Source: Botryllus schlosseri (taxonomy: Eukaryota). Taken from it: a DNA stretch of 64,000 nucleotides. The stretch spans positions 35,714,001-35,778,000 of the forward strand of contig CM119372.1 of NCBI GenBank assembly GCA_051294905.1, in the 5' to 3' direction. The position numbers and the translations under genes were made by a program. Below are positions 1 through 64,000 of this stretch, one piece after another. A model generated the notes under the pieces. It worked only from the letters and a program-made list of their open reading frames with translations, searched no databases and was not told where the DNA came from. The stretch's first letter is position 1. Each line of letters starts with the position of its first letter.

Positions 1-1084
1 ATTTAATTGTCGCGGCGTCCGTTCTCGTTTCCTTTATATGTCACTGTTCCTGTTATGTTACATTTCTCGCCAATCGACTTCTATATCGGACGAGCAAGCA
101 ATCTTGCGATCTCGCCATTTATGTATCTTCATATTTGAACAAGCTGCCCCGTATTTTCGTTTGGACTGCTTGTATTTGACTACAGAAGAGAGTTAATACG
201 CAACGGTTCGACTAGTCCGAGTCAGATTTAGTGTGCAGCAGACAGGATCCGACACCTGAAAAACCGCCACTCATTGACTTCAGTGCCGCGTTGGAACAAT
301 GATAATTGGAATTTTCTTTTAGCGGCAATTTCATGACACTGGCTTTCGTGGTCCCGGTTTTATATTTGAGACCAAATCATATTTAGAGCGCGTGACCCCC
401 ATATCTATAAAATGCGCGTGAATAGCTTAGATTCACACTTTCACTGTTGCCTACATCTGTTTAAAATCGAAATGGTAATTGTTTGATGCTTCGTAAAAAT
501 AGCATATCGCTCTCACTGAAATACATTGAAAAAGAAGTAACTTGCAAGAAATCGATATGTAACTCAAGTTTCACATGCTCAAGTAAGCCAACCGGCATGA
601 TTGGTATGAGTTTTCACAGAGAAACTACGGCTCACGTGACGAATCAAATGGTGACTTTGGATTAGTGCTGTGATGACGCCACGACTTTCCAATTGTGACG
701 TACTTGAAGAGTTTCTTGGATGTACAGAATATGAATATATACCATTGAATAGCATATCCATGTTGAAATGAAGCTGAATATTTTCGGCTGACACTTGTCA
801 GGGGGGATCGTTATCAATTAGTAGAGAATTCAAAAGAACATCGTATATCAACAATCGTATCACAAAATATAACGTCACCAGCATGAAATTTCGAATTAGA
901 GAGCATTCAATGTACCATAGTTAGATGGTACACGAACTTCTTTTGTTCGCACAGCCTTAGCTGGCTTTACTAGTTTTTGACGATTACCCCTGACTAGTGA
1001 CAATCGAACGTATTCCGGTTCATTTCAATATTAATATAATGATTTATTGTGACGTACCAGTTGATTGATATTTATGGTTTTTGC

Positions 1085-4000
1085 CAGTGGCGGCTCGTCC
1101 TATAGGGCAACTGGGGCATTGCCCCACCTAAAATTCTGTTCAATACCAGTTCTTTACCGTTTAAAGACGCACAGCAATCTATATATACCGAAATCACAGA
1201 AAAAATCGTATTCTTCTTGTCCTTTCGCTTGTAAATGCCCGTATATAGCGAAGTCTCTGCGAAAATCGAATTCTCTTCCGTGTTTTCGCTTTGCGAATGC
1301 CTAGCTGGGGCATGCCCCGGTAGCGCTCATAACCAGCTTTCACTGTCTATTCTCTCAAAGCCGCGCACAATAAAGAAACAGTGATTTACTCTCTCCTATT
1401 CATAAAATTACCGAGCAGCCGGGGCAACATAGCCTGGTTGCCCTTAAGGTGTGATGTAACAATCGTATCTATATCTGAACTCGGTTACCGTCATATGCGT
1501 TTAGTCGACCTTTGCTGGTATAGGTCGATTTTGATGGTGTTTCACACCATGATAATTCTTGAAACTTGGTATGTCATGTCGTGATGGTGGTATTTAACAC
1601 TGTCCCAAGTTTCAGGGTTTCTACTTAAAGTTTAGGGTAGTAATTCCGTTTCCGAAGTTGAGTGTGTGCTGATCCGTCATGTATCGCAAACAGATTTTAC
1701 TCAAAAGCCGGTATTGGTATCCATTGATTTTGACGATGTTCCATACCGAGATCGGTCATGACATTAGGTACGGTAAGTCTTAATGTTAGTATCGAACGCT
1801 GTACGAAGTTTCAAGTTTGTCACTGTACTGTGTTAGTGGTAATTTCGTTTCCTAAGTCGAGTGAGAGCTGACTCGTCATTTATCGCAAACATATTTTACG
1901 CAAAGCCGGTATTGGTCTCCATTGATTTTACCGATGCTCCTTACCTAGATCCGTCATGAGCTTTTGCATGGTATGTCTTGATTTTAGTATCGAACGCTGT
2001 CCCACGTCTCAAGGTTGGCACTCAATGATTAGGGCAGCAATTTCGTTATTAAGGTCGAGTATGGTAGAGATGTGCGCTGATCTGACACTTAGCCTACCTA
2101 ACGCATTGCGGATTTCACGCAAAAGCCGGTGTATCTGTGTTAACGCTAACTAACTGAGATAGGTGATGAGATGATGATATGGAGAAACAGTTTACTAACA
2201 TCATCGATTTGCATTCAAATATTTACTTTTATTTTATATTCTCCAATGTCAATTTCACCGTGAAATTGTGGCCTTCAGGCCATTTGCTTACAATTACAAC
2301 CCCTGTCAAGCGCGATAGCTGTTTCGTTTTCGATGGCGGCTAACAGCTGATCGTTTGATCAGCCTATTCCTCAGTAAATTTTACGCAAAATTCGGTATTG
2401 GTCTGTTCGTATTAATTTTGACAGTGTACCATACCGAAAACGGTCATGAGGCTACTTCTCGATGATTTCATGTAACAGTGTAACAAGTTTTCGCCTTTCA
2501 TGCACGTATTTATTCGGTAATATATTTTCCAAAGGCGATTTTGCAGCAGACATATACACACTATAGATCAGAGGTCTCAAACACGCGGCCCGCGGGCCGC
2601 ATGCGGCCCTCGAGAGCATTTTGTGCGGCCCGCGAAGGCATTTTTCAATTTCAAGTATTCGACAATATATTCTAGTGTCATATATCTTTTTTTTAGATTT
2701 AGGAACTTAAAGTTCACTTAGAACTACTACAAAAACCTGAAATCTAAACAAACTTCACCATCACATCGCTTCCTAAAATCTACCATGCAATGGAAGATCG
2801 CTATTACGTCACATTTCAAGTTCATGATGACAAAATATGAACCGTTTGATGAATCGCGACTGAAAATTGTGATTTTGTTTGGTGCGACCTTTCGTCAAAT
2901 TACTCGATTTTGGATTGACTGAGTGATAAACTAAAAATGACTCGAGTTGAGTAGGGTAGAACGTTAAAATTAGAGAAGGACTTTCGTCGCGGAATAGTGA
3001 CTTGGCAATCCTACGGACGCAAAATCTAGGAAGTTGTCGTGGGGAATAGTAATATACGAAAAGGCCGTAGCTTGCGTTGCGTAGGGTATATAGAATAAAG
3101 AAATCTAATCAGGTCTGTATGGAAACCATTGACATTCTGTGGCCCCGTGACGTATATTGGGTTACATCCTGGATGTTGTTTGTACTCTCTGTCCATGTTA
3201 TTATCGGCGGCGAGTAAGGTAGTGGTACGCTCCACAGCTGTAACACCAATGGATTCTTGCGCGATTAGTCATTTCTATACCAGGGGTTCTTAACCAGGGG
3301 TCCGTATCCCCTTCGGGGTACAAAGCACCATAGGGGGTACCAGATGCATTGTGGAAATTGGCCCATATGCTGTGGAATATTTTCTGGGCTAATTTATTCA
3401 ACTGGAAAATAATCTTCGCGCTACGCGCGGTTTTGTGTGAATGGGCTTTTGATTTTTATATAGGTCCCATCAAAAATTGTGTTGAAAATCGACACGGGTC
3501 ACTGGAAATCTAATTGAAAGTACAAGGGGTACGATCGCTAAAACGGTTAAGAAACAATGCTATTACAATGGAACAATAATGATTATATTTAAGTTGTTAT
3601 TGATCTGTTTCAATATTAATCGAAGAAAACCTAACGCTGGTTTAATTTGACTTTGGCAATGACAGTAACAATAGCCTATACTTATCACGAGTATATCAGA
3701 AACCCCGATTAGGCTACACCGCTCACATGCTCTGATACCAGATCAATCTTTAGTGAATTCTAAAATATTCTACATAAAATTGTGGCATTTCAAAGGTCCA
3801 ATAGCGGCAATATTACAACCCGGCAGCTTTTACGATATCATCATGCGTCCTCACGCATGATGTCTTAACTCATTATTTCTAACAAATTATGCCCGGCACA
3901 AAAACTATTTTTTCAAATATTTGAAAATGCGATTTGTTCGTGCCAAGCGTGAATAGTATTTTCTAGATGGTTGTGGAATGCCTGTCTGCAAGGTGCCGTT

Positions 4001-4628
4001 AAATAAGGCCTATACTTGGATATTATAGATTGAATACCCATATTTATTGATGCTGCGGCCCGCGGATCATCACATATTAGGAAATTGGCCCGCGAGCACA
4101 TTTGAGTTTGAGACCTCTGCTATAGATAGACCGTAAGCCGTATGTGTCGTGTGACAGTCTCCAGCCTCAATGCCAAAATCTCCTATGCTGTACCGGGACC
4201 AAATTTCCGAGGCTGCTATCCGTCGTAGTTCTTCAGAATTATGTTTTGGATTCAATGTTCAATCTATGAGATAACAATTGCGTATGTGTCCGAACTCGTT
4301 GACCTTTCCAGTTAGGCTTACGCAATCTCTCGAGTTATAGTCATTTCCATTTCTGCAGATAATTAGTCAGGTATAGTGCGAACATGAACCGTGTCGAATC
4401 TTTGTTCCGTACGCCGTTTACGCAGTTACCACACTTCAAGTCACAGCTCACCGGCAGACCTCTCGCGGCACATACGTTAAAATCACTGTTGTCGGGAAGT
4501 TCGTGTTACCGTAGTCCGTACCACCAAGTTACTTGTTTACGTTGGAAAACGCCATTGTGACGTCGTATTGGTGAAAAGTCGCTTGCAGCCCTTGCCCCAC
4601 CACCCGATATTGTCACGAGCCGCCACTG
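1085..4628. mobile_element. Non-autonomous hAT element, family B copy 1 (lacks the 23 kb insert)
   Basis: TIRs CAGTGGCGGCTCGT/ACGAGCCGCCACTG; perfect 8-bp TSD GTTTTTGC (1077-1084, 4629-4636); degenerate internal ~190-bp tandem repeats; colinear with 12693-14501 plus 37852-38048. Confidence 0.93.
2569..4119. mobile_element. hAT MITE nested in family B copy 1; contains a further MITE at about 3281-3559
   Basis: TIRs CAGAGGTCTCAAAC/GTTTGAGACCTCTG; TSD CTATAGAT (2561-2568, 4120-4127); GCGGCCC subterminal motifs; absent from the second family B copy. Confidence 0.9.
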
Positions 4629-4816
4629 GTTTTTGCAATTGAAAAAATAGGGCAAATGTCGCTCATTGGTTGAAAAAGGTTCCCGATCCCTGGTTTAAAT
4701 ATATGCAAGTAATCTATACCGATGTAGGAGAGAGAATTCGCTCGAAACAAAATGAAATACTATTGCCATAATATCAAAGCTCGACATCGCCCCAGACACC
4801 GTGATATATAACCGTA

Positions 4817-5229
4817 GGCTTACGATACGTCCTCTCTTAAGAGGATTTGACCTCTTTTTTAACTTTTCTGAAAGTCTCCTCGGAGGACGCCTAAATCTCT
4901 TCTTTCTTGAGAATATGTCCTCTTTTTCAGAATTTTGGTTAAATGTACGTGGAAATTGGACTGATATAAAGGAAATCAGCGGCCAAGTAACGGTCGAACG
5001 GGCGTCTCGGGACTTGAGAGCCAGAAAACTGACCATTTCTTAGTCAGCCAGCGAAAACCTCATGGGAAGCCGGTAATACAGGACTTGAGTCGGAACGTTG
5101 ACCGTTTTTAGTCAACCGATCACACAGTCGAAAAATATTCACCGTTCTTCCAGGAGTTTATTCCGGTATTGTAAGTCTGGAAATTTTGAAAAAGTGTCCT
5201 CTTTTCAGATTTCCAAAATAAGGTGAGCC
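4817..5229. mobile_element. MITE with GGC...GCC termini flanked by TA
   Basis: TA|GGCTTAC ... GTGAGCC|TA short imperfect TIR; repeated internal GTCCTCT motifs. Confidence 0.5.
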
Positions 5230-5509
5230 TAAGTATCGGTGAACAACATACTTTTATTTCCTTATTCGGATATCACGTATTCGTGAATTAATGAATTTTG
5301 GAGACGATGTTGGTCATTGCATAGTATCTATTTCGACGGGTACGCAGTTTGAAAGTGTATGATAATTCTCGCCTACACTATCTTACAAACCACGCCTCTC
5401 TACACCTCGAAGATGATTCGAAGATGACATCAAATTTTAACGTTAGGGACTCGTACAAGGAGTTACCCTATAACTCCATCGACGTGTCGATGTGCCAGAT
5501 GGATTAGAT

Positions 5510-6649
5510 CAGGGGAGAGCAAACTACGGCCCGCGGGTCGCATGCGGCCCGCAACACCGTTCTGTGCGGCCGGCGAGAATCTGAAGAAACTTATCAAAAA
5601 TATTGATAAAATGCGCACTAAAAATCGAAATAATGCAGGGACTTGAGTAAACGTTTTCTTAGTATATTTCATCATGATAATTATATGGCAGTGGTTCTCA
5701 AACTGGGTGCGTGAAAGCTTCTGAACGCGAATTACATCCAATTCCTAGTTCTTGATCTCTATTTAGCCTGAATTACATGTTTAGAAATCTGTCATCCACA
5801 GTCATAACCTTCCCACGCCATCAAACCATTCATTAGGTTTGCTAGCGTCCTAGTTGCGTTTTGTGATATTGTGATATTGTAAGGGGGGGCGCGATATCTT
5901 TCACCGTCATAAGGGGGTGGCGTGTCTTACAAAAAGTTTCAGAACCGCCGTTCTAAGGTAAGTACTTTCTATAATAATTTTTATGTCTAATTTCTGGCGC
6001 GACAGCCCGATTTCAAGACCCACCCTGTTTAAAATGTTTCCACTGCTAAACATCACATAAATCCTAAACGCGATTGACATAGTTCGGATCGCGAGTGTGA
6101 TTTTAAATTGGCCACTCCAGTTTTAATTATTTCAGTGATGTGCTTATGTGCTTATAAAAAACGATTCTCGCGTAGGTAGTTTCGTTCTCTGTATGCGTAG
6201 AATTAGGGTATTTATATTTTATCTACACACTGTATAGAAGCGTATTTGAAGCTAACATGGTTATGATGCTGTCAGCATTGTGTGTCCTGGAACTGAACCA
6301 AATCTGGAATTAGTAAATCTATGAACAGATCGCTGCTTCCAGATTCAAATTTCAATCCTGTCCTAAGAATCGGCACAACCGACTTTCATCGCATTAGTTT
6401 TGACAAATTGGTTATTGAGGTCAACCACCCTATGAAATCTCGCCACTGTTTCTGACGCGTGTATACGATGTCATCAGAACATTGTTTGGTTTGTTTTAAA
6501 TAAGCATATGTATTATCTCCATGTCCTCACTATATAATCAAATACCAATAATGCGTTTTGGTTTATGATCCCTATTTTATATAGAGCAGTCCGCGAATAG
6601 ATTCAGATGTTGAATGCGGCCCTCGAGCTCAAAAGTTTGCCCACCCCTG
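5510..6649. mobile_element. Composite hAT MITE (inner element about 5689-5950)
   Basis: TIRs CAGGGGAGAGCAAAC/GTTTGCCCACCCCTG; TSD GATTAGAT (5502-5509, 6650-6657); empty site at about 42339 in the paralogous segment; inverted copy at 55123-56127. Confidence 0.9.
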
Positions 6650-7719
6650 GATTAGATCAATACCGAACTGAGGAAACTGGTGCACCATTATAGAAGGTTG
6701 ACGCTGGTGTTAATCGGGTAAATCAAAACACACAATAACTGGACACATGTTTAATAGTGCAGTTCATCGAGTAGAGACTAAGTTCGCGTTATAAATGAAA
6801 AGCGTCATCATCATATATGTAATTCCGATTTATTGTAGCCGCGTCAATAAGCTGCAACGAATAAATATCCCCAAAAGCTATAAATCATATAAACCAGGGC
6901 TGACAAACATACGGCTAGTGCACCGCATCCGACCCGCCATATACTATTTCATCAGGCCCGCGAAACAATTCTGAATAGATTGTGAAAGGCTAGTATTATC
7001 CAGCACATTTCTAACGAAAGTTAAGAGTTTTAGTGAGGAATACTTCCATTATAGAATAGGCCTACCCATGACGACAAATGTAACATAAGTATGCACATAA
7101 ACCACAATATAATCATTTGCTAGCGAGATGTTGGTGCCATTCTAGTCATCATTTGGAACTAGTCGAGTTGCCAAAAACGTGCATACTGGGTTCACAGTTA
7201 TATAGGGAAATTAACCAAAAAATAGTTATTCAGAGAATCGAATGCGTCAATACCAAACGTAGTGTGCAAGTGTATAATGTTGCCTACATGGATAATTTAT
7301 TACAGGATTTATAAAAGTATGGGTGTCGTATACGGTATTAATTTGGGTCGTTATCGGCCCAGAGTCATTGCTAAATTTCTTACCATACAGTAAAAAAACT
7401 CGCCCTTCACACGATGTTCTGCGCATAGTTTGTTTATGTACAAGAGTGTTTCTCAAACTTTTTACATCGCAGCCCAATTATGAACTTTATTGAGATCTTG
7501 TCATCTAAGCCATAAATATCTAAATAATACATTTTAGTGTTAGTATGGTGCGTTATTACAGGTATGTATGAAATAGAGGAGATGTTAATCACCGGTATGG
7601 AACGCAGTTCTATGAAACATGTGTGCTGTATGCGATTTAAAATAGGGGTGTATTATTTTCCTTGCGTGCCGCATTTGTACTGATGGCGCAGATTACAAGG
7701 ACGGCACTATTTGCTATAT

Positions 7720-8616
7720 TGGGTAAATGTGGTACCGATGGATCGAAAATTGGAAAATTATCCCTGCATGGACCCAAAATTATCACCCGATAACAGCAGG
7801 TCGTTTTTGCTCAACACCTTCATACAAGCTCTACCTATCGGTATATATACATGAATATCCATCTTTTCAAGAAATATTTATGAACGTTCAAAATTTGTTG
7901 ATCAAACGTATCATTGGTCCCCACGCGGTTTGTCCGAAGGCACACGACCAGGGGAACTATGAGACATACTCTCAAAAACTCAGATGTTACCACTTTTCTT
8001 GCCGTGTAATATATTCTAAGCTACTGCAAGCCAAAGAAGAAAGTTTGGTCGCAACCGTCAAAGATAGAATTAATAAAAATTCAAATGTTGCCACGTTTCG
8101 ATTTAGGCTCGAGCTTATAAATTTGAGGGTACATACATATTACCCTTGAAACGACATTGTGACTTCCAAATACCTAGATACAGCGGTAAAACATCACAGA
8201 CAATTATTTCTGTATGTAGGCATGTTTTAGTTGATACATGATTAGTTAGTGCAACTATTTTGCTATTGTATCAGCGGGCCCCACCCTATGAATTTTACAT
8301 ATGAATTGCATAAAAATCCAACTAAACGAAGGTATTGAATAAAAGAGTATGTGCTATTAGATAGCCTGATACAAGCCCTACACTTCACATTAAAAAGGAT
8401 TGCTGGTTTTTTCGTGTTAAATGTTACAAACAAAAATGTACAATTTATTTTACACCCCCCAGAACAGAAAACATCTATCTGATACCCCATAACTCGGGTA
8501 CGTCGAAATTTTTTGTATGTGATTGTGGAAAATTCACGGAGTGTACTGATGGAATTATCAGGGAGAATTTTTCAACTGTTTCTGGTCCCAGTGATCTATC
8601 GGTACCACATCTCCCC
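7720..8616. mobile_element. TIR-bounded non-autonomous DNA element
   Basis: GGGTAAATGTGGTACCGAT at the left end and ATCGGTACCACATCTCCCC at the right end; begins where similarity to the paralogous 43.3 kb segment breaks. Confidence 0.6.
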
Positions 8617-9360
8617 TATGAAGGGTGCGAAACTCGATTGGATCTAATGTCGATGTTTGACGCTTGGGCCGCGAGATGAAATAAAGCTCAAATTTGGGTC
8701 ACGGTTCTAAAAGTGTAAGAATGCTGATATATTAGATACACAAAAATAAATTAAAATACAGTCGGTTCGACTTCATTTCCTTTCACATTTGACAGAATTC
8801 AGCGGAGCAACGTTGATCGAAATAAGGGTAAAGAAATCAATTTTTCGTTACATATGGTCATGCGTAAATTCAGACAAGATGATTGAAAACAATTTTATAT
8901 TGCTTATTTAATGAATTTCAGATGCGCTAACCTGCAATAATTGGCACTAACTGCATAAATCGCTCAAGGAGACAATTAAGCGGACAATCATCCGACTTAA
9001 CCGGAGGTGATTGATCTGTAGTCGCACTATAGCAGTGGTCGGGAACCTATGGCTCGCGAGCCATATATGGCTCTTTTGGGTATAAGATATGGCTCTTTGC
9101 CAAATATTTATTTTTGCACTGAATTGATCAATATTGCAGCGATTTGTTGGTTATATTTTCATCACGACCAAAATAATTATTCTCGTGGCAGTATAAACGT
9201 GTCTGTGAGAAGTAAAGACAATGCCGTCTTCAGGTTTAGGGGCCCGGACCCCCTCTCTTCAAAATCATCAAATTTAAGTGACTGTCACGCCGGCGGCCAA
9301 TATCACCCGCGAATTCTATGCACAGGAATCGAAATCTTGAATGGTGCGATACGTTGATTA

Positions 9361-10925
9361 ATCATCATCATCATCATCATCATTGGTTTATTAGCAATTT
9401 TATCAGTTCAATACACCACAAAAAATGCGATACAATGAAAAGACAGCTATTTGGCATTATCTGTGTTGGAAACGGGCTGACCAGCGATATTAACGGTTAG
9501 GTTATTTTTTGAATTTACTGTCAGCAATTGCGATTTCGAGGCGTTTATGCAAAGGTTGTTCTGGGCCGTCCACTCATGGACTTTGGGCATTTGGTCACCA
9601 GTCAGGGCATCCACCTCTGTCGTCGAAGATGCGGAAGAGAGGAGGTGAGTATCATCAGCGAACAGTGTGGTGTTCAATGAGGAGGTTTCAAAAATGTCGT
9701 TGACATATAAGGTGAAAAGGACCGGTCCAAGTACTGAGCCCTGGGGCACACCACAGGTCACCGGGTGAGGAGAGGACAAGGTGTCTGAGATCGCAACCAT
9801 TTGTTGGCGTCCAGTGAGGTAACTTTTCATGAGCTCAAGTTGTGGGCCCCGAAGTCCGTAACGCGCCAATTTCGAGATGAGAATTTTATGATCTACGCAG
9901 TCAAACGCTTTTTTTAGGTCGAGAAAAATGCTACATCCCACATTTCGCTTTTCTGAGATATCATAGTACTGTTCGGCCACTGTTAGGAGGGCATGAGCGG
10001 TTTGGTGTTTGTTTCGGAAGCCAAATTGTTGAGGGTAAATGACAGACATTTTGGCGAGGAATGAGGACAGGCGGGAGAGGAGCAACTTTTCGAATACAAT
10101 CCCGATGCATGGGAGAACGGATATCGGACGGTAGTTGGTGACATTAGTTCTATCCCCAGCTTTGTGTACAGGGACTACTCTGGCTTTTTTTAGATAGCTT
10201 GGGTAGACTCCATTTTCTATCATGAAGTTGAAAAAATGGGCCATATATTGACCGATATGCAGGCTTATCATTTTTAAAAACCATGATGGGATTTGGTCAT
10301 AGCCGTCGGCCTTGTGCGATTTCAGTTTGTGGATGGCTACTTCTACTTCGTATTTGGTCGTAGGTTTCAGCTCAATTGACTGGGATATCGATCTCACCTC
10401 TGACCTGGCCGACACAGGTTTTGTAATAGAAGAAGCAATATTTGGGCCTACGTTACAAAAATATTCATTGAAGTGATTCGCGATGGCCGCCGGGTCTGAA
10501 AGTTTGTTTCCGGTATCCGAATTCACAATTTCCGAAACAGACTTATGGACTTGTTTTCGATGTAGGAGAGAGTTAAGTCCTGACCATGTTTTTCGAGTGT
10601 CCTTTATGTGTCTGTTGAAAAATCTCTCATTGTACTTTGCTTTTGCCTTGGAAATGAGATGCACGGTGCGATTCCTGAAACGTCGAAATCTTTCTCGTTC
10701 ATGTTCTGGGCAGTTCTTGGTGTCTATTCGGTTATGCCACCGGTTACGTTTACGGATAAGTTGAATCAGCTTTGTGGTCATTCACGGATTTCGCTTAAAT
10801 TTTCTTTGACTTCTCGAAAGGCGCTGTAGAGGTGCAAATTGTTCCAGCAGTGATTTGATAGCAGACATAAACTCTACAAATTTTTCGTCAAAGTTGTTTA
10901 CGGAGCATAGAGATATCGCGACGAC
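9361..10925 (-). mobile_element. 5'-truncated CR1/L2-group LINE fragment (boundaries approximate)
   Basis: RT-coding ORF; minus-strand AATAAA followed by a (GAT)n tail at 9362-9383. Confidence 0.85.
9447..10781 (-). pseudogene. Non-LTR reverse transcriptase (ORF2 fragment; no endonuclease, C-terminus lost)
   Basis: Motifs NYRPISVLP, QFGFR, FLDLKKAFD, GVPQGSVLGP, LFADDT; the ORF stops in the thumb region. Confidence 0.92.
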
Positions 10926-13900
10926 CATTTAAAAACGCAGTTTTCAAATACTCATTGTCTTCCTGATCTCCGGCGCGAAATGAACTGTTGTGGATGTAAC
11001 ATTCACAATTACAAACTCGAATTACAAACAATGCCATAGCTATCCACGTTCTTGATTGGTAAGTATATGTGAGTAGTGCCGACGATAAAATGTATGCGTG
11101 TAGCGCAACGTTATAGTTACCGCCGAATACTTTGAGAATTGAGAAGTCGATAATATTTAGATTTTCTGAGTCAGTGTGACAGTCACATTCGAATAATATC
11201 AGTTAAAATTAAATTCTAAGCAACTTACGACGACTTGCGTTATCAATGGTGAGGCTTGGCCCGTCTGTGCCTTACCTCTCGTTTTGAGCTTTATTTTCGA
11301 ATAATAAATACCAGTTTTTACAGAGAAAATATGGCCCGCACGAGGAATCCCATGTAGTGAGTTCGAATTAGTGCTACCTAGACGTCGCGAATTTTCAATT
11401 GTGACGTAACAGTTTATTGGCATGTATGGCTCTTTGAGAGTTGAGATGGAAAAAATAGGGCCAATATGAGTCTTCAGACGAAAAAGGTTCCCGACCACTG
11501 CACTATAGTGTATCACAGTGCTTTTCAACCTTGTTGAGCTCCGTTTGCACTTTTTTTGTAAAATAAATTTCATACGCACCTACTAATCGAAAATTGTTAT
11601 ACAAAAGGAAGATGAAGATAGGCCTACTTAATAATAGTTTTTTAGGATATGCAACAAATTGGCTACTATGTAGCTTAAGCTATCAGGTGTCTCATTAAAA
11701 AGGCAACTTTTTTCGCTCGTCTTGCTTTCAATTATTTCACTAAAACCCTTCTCGGCCAAACAATTTTGGTGGGAATTTGTACAAGAACATGTACTAGTGC
11801 TTGGATGGCCAGGTCTTAAAATCTGTTCTGCACTCCTATCCAAAATACAGCGTATATTTCGCGAGTGAAAAATAGTTGTTGGCAGAAATCATTTTGAGAG
11901 CTGACACAAAGGTCCCGCGAGGCTCTAGTTTGTCGAAAGGATGAAAAACCCACATGTTTGTGTTGAGGCTTTTGCCTTTTACATTTGGAATATAAGGTGC
12001 AAAACGATCAAGAAGAGTAGGCACATTAGAGCTCGCTACCTGATGATACGTTGCTCCAACTTCTGTATTTATGAGAAGAGCAAAAAAGCTCACGATACTG
12101 TGTGTTTTACTCTTTAGCTGAATCTAACTTGAGAATTACAGAGCTAAAGAATGACCGTTTAATAATGGTAAAGCAGCGTTTACACTACCACAAAAATCCG
12201 AGCTTTTGTGGCATCTCGCGACCCGAGCCTCACCAATGAAAAGGAATTTATTTTTAATATTACAGTTGTATGCTACGATTTTACGGGCATGTATGACATA
12301 CATAACCCGCACAGCACAATTCTACCCAACACAGCTTCACAAACACGATTTCACGCGATTTCAAATTAGGGCGAATCAAATTCCTCTGCGTATTGCAGTT
12401 GTACTCCTGTCTACTCAGATTGCAAGAACTGGACTATTTATTCCGTGCCGACGACGGAGCATATCCAATCCATATCGAAAGGCTTGGCCATCCAGCATCG
12501 GTTATTTTTAGACCAAAGTTTTTTCGCCGCTTATGTTTTTGGCACCGCATTTTATCAGCAGTTTGTTCGCCAAAACATTACGTCTTCATGTGCCCCGACG
12601 CAGAAGGGGTTGGCCTCGAAATGAATGAGTCTCATAGACCTGAACTCGCTCATTACACACCCCTACACTAGTTCATCCCAACGGTATTCGACCAGTGGCG
12701 GCTCGTCCTATAGGGCAACTGGGGCATTGCCCCACCTAAAATTCTGTTCAATAACAATTTAACCATTTATAGACGCACAGCAATCAGTATATACCGAGAT
12801 CACGGCGAAACCCGCATTATTCTTGTGCTTTCGCTAACAAATGCCCATACATAGCGAAGTCTCTGCGAAAATCGAATTCTCTTCTGTGTTTTCGCTTTGT
12901 GAATGCCTAGCCGGGGCTTGCCCCGGTAGCGCTCATAACAAGCTTTCACTATCTATTCTCTCAAAGCCGCGCACAATAAAGAAACGGTGATTTACTCTCT
13001 CCTATTCGTAAAATGGCCGAGCAAGTGGGGCAACTATGCCTGTCGCCCTTAAGGTGTGATGTAACAATCGTATCTATATCTGAACTCGGTTACCGTGATA
13101 TGCGTTGACTCGACCTTTGCTGGTATATGTCGATTTTGACGGTGTTTCGCACCATGATAATTCTTGAAACTTGGTACGATATGTCGTGAAGGTAGTATTT
13201 AGCACTGCTCCAAGTTTCAGGCTCGCTACTCAAAGATAAGGGTGGTAATTTCGTTTCCGAAGTTCAGTGTGTGCTGATCTATCATGTACATTGTACAGCA
13301 AACAGATTTTACTCAAAAGCCGGTATTGGTCTCCATTGATTTTGACGATGTTCCATACCGAGATCGGTCATGATATTTGGCACAGTAAGTCTTAATGTTA
13401 GTATCGACCGCTGTAATAAGTTTTAAGTTTGTCAATGAACTATGTGGGTGGTAATTTCGTTTCCAAAGTCGAGTGAGAGCTGACTCTTCATTTATCGCTA
13501 TCAGATTTACGCAAAAGCCGTTATTGGTCTCTATTGATTTTAACGATGTTCCATACCTAGATCTGTCATGAGCTTTTGCACGGTATGTCTTGATTTTAGT
13601 ATCGAACGCGGTGCCAAGTCTTAAAGTTGACGCTCAATGATTGAGGCAGTTATTTCGTTTTCGAGGTCGAGTATGGTAGAGATGCGCGCTGATCTGATAC
13701 TTAGCCTACCTACATCATTGCGGATCTCACGGAAAAGCCGGTGTCTGTCTGTGCTAATCTAGTCTGCGTTCCATAACGAGATCGGTGATGATATTTCCAA
13801 TGGTATATCTCGATGATCGCATGAAACAGCTAACTAAGATTCTCGGTTTGCATTCAAATAGTCACATAATTTTGTGTTCGCCAATGTGCATTTCACTGTG

Positions 13901-14533
13901 AAATTGTGGCCTTCAAACCATTTGCTTACAATCCCCTGTCAAATGCGATAGCTATTTCATTTTCGATGTCGGCTAACAGCTGATCATTCGATCAGCCTAT
14001 TCCTCGATCTATTTTACTCAAAGTTCGGTGTTCGTCTGTTTGTATTGATTTTGACAGTGTACCATGCCGGAATGGGTTATGAGATTGCGAATGCTACTTC
14101 TCGATGATTTCATGTAACAGTATGCTAAGTTTACGGCTTTCATTCATGTATTTATTGATTAATATATTTTCCAACGGCGATTTGGCAGCAGACAGTAAGC
14201 CGTATGTGTTGCGTCACAATCTCCAGTTTCAAGGCCAAAATGTACTATGTTGTTCCGAGACCGAAGTTCCGAGGCTGCTGTCCTTAGTTCTTCAAAGACC
14301 ATTCAAATTGATGTTCTGGATTCAATATGACAGGCCCAATCTATGAGATAACAATTGCGTATGTGTCCGAAGTCGTTGACCTTTGCAGTTAGGCTTACGC
14401 AATCTCTCGAGTTCTAGTCATTGGAATTAGTCTGGTCAAGTCAAGTGCGAACATGAATCGTATTGAATCTTTGCTCCGTACGTAGGCTAGTTTACGCAGT
14501 TGCCTTTAGAGCGAAAATTAAAGGTCTAGAAGA

Positions 14534-14761
14534 CTACTCCTTGTCGCTTCGACATATTCCTGTCTTTTCATTGTATCGCATTTTTGTGGTGTATTGAACT
14601 GATAAAATTGCTAATAAACCAATGATGATGATGACAGAAATTGTCCAGTCCATTGATCCAATCGTACGCCGGGTACCTCCGCTTTGGTTGCCTATCACCT
14701 GGTCGTAACTCGTAACCACCAGCTCAGTGGTCGTAACACACCAGGATCGTGTACGAAACAC
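14534..14761 (-). CDS. Small putative single-pass membrane protein or env-like remnant
   Basis: Hydrophobic WTISVIIIIGLLAILSV followed by a charged tail; stop lies about 30 bp from the insert edge. Confidence 0.3.
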   Translation of the reverse strand: MFRTRSWCVTTTELVVTSYDQVIGNQSGGTRRTIGSMDWTISVIIIIGLLAILSVQYTTKMRYNEKTGICRSDKE

Positions 14762-15070
14762 TTTCGGACGGCATATCGATTTGCGTAATCTCTAACTCTA
14801 CCATGAAATCATAACGCATGCTACTAAGGATGACCTGATAATTGATTCGTGGCATAGGGACGATTCTTAGTTCACGTACATTATGTAAAATAATCCTTTG
14901 ATTAAAAAAAAATGAATAAAACATTTGGGATCACATGAACTATACGCCGTCATTTCCCGTACACAGGGAACACGAGTAAAACAATGTATCCCCATGTGCA
15001 TTAATGATCCCCTATGTACGGCCTTTTCTTCAGATGCCTTTTTCTTTTTGCACTCTCTCGAATGTCATTG

Positions 15071-15289
15071 AAAAAGTGCTGACTCAGCGTATTTCTAGTT
15101 ACGAGGTTTGAGTTTTTTCCGTCTACTCCCATTATAGAGAAATTCGCACATCTCCATAATGTACACTTTTCTTGCCTTATAATCTCAGCAGGTATGGGCC
15201 CTTTGTATTCCCTCTATTTTCCAATAAAAAGTGCTGACTCAGCGTATTTCTAGTTACGAGGTTTGAGTTTTTCCCATCTACGCCCATTA
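15071..15289. repeat. Two ~64-bp direct repeats (15071-15134, 15226-15289) containing TGCTGACTCAGC
   Basis: Near-identical AAAAAGTGCTGACTCAGCGTATTTCTAGTTACGAGGTTTGAGTTTTT copies. Confidence 0.85.
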
Positions 15290-15477
15290 CATAAAATACT
15301 TCACTTGATATCTATTACAAACACTGGCTCGTCGGGATTATTTTTGTGTGCCTTATACATATCACAAAGTCACTCAACGATTTACCAATATTACAGCATC
15401 ACGCTTCACTACTTCACTATAGAAAATAGGTATATCCTGTATTTACAACTAATTTTTAAGAACCTAATCTCTAACCT

Positions 15478-15720
15478 TTAAACTCTGTCATTCTCCGTTG
15501 TGTTTCGTATTACTCTTATCGCCATCCATTGCTCTGCTCCGTTTCGTCTCCTCGTGTTCCTCATGCGACTTAAGGTACTACGTCGACGACACTTTATATA
15601 ACTTACCCATGTTACAATCAACGGAGCAATCAACCCTATTACCGCTACTAATTCAGTCACGTTTTCTAGGGTAGGTATCAACTTCGCACCTTCCATAATC
15701 ATCCTATCGATCAAGAACAA
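15478..15720 (-). CDS. Small putative membrane protein with a basic tail
   Basis: LVAVIGLIAPLIVTWVSYI followed by KCRRR and an Arg-rich tail; directly downstream of the protease ORF. Confidence 0.4.
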   Translation of the reverse strand: MFLIDRMIMEGAKLIPTLENVTELVAVIGLIAPLIVTWVSYIKCRRRSTLSRMRNTRRRNGAEQWMAIRVIRNTTENDRV

Positions 15721-15749
15721 TCCTCATACCTTATATTCACCTTCCATCA

Positions 15750-18113
15750 TCACCAGTCGTGCAGCCGTTGAGTATAGTTGTAGTCAACGAATTCTGTGGC
15801 TATCTTCTCCACGGTGGTTCTTGATAGTCGGGGACATTCAGGTACGGATGTTCCCACCCCTGGGTTTTTCTGCCCAGACAGTGGCAATGCGTCAACCGTT
15901 GTTGACGTCAAGGTAATGGTCATCAGCTCGACACTACTCGTGAATACGTCGTCCTTGTCGTCTCCTGATGAATACAAAATGGACGTTTCGGCACCTACCT
16001 TATTGCCGTCATCCATAGTTAGGTAGTGCGTTCCGATGCCGCTCCCGCCGTCATCCGTGAAGTTCTGCAGAGCGTCCGTAGTGGTAACCGGATGCACTGA
16101 CGTTTCTCTAGGCATTTCCACCATGATTTTCGTCATTCCGTCGGTTTGGTTTCGCGCGCGACGAGTTTGCAACTGTTGCTTCCCATGAGTCGCATCAGTT
16201 GGTTTGACATTTTCATTTTGTCCCCTTATTTTAACCATCGATCTTAATCGTTTAAAGGTTTTCGTCAGTTTTAGTTTTACAAAGCATGTCCACAGGTTTA
16301 ACAACAGTAACCGGTGTGGCCTCTTCCAGTTTTCTTTCTTCAAATCTAAGAGGGAGAGTACTTCTCTTCCTTGGGCTTCTTTCAATGCCTTCGCCTGGCC
16401 CTCCCCCTTCAAATTACAAGGTCCAGATACAAATGGTTTGGTCGAAGGGTCCTTAAGTTCGATGCCGCATCTGTATGCCATGGCGTGTGAGTAGCCGAGG
16501 TGACCACGCAGGTCCTCGAGTTCGGACGCAAACGGCGCGTAGAAGGCTTTCCAGACTTCATCAGAAATAATGGTATTTTCTGGAGTCGTCAGGTCAGGAG
16601 GTTTGTACGGGAGTTTGGCCAGCGCTACATATTGTACACAAATATCTTCAAGTTCCGTCATGACGCTTGAGTTAGTGTCTTTATGCAAAACATACGCAGT
16701 AACTGGTCCAGTCATGGGCTGGTGTGAGCCTCGTGATGATCGAGGTTTTGGTGTTGGTGGAGAGAGGGCGAGGTCCCTCGATGTAGGCCTCTGATCTCGG
16801 CGCGTGCCCGCGCCTACCGTCACGCCGATGGACTCCTTTTCCGCCGGGGACCCTATTTCTGGGGTGACGTGCATCTTAAAATCCCCAGACTCCTTGTCGG
16901 ACATGACTGGGCGTGTATCCGGTTGACCGGCAATAGCTGCTTTGTTTGAACCTTCTGGGAAAGTAATCATAACTGTGGCTGTCGTCATGCATCTATGGGC
17001 CGAATCATTACAGTTATTCGGACAAGTGCATCCACGAGAGCATTTAGGACCAGTTTTCTCGTGCAGGTCCTTATTTACGCCAGCGGACATTCCACGCTCG
17101 ACGTCAGCTGTAGTTGTCGCCATGCATCTATGGGCCGAAGTTCTGCAGTTCTTCGGACAAGTGCATCCGCGAGAGCTTTTGGGACCAGTTTTCTCGTGCA
17201 GGTCTGTATTTACGCCAGCGTGCATTCCACGCTCGACGTCAGCTGTAGTGGTCGCCATGCATCTATGGGCCGGATTTTTACATTTATCCGGACAAGTGCA
17301 TCCGCGAGAGTTTTTGGGACCAGTTTTCTCGTGCAGGTCCTTATCTACGCCAGCGGGCATTCCGCGCTCGACGTCTTCATTAACGGTGTCAGCAGGCATT
17401 CCTGCCTCGACACCAACAGTTTTCCATAGGTTCTGGGTGACGTTAGTTGTGATTTTCAACTCGTCGTTCGCACCAGTGGTGATTTCCATTTTGGTACTCG
17501 CGCCAGCGGTAATTTTCCGCTTCACGCTATCTTGGTTTGCAGCATCCATCAACCCATCGTCGATTGCAGTGTAGCTAATACCGCTTTCGACTTCGGTTCC
17601 CTTCCATTGATTGCACGGGTTCTCATCATGTAGTGTTACTAAAGACAACTCTCCATTTGCGTTAGACGGGGTTTTCAATTCCGTAACTATGCTTGGTAAT
17701 TGTTGGACTCGATCAATCCATTTTAAGCCAATTACATTGAGAGGGACTCCTTTCCCGGTCGCAAATGGAACCGGTAGTTCGTCAAAATCAATTACAACCA
17801 ATGAGTCAACGTGGGAGGAGCCCCCTATACCACGTAACTTCATATCTGAAGGTTGCCGTTCCTCCCAGCTCTTTGGATACATGGCTTTTACGATATTTTT
17901 CATAATTAGATTAGGTAGGCTTCCCGTGTCGGCCAAAAATGTCGTACCGGTTGTTGAATCAGTCAAGTACAAAAGCCGACCGCCGAATAACTCCGTGAAG
18001 TCTGGCTGTAGAGGGTTATCCGGTGTATTAAGGGGTAGAGAAGCGTTATGAACAATCTTTGCGGGTTGGGGTAATAAATTTTCTGGGAGCTGATTTACCG
18101 GATCAATCAGCAC
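15750..18113 (-). CDS. pol: Retropepsin-type protease / internally deleted pol, probably expressed by -1 frameshift from gag
   Basis: FLADTGS active site, LRGIGG flap, VIGLKWI motif; IELKDPSTKPF resembles the segment preceding RT, but no YxDD, RNase H or integrase motifs follow. Confidence 0.8.
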   Translation of the reverse strand: MLIDPVNQLPENLLPQPAKIVHNASLPLNTPDNPLQPDFTELFGGRLLYLTDSTTGTTFLADTGSLPNLIMKNIVKAMYPKSWEERQPSDMKLRGIGGSSHVDSLVVIDFDELPVPFATGKGVPLNVIGLKWIDRVQQLPSIVTELKTPSNANGELSLVTLHDENPCNQWKGTEVESGISYTAIDDGLMDAANQDSVKRKITAGASTKMEITTGANDELKITTNVTQNLWKTVGVEAGMPADTVNEDVERGMPAGVDKDLHEKTGPKNSRGCTCPDKCKNPAHRCMATTTADVERGMHAGVNTDLHEKTGPKSSRGCTCPKNCRTSAHRCMATTTADVERGMSAGVNKDLHEKTGPKCSRGCTCPNNCNDSAHRCMTTATVMITFPEGSNKAAIAGQPDTRPVMSDKESGDFKMHVTPEIGSPAEKESIGVTVGAGTRRDQRPTSRDLALSPPTPKPRSSRGSHQPMTGPVTAYVLHKDTNSSVMTELEDICVQYVALAKLPYKPPDLTTPENTIISDEVWKAFYAPFASELEDLRGHLGYSHAMAYRCGIELKDPSTKPFVSGPCNLKGEGQAKALKEAQGREVLSLLDLKKENWKRPHRLLLLNLWTCFVKLKLTKTFKRLRSMVKIRGQNENVKPTDATHGKQQLQTRRARNQTDGMTKIMVEMPRETSVHPVTTTDALQNFTDDGGSGIGTHYLTMDDGNKVGAETSILYSSGDDKDDVFTSSVELMTITLTSTTVDALPLSGQKNPGVGTSVPECPRLSRTTVEKIATEFVDYNYTQRLHDW
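16975..17375 (-). repeat. Three in-frame 135-bp (45-aa) Cys/His repeats
   Basis: CATGCATCTATGGGCC recurs at 16986, 17121 and 17256; peptide motif CTCPxxCxxxAHRC. Confidence 0.95.
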
Positions 18114-18128
18114 CCCCAGTCGTTTTTT
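18083..18128 (-). promoter_or_regulatory. Programmed -1 ribosomal frameshift signal (A AAA AAC plus stem-loop)
   Basis: Gag frame reads TCA AAA AAC GAC TGG GGG TGC TGA; the -1 frame is the protease ORF; downstream GGGGTGCTGATT can pair with AATCAGCTCCC. Confidence 0.85.
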
Positions 18129-20968
18129 GAGAGTCTCAACCCTTGTTCAAGTTCCTCATCCGTCCAGTGTGAGGCGTCATAGTGACGTGGCGGGCGTCGA
18201 AATAGCGGTTCCGTCCAGGCCACTTGGCTATTGCTTTGATTTGGCTGTGCAGACGGTCCCTGAGGACCCCATTGATCCTTATCATGCCAGTGAGTTCTAT
18301 CTCTATTTTTTGGCCTAGTGTCATAATAGGCTTCGCACAAGGCAGTTCTCTGTGTCAGCGAGGGAGAGCCTTGGGTGGCAAGGTATCGGTCGAGGTCCGG
18401 GACCGTCAGTATGTTATTCCTCGCAAGCAAAGGCCCCCAATCACGTTCAGCGGACTCCTTAACGCGAGTAGGTATTGGTTGTACTCGCTTGCGAACTACC
18501 CATCCCAAGGTATCATTCTTGGTAAGCACCTCCTCATTTAGCCGAAGTATGAATTTTGCCACGCAATTTCGGGATTGGTGTCCCGGGGCCTTACAGCAAA
18601 AACATACGGATAAGGACTGCCCCTGAGGAGGTTTCAGATATAAGCCTAGAGGGGCGAAGATGTTTGGGTTCCCAAGAAAATTATATCTCTCCCCTTGGCT
18701 CTCCGCGATGCGGAGGGCTTCCTGACTGCTTGATGGTGTGATTTCCTGGCCACCCCTGCCGATCCCAGAGTCCTGCGTCTTCGTCAGTTGAGGTGTCCGG
18801 TTCCAAGTACTTGGTCCCTGACTAGGTTGAGAAGACCTGGAGTTTCGCGTTGGTGTAACGTTGAGTCCATTCGATGCGTTGCGCACGTTTTGTGGTCGGG
18901 CAGGTTTAGCCCTGGGAGTCGGACCACGTCTGCCGAACCCATTGCCACTCATAACGTTGGTAAAAAAACGGTTGGTCTTGGTGCCGCGAGGAGGGTTACG
19001 TCGTGGCTGTGAAGCTTGCCCGACACCGACGAGCTGCCGTGGCCACATTTCCCCAGACGGTTCGGGTGGTGTCCCTCCGATCATGTGTAGAGGTGGTTTA
19101 GGTGAGGATGGTTGCACCATCAGAGGTGGTGTTATAATCGGTGGGGGAGGGGTGTTCAGTCGTCCATCTTCACTCCCGTGAGTAGGGTAACTGTGCATCA
19201 TGGGTCCTGCAGGCTGAACATAATATATGTGCACAGGTGGTAGGGGTGACATTGTCTTTCTGACCTCCCGAGAGGTGGAACGTACCTCTTGTTCATCCAA
19301 GAACTCAGAATTCCAGTACAGCTGTAAATCCTCCGCCACCTCTTGCCAAGACCTGCTATCCCATCCCCGCATCAGCAGCCTAAGTGCTTCTGGTAATCGT
19401 TGTCTTAGGTTGCGGAAGAGTCGCAGCCCATCCGGATTCTCTTTGATTTCAGCCTCCATATCTATCTCTAGTTGTTTTAGGGCACTATTCAACAGCGGAA
19501 GAGGTTCGTCTTCCCACTGATAATTCCTCCGGAAATCGTTGATGACCTTTTCATTGTTAACCAAGCCTTGCGGGTTGGATAGCGACAATGATTTCATGAC
19601 CGAGACCCATTTTGCATTTCCCGAGTTGGTATTGAAGAAATTCCCCAGCTGATTAGCTTGTTTGAGGCGACCTGCACTCCGCAACTTCTTCTGCATGGCA
19701 TTGGCCAGGATTATATCTGTATCGGTGTCGCCCTCGCCGTGTCGTATTCGTCTCATCGTATTAGCCATCCACTTTAGAAGGGGCATATCCCCTGGGTCCA
19801 TCATTAGCTGTAGCATCTCCTTTTCCGACTGGAACCTTTCGGGCGTAGTCAACACCGGGTTCACGGCATCATTCCGTGGTTGACCTCGCGGAAGTCTCGA
19901 CCTTCCTTCGCTTTCTCTTGGGGTAGATGCGTATCGAGGTAATCTGAGGTATTCAGAGATGTTTGACATATTCTCTTCGGGTTCGGTTGGGTTGGGCTGA
20001 CCAGAGTCTCGCTGAAGCGTCCGTGTGGTCTCCCGAATGGCCTCCCGTGCCGCCGCTATTTTCCTACCCAATCTGTCCAATTGGGCATCAGTATCTTCCC
20101 CCGAGTCGTCAGGGTCCTCGCCTCCGTCTTGTCGGTAGTTCGTTCTCCCTTCTTGAAAGGTAACGCGCCTCGTTGCACTGCCGGCCTCACCTTGTGTCCT
20201 GGCCCGGGTTCTCTCGGCGGTTCGTTGAACGTCGGTCCATGCCCCGAGCCGCTTTCGAGCGTGTGCATAGCCGTCGTCTGAATCGGTGACGGTCCCGTTT
20301 TCACTTAGCCGGAATAGACTGGGTGTATCGACTAGGTTCCCCCTTCGTCGTTCGGGGCGTGTCCCATTCCGAACCGGTAAACATGGAGTCGTTCCTGGAC
20401 GAGAATCAGATAGTGAATTCGGCTTGGAACCTGGCAACGCAGGGTAGACTGCCGTCACGGTATGGCAATCCAGGCCCTTCTGAACTGTAAGCGTGGGCAG
20501 GGGCGCTGTTGCCCTGGACGATTGCCCAACGAGCGGATCATACGCCGGTGGAGGTACTGTAGACATTACGGACAGAGAGGAAGGTGGCGGTGGTTTATCC
20601 CCAACCACTTGTGCATGGGCTTTGCCCAGCTCAAATTCTGATTTCAAGATCTCACTGAGGACGTCAGTGGAGACTTTCCCGCTGACCTTCGAAGTGGCAT
20701 CGCATACTGCTTTGAGGTGGACTTGAGCTCGCCTGCCTTCTTTCTTGGCCTTTTCCAGCCCTTTTTTTGTCTCGGGCAGAGTTGATTTGACTTCTTTTAG
20801 TACCTTTGTTTGATCAGCCACGTCTTTTGCCAGCTGTCTTTCTTGTTGTCTGACGTCTTCATGGCGTTTTTGCGTTGCTTTCAGCAGCTTGATACCCTGC
20901 TCGAGCTCGTCAGCCGCCTCTGACAGCTTCTTTTTCTTCTTCCTAAAAAATTTTAGCATTCTTCGCAT
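18107..20968 (-). CDS. gag: Gag-like polyprotein, 953 aa
   Basis: Uninterrupted ORF; CX2CX4HX4C knuckle (CFCCKAPGHQSRNC); probable helical capsid-like middle region; N-terminal RKKKKK and coiled coil; overlaps the protease ORF. Confidence 0.85.
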   Translation of the reverse strand: MRRMLKFFRKKKKKLSEAADELEQGIKLLKATQKRHEDVRQQERQLAKDVADQTKVLKEVKSTLPETKKGLEKAKKEGRRAQVHLKAVCDATSKVSGKVSTDVLSEILKSEFELGKAHAQVVGDKPPPPSSLSVMSTVPPPAYDPLVGQSSRATAPLPTLTVQKGLDCHTVTAVYPALPGSKPNSLSDSRPGTTPCLPVRNGTRPERRRGNLVDTPSLFRLSENGTVTDSDDGYAHARKRLGAWTDVQRTAERTRARTQGEAGSATRRVTFQEGRTNYRQDGGEDPDDSGEDTDAQLDRLGRKIAAAREAIRETTRTLQRDSGQPNPTEPEENMSNISEYLRLPRYASTPRESEGRSRLPRGQPRNDAVNPVLTTPERFQSEKEMLQLMMDPGDMPLLKWMANTMRRIRHGEGDTDTDIILANAMQKKLRSAGRLKQANQLGNFFNTNSGNAKWVSVMKSLSLSNPQGLVNNEKVINDFRRNYQWEDEPLPLLNSALKQLEIDMEAEIKENPDGLRLFRNLRQRLPEALRLLMRGWDSRSWQEVAEDLQLYWNSEFLDEQEVRSTSREVRKTMSPLPPVHIYYVQPAGPMMHSYPTHGSEDGRLNTPPPPIITPPLMVQPSSPKPPLHMIGGTPPEPSGEMWPRQLVGVGQASQPRRNPPRGTKTNRFFTNVMSGNGFGRRGPTPRAKPARPQNVRNASNGLNVTPTRNSRSSQPSQGPSTWNRTPQLTKTQDSGIGRGGQEITPSSSQEALRIAESQGERYNFLGNPNIFAPLGLYLKPPQGQSLSVCFCCKAPGHQSRNCVAKFILRLNEEVLTKNDTLGWVVRKRVQPIPTRVKESAERDWGPLLARNNILTVPDLDRYLATQGSPSLTQRTALCEAYYDTRPKNRDRTHWHDKDQWGPQGPSAQPNQSNSQVAWTEPLFRRPPRHYDASHWTDEELEQGLRLSKNDWGC

Positions 20969-21012
20969 AATTTATGTAAATTTTGATTGTCTGTATATTA
21001 GTTCCGTGCCTT

Positions 21013-21462
21013 TTACTGGCCAGGGTAAGTACCGTTCTGAGGTAAATTACTCACGGACGTGGTTGTGTTGTCCCCGATCACTCGTCCTTGCGTCGTGGGT
21101 ACGGAATGTCTTATAAAGATAACCGGGTCAGTTCTGTTGGTGATTACCACAGCAAATCCGTTATGTGGGACATGTAGTAGTTCGGTCGTTGTAGTGACGT
21201 CGTCAGAGAGACCTTCAGGAGTCTTCGTAGGATAGAATACCGGCGCAAGGTGTGCGTAGATCGATGCCAATATTATAAGCAGAGATATAACAGAAGTGAC
21301 TACCGTCACACTGAGCACAATTCTCACGAGGGTCGTCCTTGAGAATATCAAAAGGTCAATGTTTTTACACCGGAAGTATCCCAGTGGTGCCTCCATTTGT
21401 GTCTTTATAGTGCAGCTCCATAACGATTGGTATGCGAGTCGTCTACACTTGGTTCGGATCAC
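21013..21462 (-). CDS. Putative small membrane protein upstream of gag
   Basis: Long hydrophobic run LVRIVLSVTVVTSVISLLIILASIYA, Thr-rich tail with NRT/NTT/NGT sequons; start codon uncertain. Confidence 0.4.
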   Translation of the reverse strand: MIRTKCRRLAYQSLWSCTIKTQMEAPLGYFRCKNIDLLIFSRTTLVRIVLSVTVVTSVISLLIILASIYAHLAPVFYPTKTPEGLSDDVTTTTELLHVPHNGFAVVITNRTDPVIFIRHSVPTTQGRVIGDNTTTSVSNLPQNGTYPGQ

Positions 21463-21780
21463 TTCACGGCGAAGAATTGAACTTTTATTGCACTGTACTG
21501 TCCAGACGACGTCCGTGGACGTTGATTGAAGTAGCAGTAGTTGCAGTAGTGGTATCTTTCAGCATCAGACAATGACCCTTAGGTCCAGAGTTCTAAACTA
21601 GCCTTATATAACGTGTAATTAGGCCTTAATACAACCAAATACTCCAATCATTATCATGCAGACAGAATGAGGTATCTAAGCAAAACTCGGTTAATATTGG
21701 CATATAGAATATCCATCAAATATAACACAAGATAAAGCTTAAACCTATTCATTTTCATGCACGATTAAATGTATTTTAAA

Positions 21781-22007
21781 TACTCCAAGGTTTGTTTTCG
21801 CATATAAACTATGCGACGGCCTTTCCTGCCGAAGTGGTATCTTTCAGGGTTTGTTAACACATGATTAATGTGACGGCCTTTCCTGCCGAAAAATAGCTCA
21901 TAGGTTTGTTTACACATATAATGCATGTGACGGCCTGTCCTGCCGTAAAGCAGCTCCAAGGTTAGTTTACACATATAATGCATGTGACGGCCTGTCCTGC
22001 CGTAAAG
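21781..22007. repeat. Four ~57-bp tandem units, each with two hairpins (putative structured RNA)
   Basis: CGCAT..ATGCG versus CACAT..ATGTG compensatory stem, then A, then invariant CGGC-CTKTCCT-GCCG hairpin. Confidence 0.85.
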
Positions 22008-23729
22008 TTCATTTATGACATATCGCTACATTGTACACCATTCAATCACAATAGTCATGCACGAACTAATGTTTTCTGTTATATCTCTGGGTTCCTTTAG
22101 TATCGGTGTGTATAAGCTTTTTATTCATTCGTATGTACCGTGTCTCACAAACAATAGATTTGATTTACCACGAATCTTTAACTCTACACATGCTCCAATA
22201 AGGTAGAGGTTCCTAGCTTAGTCTAAGGGTGCGTAGCTAGTTATAACGCATAACTCCGGGAGGTTCCAACATTAAGGACTTTGTATCGTTGACCCGATTA
22301 ACATGGCCATATGCCAATTAAAGTGCACTTGTTGATACTACCCTTAACAAAGGTGTTGCTTATTCGAACACTGTTAGATACCCAGGGTCCCTTTCACGGG
22401 TTTCTGGAGAAATCCCTAACCATTTCTAATCCTAAACTTCTATCCCGCTAGGGTGAAGGGTCCCGACACTAATATAGGGCGTGGTCGGTGTATAACGCCT
22501 AATTAAAGCCTACAGGCGTAGTACTCGCTATAATGTTACTGTAGTAACAACCAATTATTCACACAATAAATGTTCACTAACCCATACACATATCTACGAC
22601 ATAAAATGTTAGCGCCATTTTAAAGCAACCTGATGGTATTGATCAAAGATACAGTAAAGGCAGTGCTTAAACAAAATGGCGTCACTATACAATATTACAT
22701 CAAAGTAACCCTCACATGAAAATACCAATGTCCTGTTATGACTCGCGCGTCTCGTCATCATGCCGCAGATTGATTCATGTCGTTGTTCGTCAACCGCATC
22801 TTCTCCGATCTCCGTCATGGTATGTTCAGGACATATTTGGCAACCGTTCGTTGGGGTACTTCGTCTCGTGCATCTATTTCGAAACCGATTTCTTCAACTC
22901 CCTTGCTGATGAAACGATTCTTCTGCGTATCTCTTCTTGATTTTGCAGCCATCTTGATCGTCTCTTCCCACCGTTATCTTTAACGTGAATTTTTGCGGGC
23001 TCTGTTTGGCACGTTCCAACCTTTGGTTCACTGGTCCTTGCTGAGCAGTGATTTTTAGTGCCGGATTTCTTCTTATTTCTTCTATTTCACTTCATTAAGC
23101 CCTAGATTCTATCGAGGGAAGCAGTTTTTCGGGACTGTCGAATAGTAATTTTATAGTTGGTACCACCAAGTCGTTTTTTAATGCCAATAGAATGTCCAGT
23201 CCATCTCGATATTCTCATGCCATTTCATCACTCCACCCAGTCTTATTATGGTCTTATTGAGAGCAAGTCATTAAGTTCTCGGCATGTTTTCCAGACGCTC
23301 TTCTTGTCATACAAGTTTTAGATACACTCGATGCGCACAGAGAGAACATTAAAACACACACATATCAGAATTTCGCGTCATTTGCTATCGTAACGTTGTC
23401 ACAATACAATAATTCGCATGCACGTACTGATCACGGTGCCATAAGTGCACTCGTAAGACACATCCATTTCGTGAAACGAATGTGCAAACAAGGCGGGTCT
23501 TATTCTAATGTCATACTCAATCATCGACACATCAGTTTCGAAAAACGAATGTGTGGACAAGTTCAACCATGGGTTACTTTTCTAAGGTCTTTATTTTAGC
23601 AGTACTGGCTTGAGGTATTCCTAATGTTATAGGCCTATTATTTCCGGTTATAATGTTCATTTTTATTCAACTTATGTAGTTCCATAGCCATTCACGACGT
23701 AGCTACGTTGTAAATCGCTATGGTAGTGA

Positions 23730-24654
23730 CCTAAACGTTTTGTAAAATCTGTCCGTCTTACCCAGGATCTAAAATCAAGGTACGGAGCTGTATCCATTGT
23801 GGATATCGTCCTTAACATTTGGGAAAATATGTCCGTCTTATCCAAGATCTAGAATCAAGGTACGGATCTATATCCATTGTGGATATGGTCCTTAATATTT
23901 TGGAAAGTCTGTCCGTCTTATCCAAGATCTAAAATCAAGGTACGGATCTATATCCATTGAGGATATGGTCCTTAACATTTTGGAAAATCTGTCCGTCTTA
24001 TCCAAGATCTAGAATCAAGGTACGGATCTATATCCATTGTGGATATGGTCCTTAACATTTTGGAAAATGTGTCCGTCTTATCCAAGATCTAGAATCAAGG
24101 TACGGATCTGTAATAATTTCAATAGCAGCCCTAAACTTTTGGAAAATCTGTCCGTCTTATCCAGGATCTAGCATCAAGGTACGGATATATCAGATTTAGT
24201 AAGCCTTAACGTTTTGGAATATTTGTCGGTCTTCTCCAGGGTCTAGCACCGAGGTACCGATGACTATTGATTACAATAGTAGCCTTAAACTTTTGGAATA
24301 TATTTCGGTCTTCTCCAGGGTCTACCACCGAGGTACCGATCTAGCAATTTTAGTAACCCTAAACGTTTTGGAACATATGTCGGTCTTCTCCTGGTCTACC
24401 ACCGAGGTACCGATGACTATTGATTACAATAGTAGCCCTAAACTTTTGGAATATATTTCGGTCTTCTCCAGGGTCTACCACCGAGGTACCGATGTATATC
24501 CATCGTTAATTCTAGTTGCCCTAATCGTTTTGGAACATATGTCGGTCTTCTCCAGGGTCTAGCACCGAGGTACCGATATATATTAATTATAGTGGCCCTA
24601 ATCGTTTTGGAAAATCTGTCCGTCTTATCCAGGATCTAACATCAAGGTACGGAT
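23730..24654. repeat. Twelve ~75-83-bp units: ~56-bp conserved core plus variable, often hairpin-forming spacer (putative structured RNA array)
   Basis: Two core variants with paired substitutions: TCCGT..ACGGA versus TCGGT..ACCGA, and GAT-N5-ATC versus GGT-N5-ACC. Confidence 0.92.
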
Positions 24655-24919
24655 GTTCATTTCTGATTTCGAAATGCGTCGCGAGGTGTCGGTTCAGATC
24701 GCTACCTCTCGTAAAGGTCCGAGCGCAAATCAAACATCGATGTGTCTTCAAATTGTAGTGTGTCATTAAATGACCGGATAGAGTTGATTTGCAGTTGAAC
24801 TGTTTAGCGCAAACCCAGCATTGATTTGCTTCGACCTTGTAGTGACTTGCCAGATGTCCGTCGAGTCGATATCTCCGCGAGAACTGTTCGTCGCATAACT
24901 GGCACCGATAACTGTCCAT
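24587..24919 (-). CDS. Intronless three-finger C2H2 zinc-finger protein
   Basis: Three CX2CX3FX5LX2HX3H fingers; ATG start; minus-strand TATAAA at about 25051-25056; C-terminus runs into the repeat array. Confidence 0.85.
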   Translation of the reverse strand: MDSYRCQLCDEQFSRRYRLDGHLASHYKVEANQCWVCAKQFNCKSTLSGHLMTHYNLKTHRCLICARTFTRGSDLNRHLATHFEIRNEHPYLDVRSWIRRTDFPKRLGPL

Positions 24920-25702
24920 CTCTGCGCTTAATATTTTGAGGTAGAGACACTAGTAGATTTCTGATTTTCGACAGTTCCTCTGTTGCTACGGCACTCCGTG
25001 TGCCCCCAGTTCAGACTGGGCAGACTCATTTATTGGCCGTTCATCATCAGTTTATATCTTATTTTTTCCGGAAGAGAGTGACACTTGACGGCTAATTGTG
25101 TGTGACTCCTTTGCACAATGACACATGCTTGTATATTCATGATGTGGTTCTATCTCATTTCAAGTATCAATGGCATTCATCAGCAACCCCTAGAAGTTTT
25201 CAGAAAGCCACAATATTACCCTCGATACTTCCATTCACTATTCACCATTCTGCACCTCAATAGCCAGATATTTAATTGCAAACATTGTCTCCTTCTGACT
25301 ATAGACTAATCCACAAATGGATTCCTATTCATCTTTTATTCAGGGCACTTGCATGAATGACACTTCGACTAGTTGCGCCCTTTGTGAGCTTTATCACCCC
25401 CCCTGTCAATCAACCAGCACTAAAGAATGCTTGATATAGGTGTCAGAGAAGCGTCGACAATAATAACCAGTTTGTATCAATATTCGAATGCCCCAGCCGA
25501 AAAGAAATCAACTTTGTCAATGCCTAACAACTGAGGCCTTGATTTCTATTTTTACATGGGGCGGTTGGAGGCGAACGGCCAGGAATTGTCAAAACCTCCT
25601 TCTTCTGAAACGCTAAAACCCGACCTTCCAAAATACACAAACTGGACACTAACGCTCAGCTACAAATCAACGAGCCCCAGTAACAATCTGTAGCATGTAG
25701 CT

Positions 25703-26082
25703 TAGGGTCGTCAAGTTCAATCGAAGTCGCGGGCCAGACTCGGACATTTAGATCACTCACTGGCCAGACCAGTCAAATGATTACACAATATTACCAACTC
25801 CACAATATGTTCACTCTTGCACACCCTCCGAATCGGTCGTCAGTGTTTGCGATCCGCCCCCGACGATGACTAGAAATCACAACTCCGCCGTCAGGCGGGC
25901 CCAATGCGGTCCAAATAAGCATACTCGATATTCGCTACCCCGAAGGAAATTTCATCAGAAGCATTTTTCACCACAAACCCGATAAAGGTGCCAGTCAAAA
26001 CACGTACCTTCTTCAACCCGAAACCATAATAGCCTGACGGGTCGGGTGAAACAGTTGGCCAGTTGCATGCTCGATACCCCTA
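25703..26082. mobile_element. Degenerate hAT MITE
   Basis: TAGGG...CCCTA termini; TSD ATGTAGCT/AGGTAGCT (one mismatch); GCGGGCC subterminal motifs. Confidence 0.6.
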
Positions 26083-29000
26083 AGGTAGCTATAGGGCTAC
26101 AGTTACTGACGCATTCATTAGCAGTTATACGTGTGCGTGAGCGATATAATACATTTTAGCATCTATATTCACGTTCTATAATCGCCTTTTTAATTTAAGT
26201 TGTATTGCCAATCAATTTGCCTCCAGGACGGCTTAGCTATAAGAAATGACTCCGACCGATCAGGCGATCGCTCTTACTCTGAGAATTCAACCTGACGTGG
26301 TCCTTGTCCCGGCTCGGGGTCTGATCATACCCTGCTTTTGAGTAAATATCATATAAATGTAATTAAGACCATGTTCGCGTGGATTTTCATAACTGTGTTA
26401 TCATTAATTACTCAATAATTTTTGGAGAACGTAGTGAATATTGCTTTTCAATACAGGAATCAGAATCATAATGGCTTAATATCCCGCGTAGGTTATATTT
26501 GTCGCGAGTATAACTGATTATAATGTAAAGAAGTGACGCTGAATGCCTTTTCATCAACGCGCACCAGAATAGAAGTATCGTTTCCAAGAAAATGCCGCGT
26601 TGGCAATATAACTAGAGTGTTACTCTCAAGTAAGCAGTTCGTGCTATGAGAACTTCACATTTCCGTTACTACTTTTTGTCATGTGCACAGCGCTAAGGTA
26701 TACATTTGCAAGCAAGGTGAGATTTAGTACCATGCGTTTCTGTACCGGCTTAAACCAAATTTAGCCATACCTTTTCGACGGAGCCATACACTTCAGCTTG
26801 CGGTCTATAGCAACGTATTTATTTTATAAAATGTATTAGATTCCAGATTGGCTAAAGTTAGTGAGCTGTACTAGAGCCTGCGCGGATTGTGTGCACAGAT
26901 TGAATCACACCAAAATAATATTATGACTTAATAGGGCAGAGTATTTCTAAGATTCGCTATGCTACGGCAGTTTGAAGCTAATTTTTATCATCCCAGATCG
27001 TTATGCCGACTTTGCCTACAATTATCGCTCAAGGAAATTTCACCCTACTACTGCAACCATCGCCGGATGCACTCCAGCTACGACGCAGGCCAGTAAAGTT
27101 GCGCTACTCTTTTCGAATTTACACTAAACTTGGTTATAACTACTCTATGCAGATGAATTTTCGATCAGAAAATTTCCTCTTCTGTCGCAATTATCGGGGA
27201 ATGCACCTCAGCTACGATGCAGGCCAGTCATGTTGCGCTACACGTTTGTATAATGACTCTACGCAGACATACACTCCAGATTTGAAAGGTTTGCGGCATG
27301 TCTGCAATTTTGTCATCAACGCAACCCTGCCGGCCGATTTTACGGCCTAATGAGATTGATCACTTCTAAGTACTCCGTACAATATACTGAAGCTGATTCC
27401 GGCAAATTAACGGTCCTTATTTAGATGTACAAATTCGATCTCATCATTAGGAACGTGGATTCGAAACACTATCACGATTTGACGATCAAATCCACTTTCT
27501 CGTTATACAAGTTAAGGTGCATTAATCGCATTGATGAGGGCCGCAAGTTGAGCCTGAATTAATCTCTGAATCACTTCTGTGTTTTATATTCTCGAAGCGC
27601 GAAGTTAGATAGTGTTTAATTGTGTGCGCCTACTAGTTGGAACATGTTGCAATGCCCGTGACATAAATCCAACTATGCTTCGCGAACATAAGTCGAGAAC
27701 TGCAGCAATGCACTCGAAACCGGGTCTTAAGATAACAACCAATAGTCGCGATGTGAGTTACTCTATATTAACAAAAACACATTGTGCCGGCGATAAGGGG
27801 CCTGACCGGTGGGACAGGCCCTTATACCATCATAATTTTCATATGTCCCTTGTTTTCTAGAATTGTCGCGCCGCAACAAGTTCCAGCACGCTGCATTTTC
27901 CCCCGTAAGTCCATTGTATTTTCAATTTTTGTGTTGCCAGCCTGCATTACGCTGTGACAAAATGTAAATCAATGTGCGAGCATGGCCATTCTTCGTCACC
28001 ATGCGGTGCAAGTAACGCGATGGCGGATTGGTAATGGTTTTGTTGCAGGCCCAGACTTGACGGATGCTTATTGGGTAGATATAGAATAAATTGTGGTCCC
28101 AACCTTATTATTGCCTCGGCGAATTTTGTATAATAGGCCTATGTTACGGGTACGTAAGGCATTGCGTATAATGCTATTATATTTATTGACTCCATTCAGA
28201 AATAGACCATTTTTTTTATGTGTATGTGGGATTTCCAACCATACATTCATAACATGCCCAGGATGGGACTCGCACGTCAATAGCGGCTTATCGTAAAAAC
28301 CGAAGGCCCTGTAAATAATCCATTTAAACCAGGGTGTGGCATGTTGTGATGTCAATTTTTAACTATATTAGGGAACGTTACATGCGGGACTTGTACCTTC
28401 ACGTATTCGACACTGCCACATATCTTTCAAAGGATAGAAAGCTCAAAATCCACTACAAAACCGTTTCAAAATCGTTAGGCGACCCATCAAACTCAATACG
28501 GCAACACTTTCACAAGCGAGCGTGCGTTATAAGATATGCTGCCACGCCACACCACCTTTCCACAAAGAGGGAATGTGTCCCGTTGACGATCCGCGACTAA
28601 TATCGAGATTCCAACACATGCGCGATCTGTTGGAGAATCACTCGAATCAGTACTGATCGGCTGATAAAAATCAAAAAAGGACCGAGTTCAACCAGTTCAA
28701 ACGTCAAAACTTTCAGAAGGACCTGTGACTCGGAACCTCATCTGTTGGTAGATTGACGAACACAAAATAAGCCTCAAATTGTTCTGAGGCTCAGTAATTC
28801 TCCAACATACGTCCCACTTAGACTTGAATATCATATCAATCCTTGATAAATCCTACATATTTTACATCACATTTTCACAATTTGTGTGGAATATGCGCAG
28901 TCCGAATCTAAAATGGGGCCGACTCAACACTGATTATTCCAGATTTGGTTTTTCGAAAACAACGTACATATATATTTTTATATTTTTAATCTGCCAAGAG

Positions 29001-29344
29001 CCATATTTTTCGGTCGTTCATACGAAAGATCCAGAAGTGGGTGGTGTTATAAGTCTGTAGCTACGGAGAATTAACGAATAACATCGGCCCTGTGTAAATG
29101 AACACAGCGGTCGACAATCGCCATGAATACTGCAAAAGCAAAATCAACTATTCTATGCTCTTTCCGCGGCCTTTCTACAATTCACCTATTCAAATCCCAG
29201 TATAGCACATTGGTTTCCGGTTCTTTTTGTGGAAAACGGACACCTCGCAACCCTATAACTTACATCCTATTCAATTGTCAATTCGTACGCTCGATCATGA
29301 ATAATACTTATGAACAGGCCGTGTTGACCTGTCATATACTAGGA

Positions 29345-30227
29345 CAGTGGTTCCCAACCTTCTTCATATCGTTACCCCCAAGAAGAAAATGACGGATTGC
29401 AATCACCCCTTTTCAATAAATCACAAATTACAGCTTGCACTTAATTAAATCGAAGAACAGCACAGAGATGACGTCATAATGTACACTGAAAGTTACACTG
29501 TTAAAAATATCAAGTCCATGCGAAAGCTGATGCTGTTTTCGTGTTATCCAGTGGTCAAATAGAAACAAAGGGTATGATAATAATTGACAGCATCCCTCAT
29601 GTAATTGTCAATCGCAAAATCATTCAGTTTGATAGAAAACCCTCCTTCATAGCAATAAGTTGAAGGAAATTCAATCACAAGGTTCAATGCCATACGAAGA
29701 TTGGTTATTCATTTTTGAAGGAGAACCCAGAAGGTTCGAAAATCTTCCCCTCGTTTCTTTAAAGGCATGTTGATGATTTCAAACTTAATTTTACAGACTA
29801 GACTAGACCAGCACTACACTTTTCTATACTAACAACTATATTTCTACGATATTGTTAACGCATTATAGGTGTAAAGCTAAACTTAGACGCCCCTTGTTGT
29901 CTTTCAATTTGTCAGCCTGCGCAACAATATATGATCCGCCCTACCGCGAAATAAATTAGCATTACCTAGCACTATACTGAACTACATTCGGCCCTGTTAT
30001 TCGTAATCACTAATGGTTACTATGATCTCACAGCAGGCATGGTGAACTAAGTGAAACGAAATATATAGGTCCACAAGCTCGCAAAGACATATGTTAGCCT
30101 ACATTCATTTTTACGTTTGGAAATACTTTGAACAGTGCAGCGTTATAAGTATAAAAATTTGAATTACCCCCCAGAAATTGGCAAATTACCCCTTTGGGGG
30201 TAATTACCCGCTGGTTAAGAACCACTG
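29345..30227. mobile_element. hAT MITE
   Basis: CAGTGGTTCCCAACC/GGTTAAGAACCACTG; TSD TACTAGGA/TGCCAGGA (two mismatches); TTACCCCC subterminal motifs. Confidence 0.75.
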
Positions 30228-32974
30228 TGCCAGGAGCTCAAATATAGCTTATCATTTATTTTTTATTGCCATTTTTCATATCTATTCCTTAACCCCTCTG
30301 GCATCACCAAGGACTCCTATATTCACGGCGTAGAATGCTATATAGTGCATTTATTAGCCTATATCAAACGAAAGTCGCTAAACATGCAGTGTCTGCTTTG
30401 TGTATGATACGCTCCCATGTTTAATACGCACCCTTAAAATAGCATGCAAATTTTAGAAAGGCCTGCACCCATGTATATTACTTGTTCTGCGTCTCAATGG
30501 GCGAGTAGTTGCGATTTTAGGGTGCGCTATCATTGCGTATTTGCGATGCAGTTATTAAACGATCATTACTCAATCAGTGGAATATTCTTTGAACGATAGC
30601 AGATAGCAGCCAAAGCTCGCAAGGCCGGCAGAGCGATAGTTTCGGCTATCGACACTATATCTTGTACACGAGGTCCATGACAAGTGTGATAGGTCAGGCC
30701 AACGATTATGTCGTGCGTACCAGGCCTGCCGATGATGCGACCGATCGCGAAAGCATTTGTATCCCGCGTACATGGCATACTATATGTGCGATTGGGGGGG
30801 CCTGTCGTTGACGTGATGAATTGGCGATTACTGCCGCGTGCGCGCTGCGATCAGTCATAAAGAATCCGATAATTTAACTGCCTCAGTGTTTTGAGTTGGA
30901 CATCTTCTTAGTATACTTTACATAATAGCATCTTAGCTCATACAACGAAATGGTTTTTAGCTCAGAATTACCCTTTGCTGACCGCTATCAATTTTTTTAG
31001 CATACTCTCCACGCAAGGTCCGCTGCAACAATTCTATTCGCCTTGGGCACCTCAGAGCAAGATCGGGAAAGATCGGGAGCCACCTCAAGACGTACACCAA
31101 TCGTCCATTGATCCATACCACAGGTTTGTCTTACACAATTAGTGTTTAGTATTTGATATTTTCCTGGCAATGGCGCACAACATTAGATTGAAGACATAAT
31201 ATTTCAAAAGACACCCCCCATTAAAAAAAAACGCTGTTTAAAATACGTTTTGAACAAGGTGTTTCAAAATAACGCCTGATCCAAATGCAATCCCAACGGC
31301 AACGCCGATCAGTTACCACGGCAACAGGCGGGATAGCCAGTAGTGTAAAAATTGATCTGATTTTAATTGGCAATTTGACACTACCCATGACGCGGAAACA
31401 CGCATATGTGCGTGTTTACGCCCATATTTCCTTGCATTCACCATTCATTGCATTCATCTTCAGGGACCCTCAATGGTGTTCAATTTCTATAAAGTCTTGC
31501 GGTTCTATAGCGTTGAAATTCTATAGCTTTACAATTCTCACGGGTCGCTGTTTTTTTCCATTTGTACTATCGTCGTCATGTGTGGCATATGTAACTAATT
31601 TCGCCTAGTGCATGGTATTCGTCTAATAGATATCAGGTCCCAAACCCTAAATACAAAATACTTAAAACGCTTGACGCCTGTTAGTTAGCGAGTCCGCAAC
31701 ATCGCGCAAATGCCAACCAACCATCATTCTACCCCCCTCAACTAAACTGCATTGCGCGCATATCCACCAAATGTATATATATATATTTTTTTTCTTTTTG
31801 GCCCATAATAGTCTCGTAAACTATAGGTCGCGAAATAGGTTAGTATGTTTGTGTATATCCGCGAATTGACGTCATTCCTGCGCAAGGTGCACATCTACCC
31901 TGTGCGATCAAGTCATAATTAACAATTATCGGGAAATGGAGCAATACAGCTCCGACGTTGTTATCATAAGCAAACAATTGTCGCGATGTTAGATCCGGAA
32001 CCTCATTGTGATGTACGCCGGTAGGGGAATTCGATTAGAGATAGGGCTTCGGAGCTGGAGTCAGTTCTTTAGGGGTAGCGACGGCTTCGACGTATTTCAT
32101 AAGATGCCATTGTATATGTAATGACCATATCTGCTGAGTTAACATAATTCAACAGCAGGCCTTTTCCCCCCTTTGGCGCTATCGTTCCCGACTAACCATG
32201 TTCTTGGGGATTCAACAGCAAGGCAGTCGTATGTTCCATATTCAACTTTCATACATTAGTGCTGAACCTCGGTATGCGAATTTCGCCTGTGAATATTGTG
32301 GATATTCTGTATACCCGCAATTTCATCATCAGCACAACCTTATTGGCCAATTGTAACGTTAACGAGTACAGTGCCAGTGTTAAAACGCCGCATCAGAATT
32401 TTAATGCTGTATACTGTACAGCATTGGCACGAAGCAAAGTGGGTTCCAGTGCAACTATGACGTTAGCGACAACTGACAAGTACTCATTATATCGCCACAA
32501 GCCGGCACAGCGGCACCCATGTACCGTTGCCGCATCCGATTTTACTGACGGCCAACAGACTCCAGATTACTATAGATAACCAACTTACGGGTAAATTAAT
32601 CAAACTACTCAGAATTGCTTCACATGCCGCATGCGGTCTGCTGGCCTTATGCTCGACATCGCTATCCTAGGCCATCATTGTTCGAGAAATTGACAAGAAT
32701 AAGAAAAGTCGCGGTATGTCATGCTATAGCGTCTCAAAGTTTCCAAATTGCAACTGTGTTGATGACAGCATAATCTTTGCTCAGATTATAGAAGAACCTA
32801 CAAAAGAGCATGGCCCAAAGTACAGTCCTTCAACTGCTGCTGAAGTTTTGATGAAGCCCTCTTCATTCAGGCAGTTGCTGACTGATGATATCCACAAGAA
32901 AGACTGGATTCCCGTCATTATCCACACTTACTTTTTTTTTTTTTACGTGTTCCCGCACCAAATAAACCTGATTC

Positions 32975-33381
32975 AAATTTACTGGTCTCAGGAGCTTAAA
33001 ACTGCTGCAAGGGACCAGACGAGTATATTGATATTACAGTAGATTCCTGTTACCTTTAGTTACGGAAATTTTCCGTAAAACTTCCTACGGTCAGCATATG
33101 TAAAATCATATTACGGGGAGAGTTATTTCGAATTTACTGGTCTCATCAGCGTAAAACTGCTGCACTGGACCAGACCACTAACTTGGTATTACAGCCGTTT
33201 TCCGTTACATCAGGTAACGGGAATTTTTCCGTAAAAACTTTAACAGTCAATCTTTGTAAAAAATAAATTACGGTCAATAATATTTTATGGGAAAATATTT
33301 TTCAAATTCACCGGTCTCAGAGTCGTAAAACTGCTGCCAAGACCAGACCAGTAATTTGGCATAGAATATTCTCAACAGTGT
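32975..33381. repeat. Three degenerate ~155-175-bp tandem units, probably MITE-derived
   Basis: AATTTACTGGTCTCA...TAAAACTGCTGC...GACCAGAC recurs at about 32976, 33131 and 33305. Confidence 0.65.
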
Positions 33382-36300
33382 ATTTCATCGTTGACGATCT
33401 TTCTGTGAGCACAAACGCGAAAATAAACCCTCTCTCGCAATTGCTCATCGGCTAAATCCGGCACTTTTTCATTTTCAGATGGGGCAGTCTCCAGAGAAAA
33501 AAATCGTGTGACAATTAAACACGTGAAGCACGAAGAACGATTTCACCACTTTTTTAGTCTATTGCAATGTACGACGATTTACCAAAAATGTGACTGCTAG
33601 ACCCTCGATCTGCCAATGCGTATGAGTTGACATTTCAGTCATCATCATCCAAGTGTCGCGGCCACGCCGACTATATTTTTGGCTGGCCCTGCGAGCCCAC
33701 AATCTGAGCCATTCAATTTTGATAATAATATATTGAAAGTTAGCTCGCGCGCTACTCAAACCCACTCGCGGGTCACATATGGTGTTTACGTACATTTGTC
33801 ACTCACACCCATGCTAGTAGGTGTGATCAAATATTGCACCGTTCTTTCATGCAACTATGAAGATTTTCTCCCTTTTAAAAAAATTAGTTTTGTGCTTTGA
33901 TTTTCCAAAACTTGACCTTTGGAGTGTGGAATCTGTGTCGGTCAGGAACCCGGATAAAAGAACAGGGATGCGACAAGTGTGCACTGCTAAATGTATCCTT
34001 GTGGAAAATTTAGCCGAATCATAATGCTGCTCACCGTATAAGAAGTGAGCACCCATCTGCTGAAGTAAGCTATAGGTTGTATAGGGTATTGTCTTTCGAG
34101 GGTGAACTATCAATTGGAACGCGTGGTTTTGCCCACTTTATTGTTGTTCGTATCTCTAAATTATACGGTCTGTGCGCCGGCATCAGATATATCATTGACG
34201 AGAATCTCAAATTCGTTGATTTTTTTGACCGCCGCAAGATCCAGATCGGTTGCAATACAGCACCTGGAACGGGTATCGCAAAGCAACTCACGTTAGTGAT
34301 TTAGTTAGCTAGCTATTGCTCCGCAACCTTCGAATGACGCGTAATGAAATAGGTATGGTCCAAATGAATGGTACTGAATCATCTTCGACGTGACGTCGAA
34401 TTGGCATTACATTTTATAGTAATGGTTTTTGATGTAATTTTCCCTATTCTCTGATTTAAATTAAAATTAGTGTTATAGCTTCAAGGTTTTCTGTTCCAAG
34501 TCAACCTAGAAATTAGGGTTGCAGCTGCAGTTATATATATATATATTTTTTTTAAACTTAGATTGTATTTGTAATAACTATATTTCCAATATTACAACTC
34601 CGAAACTTAATCTTGTTCAGTTCATGTCAAATCATGTTCAGTCTACCAGTCAATCAGGTCCATCAGTTTATTCCTATAAGCACGAGATTGACGAATGTCT
34701 CAACAGTAAGTCTCGCTTGTTTTTCACTACGCAGTGTCCCCGCATTATCTCCAGAAACGCCGGGAACCAAATCAGAATCAATATCAGGGAACAAAATCAG
34801 AATTAATATCAGAGCTTGAATTCATTTCGCAAATTAGATCAGAATTAGATTACCGTATGAGCACTCCGCTCCAATAAGACTAAAATTTACTAGCTATCCA
34901 AGTCTACCCAATCAGAGTGATGTCACCGTTTTTGTGTCGCCACCGACATCGATCGTACGTAGGCTAAACGTTTTCATTCTTTATTTTTTGTTAGCCCTAT
35001 ATGTTTTTCATTATTACAGTTTGCGTGACCTAATTCCGTATGTTGAAGTCCCCGTGTCAGAACGAAGTCAGAAATCGTTACGTGTTTGCAGCCTGTGATC
35101 TGTAAACTAAAAAAAATCTCTGCCGCGCGATTATCTGTGACACGAGATCCGATATCAAACGTTTGCGAATGTAATTCAGGACAATCCCGAGAAGAACGAA
35201 GGTAAAGAGGCTCCCGACAATCCAAGGGACAGGGAAGACAAGCTGGACGAAGCGGCCCACAAGCGAAGATCAAAACTACAGGCCACTCAGGATTTTCTGC
35301 ATTTCAACTGGGAGGTAACGTGTTATAAATTTTACTATGACTCCCGATCCCTGGCTCAAGGTGCGATTTTCAAAAGATCAGAGGTGTGACCGCAAATTCG
35401 AATTCTTCATTATGCAGTACAACATTTCCCGAACCCTTTCGACTTGTAGTTTTTCGTTGACTCCAAAAATCACCTCCCAAACAGTAGCGGTCAAAATTGA
35501 CCGAGCGCTTCTCCCCACAGCACTTAAGTAGGTTTATCTACTAATTTCACATACCCGAGCGGTCCCTTTATTTATACTACCTATGCGTAGTAATAATTTT
35601 TAAGACTCACCTCGAGCAGCAAAACACTATTTTTTGTGAGTACCGTAAACCGGGGCAACTTTGGACATTAAATAGTAAAAGGTTACGGTCGCTAAATTAT
35701 AGTTTTACGGCGGAATGTGGCCGTACGACCGCGAGTACCCTTGGCACCCTTGGTCTGACCGAATTCAGGATGAACACTTGAGCAATGCTGCAACGTATTG
35801 GGAATGCTAAACACGAATCTGAGCTGTAGCGGTGATTTCCTCAAGAATCATTAGACAGATATCGCAAGCTGAGCACATGCTAGCTCCACCCTGTGTCAAA
35901 GAGAACTTCGAAGTCCATGACCATAGGTTAAATGATGAGAAACATTTGCTTACGGCCTCACACTTTAAGATATTACACATCCAGTCAACCTGCCCTGAAG
36001 CATAAACCGGCGTATTTATTGTGATAACTATATAGTCACCGACTTCTCGGTTCATTTGCGGATCCGGTACATCCCACTACACCCCATCCGAGTGGTACAC
36101 CCCCTTTTAAATATATTATGGTACACCCTGAGGTGTGCGAAAACCCCGGTTGGAGATCACTGCCTTAGACGATTCGAGGTGCCATGGCACGCTACGCTGC
36201 ATAGCATAGTGTAATTTTAGATCTAATAAAAAGGTATCTGAGCATAGCAACAACAACTTACACACTTTACAGCGCGAGGGGATAAACACTTTGATGTATT

Positions 36301-39297
36301 TTAAGGCAGGTATAGTATGAGGCGATTGCGAAAAACAGTAGCTCCAATCACAGGGTAGGGCGGTACGAAATTTGATTATTTATTTGCTACAAATTAACTC
36401 CCGAATTTTTGGTAGGTATCGATAAATTTTAAGGTTTTCTTCGCACCGCTCCCGAGTCAATATGACTTCATTTTCGATTTTAATATAGTTTGGCCCTTAG
36501 TGATTATATCCCTACATTACAGATACGGGCAGCAGAGGGAGATGATGCACGCCATATAGAAACACAAGTTGGACTCGTGTACCCCTCACTGCAACTACAA
36601 TCTTGATAGGAAACTCCAGGTCAGTGCAACTTCTGTATCCTGTTTGCCCCCTCAATAAATTATGTAGCAGACAACCAACACTTTAACCACACAAATCTAC
36701 GTTAACGAGTTATCTGACCCAAACACAACTCCAAAAGCGAACATTCAAACAGTACTAAAGAGTTGCGCAAACCTTCTCGCCCCCAACTAATACTATCGAG
36801 AAATATCTTTATTACTTATCTCTCTATTAACAGTATAGTTTGTCCTGCCACGCGATTTTTGGTTATTTCGTCGTGCAACACCTCTAAAATATTTTTTAGA
36901 CCCGTTATTGCAGTACCTTTTGTAAATAACATATATTAATAGGAATACGACAGACATGCATACTGACTTTGGATCAGTTCGCCATTTACGGTGTTCTGCG
37001 ACGTGCTGTGTTCATTGAAAATCATCATCTCTAGTTCTGCGATTTCTGATCCGATTGGCAGAGCCAGTTTGCTGGTAGTTGACGACAAGATCGCCGTGTC
37101 GTCCCTCGGATCAATTGTTGTTGGTCCAGATGTGCTATTTGCTGATGAAATTGAAGTGGTTATTTTGGTACTTACCTTTCGATCATGCTGTTGGGTTTGG
37201 CGATCCGGCCCGGTGATGAAGAGGTGCGTATTCGTCACATAGTACGGCTCTGTTTCGATTGTTCTTCCAGCCCGTTTTATTTCCATCACATCTACGCGGC
37301 GTTGCATTGATATTGTGCGTCGATGATTTACGCGCAATGGTTGCGTATAGGGCTTGGTTTTTAGGTTAATTTCGAACGTCTCTAGTAGTCGTTTCTAAGG
37401 CATTTTTTACACTTCATTTTTCGCACCAATAGTCCGTGCTCTCTTAGAAACCGTACGTAATCACCTACGTTGGGCAACGCTCCCGCTTGAATTGATCGCA
37501 ATACGTTGTATGTCCTTCCATGAACGCCTACGTAAGCTAAATGGTAGGGCATGTGCAGGTTTTCGCTTTTCGGGTATCTGCTGTTTCTTGTGGGGAAACG
37601 CCATTTTTTTTCAACAGCGCGTCGCTAGACGGTTCTCTCCTATCTGTTTCCGTGCTATGGTTAGGCAGGGCGTATAATTTACTTGCTCCATATGAGATCT
37701 AGTGAATTTAAAAACCTTCATTTCAACGTTCATGTACAGCACACATCTTATTAAAGTGAAACATTCACACTCCTATCGCACACCCACAATTCAGTGTTCC
37801 ACACTGGCGCCGTCTCTATTTACGGCGCTTACTACACTTGAACCAACATTTGTTACCACACTTCAAGTCACGGCTCACCGGCAAACCTCTCGCGGCACCT
37901 ACGTTAAAATCACTGTTGTCGTGAAATTCATGTGACCATCATATTAAAGTTACTTTTTTACGTTGGAAAACGCCATTGTGACGTCATGTTGATAAAAGTC
38001 GCTCGCAGCCCTTGCCCCACCACCCGATATTGTTACGAGCCGCCACTGTATTCGACCATGTTTTCCAGAAAAAGCAGTGTCGGACAAATCTTATCATGAA
38101 TTATTTTGATAAAGCCATATTTAATGCGTGTCTCGCTTATTGGCTACAGTACCCAACACAGTGATCTTGGATATGTAAAAACAATCGCAGGATTTTTTTC
38201 CAATAAATTCAATAAATAATACATACATATTAACAGATAGCTCTGGCCCCGTATGTCGACCCAAAATTTACCTTCAAGGGCAAAAATCTGTGTTACAGTA
38301 ACTTGCAACTGTGAGTCTGTAATGATGGTATTTACTACTATCCTCGTGCCTCGAAAATATGAAAATATGATGATTGTTTAGCAAAAGAAAGCAGAAAGTC
38401 ATTTTGACGCCATTATTCCAGCCTGTCGCAGGTGGCTCATGATGGGCTGATATACGGTATGTCTGCCCCTAAAGAGATTGCAGAGATCTCTATACTGCCA
38501 CTACACCAGCTTCCAAACCAGGCTTTTGATTACGTAATAATTATAGTGCAGGATTTGTGAGAGCTACGATGAGCGACGTGTCGTATCAAGTTTATACAAT
38601 TGCGTCGCAACTACAAATGTTACACTGATCTTAAAGTAAACAATTACGGTAATCATGATTTTCATTCGCCCTTGATCCAGATTTTCATTCGCACCGTTCG
38701 CACCACCTTCGTCATTCGCACTTGATCCGGATTTTCATTCGCACTATTCGCACCACCTTCGTCATTCGCACTGCAATTTTTTTCATTCGCACCAGTGCGA
38801 ACCGTCACACAGGTTGAAAAGCACTGGTGTATCACTTTTGACTCAAAAGACCCCCGCTTCCAGATAAATCCGAATCGCAATTTAACGTACCAAATCCCAA
38901 CGTCCTCGTTTTTAGTTAAATGCAGATTAAACGCCAGATTACGACCAAACAGATAGGCACATGTAAATGCCAATTCCGTTGTTTACGATTAAAGGTGTTT
39001 CTAGAATAGAAAGAATCCCATATGACCCGTAATATAATGTGATACGCAATTATGTATATGGGCTTGATAGTAAAGTATCCAAGTGATAAACAAGGGCATG
39101 GCATTTGAGTTAACATTTTGGAATCATGTGACCGGTCCGACCGGCAAGCGATCTGAAGGTTTGAATCCCGCCCGCGACTCAAGTTTAGTTTGACACACCT
39201 GATATAAATAAATGAATGGCTATACGAGTAAATATGGCATTTGATGAATATTACAGTTGCTGTCGATTACATATTGAGATGACAGGTATTGTTCATT

Positions 39298-40384
39298 TTA
39301 ATCGGTTTCGGCCCATGCAATTTTGACACCGGTCGAAGTAGTGGCGAGGTTGACAGTGGCCTCCCCATCGGCTGTTACTGGTGCCGGAGCATTGCTTGCA
39401 TACTTGAATAGCTTTCGCGCATCCTTTTTCAGTCGATTCGCCTCGTCTCTTATGTCATTGGAAGCATGGTAGTACAGAAACGGATTCAGGCATTCCGTAA
39501 AGCGTAGTATGCCACTGGGTATGACGAACAGCAGCCACATGGCGATATTCGCTATCTTGTGCCGTAGAGCTGTGAGTATTATCTTCGAAGTGTAGTCAAT
39601 GATGTAACTTATCAGGAATGTGATGACAATCGTTATAAGTTGTAGCAGTGCTTGCTCTTCTCTCTGCTTTGCAGCGGGACTTTGACTTACGGTAGTTACC
39701 GACCTTCTCTTGATTAGGAAACGAAGTGTTGCAATACCCAGGCCGATGATCGTGACAGTGGGCACGAAAATACCCAATGACAATGATATCAACGTGAGCA
39801 CCTGCCACCAGATCGTAAGTTTAAGATCCAATGCGCACATCAATCCTATTTCTCGCGTTATAACAATCGACTGAAACCACATCGGAATGGCTAACAACGT
39901 AAACGACAATAGCCATGAGCTCGCAACCAGGGAACGGCACATTTTGACACTCACTTCCCACTGTGTGCTGAAGGCATGAACGATGCCTCGATACCGGATG
40001 AGGGACAGCAGCATCACGTGTTGCACCGTCACCATCGTCGTTGCAATGTCCGCCATGCCTGCCAGACCGCATGTGAAAGCGGGCAATTCGTACTGCGTTC
40101 AGCGAAGGAATGTGTGTAGCCTACACCACAAAAGGATTGATACAGGACGACACCAAGTCGGAGAATGTCAGTCCGAGTATTATGGTAACGAAGACTGTTT
40201 GCTTCAATCTGAGCAAGATGGTTAACATCACGGTGTTGGTTATACCTCCGACGACGGTGAAAATTCCAAATGTGACTACCACGGTCATTTCACCGATTAC
40301 GCCATGCACAGGCTCGGTGATGATGATGTCTGAATTATTCAACTCCAACAACTCTGGCAATTTCTCTGCAGCTCCATCAGACAT
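39298..40384 (-). pseudogene. Intronless rhodopsin-like (class A) GPCR pseudogene, copy 1
   Basis: About seven hydrophobic segments, IRYRGIVH (DRY-like), CLNPFLYY (NPxxY); in-frame TAG at 40121-40123, a frameshift and a nearby TGA. Confidence 0.85.
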
Positions 40385-42104
40385 TGCTGATCTTGTGCGT
40401 TTGTCCCATTAAATATGCAACTACAGCTTGAAAACCCCTTTTGTCAACTTCGTGCCCATGCCTCGGTAGCAGTCCCGCACATACCCTTAGCAACTGGCAC
40501 CTAATATATTGCAGCAATTTATGAGTTCTGTAAGACGAGCTAGGCTATATTACAGATGATTACATGTCAGTGAGATGAACTGTGTCTCAAAAATGCCTCT
40601 TTGGGGTAATAGCCTATATAGATTGATTGCCGGACGCTGTATTGCAAAAGTGACAATCGTAGACCAACTGCCGTCATTATCTAAACACTAGAGCGTAGAT
40701 GCCTAATTGGTACTTTACCATGCAGAAATGTATTTTCGCACGGTACAAGGTAGTGCCTCTCACCTGTGTAATTGCGCGTTGTGTTTTCTCAATCGCCGGG
40801 GTGTTCCACTATTGCAGTGGCTCTTGGCCTTTTCTCTCCGCGGACCCCCTTTGGACACTCGTGGATCCCTGCGGACCCCCACATTTAACGTTCAAATTTA
40901 GCCCTATTATCGTTCGGCCGTCATCTTTCTGGTGTAAAAATTAATAGTCTAGGCTAGTTATAAACAGCACCTATAAATGATTTTTCTTGATAATAACATC
41001 ACACTATTCATCTAGAAATTGGGTAGACTTTTATTATTTCCAAGCGAATTTGACAGCTACATTACTTCAGCTCGTGTCTTGACATTTCGCGCCTTCGATA
41101 TGATACAAACGATTGCTGAAAATCCATTTCCACAAAAATAGGTGGTGGCGAATATAATAGTAACGGGCAGCGCTGCCAATGACACCTTTAAGTATGATCG
41201 CAAAATATGTATGGCAATGGCACCAAAATAGGGAAACCGATTTTAATGAACGTAAAACCTCCAGATCAGCCTAGTCATAGCAGGTCATCTTGAAGTTATT
41301 CTGGAATAGCGGTCATGTGTATCACAGGAGAATATGGATTTTTAAATATTTCGAAGTCACATGTCAGCCTGATCGACCTTACATACTATCTATTGCACGG
41401 GTCGGCAACCTTTTTTGTTGAAAAAGCCATATTGGCCCCATTTTTCCGTTTTAACTTCAAAAGAGCCACACATGACAATCAAATGTTACGTCACAATTGA
41501 AAATTCGTAGCGTCACGGTAGCACTAATTTGAACTCGCAAAAGAGGATTCGCTGTCTGCGCCACATTTTCTCTGTAAAAACTGGTATTTATTGTTCGAAA
41601 ATAAAGCTCAAAACGAGAGGTATAAGTCACAGACGGACCAAACCTTACCATCAATAACGCAATTCATGGTAAATACACTTAAATTCATTATACCTGATAT
41701 TAATCGAATGTAACTGTCACACTGATGCCGAAAATCTAAATACTTCACAATTCTCAAATTATTCGGCGGTAACATAACGTTGCGCAAAGCGCATATATGT
41801 TATCTCCAGTACTACAGAGCTACTTACCAATAAAGAACGTGGATATAGCGATGGCGATGTTTGGAATTATAGTTTATAATTGTGAATGTCACGTGCACGG
41901 TAGTTCATTTCGCGCCATAGATCAGTAAGGCAATGTGTATTTGAATATATGTGAGTCATTTATACCGATGTTGGGAAACGAATTCACTGGAAACAAAATG
42001 AAATACTACTGCGGTTATATCAACGCTAAGCATCGCCGCCAGACACCGTGATAAGCACCGGTAAATAACATAATTATAGATTTCTTTTTTCGCTTATCAC
42101 GCCT

Positions 42105-45100
42105 TCGTGAATGAATTTTGTCGATAATATTGGCCGTTGCATAGCATATATTTCGAAGGGTACGCACGCAGTTGAAAAACGTATGACAGCTCCCGCCGTA
42201 CACTCTCGTACACCCCACGACTCTCTATACCTCGAAGAAGAAGCGATGATTCCGCAAGTGATGACTTCAAATTTCCATGTGAGGGGCTTGTACAAGGTTT
42301 TGTCCTATCACTTCGTCGACGTCTCGTTGTGCCAGATCGATTAGATCGATGCCGAACTGAGGAAACTGGTGCGCCATTGTAGAAGGTTGAGGCTGGTGTT
42401 AATCGGGTAAATCCAAATACACAGTTACTGAACACATGTTTAATATTGCAGTTCATCTAGTAAACAATGTTCGCGTTACCAATGAATAACGTCATCATAT
42501 ATGCATAATTTCGAGAACATTGTAGCCGCGTCAATTAGCTTCGACGAATAAATATCCCCAAAAGCTATAAATCATATAAATCAGGGTTGTCAAACATACG
42601 GCTCACGTGCTGCATCCGGCCCGTGAAATAATTCGGAATAGATTCTGAAATGCTAGTATTATCTAGCACATTTCTAACGAAAGTTGAGAGTTTTACAGAG
42701 AAATACTTCCATTGAAGAATACCCCATGACGACAAATGCAATGAAAGTATGCACAAAAACCACCATAACCATCTTCTAGTGAGATATTGGTTCCACTCTA
42801 ATCATCATTAGGCACAAGACGAGAAGACAAAAACGTGCGCACTGAGTTCACAGTTGTAAGGGAAAATGAACCAAAAAATAGTTATTCAGAGAATCAAATG
42901 CGCCAATGCCAAATCGTTATATTCAGGTGTCCAATGTACATGGAGAATTTAATGCAAGGTTTCTTAAAGTATGGGTCTGTAAATTTGGGTCGCTCTCGGC
43001 CCAGAGCACTTGGTAAATTTTTTGCCACAATGAAAAAATCTCGTCCTTCGCGTTGTCTCCTGGGCATAGCTTGTTTATGTACAATGATGGTCCATACACT
43101 ATTTACATCGCGATCCAATTCTAAACTTTATTGTGATCTTGCGACCTAAGCCACAACCATCGAAATAATGCATTTCTAATGTTAGTATGCTACGTTATTA
43201 CAGGCATCATCGACATGTATGAACTAGAGAAGGTGCCGCCAATCACCGGTACGCAACCCAGTTCTATGAAACATGTGCGATGCACGCGATTAAAAATAAG
43301 GGTGTATCATTTTCCTCGCGTGCCGCATTTGTACTGATGGCTCAGATTACAAGGACGACACTATTCGCTATATGTCAGAGGTCCCTAACACAACTTGCGC
43401 CGCGGGCCGGATTCAATCCTTCAAATCGCTCGCGGGTCGGACTAGTCAAATGATTCTAAAATGTTACCTCAAAATCCATGCCTGGGTTTTTTTCCTTGAA
43501 TACCAAATTAACCAGACCATACACGTGATATTATATCACATTATGTTACCAAGGGGCTCTATTCTAGCAACGCCTTTATTTGCAAACAATTGAATTGACA
43601 AAAGCAGGATGATTTTCCGGTTGGACACACTTACAAATCCCTAAAACAGTGACTCTAGCGACGCTATGAATTTGCATATTTCTTTGCTTCCTTCGTCGTA
43701 ATCTGGCGTTCGCCCTGGATATGCGTTGTGCGGAATGCAAGAGATTCAACTGTAACCGCGAACGTTGGAATTTGATTCATCAGAATTAAAGATTCGGGTT
43801 TTCGTGGACGCCCGGGATCCTTTGAGTCAAACCGGATACAGCTGTGTGACATCAAATATTTTATTACTATTTTATTCTCCATGTAACCTGCGTATAACGG
43901 CTTTGCATTGGTGTTTTGGTTTCTGCGAAGAAGTACTTTTAGTCCATTTTCTGCAAAAACCTCTGACCTCAGCGTGCACATTTTGTCTTTCGTGAATTGG
44001 ATGTCAATGCCAGCGACTTGGTACCTAATGGGGACTACAGAGAGTGAAATCATAACATCTCTGTTGGGTGGCTATAATGCGACATTTTCTGTCTTGAGGG
44101 ATTAATTGATGGAAATATTTCTTCCTAAATATCTAAGCATTTGTTGGATATGGGCTTCATAATTACCGGTATTTTTTTTGCGTTTTCCCGAAATTGCGTT
44201 GCGGACCAGATCAAATCGTCTTATGGCGGAACGGATGCGGCCCACGGGCCGTTAATTTGACACCCGTTCTATATATAGACCATTGCGAAGACTGGACAAT
44301 GGACATATCAATATCTGCTAGCCAATCAGCGACGGTAATTTTTCGCCAACGTTTTAGCGCAGCCAATGATGACACTGAACTTTCTCTGGCCGCATGCTTG
44401 TCATAACCTCATGTCCTCAAGTGACCAGAGCGGAAAGGGTTTACCCGAAATATTTGTGTTTAGTAATCACGCACCCCCACGTTGCACTCCCCAGACTAAA
44501 GCTTCCTGGCCAGCTCTGACACCGTTAAGCGAAATTAGAAATAGTCTGTTCTTTCACAATTACAAATACCGTTAGATTCTATTATTATCCTAGCAAGTTA
44601 CAGTTTTCCAGAAAAGTCACTGTCAGGCAAATCCTATCATGACATCAAACCAATTTGGGTAATACAAAGGTCGGCAGATGTTCATGATCAAGCGATATTT
44701 TCGTAACCGCGTTTCTGCGTGTATGGTATATTGGCTATAGTGCCCAACAGAGGGCTTCTGGATATGCTAAACAAAACCGATGGGATCGCGCTAAGCGCGC
44801 AGGAATGTATTTTGTTGCACGAAATTCAGAAAGTATTACATACATATTGAAATATTTGTCTGGTGCGGCGCGACTTGTGGCCCAAATCTATACCCTTCGT
44901 GACAAATACTTTAATTACCGTACATATATGGACAGGGTCACTGTGCTCGGTAGTGGGTAGTATGTCTGATTAGCGAGACAAGTAGAAAAGTGGGTACTAC
45001 AATGGCCTGATCGTGAATATATACCGACCTTTGGTTTGGAACAAATTGGTTTGAAGTAATACCAATATTCGTCTGACATTTGTTTTCCTCGAAAGGTAAA

Positions 45101-46740
45101 AGGAGGAAACGAGCGTGACCGTAACTGCCGTATCCTATATTGTTCTTGTTTTAATTAACAGAAATGAATCAACTTTAATTGCAATTGTGCAGGAACATTC
45201 TATCCCTAGTATCGCTTAACGCAACTGGAGACCGTTCGGGTGCTTTAGTTTGGGGGTTTGAAAGGCATTACGTGGCCCCCCTTTCCGCCCGCGTCGGGAC
45301 ACATTAAGACATGAAGTTTTGGCAAAAATTCGGTGCCAACAACATCGGATCAATGCGATAAAACCTTCGCTGGATGGCCAAAACCTCTAATATTGAAAAG
45401 TCCAGTCTTCGAAATGGTCGGCACTTGCAATCTGAGCCCAGCAGTACAAATGTGACCCACGTAGGAAGATAATACTCCGATTTGTAATCGGGTCCGTCAC
45501 ACATGAGTCCTAGAAGTGCACTGCATCCAACTGGTTGTCTCAGCTTTCTCTATTTCCTAGATGCCCGCAAATACGTAACATTCTGACATTAAAAACGATT
45601 CAATGTCGATGCTTGAGGCTTGGGTCGCGAGATGAAATAAAACTCATCTTCGGGTCACGGTCCAAAAAGTGTGAGAACGCTGGTGTATTAGTTACTTAAA
45701 AATATATTCAAATACAGTCGATTCGAATTCAGCTCCGCTTTCATTTGACCGAATTCAGCGGGGAAACGGCTTCGATCGAAATAAGAGTAAAGAAATCATT
45801 TTTTCGGTACATATGGTCATGCGTAAAGTCAGGCAAGATGATAGAAATTAAAGTTAGGTTGCGTATTTAATGAATTGCAGATGCGCAATGCTGCAGTAAT
45901 GAGCACGGACTGCATAAAACGCTCAAGACATAAGCAGACAAGCATCCGAATTAACCGGAGTCGACTAATCTGTAATCGCACTAGTGTATCACTTTTGACT
46001 CAAAAGACCCCCGTTTCCAGATGAATCTGAATCGCAATTTACCGTCTTTCCAAATTTCAACGTCATCGTTTACAGTTAAACGTAACGCTAGATTACGGTC
46101 AAACAAATGGGCACATGGAAATGCCAATTCCGTTGTTTGCGAATAAAGGTGTTTCTAGAATAGAAAGAATCCCATAGGATCCGTAACATAATGTGATATA
46201 CAATTATGTATACAGGCTTGATATTAAAGTATCCAAGTGATAAACAAGGGCATGGGATTTGAGATGACATTTTGGAATCATGTGACCGATCCGACCCGCA
46301 AGCGATCTCAAGGTTTGAATCCCGCCCGAGACTTAAGTTTAGTTTGACACACCTGATATATATAACTAAATGAATGGCTATATACTAGGGAATATGACAT
46401 TTGATGAATATTACAGTTGCTGGCGATTACATATTCAGATGACGGGTATTGTTCACTTTTAATCTGTTTCGGCCCATGCATTTTGATGCCGGTCGAAGTA
46501 GTGGCGCGGTTGGCAGTGGCCTCCCCATCGGCTGTTACTGGTGCCGGAGAATTCCTTGCACACTTGAATAGCTTTTGCACATCCTTATTCAGGCGATTCG
46601 CCTCGTCTCTTATGTCACTGGAAGCATGGTGGTACAGAAACGGATTCGGGCATTCCGTAAAGCGTACTATGCCACTAGGTATGACGAACAGCAACCAGAG
46701 GACGATATTTCCCATCTTTTACCGCCGAACTGAAAGCATT
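42105..46740. repeat. Segmental duplicate of about 5280-9032 plus 38827-39570 (GPCR downstream flank)
   Basis: Colinear similarity 42105-43370 versus 5281-7720, 45600-45985 versus 8645-9030, and 45984-46740 versus 38827-39580. Confidence 0.85.
46459..46740 (-). pseudogene. GPCR copy 2, C-terminal part (TM7 and tail)
   Basis: WLLFVIPSGIVRFTECPNPFLY, close to copy 1; separated from its N-terminal part by a Gypsy insertion. Confidence 0.85.
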
Positions 46741-47115
46741 TGTTATGTTCTTGATCTTGTTTGAACAATAACTCAATACGACGAAGTTGCAGTATGAAAT
46801 CAGTATGTTATACAGCAGAATAACTTACGACAGGCGACACGATCCAGAGTGCAGTTAAACGAAAAGCCAGAAGACGACAGAACACAGGGTATAAATACAG
46901 GCGCGACACACGAGGAAATAATGATTGGCTGTAATTACTAATCCTATAGAAAGAAAGAGTTGTACGACTCTAAAACTTAAATGCACTAACATAACAGTCC
47001 TCCCCAGTAAGTCGAGAGGGTTGTCCAGATTTACGTAGGTTTGTAGAAATCGGTTGGCTTTCTATGTCTACGCGGATAACGTCTACCCAACGTAGGAACA
47101 GGACTAGATCTAGAA

Positions 47116-48350
47116 CAGGGGTTCTCAAAGGGTGGGCCATGCCCCACTGGTGGGCCAAGGAGCATTTTGAGGTGGGCCACGGGGCTATTTAGACAATTTT
47201 AGAATTAATGCAAGTTTAGTTTTATTAGTTATGTTAAACGCTAGAAATATATTCATAAACTTATCGTCCGACTTTGATGAGACGTAGTGGCACGCACGGA
47301 GTCAGCATGTACCAGTCGAAAACGGGAGGGGCAAATTGCGGCTTTTTCCACTGGCTATGACAACCTACAGCTAACAGCAAGCAACTAAAGTAATTTCGAG
47401 TATATGATACCTGGAAGGTAATGCTGAAGTAACCGAGTATTCCGACAGGGTCAAATGTCGTATGATGTGGAAAGGGGGTGCAATAAACTCGGAATATAGT
47501 GTATTTGATGAATAGATTTACTGTACTTCGGCAGGTCGTATTATTGTAAGACAAACATAGCCTTAATTAAAAATTATTAGCAACTTCTGGTGAAGGTACA
47601 CTGCACCAGGGCAACGAATCGTAATGGATTGAGGATTTAGCGGAGCGCATATAAATCGTTGGAGTCGGTTTAAAATGTCCGGCCTGGAAATCATTGAACA
47701 TAATGTAAGATCACATGAATTGATTGTATCATTGGATTGAATATTCTGACATTGCAACTTCAGTTGGTTTGGTACAAGACATACAATGTGCATTGTACAG
47801 CATGCATATTAAAAAACTCTTTCCCCACTTCTCTGTAGTAGTAGTAGCTCCCCATTTATTAATGAATTGTTTGAAGCTGGTCCAGAATGATTATATTTTC
47901 CCCACAATAGTGGAACTAAAACCCTAATCACAAAGTGGATGCGGTAATTTCATCATTGTGTTTCGCGACGCGAATGGAGCAGCGGACGATCATAATATAC
48001 ACAGGAGTTTTAGCCTATGATCTACGAGAGCAGCAGTAACTGCCGCACCAAACCCTCAATCGGGGGAGCTCGAAGGAGCCCAAGATTATGTCGTTGGTCG
48101 TTTATTGAGGATATCTATTCAACACGGAAATTTTCGTCGCGCTTTGCGCGATTTCATGTCCCTAGAGCTGTAGATATAAATATTATCAGTAAATTAAGAG
48201 AAAAATGCGCATATTTTAGATAAATAGGCATATCGTCGCCGTCGACTACCACGCATTGAACAGGATTAAGAATCTAAGATAAGAGGTGGGCCACAACACA
48301 TTTTCAAACCGGAAAATGGGCCACGGCCAAGAAAGGGCTGGGAACCCCTG
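47116..48350. mobile_element. hAT MITE inside the Gypsy element
   Basis: CAGGGGTTCTCA/TGGGAACCCCTG; perfect TSD ATCTAGAA (47108-47115, 48351-48358); TGGGCCA motifs. Confidence 0.9.
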
Positions 48351-48637
48351 ATCTAGAACGTTGTGCCCTATTTCTAACCAATGGTTGCTCAATTTGTGGT
48401 TGCTGAGGTCGAGCAACTTCCTGTGTGGCTATATTATTGCCAGCTGAAATCAAGCGTGGTTGGAGTTGGTTTTTGTGCCTCCTCCAATACCAATGATCTG
48501 TTTTTATAATGTAGCTCTACACAACACGTCCCAGTATTTCCGTCACCACGCCATCAACCCACTTTGGTCCGCTTCGGTAACTGCGAACGTAAACCGAGGA
48601 ACCAATCTCGAAATGTGTGACTGCCGACCGTGTAGAA

Positions 48638-51514
48638 CAGTGGTTCTCAAGCTTTTTCACTGTGGGAGCCATTTTATGAACCTCAACTCTGTCGGGAGCC
48701 GCATGATGGCACGAATAACGTAATTTATTGAGAATAGAAAAATATCATCAAAAATGGTATCAACGAAATGGTGTACGGCTAAAATAGCGACGGCCTTAAT
48801 AGCGACGGCCAAAACACCGACTGGCCACAACAGCGACGGCCATAACAGCGACGGCCAAAACCGCGATTGGCTCAAACAGCGACGGCCAAAACAAATACGA
48901 CAATTTCCCCAGACGACACTGTGACAGCGGGCACTCCCCATACGGACAACTTCCGAAACGACGTTACCCAGCCACGTCCCTTCACCGATGGTATACCGAG
49001 GTATACCCTTCACCGTTGAAGCCGATTGCGGATGATTTACAATTTACATTCTTCCAGATAGTAAATAGATAGTGATCACCACAGATTTAGCGTCACAACA
49101 TGTTTATTGAGACTTAATCCACAATCTTTCTGAGTTCCGAGAGCATGTGAATTGAGTTTGGATGAACAAGGCGTGACGCTAAATCTGTGGTGATCACTAT
49201 CTATTTTGCAACTTAGTGCGAAACTTGAAATTGAATTTGATTTTTCACAAGTTTGTCATAACGAGGTTTCATCGTGGAGGAAGCTGTGCACAAGAGCTGT
49301 TTCAGATGACGATCAGTCAATCGGTTGCGATATTTGCTTTTGATCCTCACTAATTTGCTGAAAAGGGCTTCACATACATAGGTTGAACCGAACATGCAGG
49401 CATTCTTCGATGCGTTAGCTATCAGGTTGGGGTATTTTTCTTCAGGAACAGCACCCCAAAATTCAAGGAGTCCATTGCTTTGAAACAACAGTCGCAATTC
49501 TATATCGGACTGCAAGTCCAGCAGTTCCATCTGAAAAATATCAGGGGCAGTGGCGGCATCTACTGCCATTGGGTTTGAAAATATATTCATCAGGGGTACG
49601 GAATGATGCATTCCCTCTATTCGACGTTTAAACCCGTCAATCAAGGTACTAATAACCTGGTCATATGTTTTGAATGATCCATTCTGTCGGTGGTTTGAAA
49701 GCGTTACAAAATGTGTCGTAACACCCTCCTCTAGGTGCTTTCTCCAAAGACACAATTTCTCAATGAAACCAGACACTGTCCCGTACCAGGCGTGACAGAG
49801 CTTGTTATTTCCTTGTAAGTTCCGATTTAGTGACGACAGGTGTGAGGTAATATCCACCATGAACGCCAAGTCAGCAACCCAGTGTTCGTTTCCCAACTGA
49901 GGGATGTCTTTCTTTCCTTCGACAAATATTTTAATCTCAGGAAGTAGCGCGTAAAATCTTTTGAGGCATGCAGCTCGGCTTAGCCATCGTACAGCGGTGA
50001 ACATGATCAAGTCTCCATGGTCAGCATCAATATCGGTGAGAAAAGCCTTGAATTTTCGATGGTTAAGTGCGTTTGCTCGAATCCAATTTACGGTCGATAT
50101 TACTATATCTGTCACATTGGACATCTTTAATGATTTAGCAACAAGACTTTCCTGGTGTATAATGCAGTGTTGCCAAGTCACAGCGTCAAGATTCTGTTCA
50201 GCACGCCATTTGTTGACGAGTCCTTGAAGACCTAGATTTTTGCCGAGCATTGCTGGGCAGCCATCTGTCGCCAATGAATATAATTTCGATGGGTCTAAAT
50301 GCGCTTCTTGAAGAGTAGCATGAAATTCACGAAACATGTCGGTTCCCTTCGTTGTGCCATGAATAGATCGCAAAGTAAGAAACTCCTCGCAAATCTTGAA
50401 ATCTGGCATGACTCCCCGGATGAATACAGCTAATTGCTCTATGTCGGTAATGTCGTTAGTGCTGTCAAGAGCAAGCGAGTAGTAAGAAAAATCTTGCGAC
50501 TTGTGAATAAGTTGCTCATGCAGATCTTGGGATATGCAATCGACACGACGCGTTACTGTATCATTGCTAAGCTGCAATTTTTTAGCTTTCTGCTGAATGG
50601 CAGGAGAACAATTGTCTTCGGTAAACAAAACAATAGCCTGCTTCGTAATTTCGCCATCAGAATATGGCTTCATATTGCTGGCCAATAGATGACTGATCTT
50701 ATATGATGTTATTGTTACCTCTTCGGGTTCTTTTTTTTTTAAAAACATTTTTCCTTGTTTGCTACGCTCTGCTTTCAGACATTCTAACTTCCGTTTCCTT
50801 GATTCACCTTGATAGACGTCGTATTTTCCCGCATGTGTTTTATAATGCCTCTTAACGTTGAAAGATTTTACACCGTTTATTATTATAGGGCACAGAAGGC
50901 ATTTCGCTTTGCCGTTTTCCTCAATTTGAAAATACGCCTCTTCCCATTCACTTTGAAAGGCCCGATTTTCTTGCACAAGGGTGCGAGATTTCTTTGCAGG
51001 TTGATCTGAACCTGACATTATCATTGAACCAAAGTCTCCGATATTTTCTAACGCTATCAAGATCAAAGCAAAGAGTAAGAAAATAAAGTACCTGCAGTTA
51101 CCCCAAACGTTGATTGTCTTATTGACCGAGTCTCTTGTCACCCGTATTCTAATATGAGCCGCCGTCTCGAGCGAAATAAACTTCGCCCGTCTCATTACAG
51201 ACACCTGATTAGGCTTAGGTCAGACGGTCAGAGCCTTCAGTAAAGCAGTAAAGGTTCGGATTTAAAGCCTACCGAAATTACTATCGGTAATGTTACGTCA
51301 CAACCCGTACAACTTGTATTACGTAGGATTCTATTGTGATCAGGGAATGACCTTCGCGTCAGTAAACGTGAACATAAACGTACATTTGTTGTGTTGAAGG
51401 CGCGATTTATTTATGATCATGAATAATTAGAATTTCCGTAGAAGCATCAATGATTTCACATCGTTAGTGAGAGCCGCACGGAGAGCAGTCGAGAGCCGCG
51501 GTTGAGAATCACTG
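48638..51514 (-). mobile_element. Potentially autonomous hAT transposon (Buster/Charlie/SPIN group)
   Basis: TIRs CAGTGGTTCTCAA/TTGAGAATCACTG; perfect TSD GTGTAGAA (48630-48637, 51515-51522); encodes a transposase. Confidence 0.93.
49213..51204 (-). CDS. hAT transposase, GTF2IRD2/Buster-like (true start probably near 51020, MSGSDQ)
   Basis: N-terminal CLLC..KRHY..H finger; SLALDS, ATDG, CIIH, RWLS, STYVCEALFS motifs; no stops. Confidence 0.93.
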   Translation of the reverse strand: MSVMRRAKFISLETAAHIRIRVTRDSVNKTINVWGNCRYFIFLLFALILIALENIGDFGSMIMSGSDQPAKKSRTLVQENRAFQSEWEEAYFQIEENGKAKCLLCPIIINGVKSFNVKRHYKTHAGKYDVYQGESRKRKLECLKAERSKQGKMFLKKKEPEEVTITSYKISHLLASNMKPYSDGEITKQAIVLFTEDNCSPAIQQKAKKLQLSNDTVTRRVDCISQDLHEQLIHKSQDFSYYSLALDSTNDITDIEQLAVFIRGVMPDFKICEEFLTLRSIHGTTKGTDMFREFHATLQEAHLDPSKLYSLATDGCPAMLGKNLGLQGLVNKWRAEQNLDAVTWQHCIIHQESLVAKSLKMSNVTDIVISTVNWIRANALNHRKFKAFLTDIDADHGDLIMFTAVRWLSRAACLKRFYALLPEIKIFVEGKKDIPQLGNEHWVADLAFMVDITSHLSSLNRNLQGNNKLCHAWYGTVSGFIEKLCLWRKHLEEGVTTHFVTLSNHRQNGSFKTYDQVISTLIDGFKRRIEGMHHSVPLMNIFSNPMAVDAATAPDIFQMELLDLQSDIELRLLFQSNGLLEFWGAVPEEKYPNLIANASKNACMFGSTYVCEALFSKLVRIKSKYRNRLTDRHLKQLLCTASSTMKPRYDKLVKNQIQFQVSH

Positions 51515-51543
51515 GTGTAGAATCTCAGCAGGCGTTTTCCAGT

Positions 51544-52113
51544 CTATGCCCGGGTGCGGTGCATATCGGTACGTAGCGAGAAGTGTTTGGAGCGCGAAGT
51601 TGAGATCTTTCCCCTGTCGAAATTTTTTATTAATCCAGCTTTTAAAGTCTGGACGAAACGCTCCGCTTCCCCGTTCGAGGCAGGGTGAAAAAATGGTGAT
51701 ACGATATGGCTGATTGCCGAATTAGAACAAACCGTATCGAATTCATTCGATGTGAATTGCGGCCCGCCATCCGTGACAATTGTTATGGGCAAGCCTTCGA
51801 TAGAGAAGAATTCCCTCAAAGCGTTGACCACACACAAGGTTGTGGTAGAACCGACATTCATTACTTTAACGAAAGGATATTTCGAATGCGCATCGACGAT
51901 GGCAAGGAACATTTTATTGTTTATTGGACCTGCGAAATCCAAGTGAATTCGTTCAAAGCTTTCAGACGTTTTTGGCCATTCGCGATGCTGACGATCAGGC
52001 GCTTTCATTACCTTACGGCGAGCGTCGCAACTCATAACGAGATTTTCAATGTGGCGATGGAAGGCCATGCGATGTAACGTCGAGCCATCTGCTTCATTTT
52101 CGCGATACCCCAA
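51544..52113 (-). pseudogene. Gypsy integrase core fragment
   Basis: RIHLDFAGP, VDAHSKY, IVTDGGPQF, HPASNGEAERFVQTLK; frameshifted. Confidence 0.9.
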
Positions 52114-52969
52114 TGACCTTCGCGCAACAATGATAAGACTCGCCAGCGAAGTGACTGAGGAATACTACGCGCTGAAAACCATCAATATTGAGCATGACTA
52201 TGTCTTCGTGCAGAGAAAGCGAATGTTTGCGAGTCGAAAACCAAGAAGAATCATCAATGTGCGTGTTTGGACTACAATTACCATGAGTGACAGATAATTT
52301 TGCTAGTTTCATGGTTTTGTCCGTCAGCGTCGCGTCGCGAAATTCATTGCGAGTTAACGGTAAGACATCTAATGCCATGTTAATAGCGTGAACGATCTCG
52401 GCGTTTTCACGAATTTCCAGTTCGTCAAACTCAGGGTCTGGACCCTTTGGTAGGCGAAATAAACCGTCAACGTTTCCGTGCTGATTGGTCGGTTTATAGC
52501 GAATATCGTATTGGTAAGCCATAAGCGTCAGTGCCCATCGCTGTAAGCGTTGCGCAGTAATCACGGGAATTTTCTTGACCGGCGAGAAAATAACTAAAAG
52601 CGGTTTGTGGTCCGTTACGACCGCAAATTTTCTACCATACAAGAATTGACGAAATTTAGTGACTCCGTATATGATTGACAGAGCTTCCTTCTCGATTTGA
52701 GAGTAGGATTTTTGCGAATCGAAAAGCGTTTTCGATGCGTGCGCGATCGGTCTCTCTTCGCCATTGTGCTCGATTGAGAGGACAGCGCCGATTCTGAATT
52801 GAGAAGCGTCCGTTGACAAAATGAGATGCTTGTTTACATCATAATAAGCTAACTGCGTAGCGTCGATTACGTCGTTTTTGAGAATGCAAAAATCTGCGTC
52901 ACAGTTCGTATTCCAAATGAATTTAGCGTCTTTTTGAAGAAGGCGATATAACGAAGCGGCTTTTGGACG
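52094..52969 (-). pseudogene. Gypsy RT connection / RNase H fragment
   Basis: STDASQFRIGAVL, YSQIEKEAL, VTDHKPL, RLQRWAL. Confidence 0.9.
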
Positions 52970-52988
52970 TAAATGCACTAACATAACA

Positions 52989-53780
52989 TCATTATCTTCG
53001 AAGTGTACTCAATGCTGTAACTTATCAGGAATGTGATGACAATCGTTTTAAGTTGTAGCAGAGCCTGCTCTTCTCTCTGCTTTGCAGCGGGACTTTGACT
53101 CACGGTAGTTGCCGACCTTCTCTTCACTAGGAAACGAATTGCTGCACTACCCAGGCCGATGATCGTGACAGTGGACACGAAAATACCCAATGACAATGAC
53201 ATCGACGTGAGCATCTGCCACCAAATCGTAAGTTTAAGATCTAATGCGCATATCAATCCGATTTCTCGCGGTATAACAATCGACGGAAACCACATCGGAA
53301 TGGCTAACAACGTAAACGACAATACCCATGAGCTCGCGACCAGGGCGCGGCACGTTTTGACACTCACTTACCACTGTGTGCTGAAAGCATGAACGATGCC
53401 TAGATACCGGATGAGGGACAACAGCATCACGTGATGCACCGTCAGCATCGTCGTTGCAATGTCCGCCGTGCCTGCCAGACCGCATGTGAAAGCGGGCATT
53501 TCGTACTGCGTCCAGTTAAGAACGAGTAGACCACAAAAGGACTTATGCAGGACGATATCAAGTCAGACAATGTCAGTCCAAGTTTTGTGGTAACGAAGAC
53601 TGTCTGCTTCAATCTTAGCAAGATGACTAACATCACGGTGTAGGTGATACCTCCGACGACGCCCAAAATTCCAAATGTGATTACCACTGTCATTTCCCCG
53701 ATTACGCCATGCTCAGGCTTAATGCAGATGATATCTGAAATATTCAACTGTGTCAACTCCTCTGCAGTTCCAGCAGACAT
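52989..53780 (-). pseudogene. GPCR copy 2, N-terminal part (TM1-TM6), frameshifted
   Basis: High similarity to 39570-40384; frameshift near 53515; premature stop near 53368. Confidence 0.85.
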
Positions 53781-55122
53781 CTTGTGCGTATGTCCCAATA
53801 AATATGCAAATACAACTTGGAAAACCTTTCTTTCAACTTCATGCGCATGCCTTGGCAGCAGTCCCGCACCTACCCTACTAGCAACTGGTACCAAATGTAT
53901 TGCTGCAATTTATCAATTCGGTTTATGAGGTGATTGCATGTTCGGGAGATGAGCTCGGTCTCAAAAATCCGTCTTTGGGGTAATAGCCTATATAAACTGA
54001 TTTCTGGACGCTGTATCGCAACAAAGGCAATCGTGTACCGATTGTGGTTATTATCTGTAGCAGAGATGCCTAGTTAGTACTTTACTACGCAGAAATGTAT
54101 TTCCGCACGGTACCAGGTACTGTCCCTCGCCTGTGTAATTTTGCGTTCTGTTTTTCCAGTCGCCAGGGTGTTCCGCTATTGATATATTAATTCCCGAGTG
54201 GAGTGCACAATATGGTGCATTAACGAATAATAGCAATTCATTTTTAGTCTCCCTTCATTCAGGACTTACTCAAGCAGATATGATTTTCACTACTTCCACT
54301 TCTACTTCGTAATATTTTGTGATCTACTTACTCACTTTTCGCTATTTTCAATTTGTCAAGTAGAAGTAGTTTAATCCTCCAATCAGAAAGATAGCCTGAG
54401 GAATTTCGGGTCGTTTCACGGAGTATCAACATTTTTTTCATAAAAGTTGTGTATAGAGCCCAGAATTTTCGTCGCGCTTCGTGCACAGTGGATACAGCGT
54501 AACCAGTATGATTTCATGAAAGCATTTGTGAATATAAATTAGGTAGCGGGTGGGCGTGATTCCGTTCACACCGCATTGTCGCCCTTCGCCCATATGAAAT
54601 ATTTCATATATATGGCTGTACATTGTACATTCTGAAAACAGACGGTATTTTTAATTCTCATACATCATTCGTGTTTAATCTCATGTACAACTACAAATGC
54701 CAATACAGAAAGCATCCGACTGCCTTATACTCATGTTGGCGAATACAATCATCAAAATCGAGTTACTTGATCACCTCTTGTCGTTACACTAACACTGTTG
54801 CCCTACCTCGCCCAGACATTGCTTCATTGATCATTTGCTACCATTGTTTAATTTTTTTTCTATTTTCCTTTCGTAACTAAACATTTTTTTACAGCCAGAC
54901 TGTTCTGAGTCAAGTGTACCTGTTTGATGCTGGTGTGATCAGACTAGATGACCTTCACGGTCTTATCGATCATTCCTATATCTAATACCGAATACTGTGC
55001 ACGCATATTTTCTGTACCACCATCACTGCCGTTTGTTATGTATTTTGGTTCGATGAAAATAAAGACTCTCTCTCTCTCTCTCTCTTACCATGTCGGCAAC
55101 ATGCACAGGTCACGTTCTAAAG

Positions 55123-56127
55123 CAGGGGTGGGCAAACTTTTGAGCTTGCGGGCCGCATTTAACATCTGAATCCATTCGAGGACCGCACTATATAAAACTG
55201 GGATTATATACCAAAACGCAATATTGGTATTTTATTATAAAGTGATGACATACAGATAATAAATATGCTTACATAAAACAATTGTCACGATTCTTAGAAC
55301 AGGATTGAAATTCAAATCTGTGAGGAGCGATCTCTTCATAGGTTTACTAATTCCACTTTGGTTCAGTTCCAGGACACACAATGCTGACAACAGCATAAGT
55401 TCATAACCATGTTATCTTCAAACACGCTTCTACCATATGCGTAGATAAAACAATAATACCCTAATTCTACGCACACAGAAAACGAATCTACCTAAGACAC
55501 GCGCGAAACGTGTTTATAATCATATCACTGAAATAATTAAAACTGGAGTGGCCAATCTGAAATCACACTCGTGATCCAGATTATATGTCTATCTCGTTTA
55601 GGATTTCGGTGATGTTTAGCAGTTGAACTTTTTAAACTGCGTGGGCGTACATTAAACATAAAAAATACCGTAGGCAGTATTTACCTTAGAAAAGTGGCTC
55701 TGTAACTATTTAAGACACTCCCCACCCCCTTTTGATGGTAAATCATTTCGCGCCACCCTTATCGTCATATCATAAAACGAAACTAGGATACTAGCAAACC
55801 ATACGGATAGTTTGATGGCATGGAAGGTTACGGTGTGTATGAGCGAATTTCAAATATGAAGTTAATACTAAATACAGAGCAATGATTATTAAGTGGATAG
55901 GAATCGCGCGGAGCGCGAAAAATAATTCCAGTAGGGCTCAGTATCGCACCTTCCTTCAGATGCTTTCACGCCCCCAAGGGGGGTGCGCCCCCCAGTTTGC
56001 GAACCCCTGCCCCAGAATTATCATGGTGTAATATACTAAGAAAAAGGTTTCTTTAGACTCTTGCGGGCCGCACAGAACGGTGCTGCAGGCCGCATGCGGC
56101 TCGCGGGCCGTAGCTTGCCCACCCCTG
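55123..56127. mobile_element. Composite hAT MITE, inverted homologue of 5510-6649
   Basis: TIRs CAGGGGTGGGCAA/TTGCCCACCCCTG; perfect TSD TTCTAAAG. Confidence 0.92.
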
Positions 56128-56643
56128 TTCTAAAGCGCCTGGCGTTTTAATCTAATTCCTCTGATCATAGCACATTGCCTGGTTGTAACATTTGGATGAA
56201 TTCAGTTACGCGTAGGCTAGTCTGTTTTGAATGAAGCTGATATCTTCGAGCGGTCTGGATAGATTATATCCAATTCGTTACGGGTGAATAATGACTTACC
56301 GCAAATCGTGGTAAGCGCATCACAGACAAATTTGGGTACCGCTATTGATGACTGTCCCAATCGATGCTTGGTGCTAGGATACCCATCACCGACATAATCT
56401 CTGGTGCGACGAAGGGTAATTATATAAGATTTAGCTCGTTAAGACAGTCTACACACCAATGGCGTGAAGAAACAATATGAACAGTATGCGAATGCGTTCA
56501 GAATAAACATAAGCGAATTAAGATGAGCTGATTCCTCTCTCCGAGAGAGAACAAAGTGAAAATTTTAAAGGGGTTAAAGTCGAACTTGGAAAGAGTGTAG
56601 AATAGAAAGCGATTCTACCCCCTGTTCACGTCCGTATCACGCC

Positions 56644-56839
56644 CAATGTTCCATCTAATTTTTGACGAGTCTGCGCACACTCACCAACTCACTGCGCAGA
56701 CCCTTGGAGAACAGTGCGTAGCGACAAAAAAAGGTCACCACTACGGATTTTTTGTGCGCAACTTATATTTTCTGTGCGCAGAGACCGTGTGAGCACTGCG
56801 CATTTGCGCACGGGAATGAAATGTTTGGAGGGAACATTG
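56644..56839. mobile_element. Short hAT-like MITE
   Basis: CAATGTTCC/GGAACATTG; TSD ATCACGCC/GTCACGCC; TGCGCA motifs. Confidence 0.75.
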
Positions 56840-57281
56840 GTCACGCCCCCTCCAAACATTTCATTCCCGTTGAACTGGAATTATGACGCGCTTGAAGATA
56901 CGCTAAACTTGTGGTGTCGTGAAATTGTGGTGGTAGAGATATCGGTGTCAACAGTGATGACACAGACGCGGTATTCTAGTAACATTACTAACAATGAGAC
57001 GGGCGAAAGAAGTGATGTTCTACCAACTACCGCCACTGGTATTTGAGGATCCTAACTGTTATTAATAACTATCTGTTATTCTTTCACTTCTCTGCTCTTT
57101 ATGTTGCTATGCACTTTATGATCTTATCTGATCTGATCTTATCTTATCTGATCTTCGAATCAAACAACGAAATTTGTTGCACGCCCATGTTATGTACAAA
57201 TAAAAAATGTCCAGACTATACTCATGCAGTGATTCTAGTTGGTTTGGCGTGTTCGCAAACTTAATGGTTCATCGGTTTGTA

Positions 57282-58352
57282 TTACTGCTTGTGGTATCGT
57301 TCCCACTGGCATCTGTTTCCTACACTGACGCACCGGTTTGCTTTGCTCCCATACCTTTGGTGGTACCAACAGAGTTCATAATCATCCGCCTTCGCTTTAT
57401 TCGGTTTGGACTTTGGATGTTCGTTTTTGAACGGGTTTGACACGAGTTTGGCGAGCATTTCTATGGCCTTTACAATCGTGTCGGTATCAATTTCGAGATC
57501 CGATTGTATTGGATGTGACATTTGGTATTTTATCAGTTTTGTCACCCCATCTATGAGGGCACTGAATCTGGTATTTTTGTCATCAACTTTCTTCCTTCTT
57601 CTCTTCGCAGAATTTCTAGGTGTGGCATCCCTGCGAATGATATTATCCGACGACCGCAATGACGACAATGTTTTGTTCAATTCGTGCGCCATCTTGACTA
57701 GATCAGTTAAGGATTTACCGCAATCTTCCCTGATGAGGTAGCTCTTTACCGGTTCGCCAAGTAGACTCATAAAAGCATACTTCCATTTTGTTGCGCGTAA
57801 CGGTTGCAGCGGTGCAGGCCCGTATAGCTTTATGACTATGTCATGTGCCTGATCCGGCGTTAAGTTGGCTACGCTTCCGAATTCGGTTAACGTGAAAGAT
57901 TCGTTGTCAAGATCATCGATAGGCCTCCGGTATATATTCAGTACGCCGCGCTTCAAGTTGTCATAGCAGCTCGGATCTTCTCTCCCTATGCGGCCACCAC
58001 TGGCGAGATAGATTACAGATGCTGGAACTGAGATTATCAGAAACAAGAATCGAGTATACTGCTTGGTGATTCCGTGAAAGCGAAATTGCAATTCCACCTT
58101 TTCGAAATACGATGTGACATCATTTTCGTCGAATAGTATTGCTCGAAGTTTTGTGAGAATGTACATCAGTTCTCCGTTGCGAAGACCCTCGGTAACCACG
58201 TCCTGTATTGACGGGTAATTCGATGAAAGATACGAGGCCGGAGGCAGCGCTTGAAGTCCGGGGTCTCGAGAGGATGACTCTGGAGTCCGTTCGCGTGCTG
58301 GCATTCTCAATTCGGTAGCTCTGTTGTCGGTCGGTGAACCGTTGTTATCCAT
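57282..58352 (-). CDS. Stand-alone Gypsy-type Gag-like protein, 356 aa
   Basis: FDENDVTSYFEKVELQFRFHGITKQYTRF resembles the N-terminal capsid motif of invertebrate Gypsy Gags; C-terminal CWYHQRYGSKANRC..C finger; intact ORF. Confidence 0.75.
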   Translation of the reverse strand: MDNNGSPTDNRATELRMPARERTPESSSRDPGLQALPPASYLSSNYPSIQDVVTEGLRNGELMYILTKLRAILFDENDVTSYFEKVELQFRFHGITKQYTRFLFLIISVPASVIYLASGGRIGREDPSCYDNLKRGVLNIYRRPIDDLDNESFTLTEFGSVANLTPDQAHDIVIKLYGPAPLQPLRATKWKYAFMSLLGEPVKSYLIREDCGKSLTDLVKMAHELNKTLSSLRSSDNIIRRDATPRNSAKRRRKKVDDKNTRFSALIDGVTKLIKYQMSHPIQSDLEIDTDTIVKAIEMLAKLVSNPFKNEHPKSKPNKAKADDYELCWYHQRYGSKANRCVSVGNRCQWERYHKQ

Positions 58353-59872
58353 TCCAGGCTAAATGCGTGCAACAGCGAGGCAATTGCGACGAACGCTTAT
58401 GATAGAATGATGATGACCGTCGAACACGTCCAGTGGCGTCTATACTCCAGATATAGCTGATCCCAAACGGTATTTCGTCGATCGTAATGGACAGCACTTT
58501 AATTAAGGATTCGCAATTTTGTAATTCTGTAATGAATCAGAAATAATTCAAAATTATCTCAATTGGTAGAGGTAATACGTCCGTCGGTAAAAGGGTTGTC
58601 GAAGGGAGCTGAGCGGCGTTTAATTTATAACAACCTATAATCGCAGCGCAGTGATCAAAGTTGTCGCGCCGTACAGTATTAGATGAAAAACTGGAAACGA
58701 TTATCAGCTATCAGGTAATACTCCAAACCAAACTAAAGAAAAAGCCCCATTCGTTAAGCTTACATTTCTTTTGTCCATTTATACCTTCCTGAATGTTTTT
58801 ATCAGGTAAAGCGCCAAAAGATTGCGATAAAATGATGATATACGATTGAATCGAAATAACTTGATGAGGTCTATCTATCATGCACTCGTATGCGGCTGCC
58901 GAGCTGACCGAAACTGTGTTACTTTTTGGGCCTAATGCGTGGTCTCAGTTATGTAGCTCTAAGATCAGTCTTACTTCCCGCCTCAACTATTTATTCCAAA
59001 CTGATTTTAGATGGTTCCTTGTTCCTTCCTTGTTTGGAATGTTTCTTGCAATAAAGCACGTGCTACGATCATGCATGGTTGCGTAATTCAATCTCTAGAA
59101 AGAGAGGAACGAGGCGATATCTGAGAGAATATTGAAATGCCTGATTAGGCATAGAAACGAAAACTTTGCGGCGGGACATGTGGGCTATGCTTTATCACAG
59201 GACGGCGATTCAATCAGAATGCCAGATATGTTAGCTCAGTGGTTCTCCGACTTGTTGAACTGTATGCCCTTTCTAATTGATTACATACACGCCGTACGCC
59301 TCAAAAATAATGTTGAATAAAGTTCACGCGATTGAAAGACAAAACAAAACAAATAATTGAAAAGTATTCAAATGAATCCGAATATTTTTAAATGTATATT
59401 GAAGGTCTGTACTTTGAGGTCGCTTTATAACAGACTATGTGTTAAAAGTTTAAATATCATTTCAACGTACCGGATAAGCTTTCTTCGCTACTCTATACGT
59501 GCAAGTCTGTTCTTGATAGTGTTTTGAAAAGGCACGCATGTTCAATTATGTTCAACGGAAAGTCTGGTGCGAAATCTGTTCTTTATCGTGCACATGCACA
59601 TACAATAAAACCTTTGATCACAAGCCGCAACTGTTCCTGTTGGGGAAAAGCAACAGACACATGTTACGGATACGCCTCGGGGGAGACTGGGGGAAGTTGT
59701 AACTATTTTCACGTGTTTTGCAGTAAATCAGATTTACATAAAAATTCAAGATTCACAGATAATCAAACTAGCAACCTAATACTTGATATAATATAGGTGT
59801 AGGTATGATATGTGACGTAGGCCGTTCCTCGCCATCTCATCCGTGTAAGCAGTGTCTTATAAAAGCCTAGAA

Positions 59873-60618
59873 ATGGGTCTTGCCAAAGTTCAAAATTTGG
59901 TCTGGTATAACCAGACCAGAGTCTTCAAATGAAAAACGAACTGGTACAATGGTTTCACTAACATCTGGGTGGAAGAAGTCGTAAAAAAAACATGCCCTAC
60001 CATATAAAAGTTGATGGGTATGGATGCCTTATCAGAACAACTGAAGACGCTTATCAGAAGCGATGTTACAACTGCAATCTGACGGGACATATTGTAAAGG
60101 AATGCCCGAATGAAAAATTGGAATGCACGATGTAGACACGACTGGGTCACCGTGCAGACGAATCCAGGTCCAAACTTCGACGAGACAAACCCGGGCATAT
60201 GACCAAGCCTGAAAATGCGGAAATAGACAACAAAGAAACAGTAGATACGGTTGTCCCGAAAACAACCCGGAATGACGACATGCAGAGTACTGAAACAAGG
60301 CAGACGAGCCAGGCAATTATCAAAACATACTCCTCAACTGACGCCGCATTAAAAATGCAGACCAAACACAGGAAGAAACCGAACCAGCGCAAGTCGTGTT
60401 GGAACACTACAATACTAACAAACATACAGATGGCCCCAAAGCCAGCCATCAAAAAGTCTTCGGATACGAAACTCCAGAAACCTCATAAACAGACAAGCAA
60501 CGATGGAGTGACTACCAGAGGAACAGCAAGCAGCCAAGCGAAAAACAATTCTCCTAACAGAATCGATGACGAATCTATTGAAACTAACGTCGATTACCTT
60601 GAGTGGATTTTCAAATAG
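59873..60618 (+). pseudogene. Degraded Tx1/L1-like ORF1 with zinc knuckles
   Basis: Manual translation of about 59992-60135 gives MPYHIKVDGYGCLIRTTEDAYQKRCYNCNLTGHIVKECP, then a broken second knuckle and a low-complexity tail; stops and frameshifts present. Confidence 0.65.
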
Positions 60619-61778
60619 AATTTAAAATCTGGAACAATATATACAAACCTGCAAATGGCTATCGACGCTACACCCGACGAAATTATGCGCAACGTATACG
60701 ACGGGCCACAAGCCCCGACTGTAATGAAAGCTATCCGATAGTGCGCAATAAATTGTATTTATCGACCCACAAAACCCAACCGTTTCACCCACTACCTATT
60801 CCAAGCATCCTAATTTCCCATCCCATAATCCCAACCCTTCCTCAACCCATATCACTCCCCCACCAATACCTACGAAAATTATCCACCAACCATCATAAAC
60901 GATCAAATTACGACTACAAAGACTTAATATGAACAATACACGCATTCGAACCGAACGCCAATCAGCGGCGGCTTCTACTACGACTTCAACTACAAATTCG
61001 CCTCCGACAACGACTGCGATGAGATGACCTGATGATGAAGACGAGCCAAACCGAAAGAAATGCATTTATGAAATTATTGATTTATGTATACATAATTGAA
61101 TAGAAATCACAAAAACGGTATAAATGACCATTGTATTGTAGTCGACAAAGACCATGTAATACATCAAACAAAATAAACTAACCTTGATATGAAAACAATT
61201 CGAAATAACTTTGATAATAATAATAATTCATCATAATTATATTTGTTTTGAAAATCACTCGCAAAGTGGGGCAATTGAAACAGCGTCTTATCGGAAAAAA
61301 CATGGTTACAAATATAAGTGGTAATGTAGTATCTATATAAGACCTTCGTCTTTAAAGAGGCCATGATAACACAGCCGTAATAATGTAAATAAACATAAAA
61401 GAAAAGTTGGCGTTCTTTTGGCCAAAATCTCGAGGGTCTCTTCACTAGGTTCACGAAATTATTCACGGGTCAAAGTGGTGCAAGAAACAAGATGACTACG
61501 GCTGATTCCTAAATCTCTATACTAGCGTATTATTATCTCCCAAGGCCAAGCAAATAATTCATTTTCTTATAAAATTTATGGCGATCCTTTTCATTTTGAG
61601 ACGATATTTGTGTTTTGAGAATTTTGAATAAAAATGCCAAATCAAACTGTGAAAATGAAAGCAGGAAGCGCCTAAATTGAACGTGGTCACGGTCGTGGTA
61701 TACAATGATCATACATGGTTCGTGTTACAGAACTTGAATATAGCTTTCAATACAATATCCATTGTATAATAATATTTA

Positions 61779-61819
61779 TTAACTCGAAGACTTTTCGGGT
61801 GCCTCTTTTCAAGAGTTAA
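61779..61819 (-). ncRNA. Minimal type I hammerhead ribozyme motif, U3-A8 core variant
   Basis: UUAACUC-UUGAAAA-G AGGCACC C-GAAA-AGUCU-UC-GAGUUAA. Confidence 0.65.
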
Positions 61820-61955
61820 CGGCACACTAAAGAGATTTAAACCGATTTAAAAGCAAAACCTAAAAGGCAAAGTGTGACGCAACAATGAAAATCACAAACC
61901 ATGAAATTCGCTTCGTACCAATGGCAACAATAACAAACTATGAAGTATACGGACA

Positions 61956-62748
61956 GATTTCCAGTAAATTTGGCCCTCGGTAAATTCGGCCCCCGGTAAA
62001 CTCGGCCATGGCCAGGGTAACAATAACAGTTACAATAACATTACCTAACATTAACCCTAACCTAACCCTAATCATAACCCTAACCTAATCCTAACCTAAT
62101 CTTGACCCTAACCTAACCCTAATCCTAACCTAACCTTAATCATAACCCTAACCTAACCCTAATCCTAACCCTAAAATAACCCTCACCCCAACCCTAACCT
62201 AACCCTAATCATAACCCAAATCATAACCCTAACCTCCTAATCACTTGATAATAATATAATTATGTAATATAATTCACATTAATAGTTGATAATACAACTT
62301 TACACAAAATTCTCCGAGGGCCGAATATACCGGTTGAATTCGGTCCTCAGTAAATTCGGGACCGTATATATCCGCGTTATCTCCCGTGACTGTGTGATAT
62401 ACGCATACCCTGGCCTCCAAATCACTCGATAATAATATAATTATGTAATTCATTCACATTAATAGTTGGTAATACAATTTTATACAAAATTCTCCTAGGG
62501 GCGAATTTACCGAGTAAATTCGGCCATCGGTAAATTCGGATCCGTGAATATCCGCGCTATCTCCCACGATTACGCGATCTACGCATACCCTGACATCCAA
62601 ATCACTTAATAATAGTATAATTATGTAATTAATTCATGTTAACGGTTAGTAATACATTTTAATACAATATTCTCGGAGGGCAGAATTTACCGAGGTCATG
62701 GCCGAATTCACTGGCCGAATTTACCGAGGGCCGAATTTACTGGCAACC
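61956..62748. mobile_element. Mutator-like MITE containing telomere-like (CCCTAA/CCTAA)n repeats
   Basis: 9-bp TSD ATACGGACA (61947-61955, 62749-62757); TIRs built from GGTAAATTCGGCC repeats; CCCTAA tract about 62044-62240; three ~180-bp internal tandem units. Confidence 0.85.
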
Positions 62749-62858
62749 ATACGGACATACGGTACTATAGTAGCAACGCAATTCGTAAATAAACAGTTAC
62801 ACGCACGAAACACATGCACTAGTGAGAATTCTCATGTTTAAATCCCTTTAGTGTGCCG

Positions 62859-62899
62859 TTAACTCCTGAAAAGAGGCACCCGAAAAGTCTTCGAGTTAA
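62859..62899 (+). ncRNA. Minimal type I hammerhead ribozyme motif (C3/A8 mismatch copy)
   Basis: UUAACUC-CUGAAAA-G AGGCACC C-GAAA-AGUCU-UC-GAGUUAA. Confidence 0.55.
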
Positions 62900-62992
62900 T
62901 AAATATTATTATACAATGGATATTGTATTGAAAGCTATAATGATCATACAATTCGATAAACAGAAATACAATATACAATTGAATAGTGTAGC

Positions 62993-63065
62993 CAGTGGTT
63001 CTCAACCGCCGGTCCGCGGACCGGTGCCGGTCCGTGACGACGTTCCTGCCGGTCCGCCAAGCATA
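62993..63065. mobile_element. Left end of a hAT MITE
   Basis: CAGTGGTTCTCAACC followed by CCGGTCCG subterminal repeats; partner end not found in the window. Confidence 0.6.
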
Positions 63066-64000
63066 TTAGAATTTTATACTTTAATTTCAAGATGCAATGT
63101 TGAAGGCTTGTTCATTGATAAAATAAATAAAACAGCAAATTTTAAACTGATTGATAACTTCCTGAGGTAACATAAGGGCTGGAAACATGTTCGATTTGAC
63201 TTAAAGTTCAAGACGTGTCATTTGACGATATGCGAGCGACAAGTACACAGAACAGATACGAGCCGACTCAACGCTAAACAGCGCAGTTTGATCATTGGTT
63301 TTCGATTCATTCATCTTGTGCAGGACCGTAACTGGGGCACCACAAACCGCCCAATTGGAGAGGGGCCGAGCTTGAATAGGGCTCATAATTATTTCGCAAA
63401 TGAACATAAATCACAGAATATTTATTTGAAACTTTTTCTAACATTTTTTAATTTCTTTTCGCGCTTTTCACGATTTAGTATCCCTAAATGTCTTGCTTAT
63501 TAGGTGACCTTTTCTGGGAAATACGCAATGATTTATTGGTATTTTGGCATCAGCCATTACCACGCCACGACGCACCAACACATAATCAAGCTTAGGTTAA
63601 CATGGGACTCCTAAAGAAGGGCCAAAAATTTGGCCACGAGAAAACTGCTTCACTCGTGAATGATCGAAAACTTTCTATATTGGCGCAATTAAGCTACGTA
63701 AACCCTCTGCTTACGCTGAGTAGAATGGGTGTGCTCACAAGTACAGGTGAAAACATCTACTCAATAATAGGGTCTTGGGGTGAAGCCCCCGGAAGTTTGA
63801 CTTATCGCCCTGTGGGGATCCCAAGACCAGCGTCTTTGGGGATGGGCCAACGAAGTGCTTTTTCGGCTCGGATTTGCGGATGGGTGGTATAGCTGCTGTA
63901 ATGTGTTTTCTTGCAGCACGCATTGTATTCGTATAGGTAGTTGTCAGAGTAGCCTGCGTCTGGTGGCAGTGGGCAATGAGCAATGTAGCACGACAAGGTG

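Follow-up and report, generated by a model that had tools for sequence, protein, structure and literature searches.

What kind of mobile element carried a retrovirus-like gag gene into a hAT-like repeat of Botryllus schlosseri, and by which enzyme was it integrated? Transposable elements fall into two classes, one moving by an RNA route with a reverse transcriptase (RT) and the other by a DNA route with a transposase, and the orders of retroelements are defined by their integration enzyme, which may be an integrase, a tyrosine recombinase, or one of several endonucleases. The locus discussed here, within a 64,000-nucleotide stretch of DNA (the window, in whose positions all coordinates are given), combines features from both sides of this division. 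Our preferred answer, which we regard as probably correct, is that window positions 14928-37844 are a non-autonomous copy, young and internally deleted, from a family of giant elements belonging to the Merlin superfamily, and that this copy was moved as DNA by a transposase supplied in trans.

A preliminary description of the window had placed an insert at 14505..37851. The insert is real and its right edge had been located to within 7 bp, but the left edge was wrong: the element runs from 14928 to 37844 (22,917 bp), and its genes read on the minus strand. A perfect 8-bp duplication, AACATTTG, stands on either side of it (14920..14927 and 37845..37852), and the element is nested within a 2.4-kb hAT-like repeat ("TE-X"). 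The left (12689..14919, plus strand) and right (37853..38048, plus strand) parts of this 2.43-kb repeat are contiguous at two other loci, L034 and L035, where the counterpart of 14927 is followed at once by that of 37845 and the sequence beyond it; these loci contain AACATTTG once and are thus the empty site. The host repeat has its own CAGTGGCGGC inverted termini and 8-bp duplications in 3/3 copies. Because window positions 14200-14935 were unbroken in 27 of 40 scored genomic matches (99% identity) and because of the structure of L034 and L035, we assign 14505-14927 to a younger subfamily of the host repeat. The older hAT "copy 1", which had been proposed as the empty site, simply does not have this segment and therefore cannot serve as one. 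The letters themselves had been read correctly, as CGCAGTTACCACAC is present at 4421 and the junctions at 14504/14505 and 37851/37852 are as described. The features drawn from them did not survive, namely a 6-bp duplication with one mismatch (GTTGCC/GTTACC) or a shared GTT core, which give way to the 8-bp AACATTTG, and an insert beginning and ending with TTT, which is without meaning. The host repeat also lies within a larger stretch that is duplicated in the window.

The termini defined in this way recur across the genome. The terminus at the 3' end of the gene-bearing minus strand (14928..14967, plus strand) starts with GGATCAC, a start that was identical in 9/9 copies, and the terminus at the 5' end of that strand (37805..37844, plus strand) starts with GGTTCAAG when read on the minus strand. 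They are the arms of an imperfect inverted repeat, agreeing at 15 of the first 24 positions and at 18/40 overall; GG starts both ends, and the termini are common to all copies. Allowing up to three mismatches, 23 genomic matches were found for the 14928 terminus and 31 for the 37844 terminus, while the reversed controls gave 0. The 8-bp duplications were perfect in 16 of the 17 copies checked and all mutually different (the 17th has one mismatch), with A at position 2 in 15/17 and T at position 7 in 16/17. Judged by the terminus counts against the reversed controls and by the perfect duplications, the boundaries are more than chance.

The 17 copies are located on 12 contigs with unique flanks, and copies of the family range from 12 to 74 kb. 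All of this evidence comes from one genome; copies C11, C8, C9, C13, and C2 are known from partial sequence, and C6 (25.4 kb) was read fully. Although the window lineage lacks both RT and transposase, it includes nine other copies at 97-99% identity. Copies that are nearly identical (97-100%) are told apart by large internal deletions, and they have in common the nested repeats within 13-30 kb of non-coding sequence. The reported absence of terminal direct repeats was upheld by self-BLAST of the window, in which neither this search nor a repeat finder identified LTRs or split repeats, and no long terminal direct repeats were found in the fully read C6 copy.

The window copy retains part of a retrovirus-like gene set. 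As had been described, its co-oriented minus-strand ORFs include a C2H2 zinc-finger ORF, a hydrophobic ORF, a gag-like ORF, and a protease frame. The gag-like ORF (18107..20968, minus strand, 953 aa) is intact, with a coiled coil at its N-terminus, helices in its middle part, and a CCHC knuckle (18563-18604) whose residues C789, C792, H797, and C802 were invariant across 12 sequences. Of 30 loci, 22 have this frame open over at least 941 aa, and dN/dS was 0.08-0.37 across 10 comparisons. Homologues were found only in Styela clava and two further contigs, and the ORF had no Pfam gag match. An AlphaFold model built with 12 sequences was poor (pLDDT 42), and the language-model neighbours of gag are leads only. 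A slippery heptamer, A AAA AAC (18122..18128, minus strand), lies 13 nt ahead of the stop codon of gag, in frame with that gene, with the protease frame overlapping at -1. The upstream position of gag and this site fit a gag of retroviral type, as read from the sequence. A small ORF of 127 aa with one hydrophobic segment (21013..21396, minus strand) precedes gag, at a position conserved in other lineages.

The protease belongs to a chimeric frame of 798 codons (15753..18146, minus strand), in which the protease, three Cys-motif repeats, and an N-terminal stub of RT are fused by a deletion to the tail of ORF4. Residues 1-602 match residues 4-531 of the pol of the C1 lineage and residues 642-797 match ORF4 residues 803-957 (51%, E 1e-35); the frame had no Pfam RT match. 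The retroviral-type aspartic protease itself (17637..18011, minus strand) has LADTGS, with the D of DTG at about 17930, and a GIGG flap. It is homologous, at 34-35% identity, to the protease regions of the PR-RT-RH-KptA proteins P0011 and P0013, and a search for longer homologues of the protease ORF found none. A remnant of ORF4, comprising the membrane anchor and tail of a mucin-like glycoprotein, follows in a different frame (15487..15756, minus strand) and was identified when the C-terminal 120 residues of ORF4 from the C1 lineage served as a tblastn query (69% over 90 aa, E 8e-37). On the other side of gag, the C2H2 zinc-finger ORF (24587..24919, minus strand; Pfam zf-C2H2, E 1e-10 to 1e-11) is cut at 24654 by an internal deletion, such that array sequence makes up its last ~22 codons; in the C11 copy, the frame runs on through additional fingers. 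The RT, RNase H, KptA/Tpt1 domain, env, transposase (apart from a 53-residue stub), and about 14 kb of other DNA are absent from the window copy.

The junction of the internal deletion lies at 24653..24654. About 13.7 kb of C11 is absent here, as is 12-15 kb present in the C4, C8, C9, and C13 copies. The array (23723..24666) consists of 12 units of ~80 bp and is found at the same position in diverged lineages, and further repeats of ~57 bp are located at 21780-22008. Three repeat sets had been described as putative structured-RNA arrays. The sets are present, but this reading was not borne out, as there were 0 Rfam matches and 8/10 unit folds had |z| <1. The Rfam search for ribozymes or other structured RNA covered termini and arrays at E up to 1, and the |z| values mean that these folds were no better than those of shuffles. 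The set at 16973-17377 was rejected as an RNA array since it is coding: its three 135-nt tandem repeats (16973..17377, minus strand) lie within the pol frame, where they specify a recurring Cys/His motif. The non-coding 5' region (24654..37393) contains nested high-copy repeats at 29345-30227 and 32600-33383 and is 92-100% identical to the C11, C8, C9, C13, C4, C1, and C2 copies. It may once have been host DNA, as the preliminary description allowed, but in those copies too it belongs to the element. Among 107 ORFs of at least 55 aa in the window (21400-37900 and 14900-15760), the zinc-finger ORF was the sole Pfam match above cut-off. Pfam likewise identified no enzyme in 75 ORFs of at least 60 aa from C4, or in the 22 of 43 ORFs that lie past position 4299 of the extra segment of C11, the first part of which equals C4.

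Fuller relatives carry the missing parts, which bears out the earlier suggestion of a deleted copy of a giant, multi-copy family with retrovirus-like genes. Other gag copies are likewise accompanied by this array and lie within giant elements of this type; ordinary LTR-bounded elements had been set beforehand as the outcome that would speak against that suggestion, and this is not what was observed. Relatives with homologous termini encode gag, a PR-RT-RNaseH-KptA pol, a class-I-fusion-like env, and a mucin-like glycoprotein, and no integrase. The pol frames (1165-1234 aa) contain RVT_1 (E 3e-18), RT_RNaseH_2 (E 2e-18), and PTS_2-RNA, with Ty3 RT and Gag-Pol among the PDB matches, and were without internal stop in 54 of 61 matches. 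The order in relatives is gag, protease, RT, RNase H, of which the window copy keeps gag and protease only. Sequence features and a language-model lead make env look like a class-I fusion protein; a search for its homologues gave one partial match only. In lineages whose pol identity is only 52-100%, gag, pol, env, and transposase are open together.

The enzyme that accompanies these genes is of Merlin type. ORF1 of the C6 copy, adjoining the 5' terminus, matches PF12762 (DDE_Tnp_IS1595) at E 2e-10 and 41 bits against a cut-off of 27, and two further transposase paralogues match at 50 and 63 bits; the NCBIfam IS1595 transposase match (E 1e-17) scored 64 bits, below the NCBIfam cut-off of 75. 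D, D, and E residues are invariant across the three paralogues. We scored 119 of 198 candidate genomic matches to the transposase, most of them with open frames of 317-352 aa. Fuller relatives have one or two Merlin/IS1595-type DDE transposases per element. The C2 copy (59.6 kb), with a perfect duplication and almost the same termini, has both an open 329-aa transposase and an open 1172-aa pol. The window copy retains a stub at 37394..37552 (minus strand), equivalent to residues 19-71 (tblastn 57% over 53 aa, E 6e-15) and also found in the C11 and C1 copies, and because only these 53 residues remain it is a non-autonomous member. No integrase (rve) or tyrosine recombinase was matched in 229 ORFs or ORF pieces searched with Pfam, C6 pol included. 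An 8-bp duplication alone would also suit a hAT element, but this superfamily was rejected, as the transposase found is of the IS1595 type and none of the scanned ORFs has a hAT domain. In the C1 copy, the transposase lies in the pol frame after a single TAG, where retroviruses have their integrase. The spacing between pol and transposase gives the same frame in 4/6 copies of the C1 lineage, in which there is no start codon before the conserved transposase N-terminus.

Evidence that bears on RNA comes from a short motif and from sequencing reads. About 650 nt upstream of gag, a 25-nt segment (21625..21649, minus strand) is a copy of what looks like the spliced leader of the host: in RNA reads the template-switch oligo stands directly 5' of the 25 nt and diverse sequence stands 3', the segment has 282 genomic matches at one mismatch or less (control 0), and at one locus GTAAGC follows it. 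In two diverged lineages, 24 of the 25 positions are kept at the same place. Sense transcription was seen in two RNA runs, both 3'-biased single-cell libraries, and since the reads differ from the window copy at fixed positions this is evidence at the level of the family. In the contig runs X11 and X19, RNA is not distinguishable from DNA. Over the 870 nt that lead up to the 3' terminus, neither AATAAA nor ATTAAA occurs, and no end-to-end RNA was seen in these 3'-biased libraries.

In the reading that we prefer, the window copy would have moved as double-stranded DNA, with the transposase of its relatives recognising the shared termini and making an 8-bp staggered cut. Against this reading, no transposase was found in the window copy or in the examined parts of its closest relatives, C4 and C11, so the supply in trans is inferred; the inverted repeat is poor, the IS1595 match falls short of the NCBIfam cut-off, the RNA reads speak for the family rather than for this copy, and a single genome provides all of the evidence. 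Internal deletions such as that at 24653..24654 may arise as in other cut-and-paste families. The deletion variants that are 97-100% identical, and the nine near copies of a window lineage without RT or transposase, are pointers to movement as DNA. The gag dN/dS and the pol matches without internal stop suggest that the retrovirus-like genes are under selection; they would be kept for the spread of the family, for example through particle formation, and not for integrating this copy. Also against this reading, the intact frameshift site, the transposase that follows pol in frame after a TAG, and the embedded leader copy are hints that both RNA and reverse transcription matter in the family.

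Taken further, these hints lead to a family that spreads like a retrovirus, the window copy included: RNA packaged by gag would be reverse transcribed by pol and integrated by the Merlin-type transposase as a read-through fusion with pol, the window copy being complemented in trans for RT and transposase. Such a cycle accords with the order gag-pol-[transposase]-env, the C1 transposase in the pol frame past one TAG, the same frame in 4/6 copies of that lineage without a transposase start codon, the A-AAA-AAC site, the lack of integrase in all scanned ORFs, a pol intact in 54/61 matches, and a spliced-leader copy fixed upstream of gag in three lineages. It is nevertheless unlikely, as reverse transcription would have no terminal direct repeats with which to restore the ends, copies attain lengths of 40-74 kb and hold nested repeats in extended non-coding stretches, and neither a ribozyme nor a tRNA-like primer site was found; the end-to-end RNA that was not seen is a weaker point, the libraries being 3'-biased. 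If instead an ordinary Merlin transposon had swallowed a dead retrotransposon and junk, the retroviral genes would be passengers without a role. The Merlin features, the largely non-coding cargo of the window lineage, and the continued mobility of the window copy after loss of RT and env agree with this. The joint openness of gag, pol, env, and transposase across lineages at 52-100% pol identity, the gag dN/dS of 0.08-0.37, and a pol without integrase in every copy read, with the transposase in its place and frame in one lineage, make it very unlikely.

The gag and protease of the window copy and the RT/RNase H of its relatives, of the Ty3, caulimovirus, and retrovirus kind, could also belong to an LTR- or DIRS-type retroelement whose terminal repeats were overlooked. 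LTR retrotransposons make target duplications of 4-6 bp, and DIRS elements have a tyrosine recombinase, split direct termini, and no target duplication. Here the termini are inverted and GG-ended, the duplication is fixed at 8 bp rather than 4-6 bp or none, direct terminal repeats were not found, and integrase and tyrosine recombinase are absent from the 229 ORFs or ORF pieces, so we consider an overlooked-repeat element highly improbable. The tyrosine-recombinase route with its trinucleotide junctions, raised in the preliminary description, finds no support, given the same termini and duplication and the Merlin/IS1595-type DDE transposases encoded by complete relatives. The duplicated region around the host repeat might suggest a segmental duplication or an assembly error, which is a negligible prospect given that the 17 copies are spread over 12 contigs, each copy with unique flanking sequence and a duplication of its own, and that the empty site occurs elsewhere.

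Beyond the origin of this copy, the family joins what marks a cut-and-paste DNA transposon (its ends, its duplication, and its enzyme) to a complete, integrase-less, retrovirus-like gene set, and the two halves have been held together through deep divergence in one genome. We tentatively propose, at somewhat less than even confidence, a new order of reverse-transcribing, enveloped, virus-like chordate elements, in which a read-through Merlin/IS1595 transposase would replace integrase, GG inverted termini and 8-bp duplications would replace LTRs, and KptA/Tpt1 and a fixed spliced leader would act in an undescribed replication cycle, the window copy being a defective parasite of complete ones. 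If reverse transcription is involved in spread, a retrovirus-like agent would here have a new solution to integration, in the invertebrates most closely related to vertebrates. If reverse transcription plays no part, the family would be a reverse-transcribing counterpart of Teratorn, a virus having given up its own integration for that of a transposon, and its members, up to 74 kb with intact duplications, would be among the largest elements that look cut-and-paste. The RT-fused KptA/Tpt1 and the embedded spliced leader offer new handles on RNA handling by such elements. Where the boundaries are not known, such elements will be mis-annotated as broken LTR elements and unrelated Merlin copies.

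Full-text searches of the literature outside subscription journals, Repbase entries, and supplements found neither a Merlin/IS1595 transposase joined with gag, RT, or env nor KptA/Tpt1 joined with retroelements. Ordinary Merlins are a few kb long, whereas this family spans 12-74 kb with up to two diverged transposase paralogues per element, an N-terminal CxxC...CxxC motif in the transposase, and the gag, PR-RT-RNaseH-KptA pol, and env set. The likeness to Merlin lies in the DDE_Tnp_IS1595 transposase, the 8-bp duplication, and the imperfect 5'-GG inverted termini; passages of PMC8101967, which cites Feschotte 2004, describe the superfamily, which is related to bacterial IS1016/IS1595 and known from ascidians, as having this transposase, 8- or 9-bp duplications, and inverted termini with 5'-GG. 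DIRS elements resemble the family in having retroelement genes without classical LTRs or integrase, but no tyrosine recombinase was found in the family, and its duplication is fixed at 8 bp and its termini inverted. Polintons/Mavericks are likewise large and virus-like with inverted termini and a DDE-type integration enzyme; the retroviral-type integrase, protein-primed DNA polymerase, and jelly-roll capsids attributed to them in passages of a review (PMC10175614) were not found in the family.

Two further systems offer parallels. Animal errantiviruses, including those of tunicates, are env-carrying Ty3/gypsy elements that passages of PMC13524379 describe as LTR-flanked and integrase-encoding, with an F-type env and many near-identical copies in tunicates. 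Our family shares gag, a pol with Ty3-type RT/RNase H (a kinship drawn from domain and PDB matches), an env of putative fusion-glycoprotein type, and many near-identical copies, but has no LTRs or integrase; it has instead the Merlin transposase and 8-bp duplication, and it adds KptA/Tpt1 to pol and a second, mucin-like glycoprotein. Teratorn of medaka is a piggyBac transposon fused with a herpesvirus (PMC5601938). Passages of PMC10175614 call it the first case in which a DNA virus and a cut-and-paste transposon have fused; the word Merlin is absent from that review, and no transposon-retrovirus fusion is named in those passages. As in Teratorn, an entire set of virus-like genes travels as one giant mobile unit between the termini, and with the transposase, of a cut-and-paste element; in place of piggyBac and a DNA virus, the partners here are Merlin and a reverse-transcribing one.

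The window holds a real insert of 22,917 bp at 14928-37844, with AACATTTG duplicated at both flanks. These limits follow from two genomic loci (L034 and L035) that run uninterrupted through the site, the equivalent of 14927 joining directly to 37845 onward, and from the finding that 14505-14927 is part of the younger subfamily of the host repeat that carries the insertion. The preliminary description was right that there is an insert here, and its junction sequences read as described in the window, but its left edge (14505) and its target duplication were wrong, and the older copy of the host repeat is not the empty site for which it was taken. When positions 14200-15800 were compared with the 495-Mb animal genome, 27 of the 40 scored matches spanned 14200-14935 unbroken at 99% identity, 12 began at approximately 14923-14926 and are other copies of the insert, and the remaining one was the window itself.

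The host repeat is hAT-like and 2.43 kb long; inverted termini (CAGTGGCGGC) and 8-bp duplications were seen in all three copies examined. It is very young and non-autonomous (12689-14927 plus 37845-38048 in the window; L034 and L035), and at least 27 of its copies share 99% identity; in the older copy, at 1084-4628, an internal segment of 423 bp is missing and an additional 1.6 kb is present. The surroundings are segmentally duplicated, with 1084-9029 matching 12692-14482 plus 37852-46000, and 38821-40814 matching 45978-46709 and 52991-54181. Rhodopsin-type receptor genes are present in the window in several copies (7tm_1, E 2e-13 for 39298-40056), and a degenerate CCCTAA-like array, a telomere-type repeat lying inside the contig (62018-62262), adjoins 180-bp repeats and a 104-nt inverted repeat at 61739-62939.

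The insert is a transposed unit. Both ends were read for 17 copies on 12 contigs, and the termini were the same throughout. Perfect 8-bp duplications, each of a different sequence, flanked 16 of the 17 copies, with one older copy off by one base; duplication position 2 was A in 15 and position 7 was T in 16. The two termini, each beginning with GG, match poorly as an inverted repeat (15 matches in the first 24 positions, 18/40 overall). Searches that allowed up to three mismatches located 23 and 31 genomic occurrences of them, against 0 for reversed controls. The 17 copies measure 11.8, 15.9, 19.0, 22.9 (the window copy), 23.2, 25.4, 34.1, 39.8, 41.6, 42.1, 42.4, 43.2, 43.3, 45.0, 48.1, 59.6, and 74.2 kb. 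Self-comparison and a repeat search of the window copy found no terminal direct repeats. Among the 61 matches listed of 136 candidates for the gag region (40 scored), at least nine other full-length copies were 97-99% identical and at least eight were 89-91% identical, and more distant copies were also present.

The window copy carries all its genes on the minus strand. Read from the 5' end, its first gene is a transposase gene reduced to a 53-residue stub (37394-37552), which is followed by about 12.7 kb without a recognizable gene, in which two high-copy repeats are nested; a C2H2 zinc-finger ORF truncated at 24654; an array of 12 80-bp units; a spliced-leader-like 25-nt sequence (21625-21649); a small hydrophobic ORF; and a gag-like ORF of 953 aa with an invariant CCHC knuckle, whose nearest named homologues are uncharacterized Styela clava (ascidian) proteins. 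The gag stop is preceded, at a distance of 13 nt, by a slippery heptamer (A AAA AAC), and the following frame is at -1. That frame, of 798 codons, starts with a retroviral-type aspartic protease and is a chimera created by deletion: its residues 1-602 match the pol of a relative from the protease to the start of the reverse transcriptase (RT), and its residues 642-797 match, in frame, the tail of the mucin-like glycoprotein gene of a relative. The membrane anchor of that glycoprotein gene comes after the chimera in a different frame. The C11 copy is 100% identical to the window copy as printed over the shared segments. Relative to C11, the window copy is missing some 13.7 kb that there separates the array from the zinc-finger gene; this segment, read in C4 and C11, had no Pfam match besides further zinc fingers. 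The nested repeats lie at 29345-30227 (~880 bp) and 32600-33383 (~780 bp). The second is present in the window, C11, C9, C1, C8, C2, and C4 and absent in C13, C3, and C6, so it tags a sub-lineage that acquired this repeat and then spread.

More complete relatives retain the genes that the window copy has lost. The 25.4-kb C6 copy is flanked by a perfect duplication (GAAATATC); its terminus is identical to the window 5' terminus at 21 of 24 positions, and its 3' end is similar. From its 5' terminus, it encodes a 339-codon frame with DDE_Tnp_IS1595; a 558-codon frame with many N-glycosylation motifs, ending in a basic RHRR site with a hydrophobic stretch behind it; a 311-codon frame, separated from the preceding one by a single stop, that has a coiled coil, a membrane anchor, and a tail; a 1511-codon frame whose N-domain is a paralogue of the 558-codon frame and which also has about 800 Ser/Thr/Pro-rich residues and a membrane anchor; small ORFs, an array, and gag (988 aa); and a 1234-aa pol comprising protease, Cys repeats, RVT_1, RT_RNaseH_2, and PTS_2-RNA (KptA/Tpt1). 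The 5' terminus, transposase, gag, and pol had the same order and spacing in seven C6-lineage copies. The PTS_2-RNA domain scored 28.8 bits against a cut-off of 26; the NCBIfam match (E 3e-12) fell under that library's cut-offs, and a PDB sequence search matched a probable RNA 2'-phosphotransferase (8tfi, E 1e-7). The best RT matches in the PDB search were an "Enzymatic polyprotein" (8r0s), the foamy-virus PR-RT, and the Ty3 RT. In the C6 pol (L053:1-2211) and in 60 further genomic matches, the KptA/Tpt1 domain stands behind both RT/RNase H and an H..H...C..C motif, at the position of the integrase core in retroviral pol. Three distant proteins from other assemblies (P0011, P0013, and P0015) share the PR-RT-RH-KptA order.

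In the C1 lineage, whose gag has 89% DNA identity to that of the window, the order is a second transposase paralogue (40% identical), an array, gag, and pol (1165 aa); then, in the pol frame behind a single TAG, the first transposase paralogue; and then env as a single frame of 872 codons (a fusion of the 558- and 311-codon frames), the mucin-like gene, and the 3' terminus. The pol-frame transposase has a conserved N-terminus upstream of its first ATG, and by coordinates the two frames are in register in 4/6 C1-lineage copies. The C1 order (L056+L014+L057, C1:24283001-24308390) is a circular permutation of the C6 order (L054+L055+L052+L053, C6:8050801-8084000): C6 has transposase, env, and mucin gene ahead of gag-pol, and C1 has gag-pol ahead of transposase, env, and mucin gene. 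The termini are homologous in both lineages. The window lineage derives from the C1-type arrangement through a deletion that removed everything between the RT start and the tail of the mucin gene.

The second transposase paralogue, only ~40% identical to the first, occurs in many elements. Upstream of it at one C1-lineage locus, in a copy for which no 5' terminus was found, is a 379-codon leucine-rich-repeat ORF (L056:2495-3631; LRR_8, E 1e-56), which might be cargo or else a host gene from the flank. The 59.6-kb C2 element (C2:32310329-32369902) shares the non-coding 5' region of the window copy (29.8-37.4 kb) at 92-99%, and its gag is only 72% identical to the window gag; these mosaic identities suggest an exchange of modules between lineages.

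With the transposase as query, 119 of 198 genome-wide candidates were scored, and these matches fall into identity classes of 92-100, 71-77, 57-69, 38-43, and ~30%; 54 of the 61 scored matches to RT-RH-KptA (52-100% identity) had no internal stop. Gag was open over at least 941 aa in 22 of 30 loci, with dN/dS of 0.08-0.37 between the window copy and ten other copies. No integrase, tyrosine recombinase, or hAT domain was found in any Pfam scan of the ORFs of the window and the relatives.

The repeat sets had been proposed as structured-RNA arrays, a reading that we do not retain. The 135-nt repeats are coding. The 80-bp array keeps the same position in diverged lineages; it folded no better than shuffles in 8/10 tests and had no Rfam match, and putative protein binding sites seem more likely than structured RNA.

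The 25-mer looks like a spliced leader in its sequence context: in RNA runs, the template-switch oligo stands directly before it and diverse sequences follow. It has 282 genomic matches at no more than one mismatch (control 0), and at one locus (L061) it is followed by GTAAGC, a splice-donor consensus. Ascidian spliced leaders look similar, and we infer that the 25-mer is that of the host. Inside the element, ordinary sequence comes after it. Three diverged lineages of the element have a fixed copy ~650 nt upstream of gag; in C6 and C1 the copy at this location retains 24/25 positions, and the DNA adjoining it is only ~80% identical.

The window lineage has lost both transposase and RT, yet it has ten copies at 97-100% identity. 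It would have moved as DNA, using transposase made elsewhere; a candidate source is the C2 element, which differs from the window copy by one base in each terminus and has open transposase and pol frames. Copies that are almost identical apart from large internal deletions, and that have nested repeats in common, are easier to reconcile with movement as DNA than with an RNA intermediate of 40 kb. There is nonetheless a hint of a real retroviral-type step, that is, reverse transcription, in the family. The frameshift site, the transposase at the position of the missing integrase, the conserved env, and purifying selection all point toward such a step. Against it stands the lack of direct repeats from which the ends could be restored, and neither a ribozyme nor a primer-like RNA motif was found. 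The embedded 25-mer may also bear on the role of reverse transcription. Sense-strand reads from two single-cell RNA runs with the same species label covered 15097-16284 and 20740-22521; all differ from the window copy at fixed positions and therefore demonstrate transcription of relatives, not of the window copy.

Merlin elements are defined in one published account by inverted termini of 24-462 bp with terminal 5'-GG, 8- or 9-bp duplications, and a DDE_Tnp_IS1595 transposase, and are known there from ascidians among other animals (PMC8101967). The family has all three features; the window copy has both structural ones and keeps the transposase gene only as a stub. On this basis we class the window copy as non-autonomous and place it in a new, giant branch of Merlin. 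The family unites two classes of mobile element. The earlier idea of a deleted copy from a giant, undescribed virus-like family survives, but not that of an LTR-less retroelement of the DIRS kind; the window copy does not qualify as an LTR, DIRS, or hAT element.

In the full-text literature, Repbase, subscription journals, and supplements aside, we found no description of a Merlin/IS1595 transposase linked with gag, RT, or env and, within the same limits, none of KptA/Tpt1 domains in retroelements. A 2023 review of Teratorn covers, in the passages available, giant elements and transposon-virus fusions; the word Merlin is absent from the review, and those passages name no retrovirus fusion (PMC10175614). 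The words transposase and Tpt1 are absent from a 2026 survey of envelope-carrying Ty3/gypsy elements, which describes tunicate elements with LTRs and integrase (PMC13524379). The present family, with neither LTRs nor integrase, differs from these tunicate envelope-carrying elements, which have both.

Follow-up and report, generated by a model that had tools for sequence, protein, structure and literature searches.

An array of twelve tandem units at 23730-24654 of the window (the whole 64,000-nt stretch of Botryllus schlosseri DNA analysed here) is part of a mobile element and no stand-alone locus. The array has a regular anatomy, is dispersed together with the element, and shows covariation in the stems of its core. 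The explanation we prefer, tentatively, is that the array consists of a cis-acting stem-loop module, kept by selection and repeated in tandem within a giant composite DNA transposon; this module probably does something for the element that carries it.

Organization of the array

Tandem Repeats Finder (TRF) reported periods of 80, 77 and 154 at 23730-24654/24656, and parsing of this region gave 12 units of 75-84 nt. In each unit a conserved linker of 22 nt is combined with a core stem-loop of 35 nt and with a variable spacer, about 6-27 nt long. Within the window, the covariance model R1 matched at 23730-24654 alone, and the 57-nt module had no further occurrence in the rest of the window or in 55 kb of a full element copy. 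The features of the array are as follows.

23682..23723, no strand assigned: imperfect palindrome of about 42 nt, directly left of the array and kept in other copies
23730..24654, no strand assigned: tandem array of 12 units (TRF, unit parsing, covariance model R1)
23752..23786, no strand assigned: core 1, A type (TCCGT/ACGGA, GAT/ATC; unit parsing, pair counts)
23832, 23912, 23992, 24072, 24151 and 24619: starts of the other A-type cores
24226, 24305, 24380, 24458 and 24542: starts of the B-type cores (TCGGT/ACCGA, GGT/ACC)

The two core variants differ at paired positions, and their distribution agrees with a preliminary description of this DNA: TCCGT...ACGGA with GAT-N5-ATC and CTT/AAG is found in units 1-6 and 12, and TCGGT...ACCGA with GGT-N5-ACC and CTT/GAG in units 7-11. 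Unit 9 has a 1-nt deletion. The linker of the module reads CCYTAA...TTTTGGAAA..., and both the CYTAA linker and the spacer hairpins pointed out earlier (ATATCCA-TTG-TGGATAT and CTATTG-ATTA-CAATAG) were found. Comparison of spacers showed at least eight unrelated types within one array in which the modules are constant, and the spacer hairpin, which had been labelled P4, is dispensable, as the spacer is only 6 nt long in some units. Every unit contains a TTTT run on both strands; TATA-like spacers occur in some units and are absent from many. The palindrome left of the array corresponds to a self-inverted BLAST match at flank positions 553-594 in most copies.

The host element

The array lies within a mobile element whose family has an IS1595 transposase domain (in diverged copies), an 8-bp target-site duplication and inverted ends starting with GG. 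Merlin transposons are described as having 8- or 9-bp target-site duplications and terminal inverted repeats that begin 5'-GG, and Merlin families with internal tandem repeats are also described (PMC8101967, in extract). The features of the window copy are listed below.

14920..14927 (left) and 37845-37852 (right), no strand assigned: target-site duplication, 8 bp, AACATTTG
14928..37844, minus strand: host element, 22,917 bp, non-autonomous, giant Merlin/IS1595-like family (ends common to copies on other chromosomes)
14928..14951 (left) and 37821-37844 (partner), no strand assigned: imperfect terminal inverted repeat, starting GG
15750..18113, minus strand: truncated pol-like ORF, 787 aa (protease DTGS motif; comparison with diverged copies)
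18107..20968, minus strand: gag-like ORF, 953 aa, with a CCHC knuckle (diverged homologue matches zf-CCHC; weak Atlas leads to retrotransposon gag)
21013..21462, minus strand: ORF of 149 aa, lying between the array and gag, without a family match
24587..24919, minus strand: C2H2 zinc-finger ORF fragment of the element (Pfam)

The ends of the element are common to copies on five chromosomes, and an 8-bp duplication was present in all five copies that were read. A duplication of 5-6 bp without inverted ends, as first considered, gave way to one of 8 bp and to imperfect inverted ends, which match at 16 of 24 positions in the window copy and at 17 of 23 in a diverged copy, both ends beginning with GG. 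In both of the long diverged copies, a 339-aa ORF beside the right end matches DDE_Tnp_IS1595 (E 2e-10, above the curated cut-off); no such ORF was recognised in the window copy or in its chromosome-8 relative. The long diverged copies also encode gag and a polyprotein with protease, RT, RNase H and Tpt1 domains, in which the Tpt1/KptA RNA 2'-phosphotransferase domain forms the C-terminal end of Pol. Long proteins sharing this Tpt1-like C-terminus were found by exhaustive HMMER search, and a word-based search gave none. The 787-aa pol-like ORF of the window copy has three Cys/His-rich repeats of 45 aa and is without RT, RNase H and Tpt1. Two further ORFs of the diverged copies, of 1464 aa and 724 aa, had no Pfam or PDB sequence match.

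All recognisable ORFs of the element are on the minus strand. The zinc-finger fragment abuts the array because the window copy has an internal deletion of about 15.2 kb: the homologous ORF of the chromosome-8 copy lies 15.8 kb beyond its array, and window positions from 24654 on correspond to that copy from its position 16021 on. The breakpoint of the deletion is at a core end. A truncation of the window copy at 24654 was ruled out, since the element continues past the deletion to 37844. We also rejected the idea that the array is the leader of an LTR retrotransposon just after its primer-binding site, as the element has inverted ends and 8-bp duplications in place of LTRs; self-comparison of the element gave no direct terminal repeat, the left terminal 825 bp occur once per copy, and the pol of the diverged copies had no rve (integrase) match.

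Dispersal and conservation of the module

The same array is present at at least 43 genomic places, this being the number listed after 40 of 103 candidates were scored. The left flank beside the array is the same one in 39 of 39 loci, including those in which the flanks are only 71-81% identical, and the number of units per locus ranges from 0 to 16. The array is thus fixed at one place within a dispersed element and varies in copy number, as is expected of a transposon-embedded tandem repeat. Pattern scans for the module in viral contigs and in metagenome contigs gave no match in either.

A Hamming scan gathered 224 units from 39 of 40 stretches. The scan misses units that bear indels, such as unit 9 of the window, and it returned six units that are shifted by 1 nt and out of register. 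These six were left out of the analysis of shared and private variants, the comparison of majority modules and the P1.1 and closing-pair counts; they were kept in the stem pair counts and covariation counts, where they inflate the 'other' class. The alignment holds 133 distinct full units out of 182.

The module is better conserved than the flanks and the coding DNA of the element. The majority modules of the main and the diverged subfamily differ at 2 of 57 positions (96.5% identical), compared with 71-81% identity in the flanks and 76-83% in gag/pol DNA between the same subfamilies. About 45 of the 57 positions are at least 90% conserved, and the loop and bulge bases of the core are nearly invariant, the loop being as conserved as the stems. 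Private substitutions are evenly spread, with 47 in 16 stem positions and 55 in 19 non-stem positions. Stem breaks make up 6 of 160 cells (3.8%) in variants shared between loci and 23 of 424 (5.4%) in private ones, which is no clear difference. Judged from its identity relative to flanks and coding DNA and from its constancy beside diverse spacers, the 57-nt module, of which each unit has one, appears to be under purifying selection.

Pairing within and between modules

In the 133 distinct units, compensated changes are found at five pairs of the core, which lie in an outer stem, P1 (positions 1-5/31-35), and an apical stem, P3 (15-17/23-25). Rows changed on both sides number 43 for pair 3-33, 41 for 16-24, five for 4-32, three for 17-23 and two for 2-34. 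Paired cells amount to 96.1%, compared with 91.4% in shuffled data, a level reached by none of 500 shuffles in a control that ignores the kinship of units; cells changed on both sides number 95, against 28 +/- 3.6 after shuffling (0 of 500), likewise uncorrected for kinship. Displacing the 3' partners by 1-3 columns lowers this count to 3-36. Five compensated stem types were seen in several loci: TCCGT/ACGGA, TCGGT/ACCGA, TAGGT/ACCTA, TCGAT/ATCGA and GGC/GCC. The core stem-loop with compensatory changes that had been proposed is therefore real, with pairing above chance. Its two inverted repeats are not concentric, having centres at positions 18 and 20, and its arms are interrupted unequally, with 6 nt in one arm and 2 nt in the other, an asymmetry better explained by a bulged hairpin than by a symmetric dimer site. 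For a middle helix, three registers are possible, and none of them shows covariation.

It had also been claimed that wobble pairs favour folding of the plus strand. The excess of G.T over A.C does point weakly to the plus strand, antisense to the genes, with 106 against 27 cells in the core and 18 against 5 in the spacer hairpins; in the core, however, 81 of the 106 G.T cells belong to one pair, 8-26, and the counts are 25 and 27 once this pair is set aside.

The pseudoknot of the preliminary description, in which TCCARG pairs with TTTGGA (P2), fared less well. ACCCAGG in unit 1 is followed by TTTGGG, both as read then, but no pair of this helix is changed on both sides in the 133 distinct units, and TTTGGG compensates ACCCAGG in one of 13 units (T10>C variants), the window's own, with nine of the 13 keeping TTTTGGAAA. 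The P2 segments are complementary but nearly invariant. The last core of each array has no downstream P2' partner, and the first core always has an upstream linker.

A resemblance to the HDV ribozyme had been suggested from the order of the helices. Consistent with it, P1 and P3 covary (the five pairs at 1-5/31-35 and 15-17/23-25). A G.T pair stands at the base of P1 in most units, as described: 9 of 12 in the window and 159 of 219 genome-wide. The alternatives among the 219 units, T.T (25) and G.G (24), are mismatches, which gives no sign that the G.T pair is selected. The canonical P1.1 and L3 nucleotides are missing, as the preliminary description had already noted (13 of 219 units could form P1.1-like pairs, and L3 has 5 nt). 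The likeness as a whole was not supported, given no Rfam match at E<=10, no P1.1, the 5-nt L3, a P2 that does not covary and a P4-like spacer that is dispensable. The search for a homologous Rfam family that had been recommended found none, HDV-like or other ribozyme, at E<=10: the HDV, CPEB3 and drz family models gave no match in the window at gathering scores or in 23500-24800 at E<=10, and the hammerhead, twister, pistol, hatchet and hairpin models gave no match.

Folding energy and expression

RNAalifold did not recover the hairpin from the unit alignment (-0.73 kcal/mol). Six single modules folded no better than their shuffles on both strands (z-scores -0.54 to +0.23), which indicates that the module fold is not stable alone, and the DNA folding energy of the module is only -2 to -6 kcal/mol. 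Four RNA-seq runs, from which about 39 million records were sampled, yielded no read that fell on the array; this survey covered one subfamily at 95% likeness, and short RNAs are lost in it. Rfam at gathering scores gave no family match on the array; at E<=10, the segment 23500-24800 gave no ribozyme family and a single chance match, to snoU54 (17 bits), outside the array. A search with ARAGORN for tRNA and tmRNA genes was negative.

Discussion

In the explanation that we prefer, the host is a composite element that has a Merlin/IS1595-type transposase, 8-bp duplications and imperfect GG inverted ends, and that carries a retrovirus-like gag-pol. The outer 5-bp stem and the apical 3-bp stem of the core are kept by compensatory changes, with spacers free to vary and at times nearly absent. 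The module would then act as a folded single strand that is recognised sequence-specifically by a protein. This strand would most likely be RNA, read through the region upstream of gag, and the binding protein would most likely be encoded by the element, the CCHC knuckle of Gag and the three Cys/His repeats of Pol being candidates. Repetition of the module would increase avidity, in the manner of a recognition or packaging signal present in multiple copies. Counting against this explanation are the lack of RNA-seq reads on the array, the RNAalifold miss and shuffle-like folding energy, the middle helix with its three registers and no covariation, the about equal rates of stem breaks in shared and private variants, and the G.T excess in favour of the gene-antisense strand. 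In addition, template-switch mutation can yield compensatory pairs in one event, without selection (PMC8794818, in extract).

It is possible, though we think it rather unlikely, that the modules work at the level of DNA, either as imperfect palindromes that are double-stranded protein-binding sites (enhancer, insulator or origin-like, comparable to baculovirus hr regions or the gypsy Su(Hw) array) or as hairpins that are extruded in single-stranded DNA while the element transposes or is reverse-transcribed. Transposase, inverted ends and 8-bp duplications mark the host as an element that moves as DNA, and it carries a C2H2 zinc-finger ORF; there are no RNA reads on the array, the loop bases are conserved like the stems, as expected for sequence-specific protein contact, G.T and A.C are balanced outside pair 8-26 (25 and 27), and the array is recombinogenic, with a copy number of 1 to 16 units and a deletion breakpoint at a core end. 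The non-concentric repeats and asymmetric interruptions nevertheless suit a bulged hairpin over a symmetric dimer site, five pairs are changed on both sides, each of which would need a matching protein change at a double-stranded site, and the DNA folding energy amounts to only -2 to -6 kcal/mol. A neutral origin is doubtful in our judgement: here the array would be a functionless transposon-borne minisatellite, its symmetry kept by template switching in quasi-palindromes, gene conversion and unequal crossing-over. Tandem repeats are common inside Merlin and other transposons (PMC8101967, PMC3879986, PMC4079207, in extracts), and a single template-switch event can make compensatory changes (PMC8794818). 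The missing thermodynamic signal, the lack of expression in the sampled RNA-seq and the even spread of private substitutions over stem and non-stem positions also fit neutrality. Yet between subfamilies the module keeps 96.5% identity, while flanks and coding DNA fall to 71-81% and 76-83%; unequal crossing-over would homogenise whole units, whereas here constant modules stand beside diverse spacers within one array; and template switching would tend toward a perfect palindrome, but asymmetric bulges are kept.

We regard as unsupported, and very unlikely, the reading of the array as a self-cleaving ribozyme (HDV-like or of a new class) or other plus-strand processing module that cuts a transcript into pieces of about 80 nt. 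The segment order P1, P2, P3, L3, P3', P1', variable hairpin, C-containing linker and P2' is that of HDV, 159 of 219 units have G.T as the closing pair of P1, the wobble excess leans toward the plus strand, and about 45 of 57 positions at 90% conservation or more exceed what a simple protein-binding hairpin usually needs. A conserved module with a free spacer may also resemble the layout of ribozyme-bearing satellites. Against this stand the absence of any Rfam ribozyme family at E<=10, a P2 in which 1 of 13 natural variants is compensated and no pair covaries, P1.1-like pairs in 13 of 219 units, replacement of the closing G.T by mismatches, a 5-nt L3 and 5 nt between P3' and P1' (unlike HDV-like ribozymes), a last core with no P2' downstream and a first core with a linker upstream, a plus strand antisense to every gene of the element, and the lack of phased read ends, no reads having fallen on the array. 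What keeps this reading alive is the Tpt1/KptA domain at the end of the element family's Pol. Tpt1/KptA acts on junctions made by ligation of 5'-OH and 2',3'-cyclic phosphate ends, which are the ends that self-cleaving ribozymes leave. A related proposal, to which we give an equally small chance, is that the modules are sites at which RNA is cut and rejoined, as a self-cleaving fold (new or HDV-like) or a substrate of a host endonuclease, and work with the Tpt1 domain fused to the element's RT in a previously undescribed replication step. Cleavage would leave the element RNA with 5'-OH and 2',3'-cyclic phosphate ends, which a pathway of the tRNA-ligase type would join again, perhaps to give a circle; Tpt1 would then strip the 2'-phosphate from the junction so that reverse transcriptase could copy across it, and the hybrid element would integrate by the Merlin-type transposase and not by an integrase. 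Least probable of all is an array of small RNA genes, each unit being transcribed or processed separately, for example by RNA polymerase III ending at a T4 run. Units of about 80 nt, with TTTT on both strands and TATA-like spacers in some, would suit it, but many units have no such spacer, promoter boxes of the tRNA or snRNA kind are absent, ARAGORN and Rfam gave nothing, and no RNA reads fall on the array.

Minisatellites embedded in Merlin and other transposons are likewise short arrays that spread with the transposon and vary in copy number (PMC8101967, in extract). The array described here differs in that its units are not homogeneous, a constant 57-nt module alternating with diverged spacers, and in having a compensated stem-loop and a module above coding DNA in conservation, for which the extract of PMC8101967 holds no counterpart.

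HDV-like retrotransposon ribozymes share the order of candidate helices, the 3-bp P3, the P1-closing G.U, the variable P4 and an RT-encoding element; the present modules have no P1.1, a short L3, an extra 5 nt between P3' and P1', an unsupported P2 and no Rfam match, and they form an internal, multicopy array antisense to the genes, whereas those ribozymes are single and sit at the 5' end of sense RNA. Hammerhead satellites and retrozymes also have tandem units with one conserved structured module each and are associated with retroelement genes, but the units here are far shorter, at about 80 nt, and contain no hammerhead core or known ribozyme motif, and no circular or monomeric RNA was observed. 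Retroviral packaging hairpins and the 12-site Su(Hw) array of gypsy offer iterated short sites upstream of gag, about a dozen in number; our host, in contrast, has no LTRs or integrase and moves by a DDE transposase, and the Su(Hw) sites are double-stranded DNA motifs without stems, unlike the array cores. The hr regions of baculoviruses are built of tandem units of about 70 bp, close in size to those of the array, each with a 30-bp imperfect palindrome, and vary in copy number; they belong to large DNA viruses and bind a dimeric activator symmetrically, whereas the palindrome arms described here are asymmetric and are carried by a transposon.

Repeat arrays within transposons are generally regarded as neutral proto-satellites. 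Here a module of 57 nt with a covarying stem-loop is the most conserved part of a mobile element of 23-42 kb, which points to a cis-acting function open to bench tests. Its setting is itself unusual, a Merlin-type DNA transposon with gag and a protease-RT-RNase H polyprotein that ends in an RNA 2'-phosphotransferase, lacking both integrase and LTRs. If the modules and Tpt1 are linked, the element would represent a new way for a mobile element to handle its own RNA; if they are not, the array would still offer a clear natural example of selection acting on a repeated nucleic-acid structure.

Array anatomy and covariation

Sequence parsing found twelve cores, 75-84 nt apart, where Tandem Repeats Finder reported arrays of period 80, 77 and 154 that overlap one another (window 23730-24654/24656). 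The preliminary description of two core variants differing at paired positions was accurate:

Units 1-6 and 12: TCCGT...ACGGA, GAT-N5-ATC, CTT/AAG
Units 7-11: TCGGT...ACCGA, GGT-N5-ACC, CTT/GAG

The spacer hairpins and CYTAA linker it had described are likewise present in the array, as is its variant unit 1, which reads ACCCAGG and is followed downstream by TTTGGG. Because the upstream linker occurs at the first unit of every array and the downstream linker is missing after the last core, the conserved module is linker plus core. Spacers within a single array are of eight or more unrelated types, the shortest 6 nt, with the module constant. Across the window and a further 55 kb from a full copy, a covariance model gave 23 matches, all of them within arrays.

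We collected 224 units from 39 of 40 genomic stretches and aligned the 133 distinct full units out of 182. In the structure first drawn from the two variants, 96.1% of cells are paired vs 91.4% in shuffles, and 95 cells are changed on both sides vs 28 +/- 3.6, neither value being reached in any of 500 shuffles; this control ignores the relatedness of the units, among which the independent events number about five. Sliding the partners gave 3-36 such cells. The doubly changed pairs lie in P1 (core positions 1-5/31-35) and P3 (15-17/23-25), in keeping with the compensatory changes noted earlier.

Core pairs changed on both sides, rows of 133
Pair 3-33: 43
Pair 16-24: 41
Pair 4-32: 5
Pair 17-23: 3
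Pair 2-34: 2

Genome-wide there are at least five compensated stem types, vs the two variants seen originally:

P1: TCCGT/ACGGA, TCGGT/ACCGA, TAGGT/ACCTA, TCGAT/ATCGA
P3: GAT/ATC, GGT/ACC, GGC/GCC

P1 and P3 types are also found in mixed combinations, so more than one split underlies the signal. For the middle helix three registers are possible, 6-8/26-28, 6-9/26-29 and 11-12/28-29; all are nearly invariant, and none shows covariation.

The host element

In the 495-Mb eukaryotic source genome the array occurs at no fewer than 43 places on many chromosomes, a lower bound from scoring 40 of 103 candidates. The left flank beside the array is common to all 39 loci examined (71-99% identity), which carry 0-16 recognisable units each. 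Window 14925-24654 is 97% identical to a copy on chromosome 8; an internal deletion has removed about 15.2 kb from the window copy, and the element runs on to 37844. One deletion breakpoint, window 24654, exactly coincides with a core stem-loop's end. Given this breakpoint and the differing unit number between copies (1 to 16), the array appears recombination-prone.

The element ends are common to copies on five chromosomes, and an 8-bp direct duplication, different each time, flanks five of the five copies read. Each end starts with GG, and the two are imperfect inverted repeats of each other, matching at 16 of 24 positions (window) and at 17 of 23 (a diverged copy); no LTRs were found in the element. 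A published account gives Merlin transposons 8- or 9-bp target-site duplications and inverted repeats beginning 5'-GG, and describes families with tandem repeats inside the element and families whose ends are highly imperfect (PMC8101967).

Copies range from 23 to 42 kb. Near the left end lies a subterminal hairpin, TTCCC-N7-GGGAA (window 14945-14975), and about 20 nt from the right end another, GCGCCGT-N8-ACGGCGC (37800-37825), which has CCGTCT...TACGG in common with the array core. A separate LTR retrotransposon (window 1153-14290) abuts the element; its direct repeats of about 1.4 kb (1153-2552 and 12759-14194) are 85-89% identical, and it holds an RVT_1 ORF at 9447-10781. The window holds few long ORFs, including a rhodopsin-type receptor and hAT and RT fragments; outside the element are a hAT dimerisation-domain ORF (49213-51204), RNase H and integrase ORF fragments of another retroelement (51544-52984) and a rhodopsin-family receptor ORF (39298-40086).

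In their left part, two diverged copies (24.8 kb on chromosome 7, 25.5 kb on chromosome 6) share 72-83% identity with the window. Both have the same layout, with every long open frame on the minus strand, in the order transposase, 724-aa and 1464-aa ORFs, array, gag and Pol from the right end.

Genes of the window copy (three ORFs) and of the diverged copies (stretches L055-L057, L059 and L061)
Window copy, minus: 149-aa ORF
Window copy, minus: gag-like ORF, 953 aa, CCHC knuckle
Window copy, minus: 787-aa ORF, protease DTGS motif and three Cys/His-rich repeats
L059:3735-4751 (-) and L061:4541-5557 (+): 339-aa transposase ORF, DDE_Tnp_IS1595, E 2e-10 in both diverged copies
L059:1460-3631 (-): 724-aa ORF, between transposase and array
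L056:6562-9999 (-) into L059:3-953 (-): 1464-aa ORF, between transposase and array
Diverged copies, minus: gag, zf-CCHC match
L055:1087-5058 (-) and L057:5441-9142 (+): Pol, 1324 or 1234 aa, with protease, RVT_1, RT_RNaseH_2 and C-terminal PTS_2-RNA (Tpt1/KptA)

The 724-aa and 1464-aa ORFs, found in both diverged copies, gave no Pfam or PDB sequence match, and Pfam found no integrase in the diverged Pol. In the window's pol-like ORF, three 135-nt tandem repeats (16973-17377) encode C-x-C-P-x2-C-x5-H-x-C three times, between protease and RT; these may form a zinc-binding, nucleic-acid-binding domain.

From its GG inverted ends, 8-bp duplications, DDE_Tnp_IS1595 transposase and gag-pol, we identify the host as a giant Merlin-like DNA transposon with a retrovirus-like gag-pol. 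The window's family, which is without RT, Tpt1 or a recognisable transposase and whose right part is unrelated in sequence to the diverged copies, is a non-autonomous relative having the ends, left module and array in common. We know of no DNA transposon joined with retroelement genes in this way.

The C-terminal domain of Pol follows protease, RT and RNase H and matches PF01885 at 30 bits (cut-off 26). An exhaustive HMMER search of 1.84 billion representatives with the last 204 residues of the diverged Pol matched 27 of them at E<=0.001, and 12 of the 27 were scanned with Pfam. RVT_1, RT_RNaseH_2 and PTS_2-RNA occur together in three proteins of 967-1003 aa (P0010, P0017, P0021; <=50% identity), and two fragments have RNase H plus PTS_2-RNA. 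Another five are canonical Tpt1 proteins (181-228 aa), and the remaining two (192 aa and 478 aa) also carry PTS_2-RNA. The recurring architecture makes the RT-RNase H-Tpt1 polyproteins a family, of which full-text literature searches found no description.

Folding, strand and function

The first interpretation is supported in part, namely for the core stem-loop. The proposed TCCARG/TTTGGA pseudoknot has no pair changed on both sides among the 133 distinct units. Pairing of ACCCAGG with a downstream TTTGGG fails in natural variants: of 13 such units with a full downstream linker, 9 retain TTTTGGAAA, and the change is compensated in one, the window's own unit. P1.1-like pairs are possible in just 13 of 219 units; the G-U at the P1 base is seen as G.T in 159 of 219, the alternatives being mismatches. 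Searches of Rfam found nothing in the window at gathering scores and, in the array, no ribozyme even at E<=10. RNAalifold did not recover the hairpin, and folding z-scores were -0.54 to +0.23 (six modules, both strands). Folding energies of single cores are -5 to -12 kcal/mol for RNA and -2 to -6 for DNA. On the minus strand a single module contains both UGGA, in the internal loop, and UCCA 12 nt downstream, a candidate pseudoknot more compact than that first proposed.

Folding of the plus strand is weakly favoured by wobble pairs, as had been claimed (perhaps six to eight events vs two). The core has 106 G.T vs 27 A.C cells, with 81 G.T from pair 8-26; without that pair the count is even (25 vs 27, about 13 of the A.C cells being artefacts of six units shifted one base). 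The commonest spacer hairpin has 18 G.T vs 5 A.C among distinct variants, and singleton substitutions in the flank are without strong strand bias (C>T 10, G>A 6). The element genes are all on the minus strand. Transcription of the array was not seen: in four RNA-seq runs of the same species label, mapped on a full copy plus 1.5-kb flanks (about 39 million records, 6-13% of each run), the array received none of the 32 reads that fell on copy and flanks. The result speaks against abundant long transcripts from this subfamily in the samples used; small RNAs, other tissues and the diverged subfamily lie outside its scope. An array of small-RNA genes seems to us extremely improbable.

A self-cleaving ribozyme array is scarcely more credible, every direct test available here having failed to support it. 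Such ribozymes yield 5'-OH and 2',3'-cyclic phosphate ends, and Tpt1 strips the 2'-phosphate from junctions made by ligating these ends. A ribozyme, or cut-and-rejoin, reading is retained because Tpt1 acts on such junctions. A neutral minisatellite whose symmetry is maintained by template switching is unlikely. Between the majority forms of the main family and the diverged subfamily, the 57-nt module (22-nt linker, 35-nt core) differs at 2 of 57 positions, vs flanks 71-81% and gag/pol DNA 76-83% identical; a module this constant beside freely varying spacers and diverged flanks argues for constraint on it, not plain satellite homogenisation. The comparison of stem breaks goes the other way: 6 of 160 cells in variants shared between loci vs 23 of 424 in private ones, with no clear shortage in the shared. 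We give somewhat more weight to a role at the DNA level, possible if doubtful, with modules as binding sites or extruded hairpins.

From the observed anatomy we infer, tentatively, that the module works as a single strand which folds and to which a protein binds sequence-specifically, and this is the reading we prefer. The strand would most likely be RNA from read-through of the region upstream of gag. Repeating the module would raise avidity, with the Gag CCHC knuckle and Pol's three Cys/His repeats as candidate binders. The array itself is a tandem repeat embedded in an unusual transposon, and its stem-loop module covaries and is under selection.
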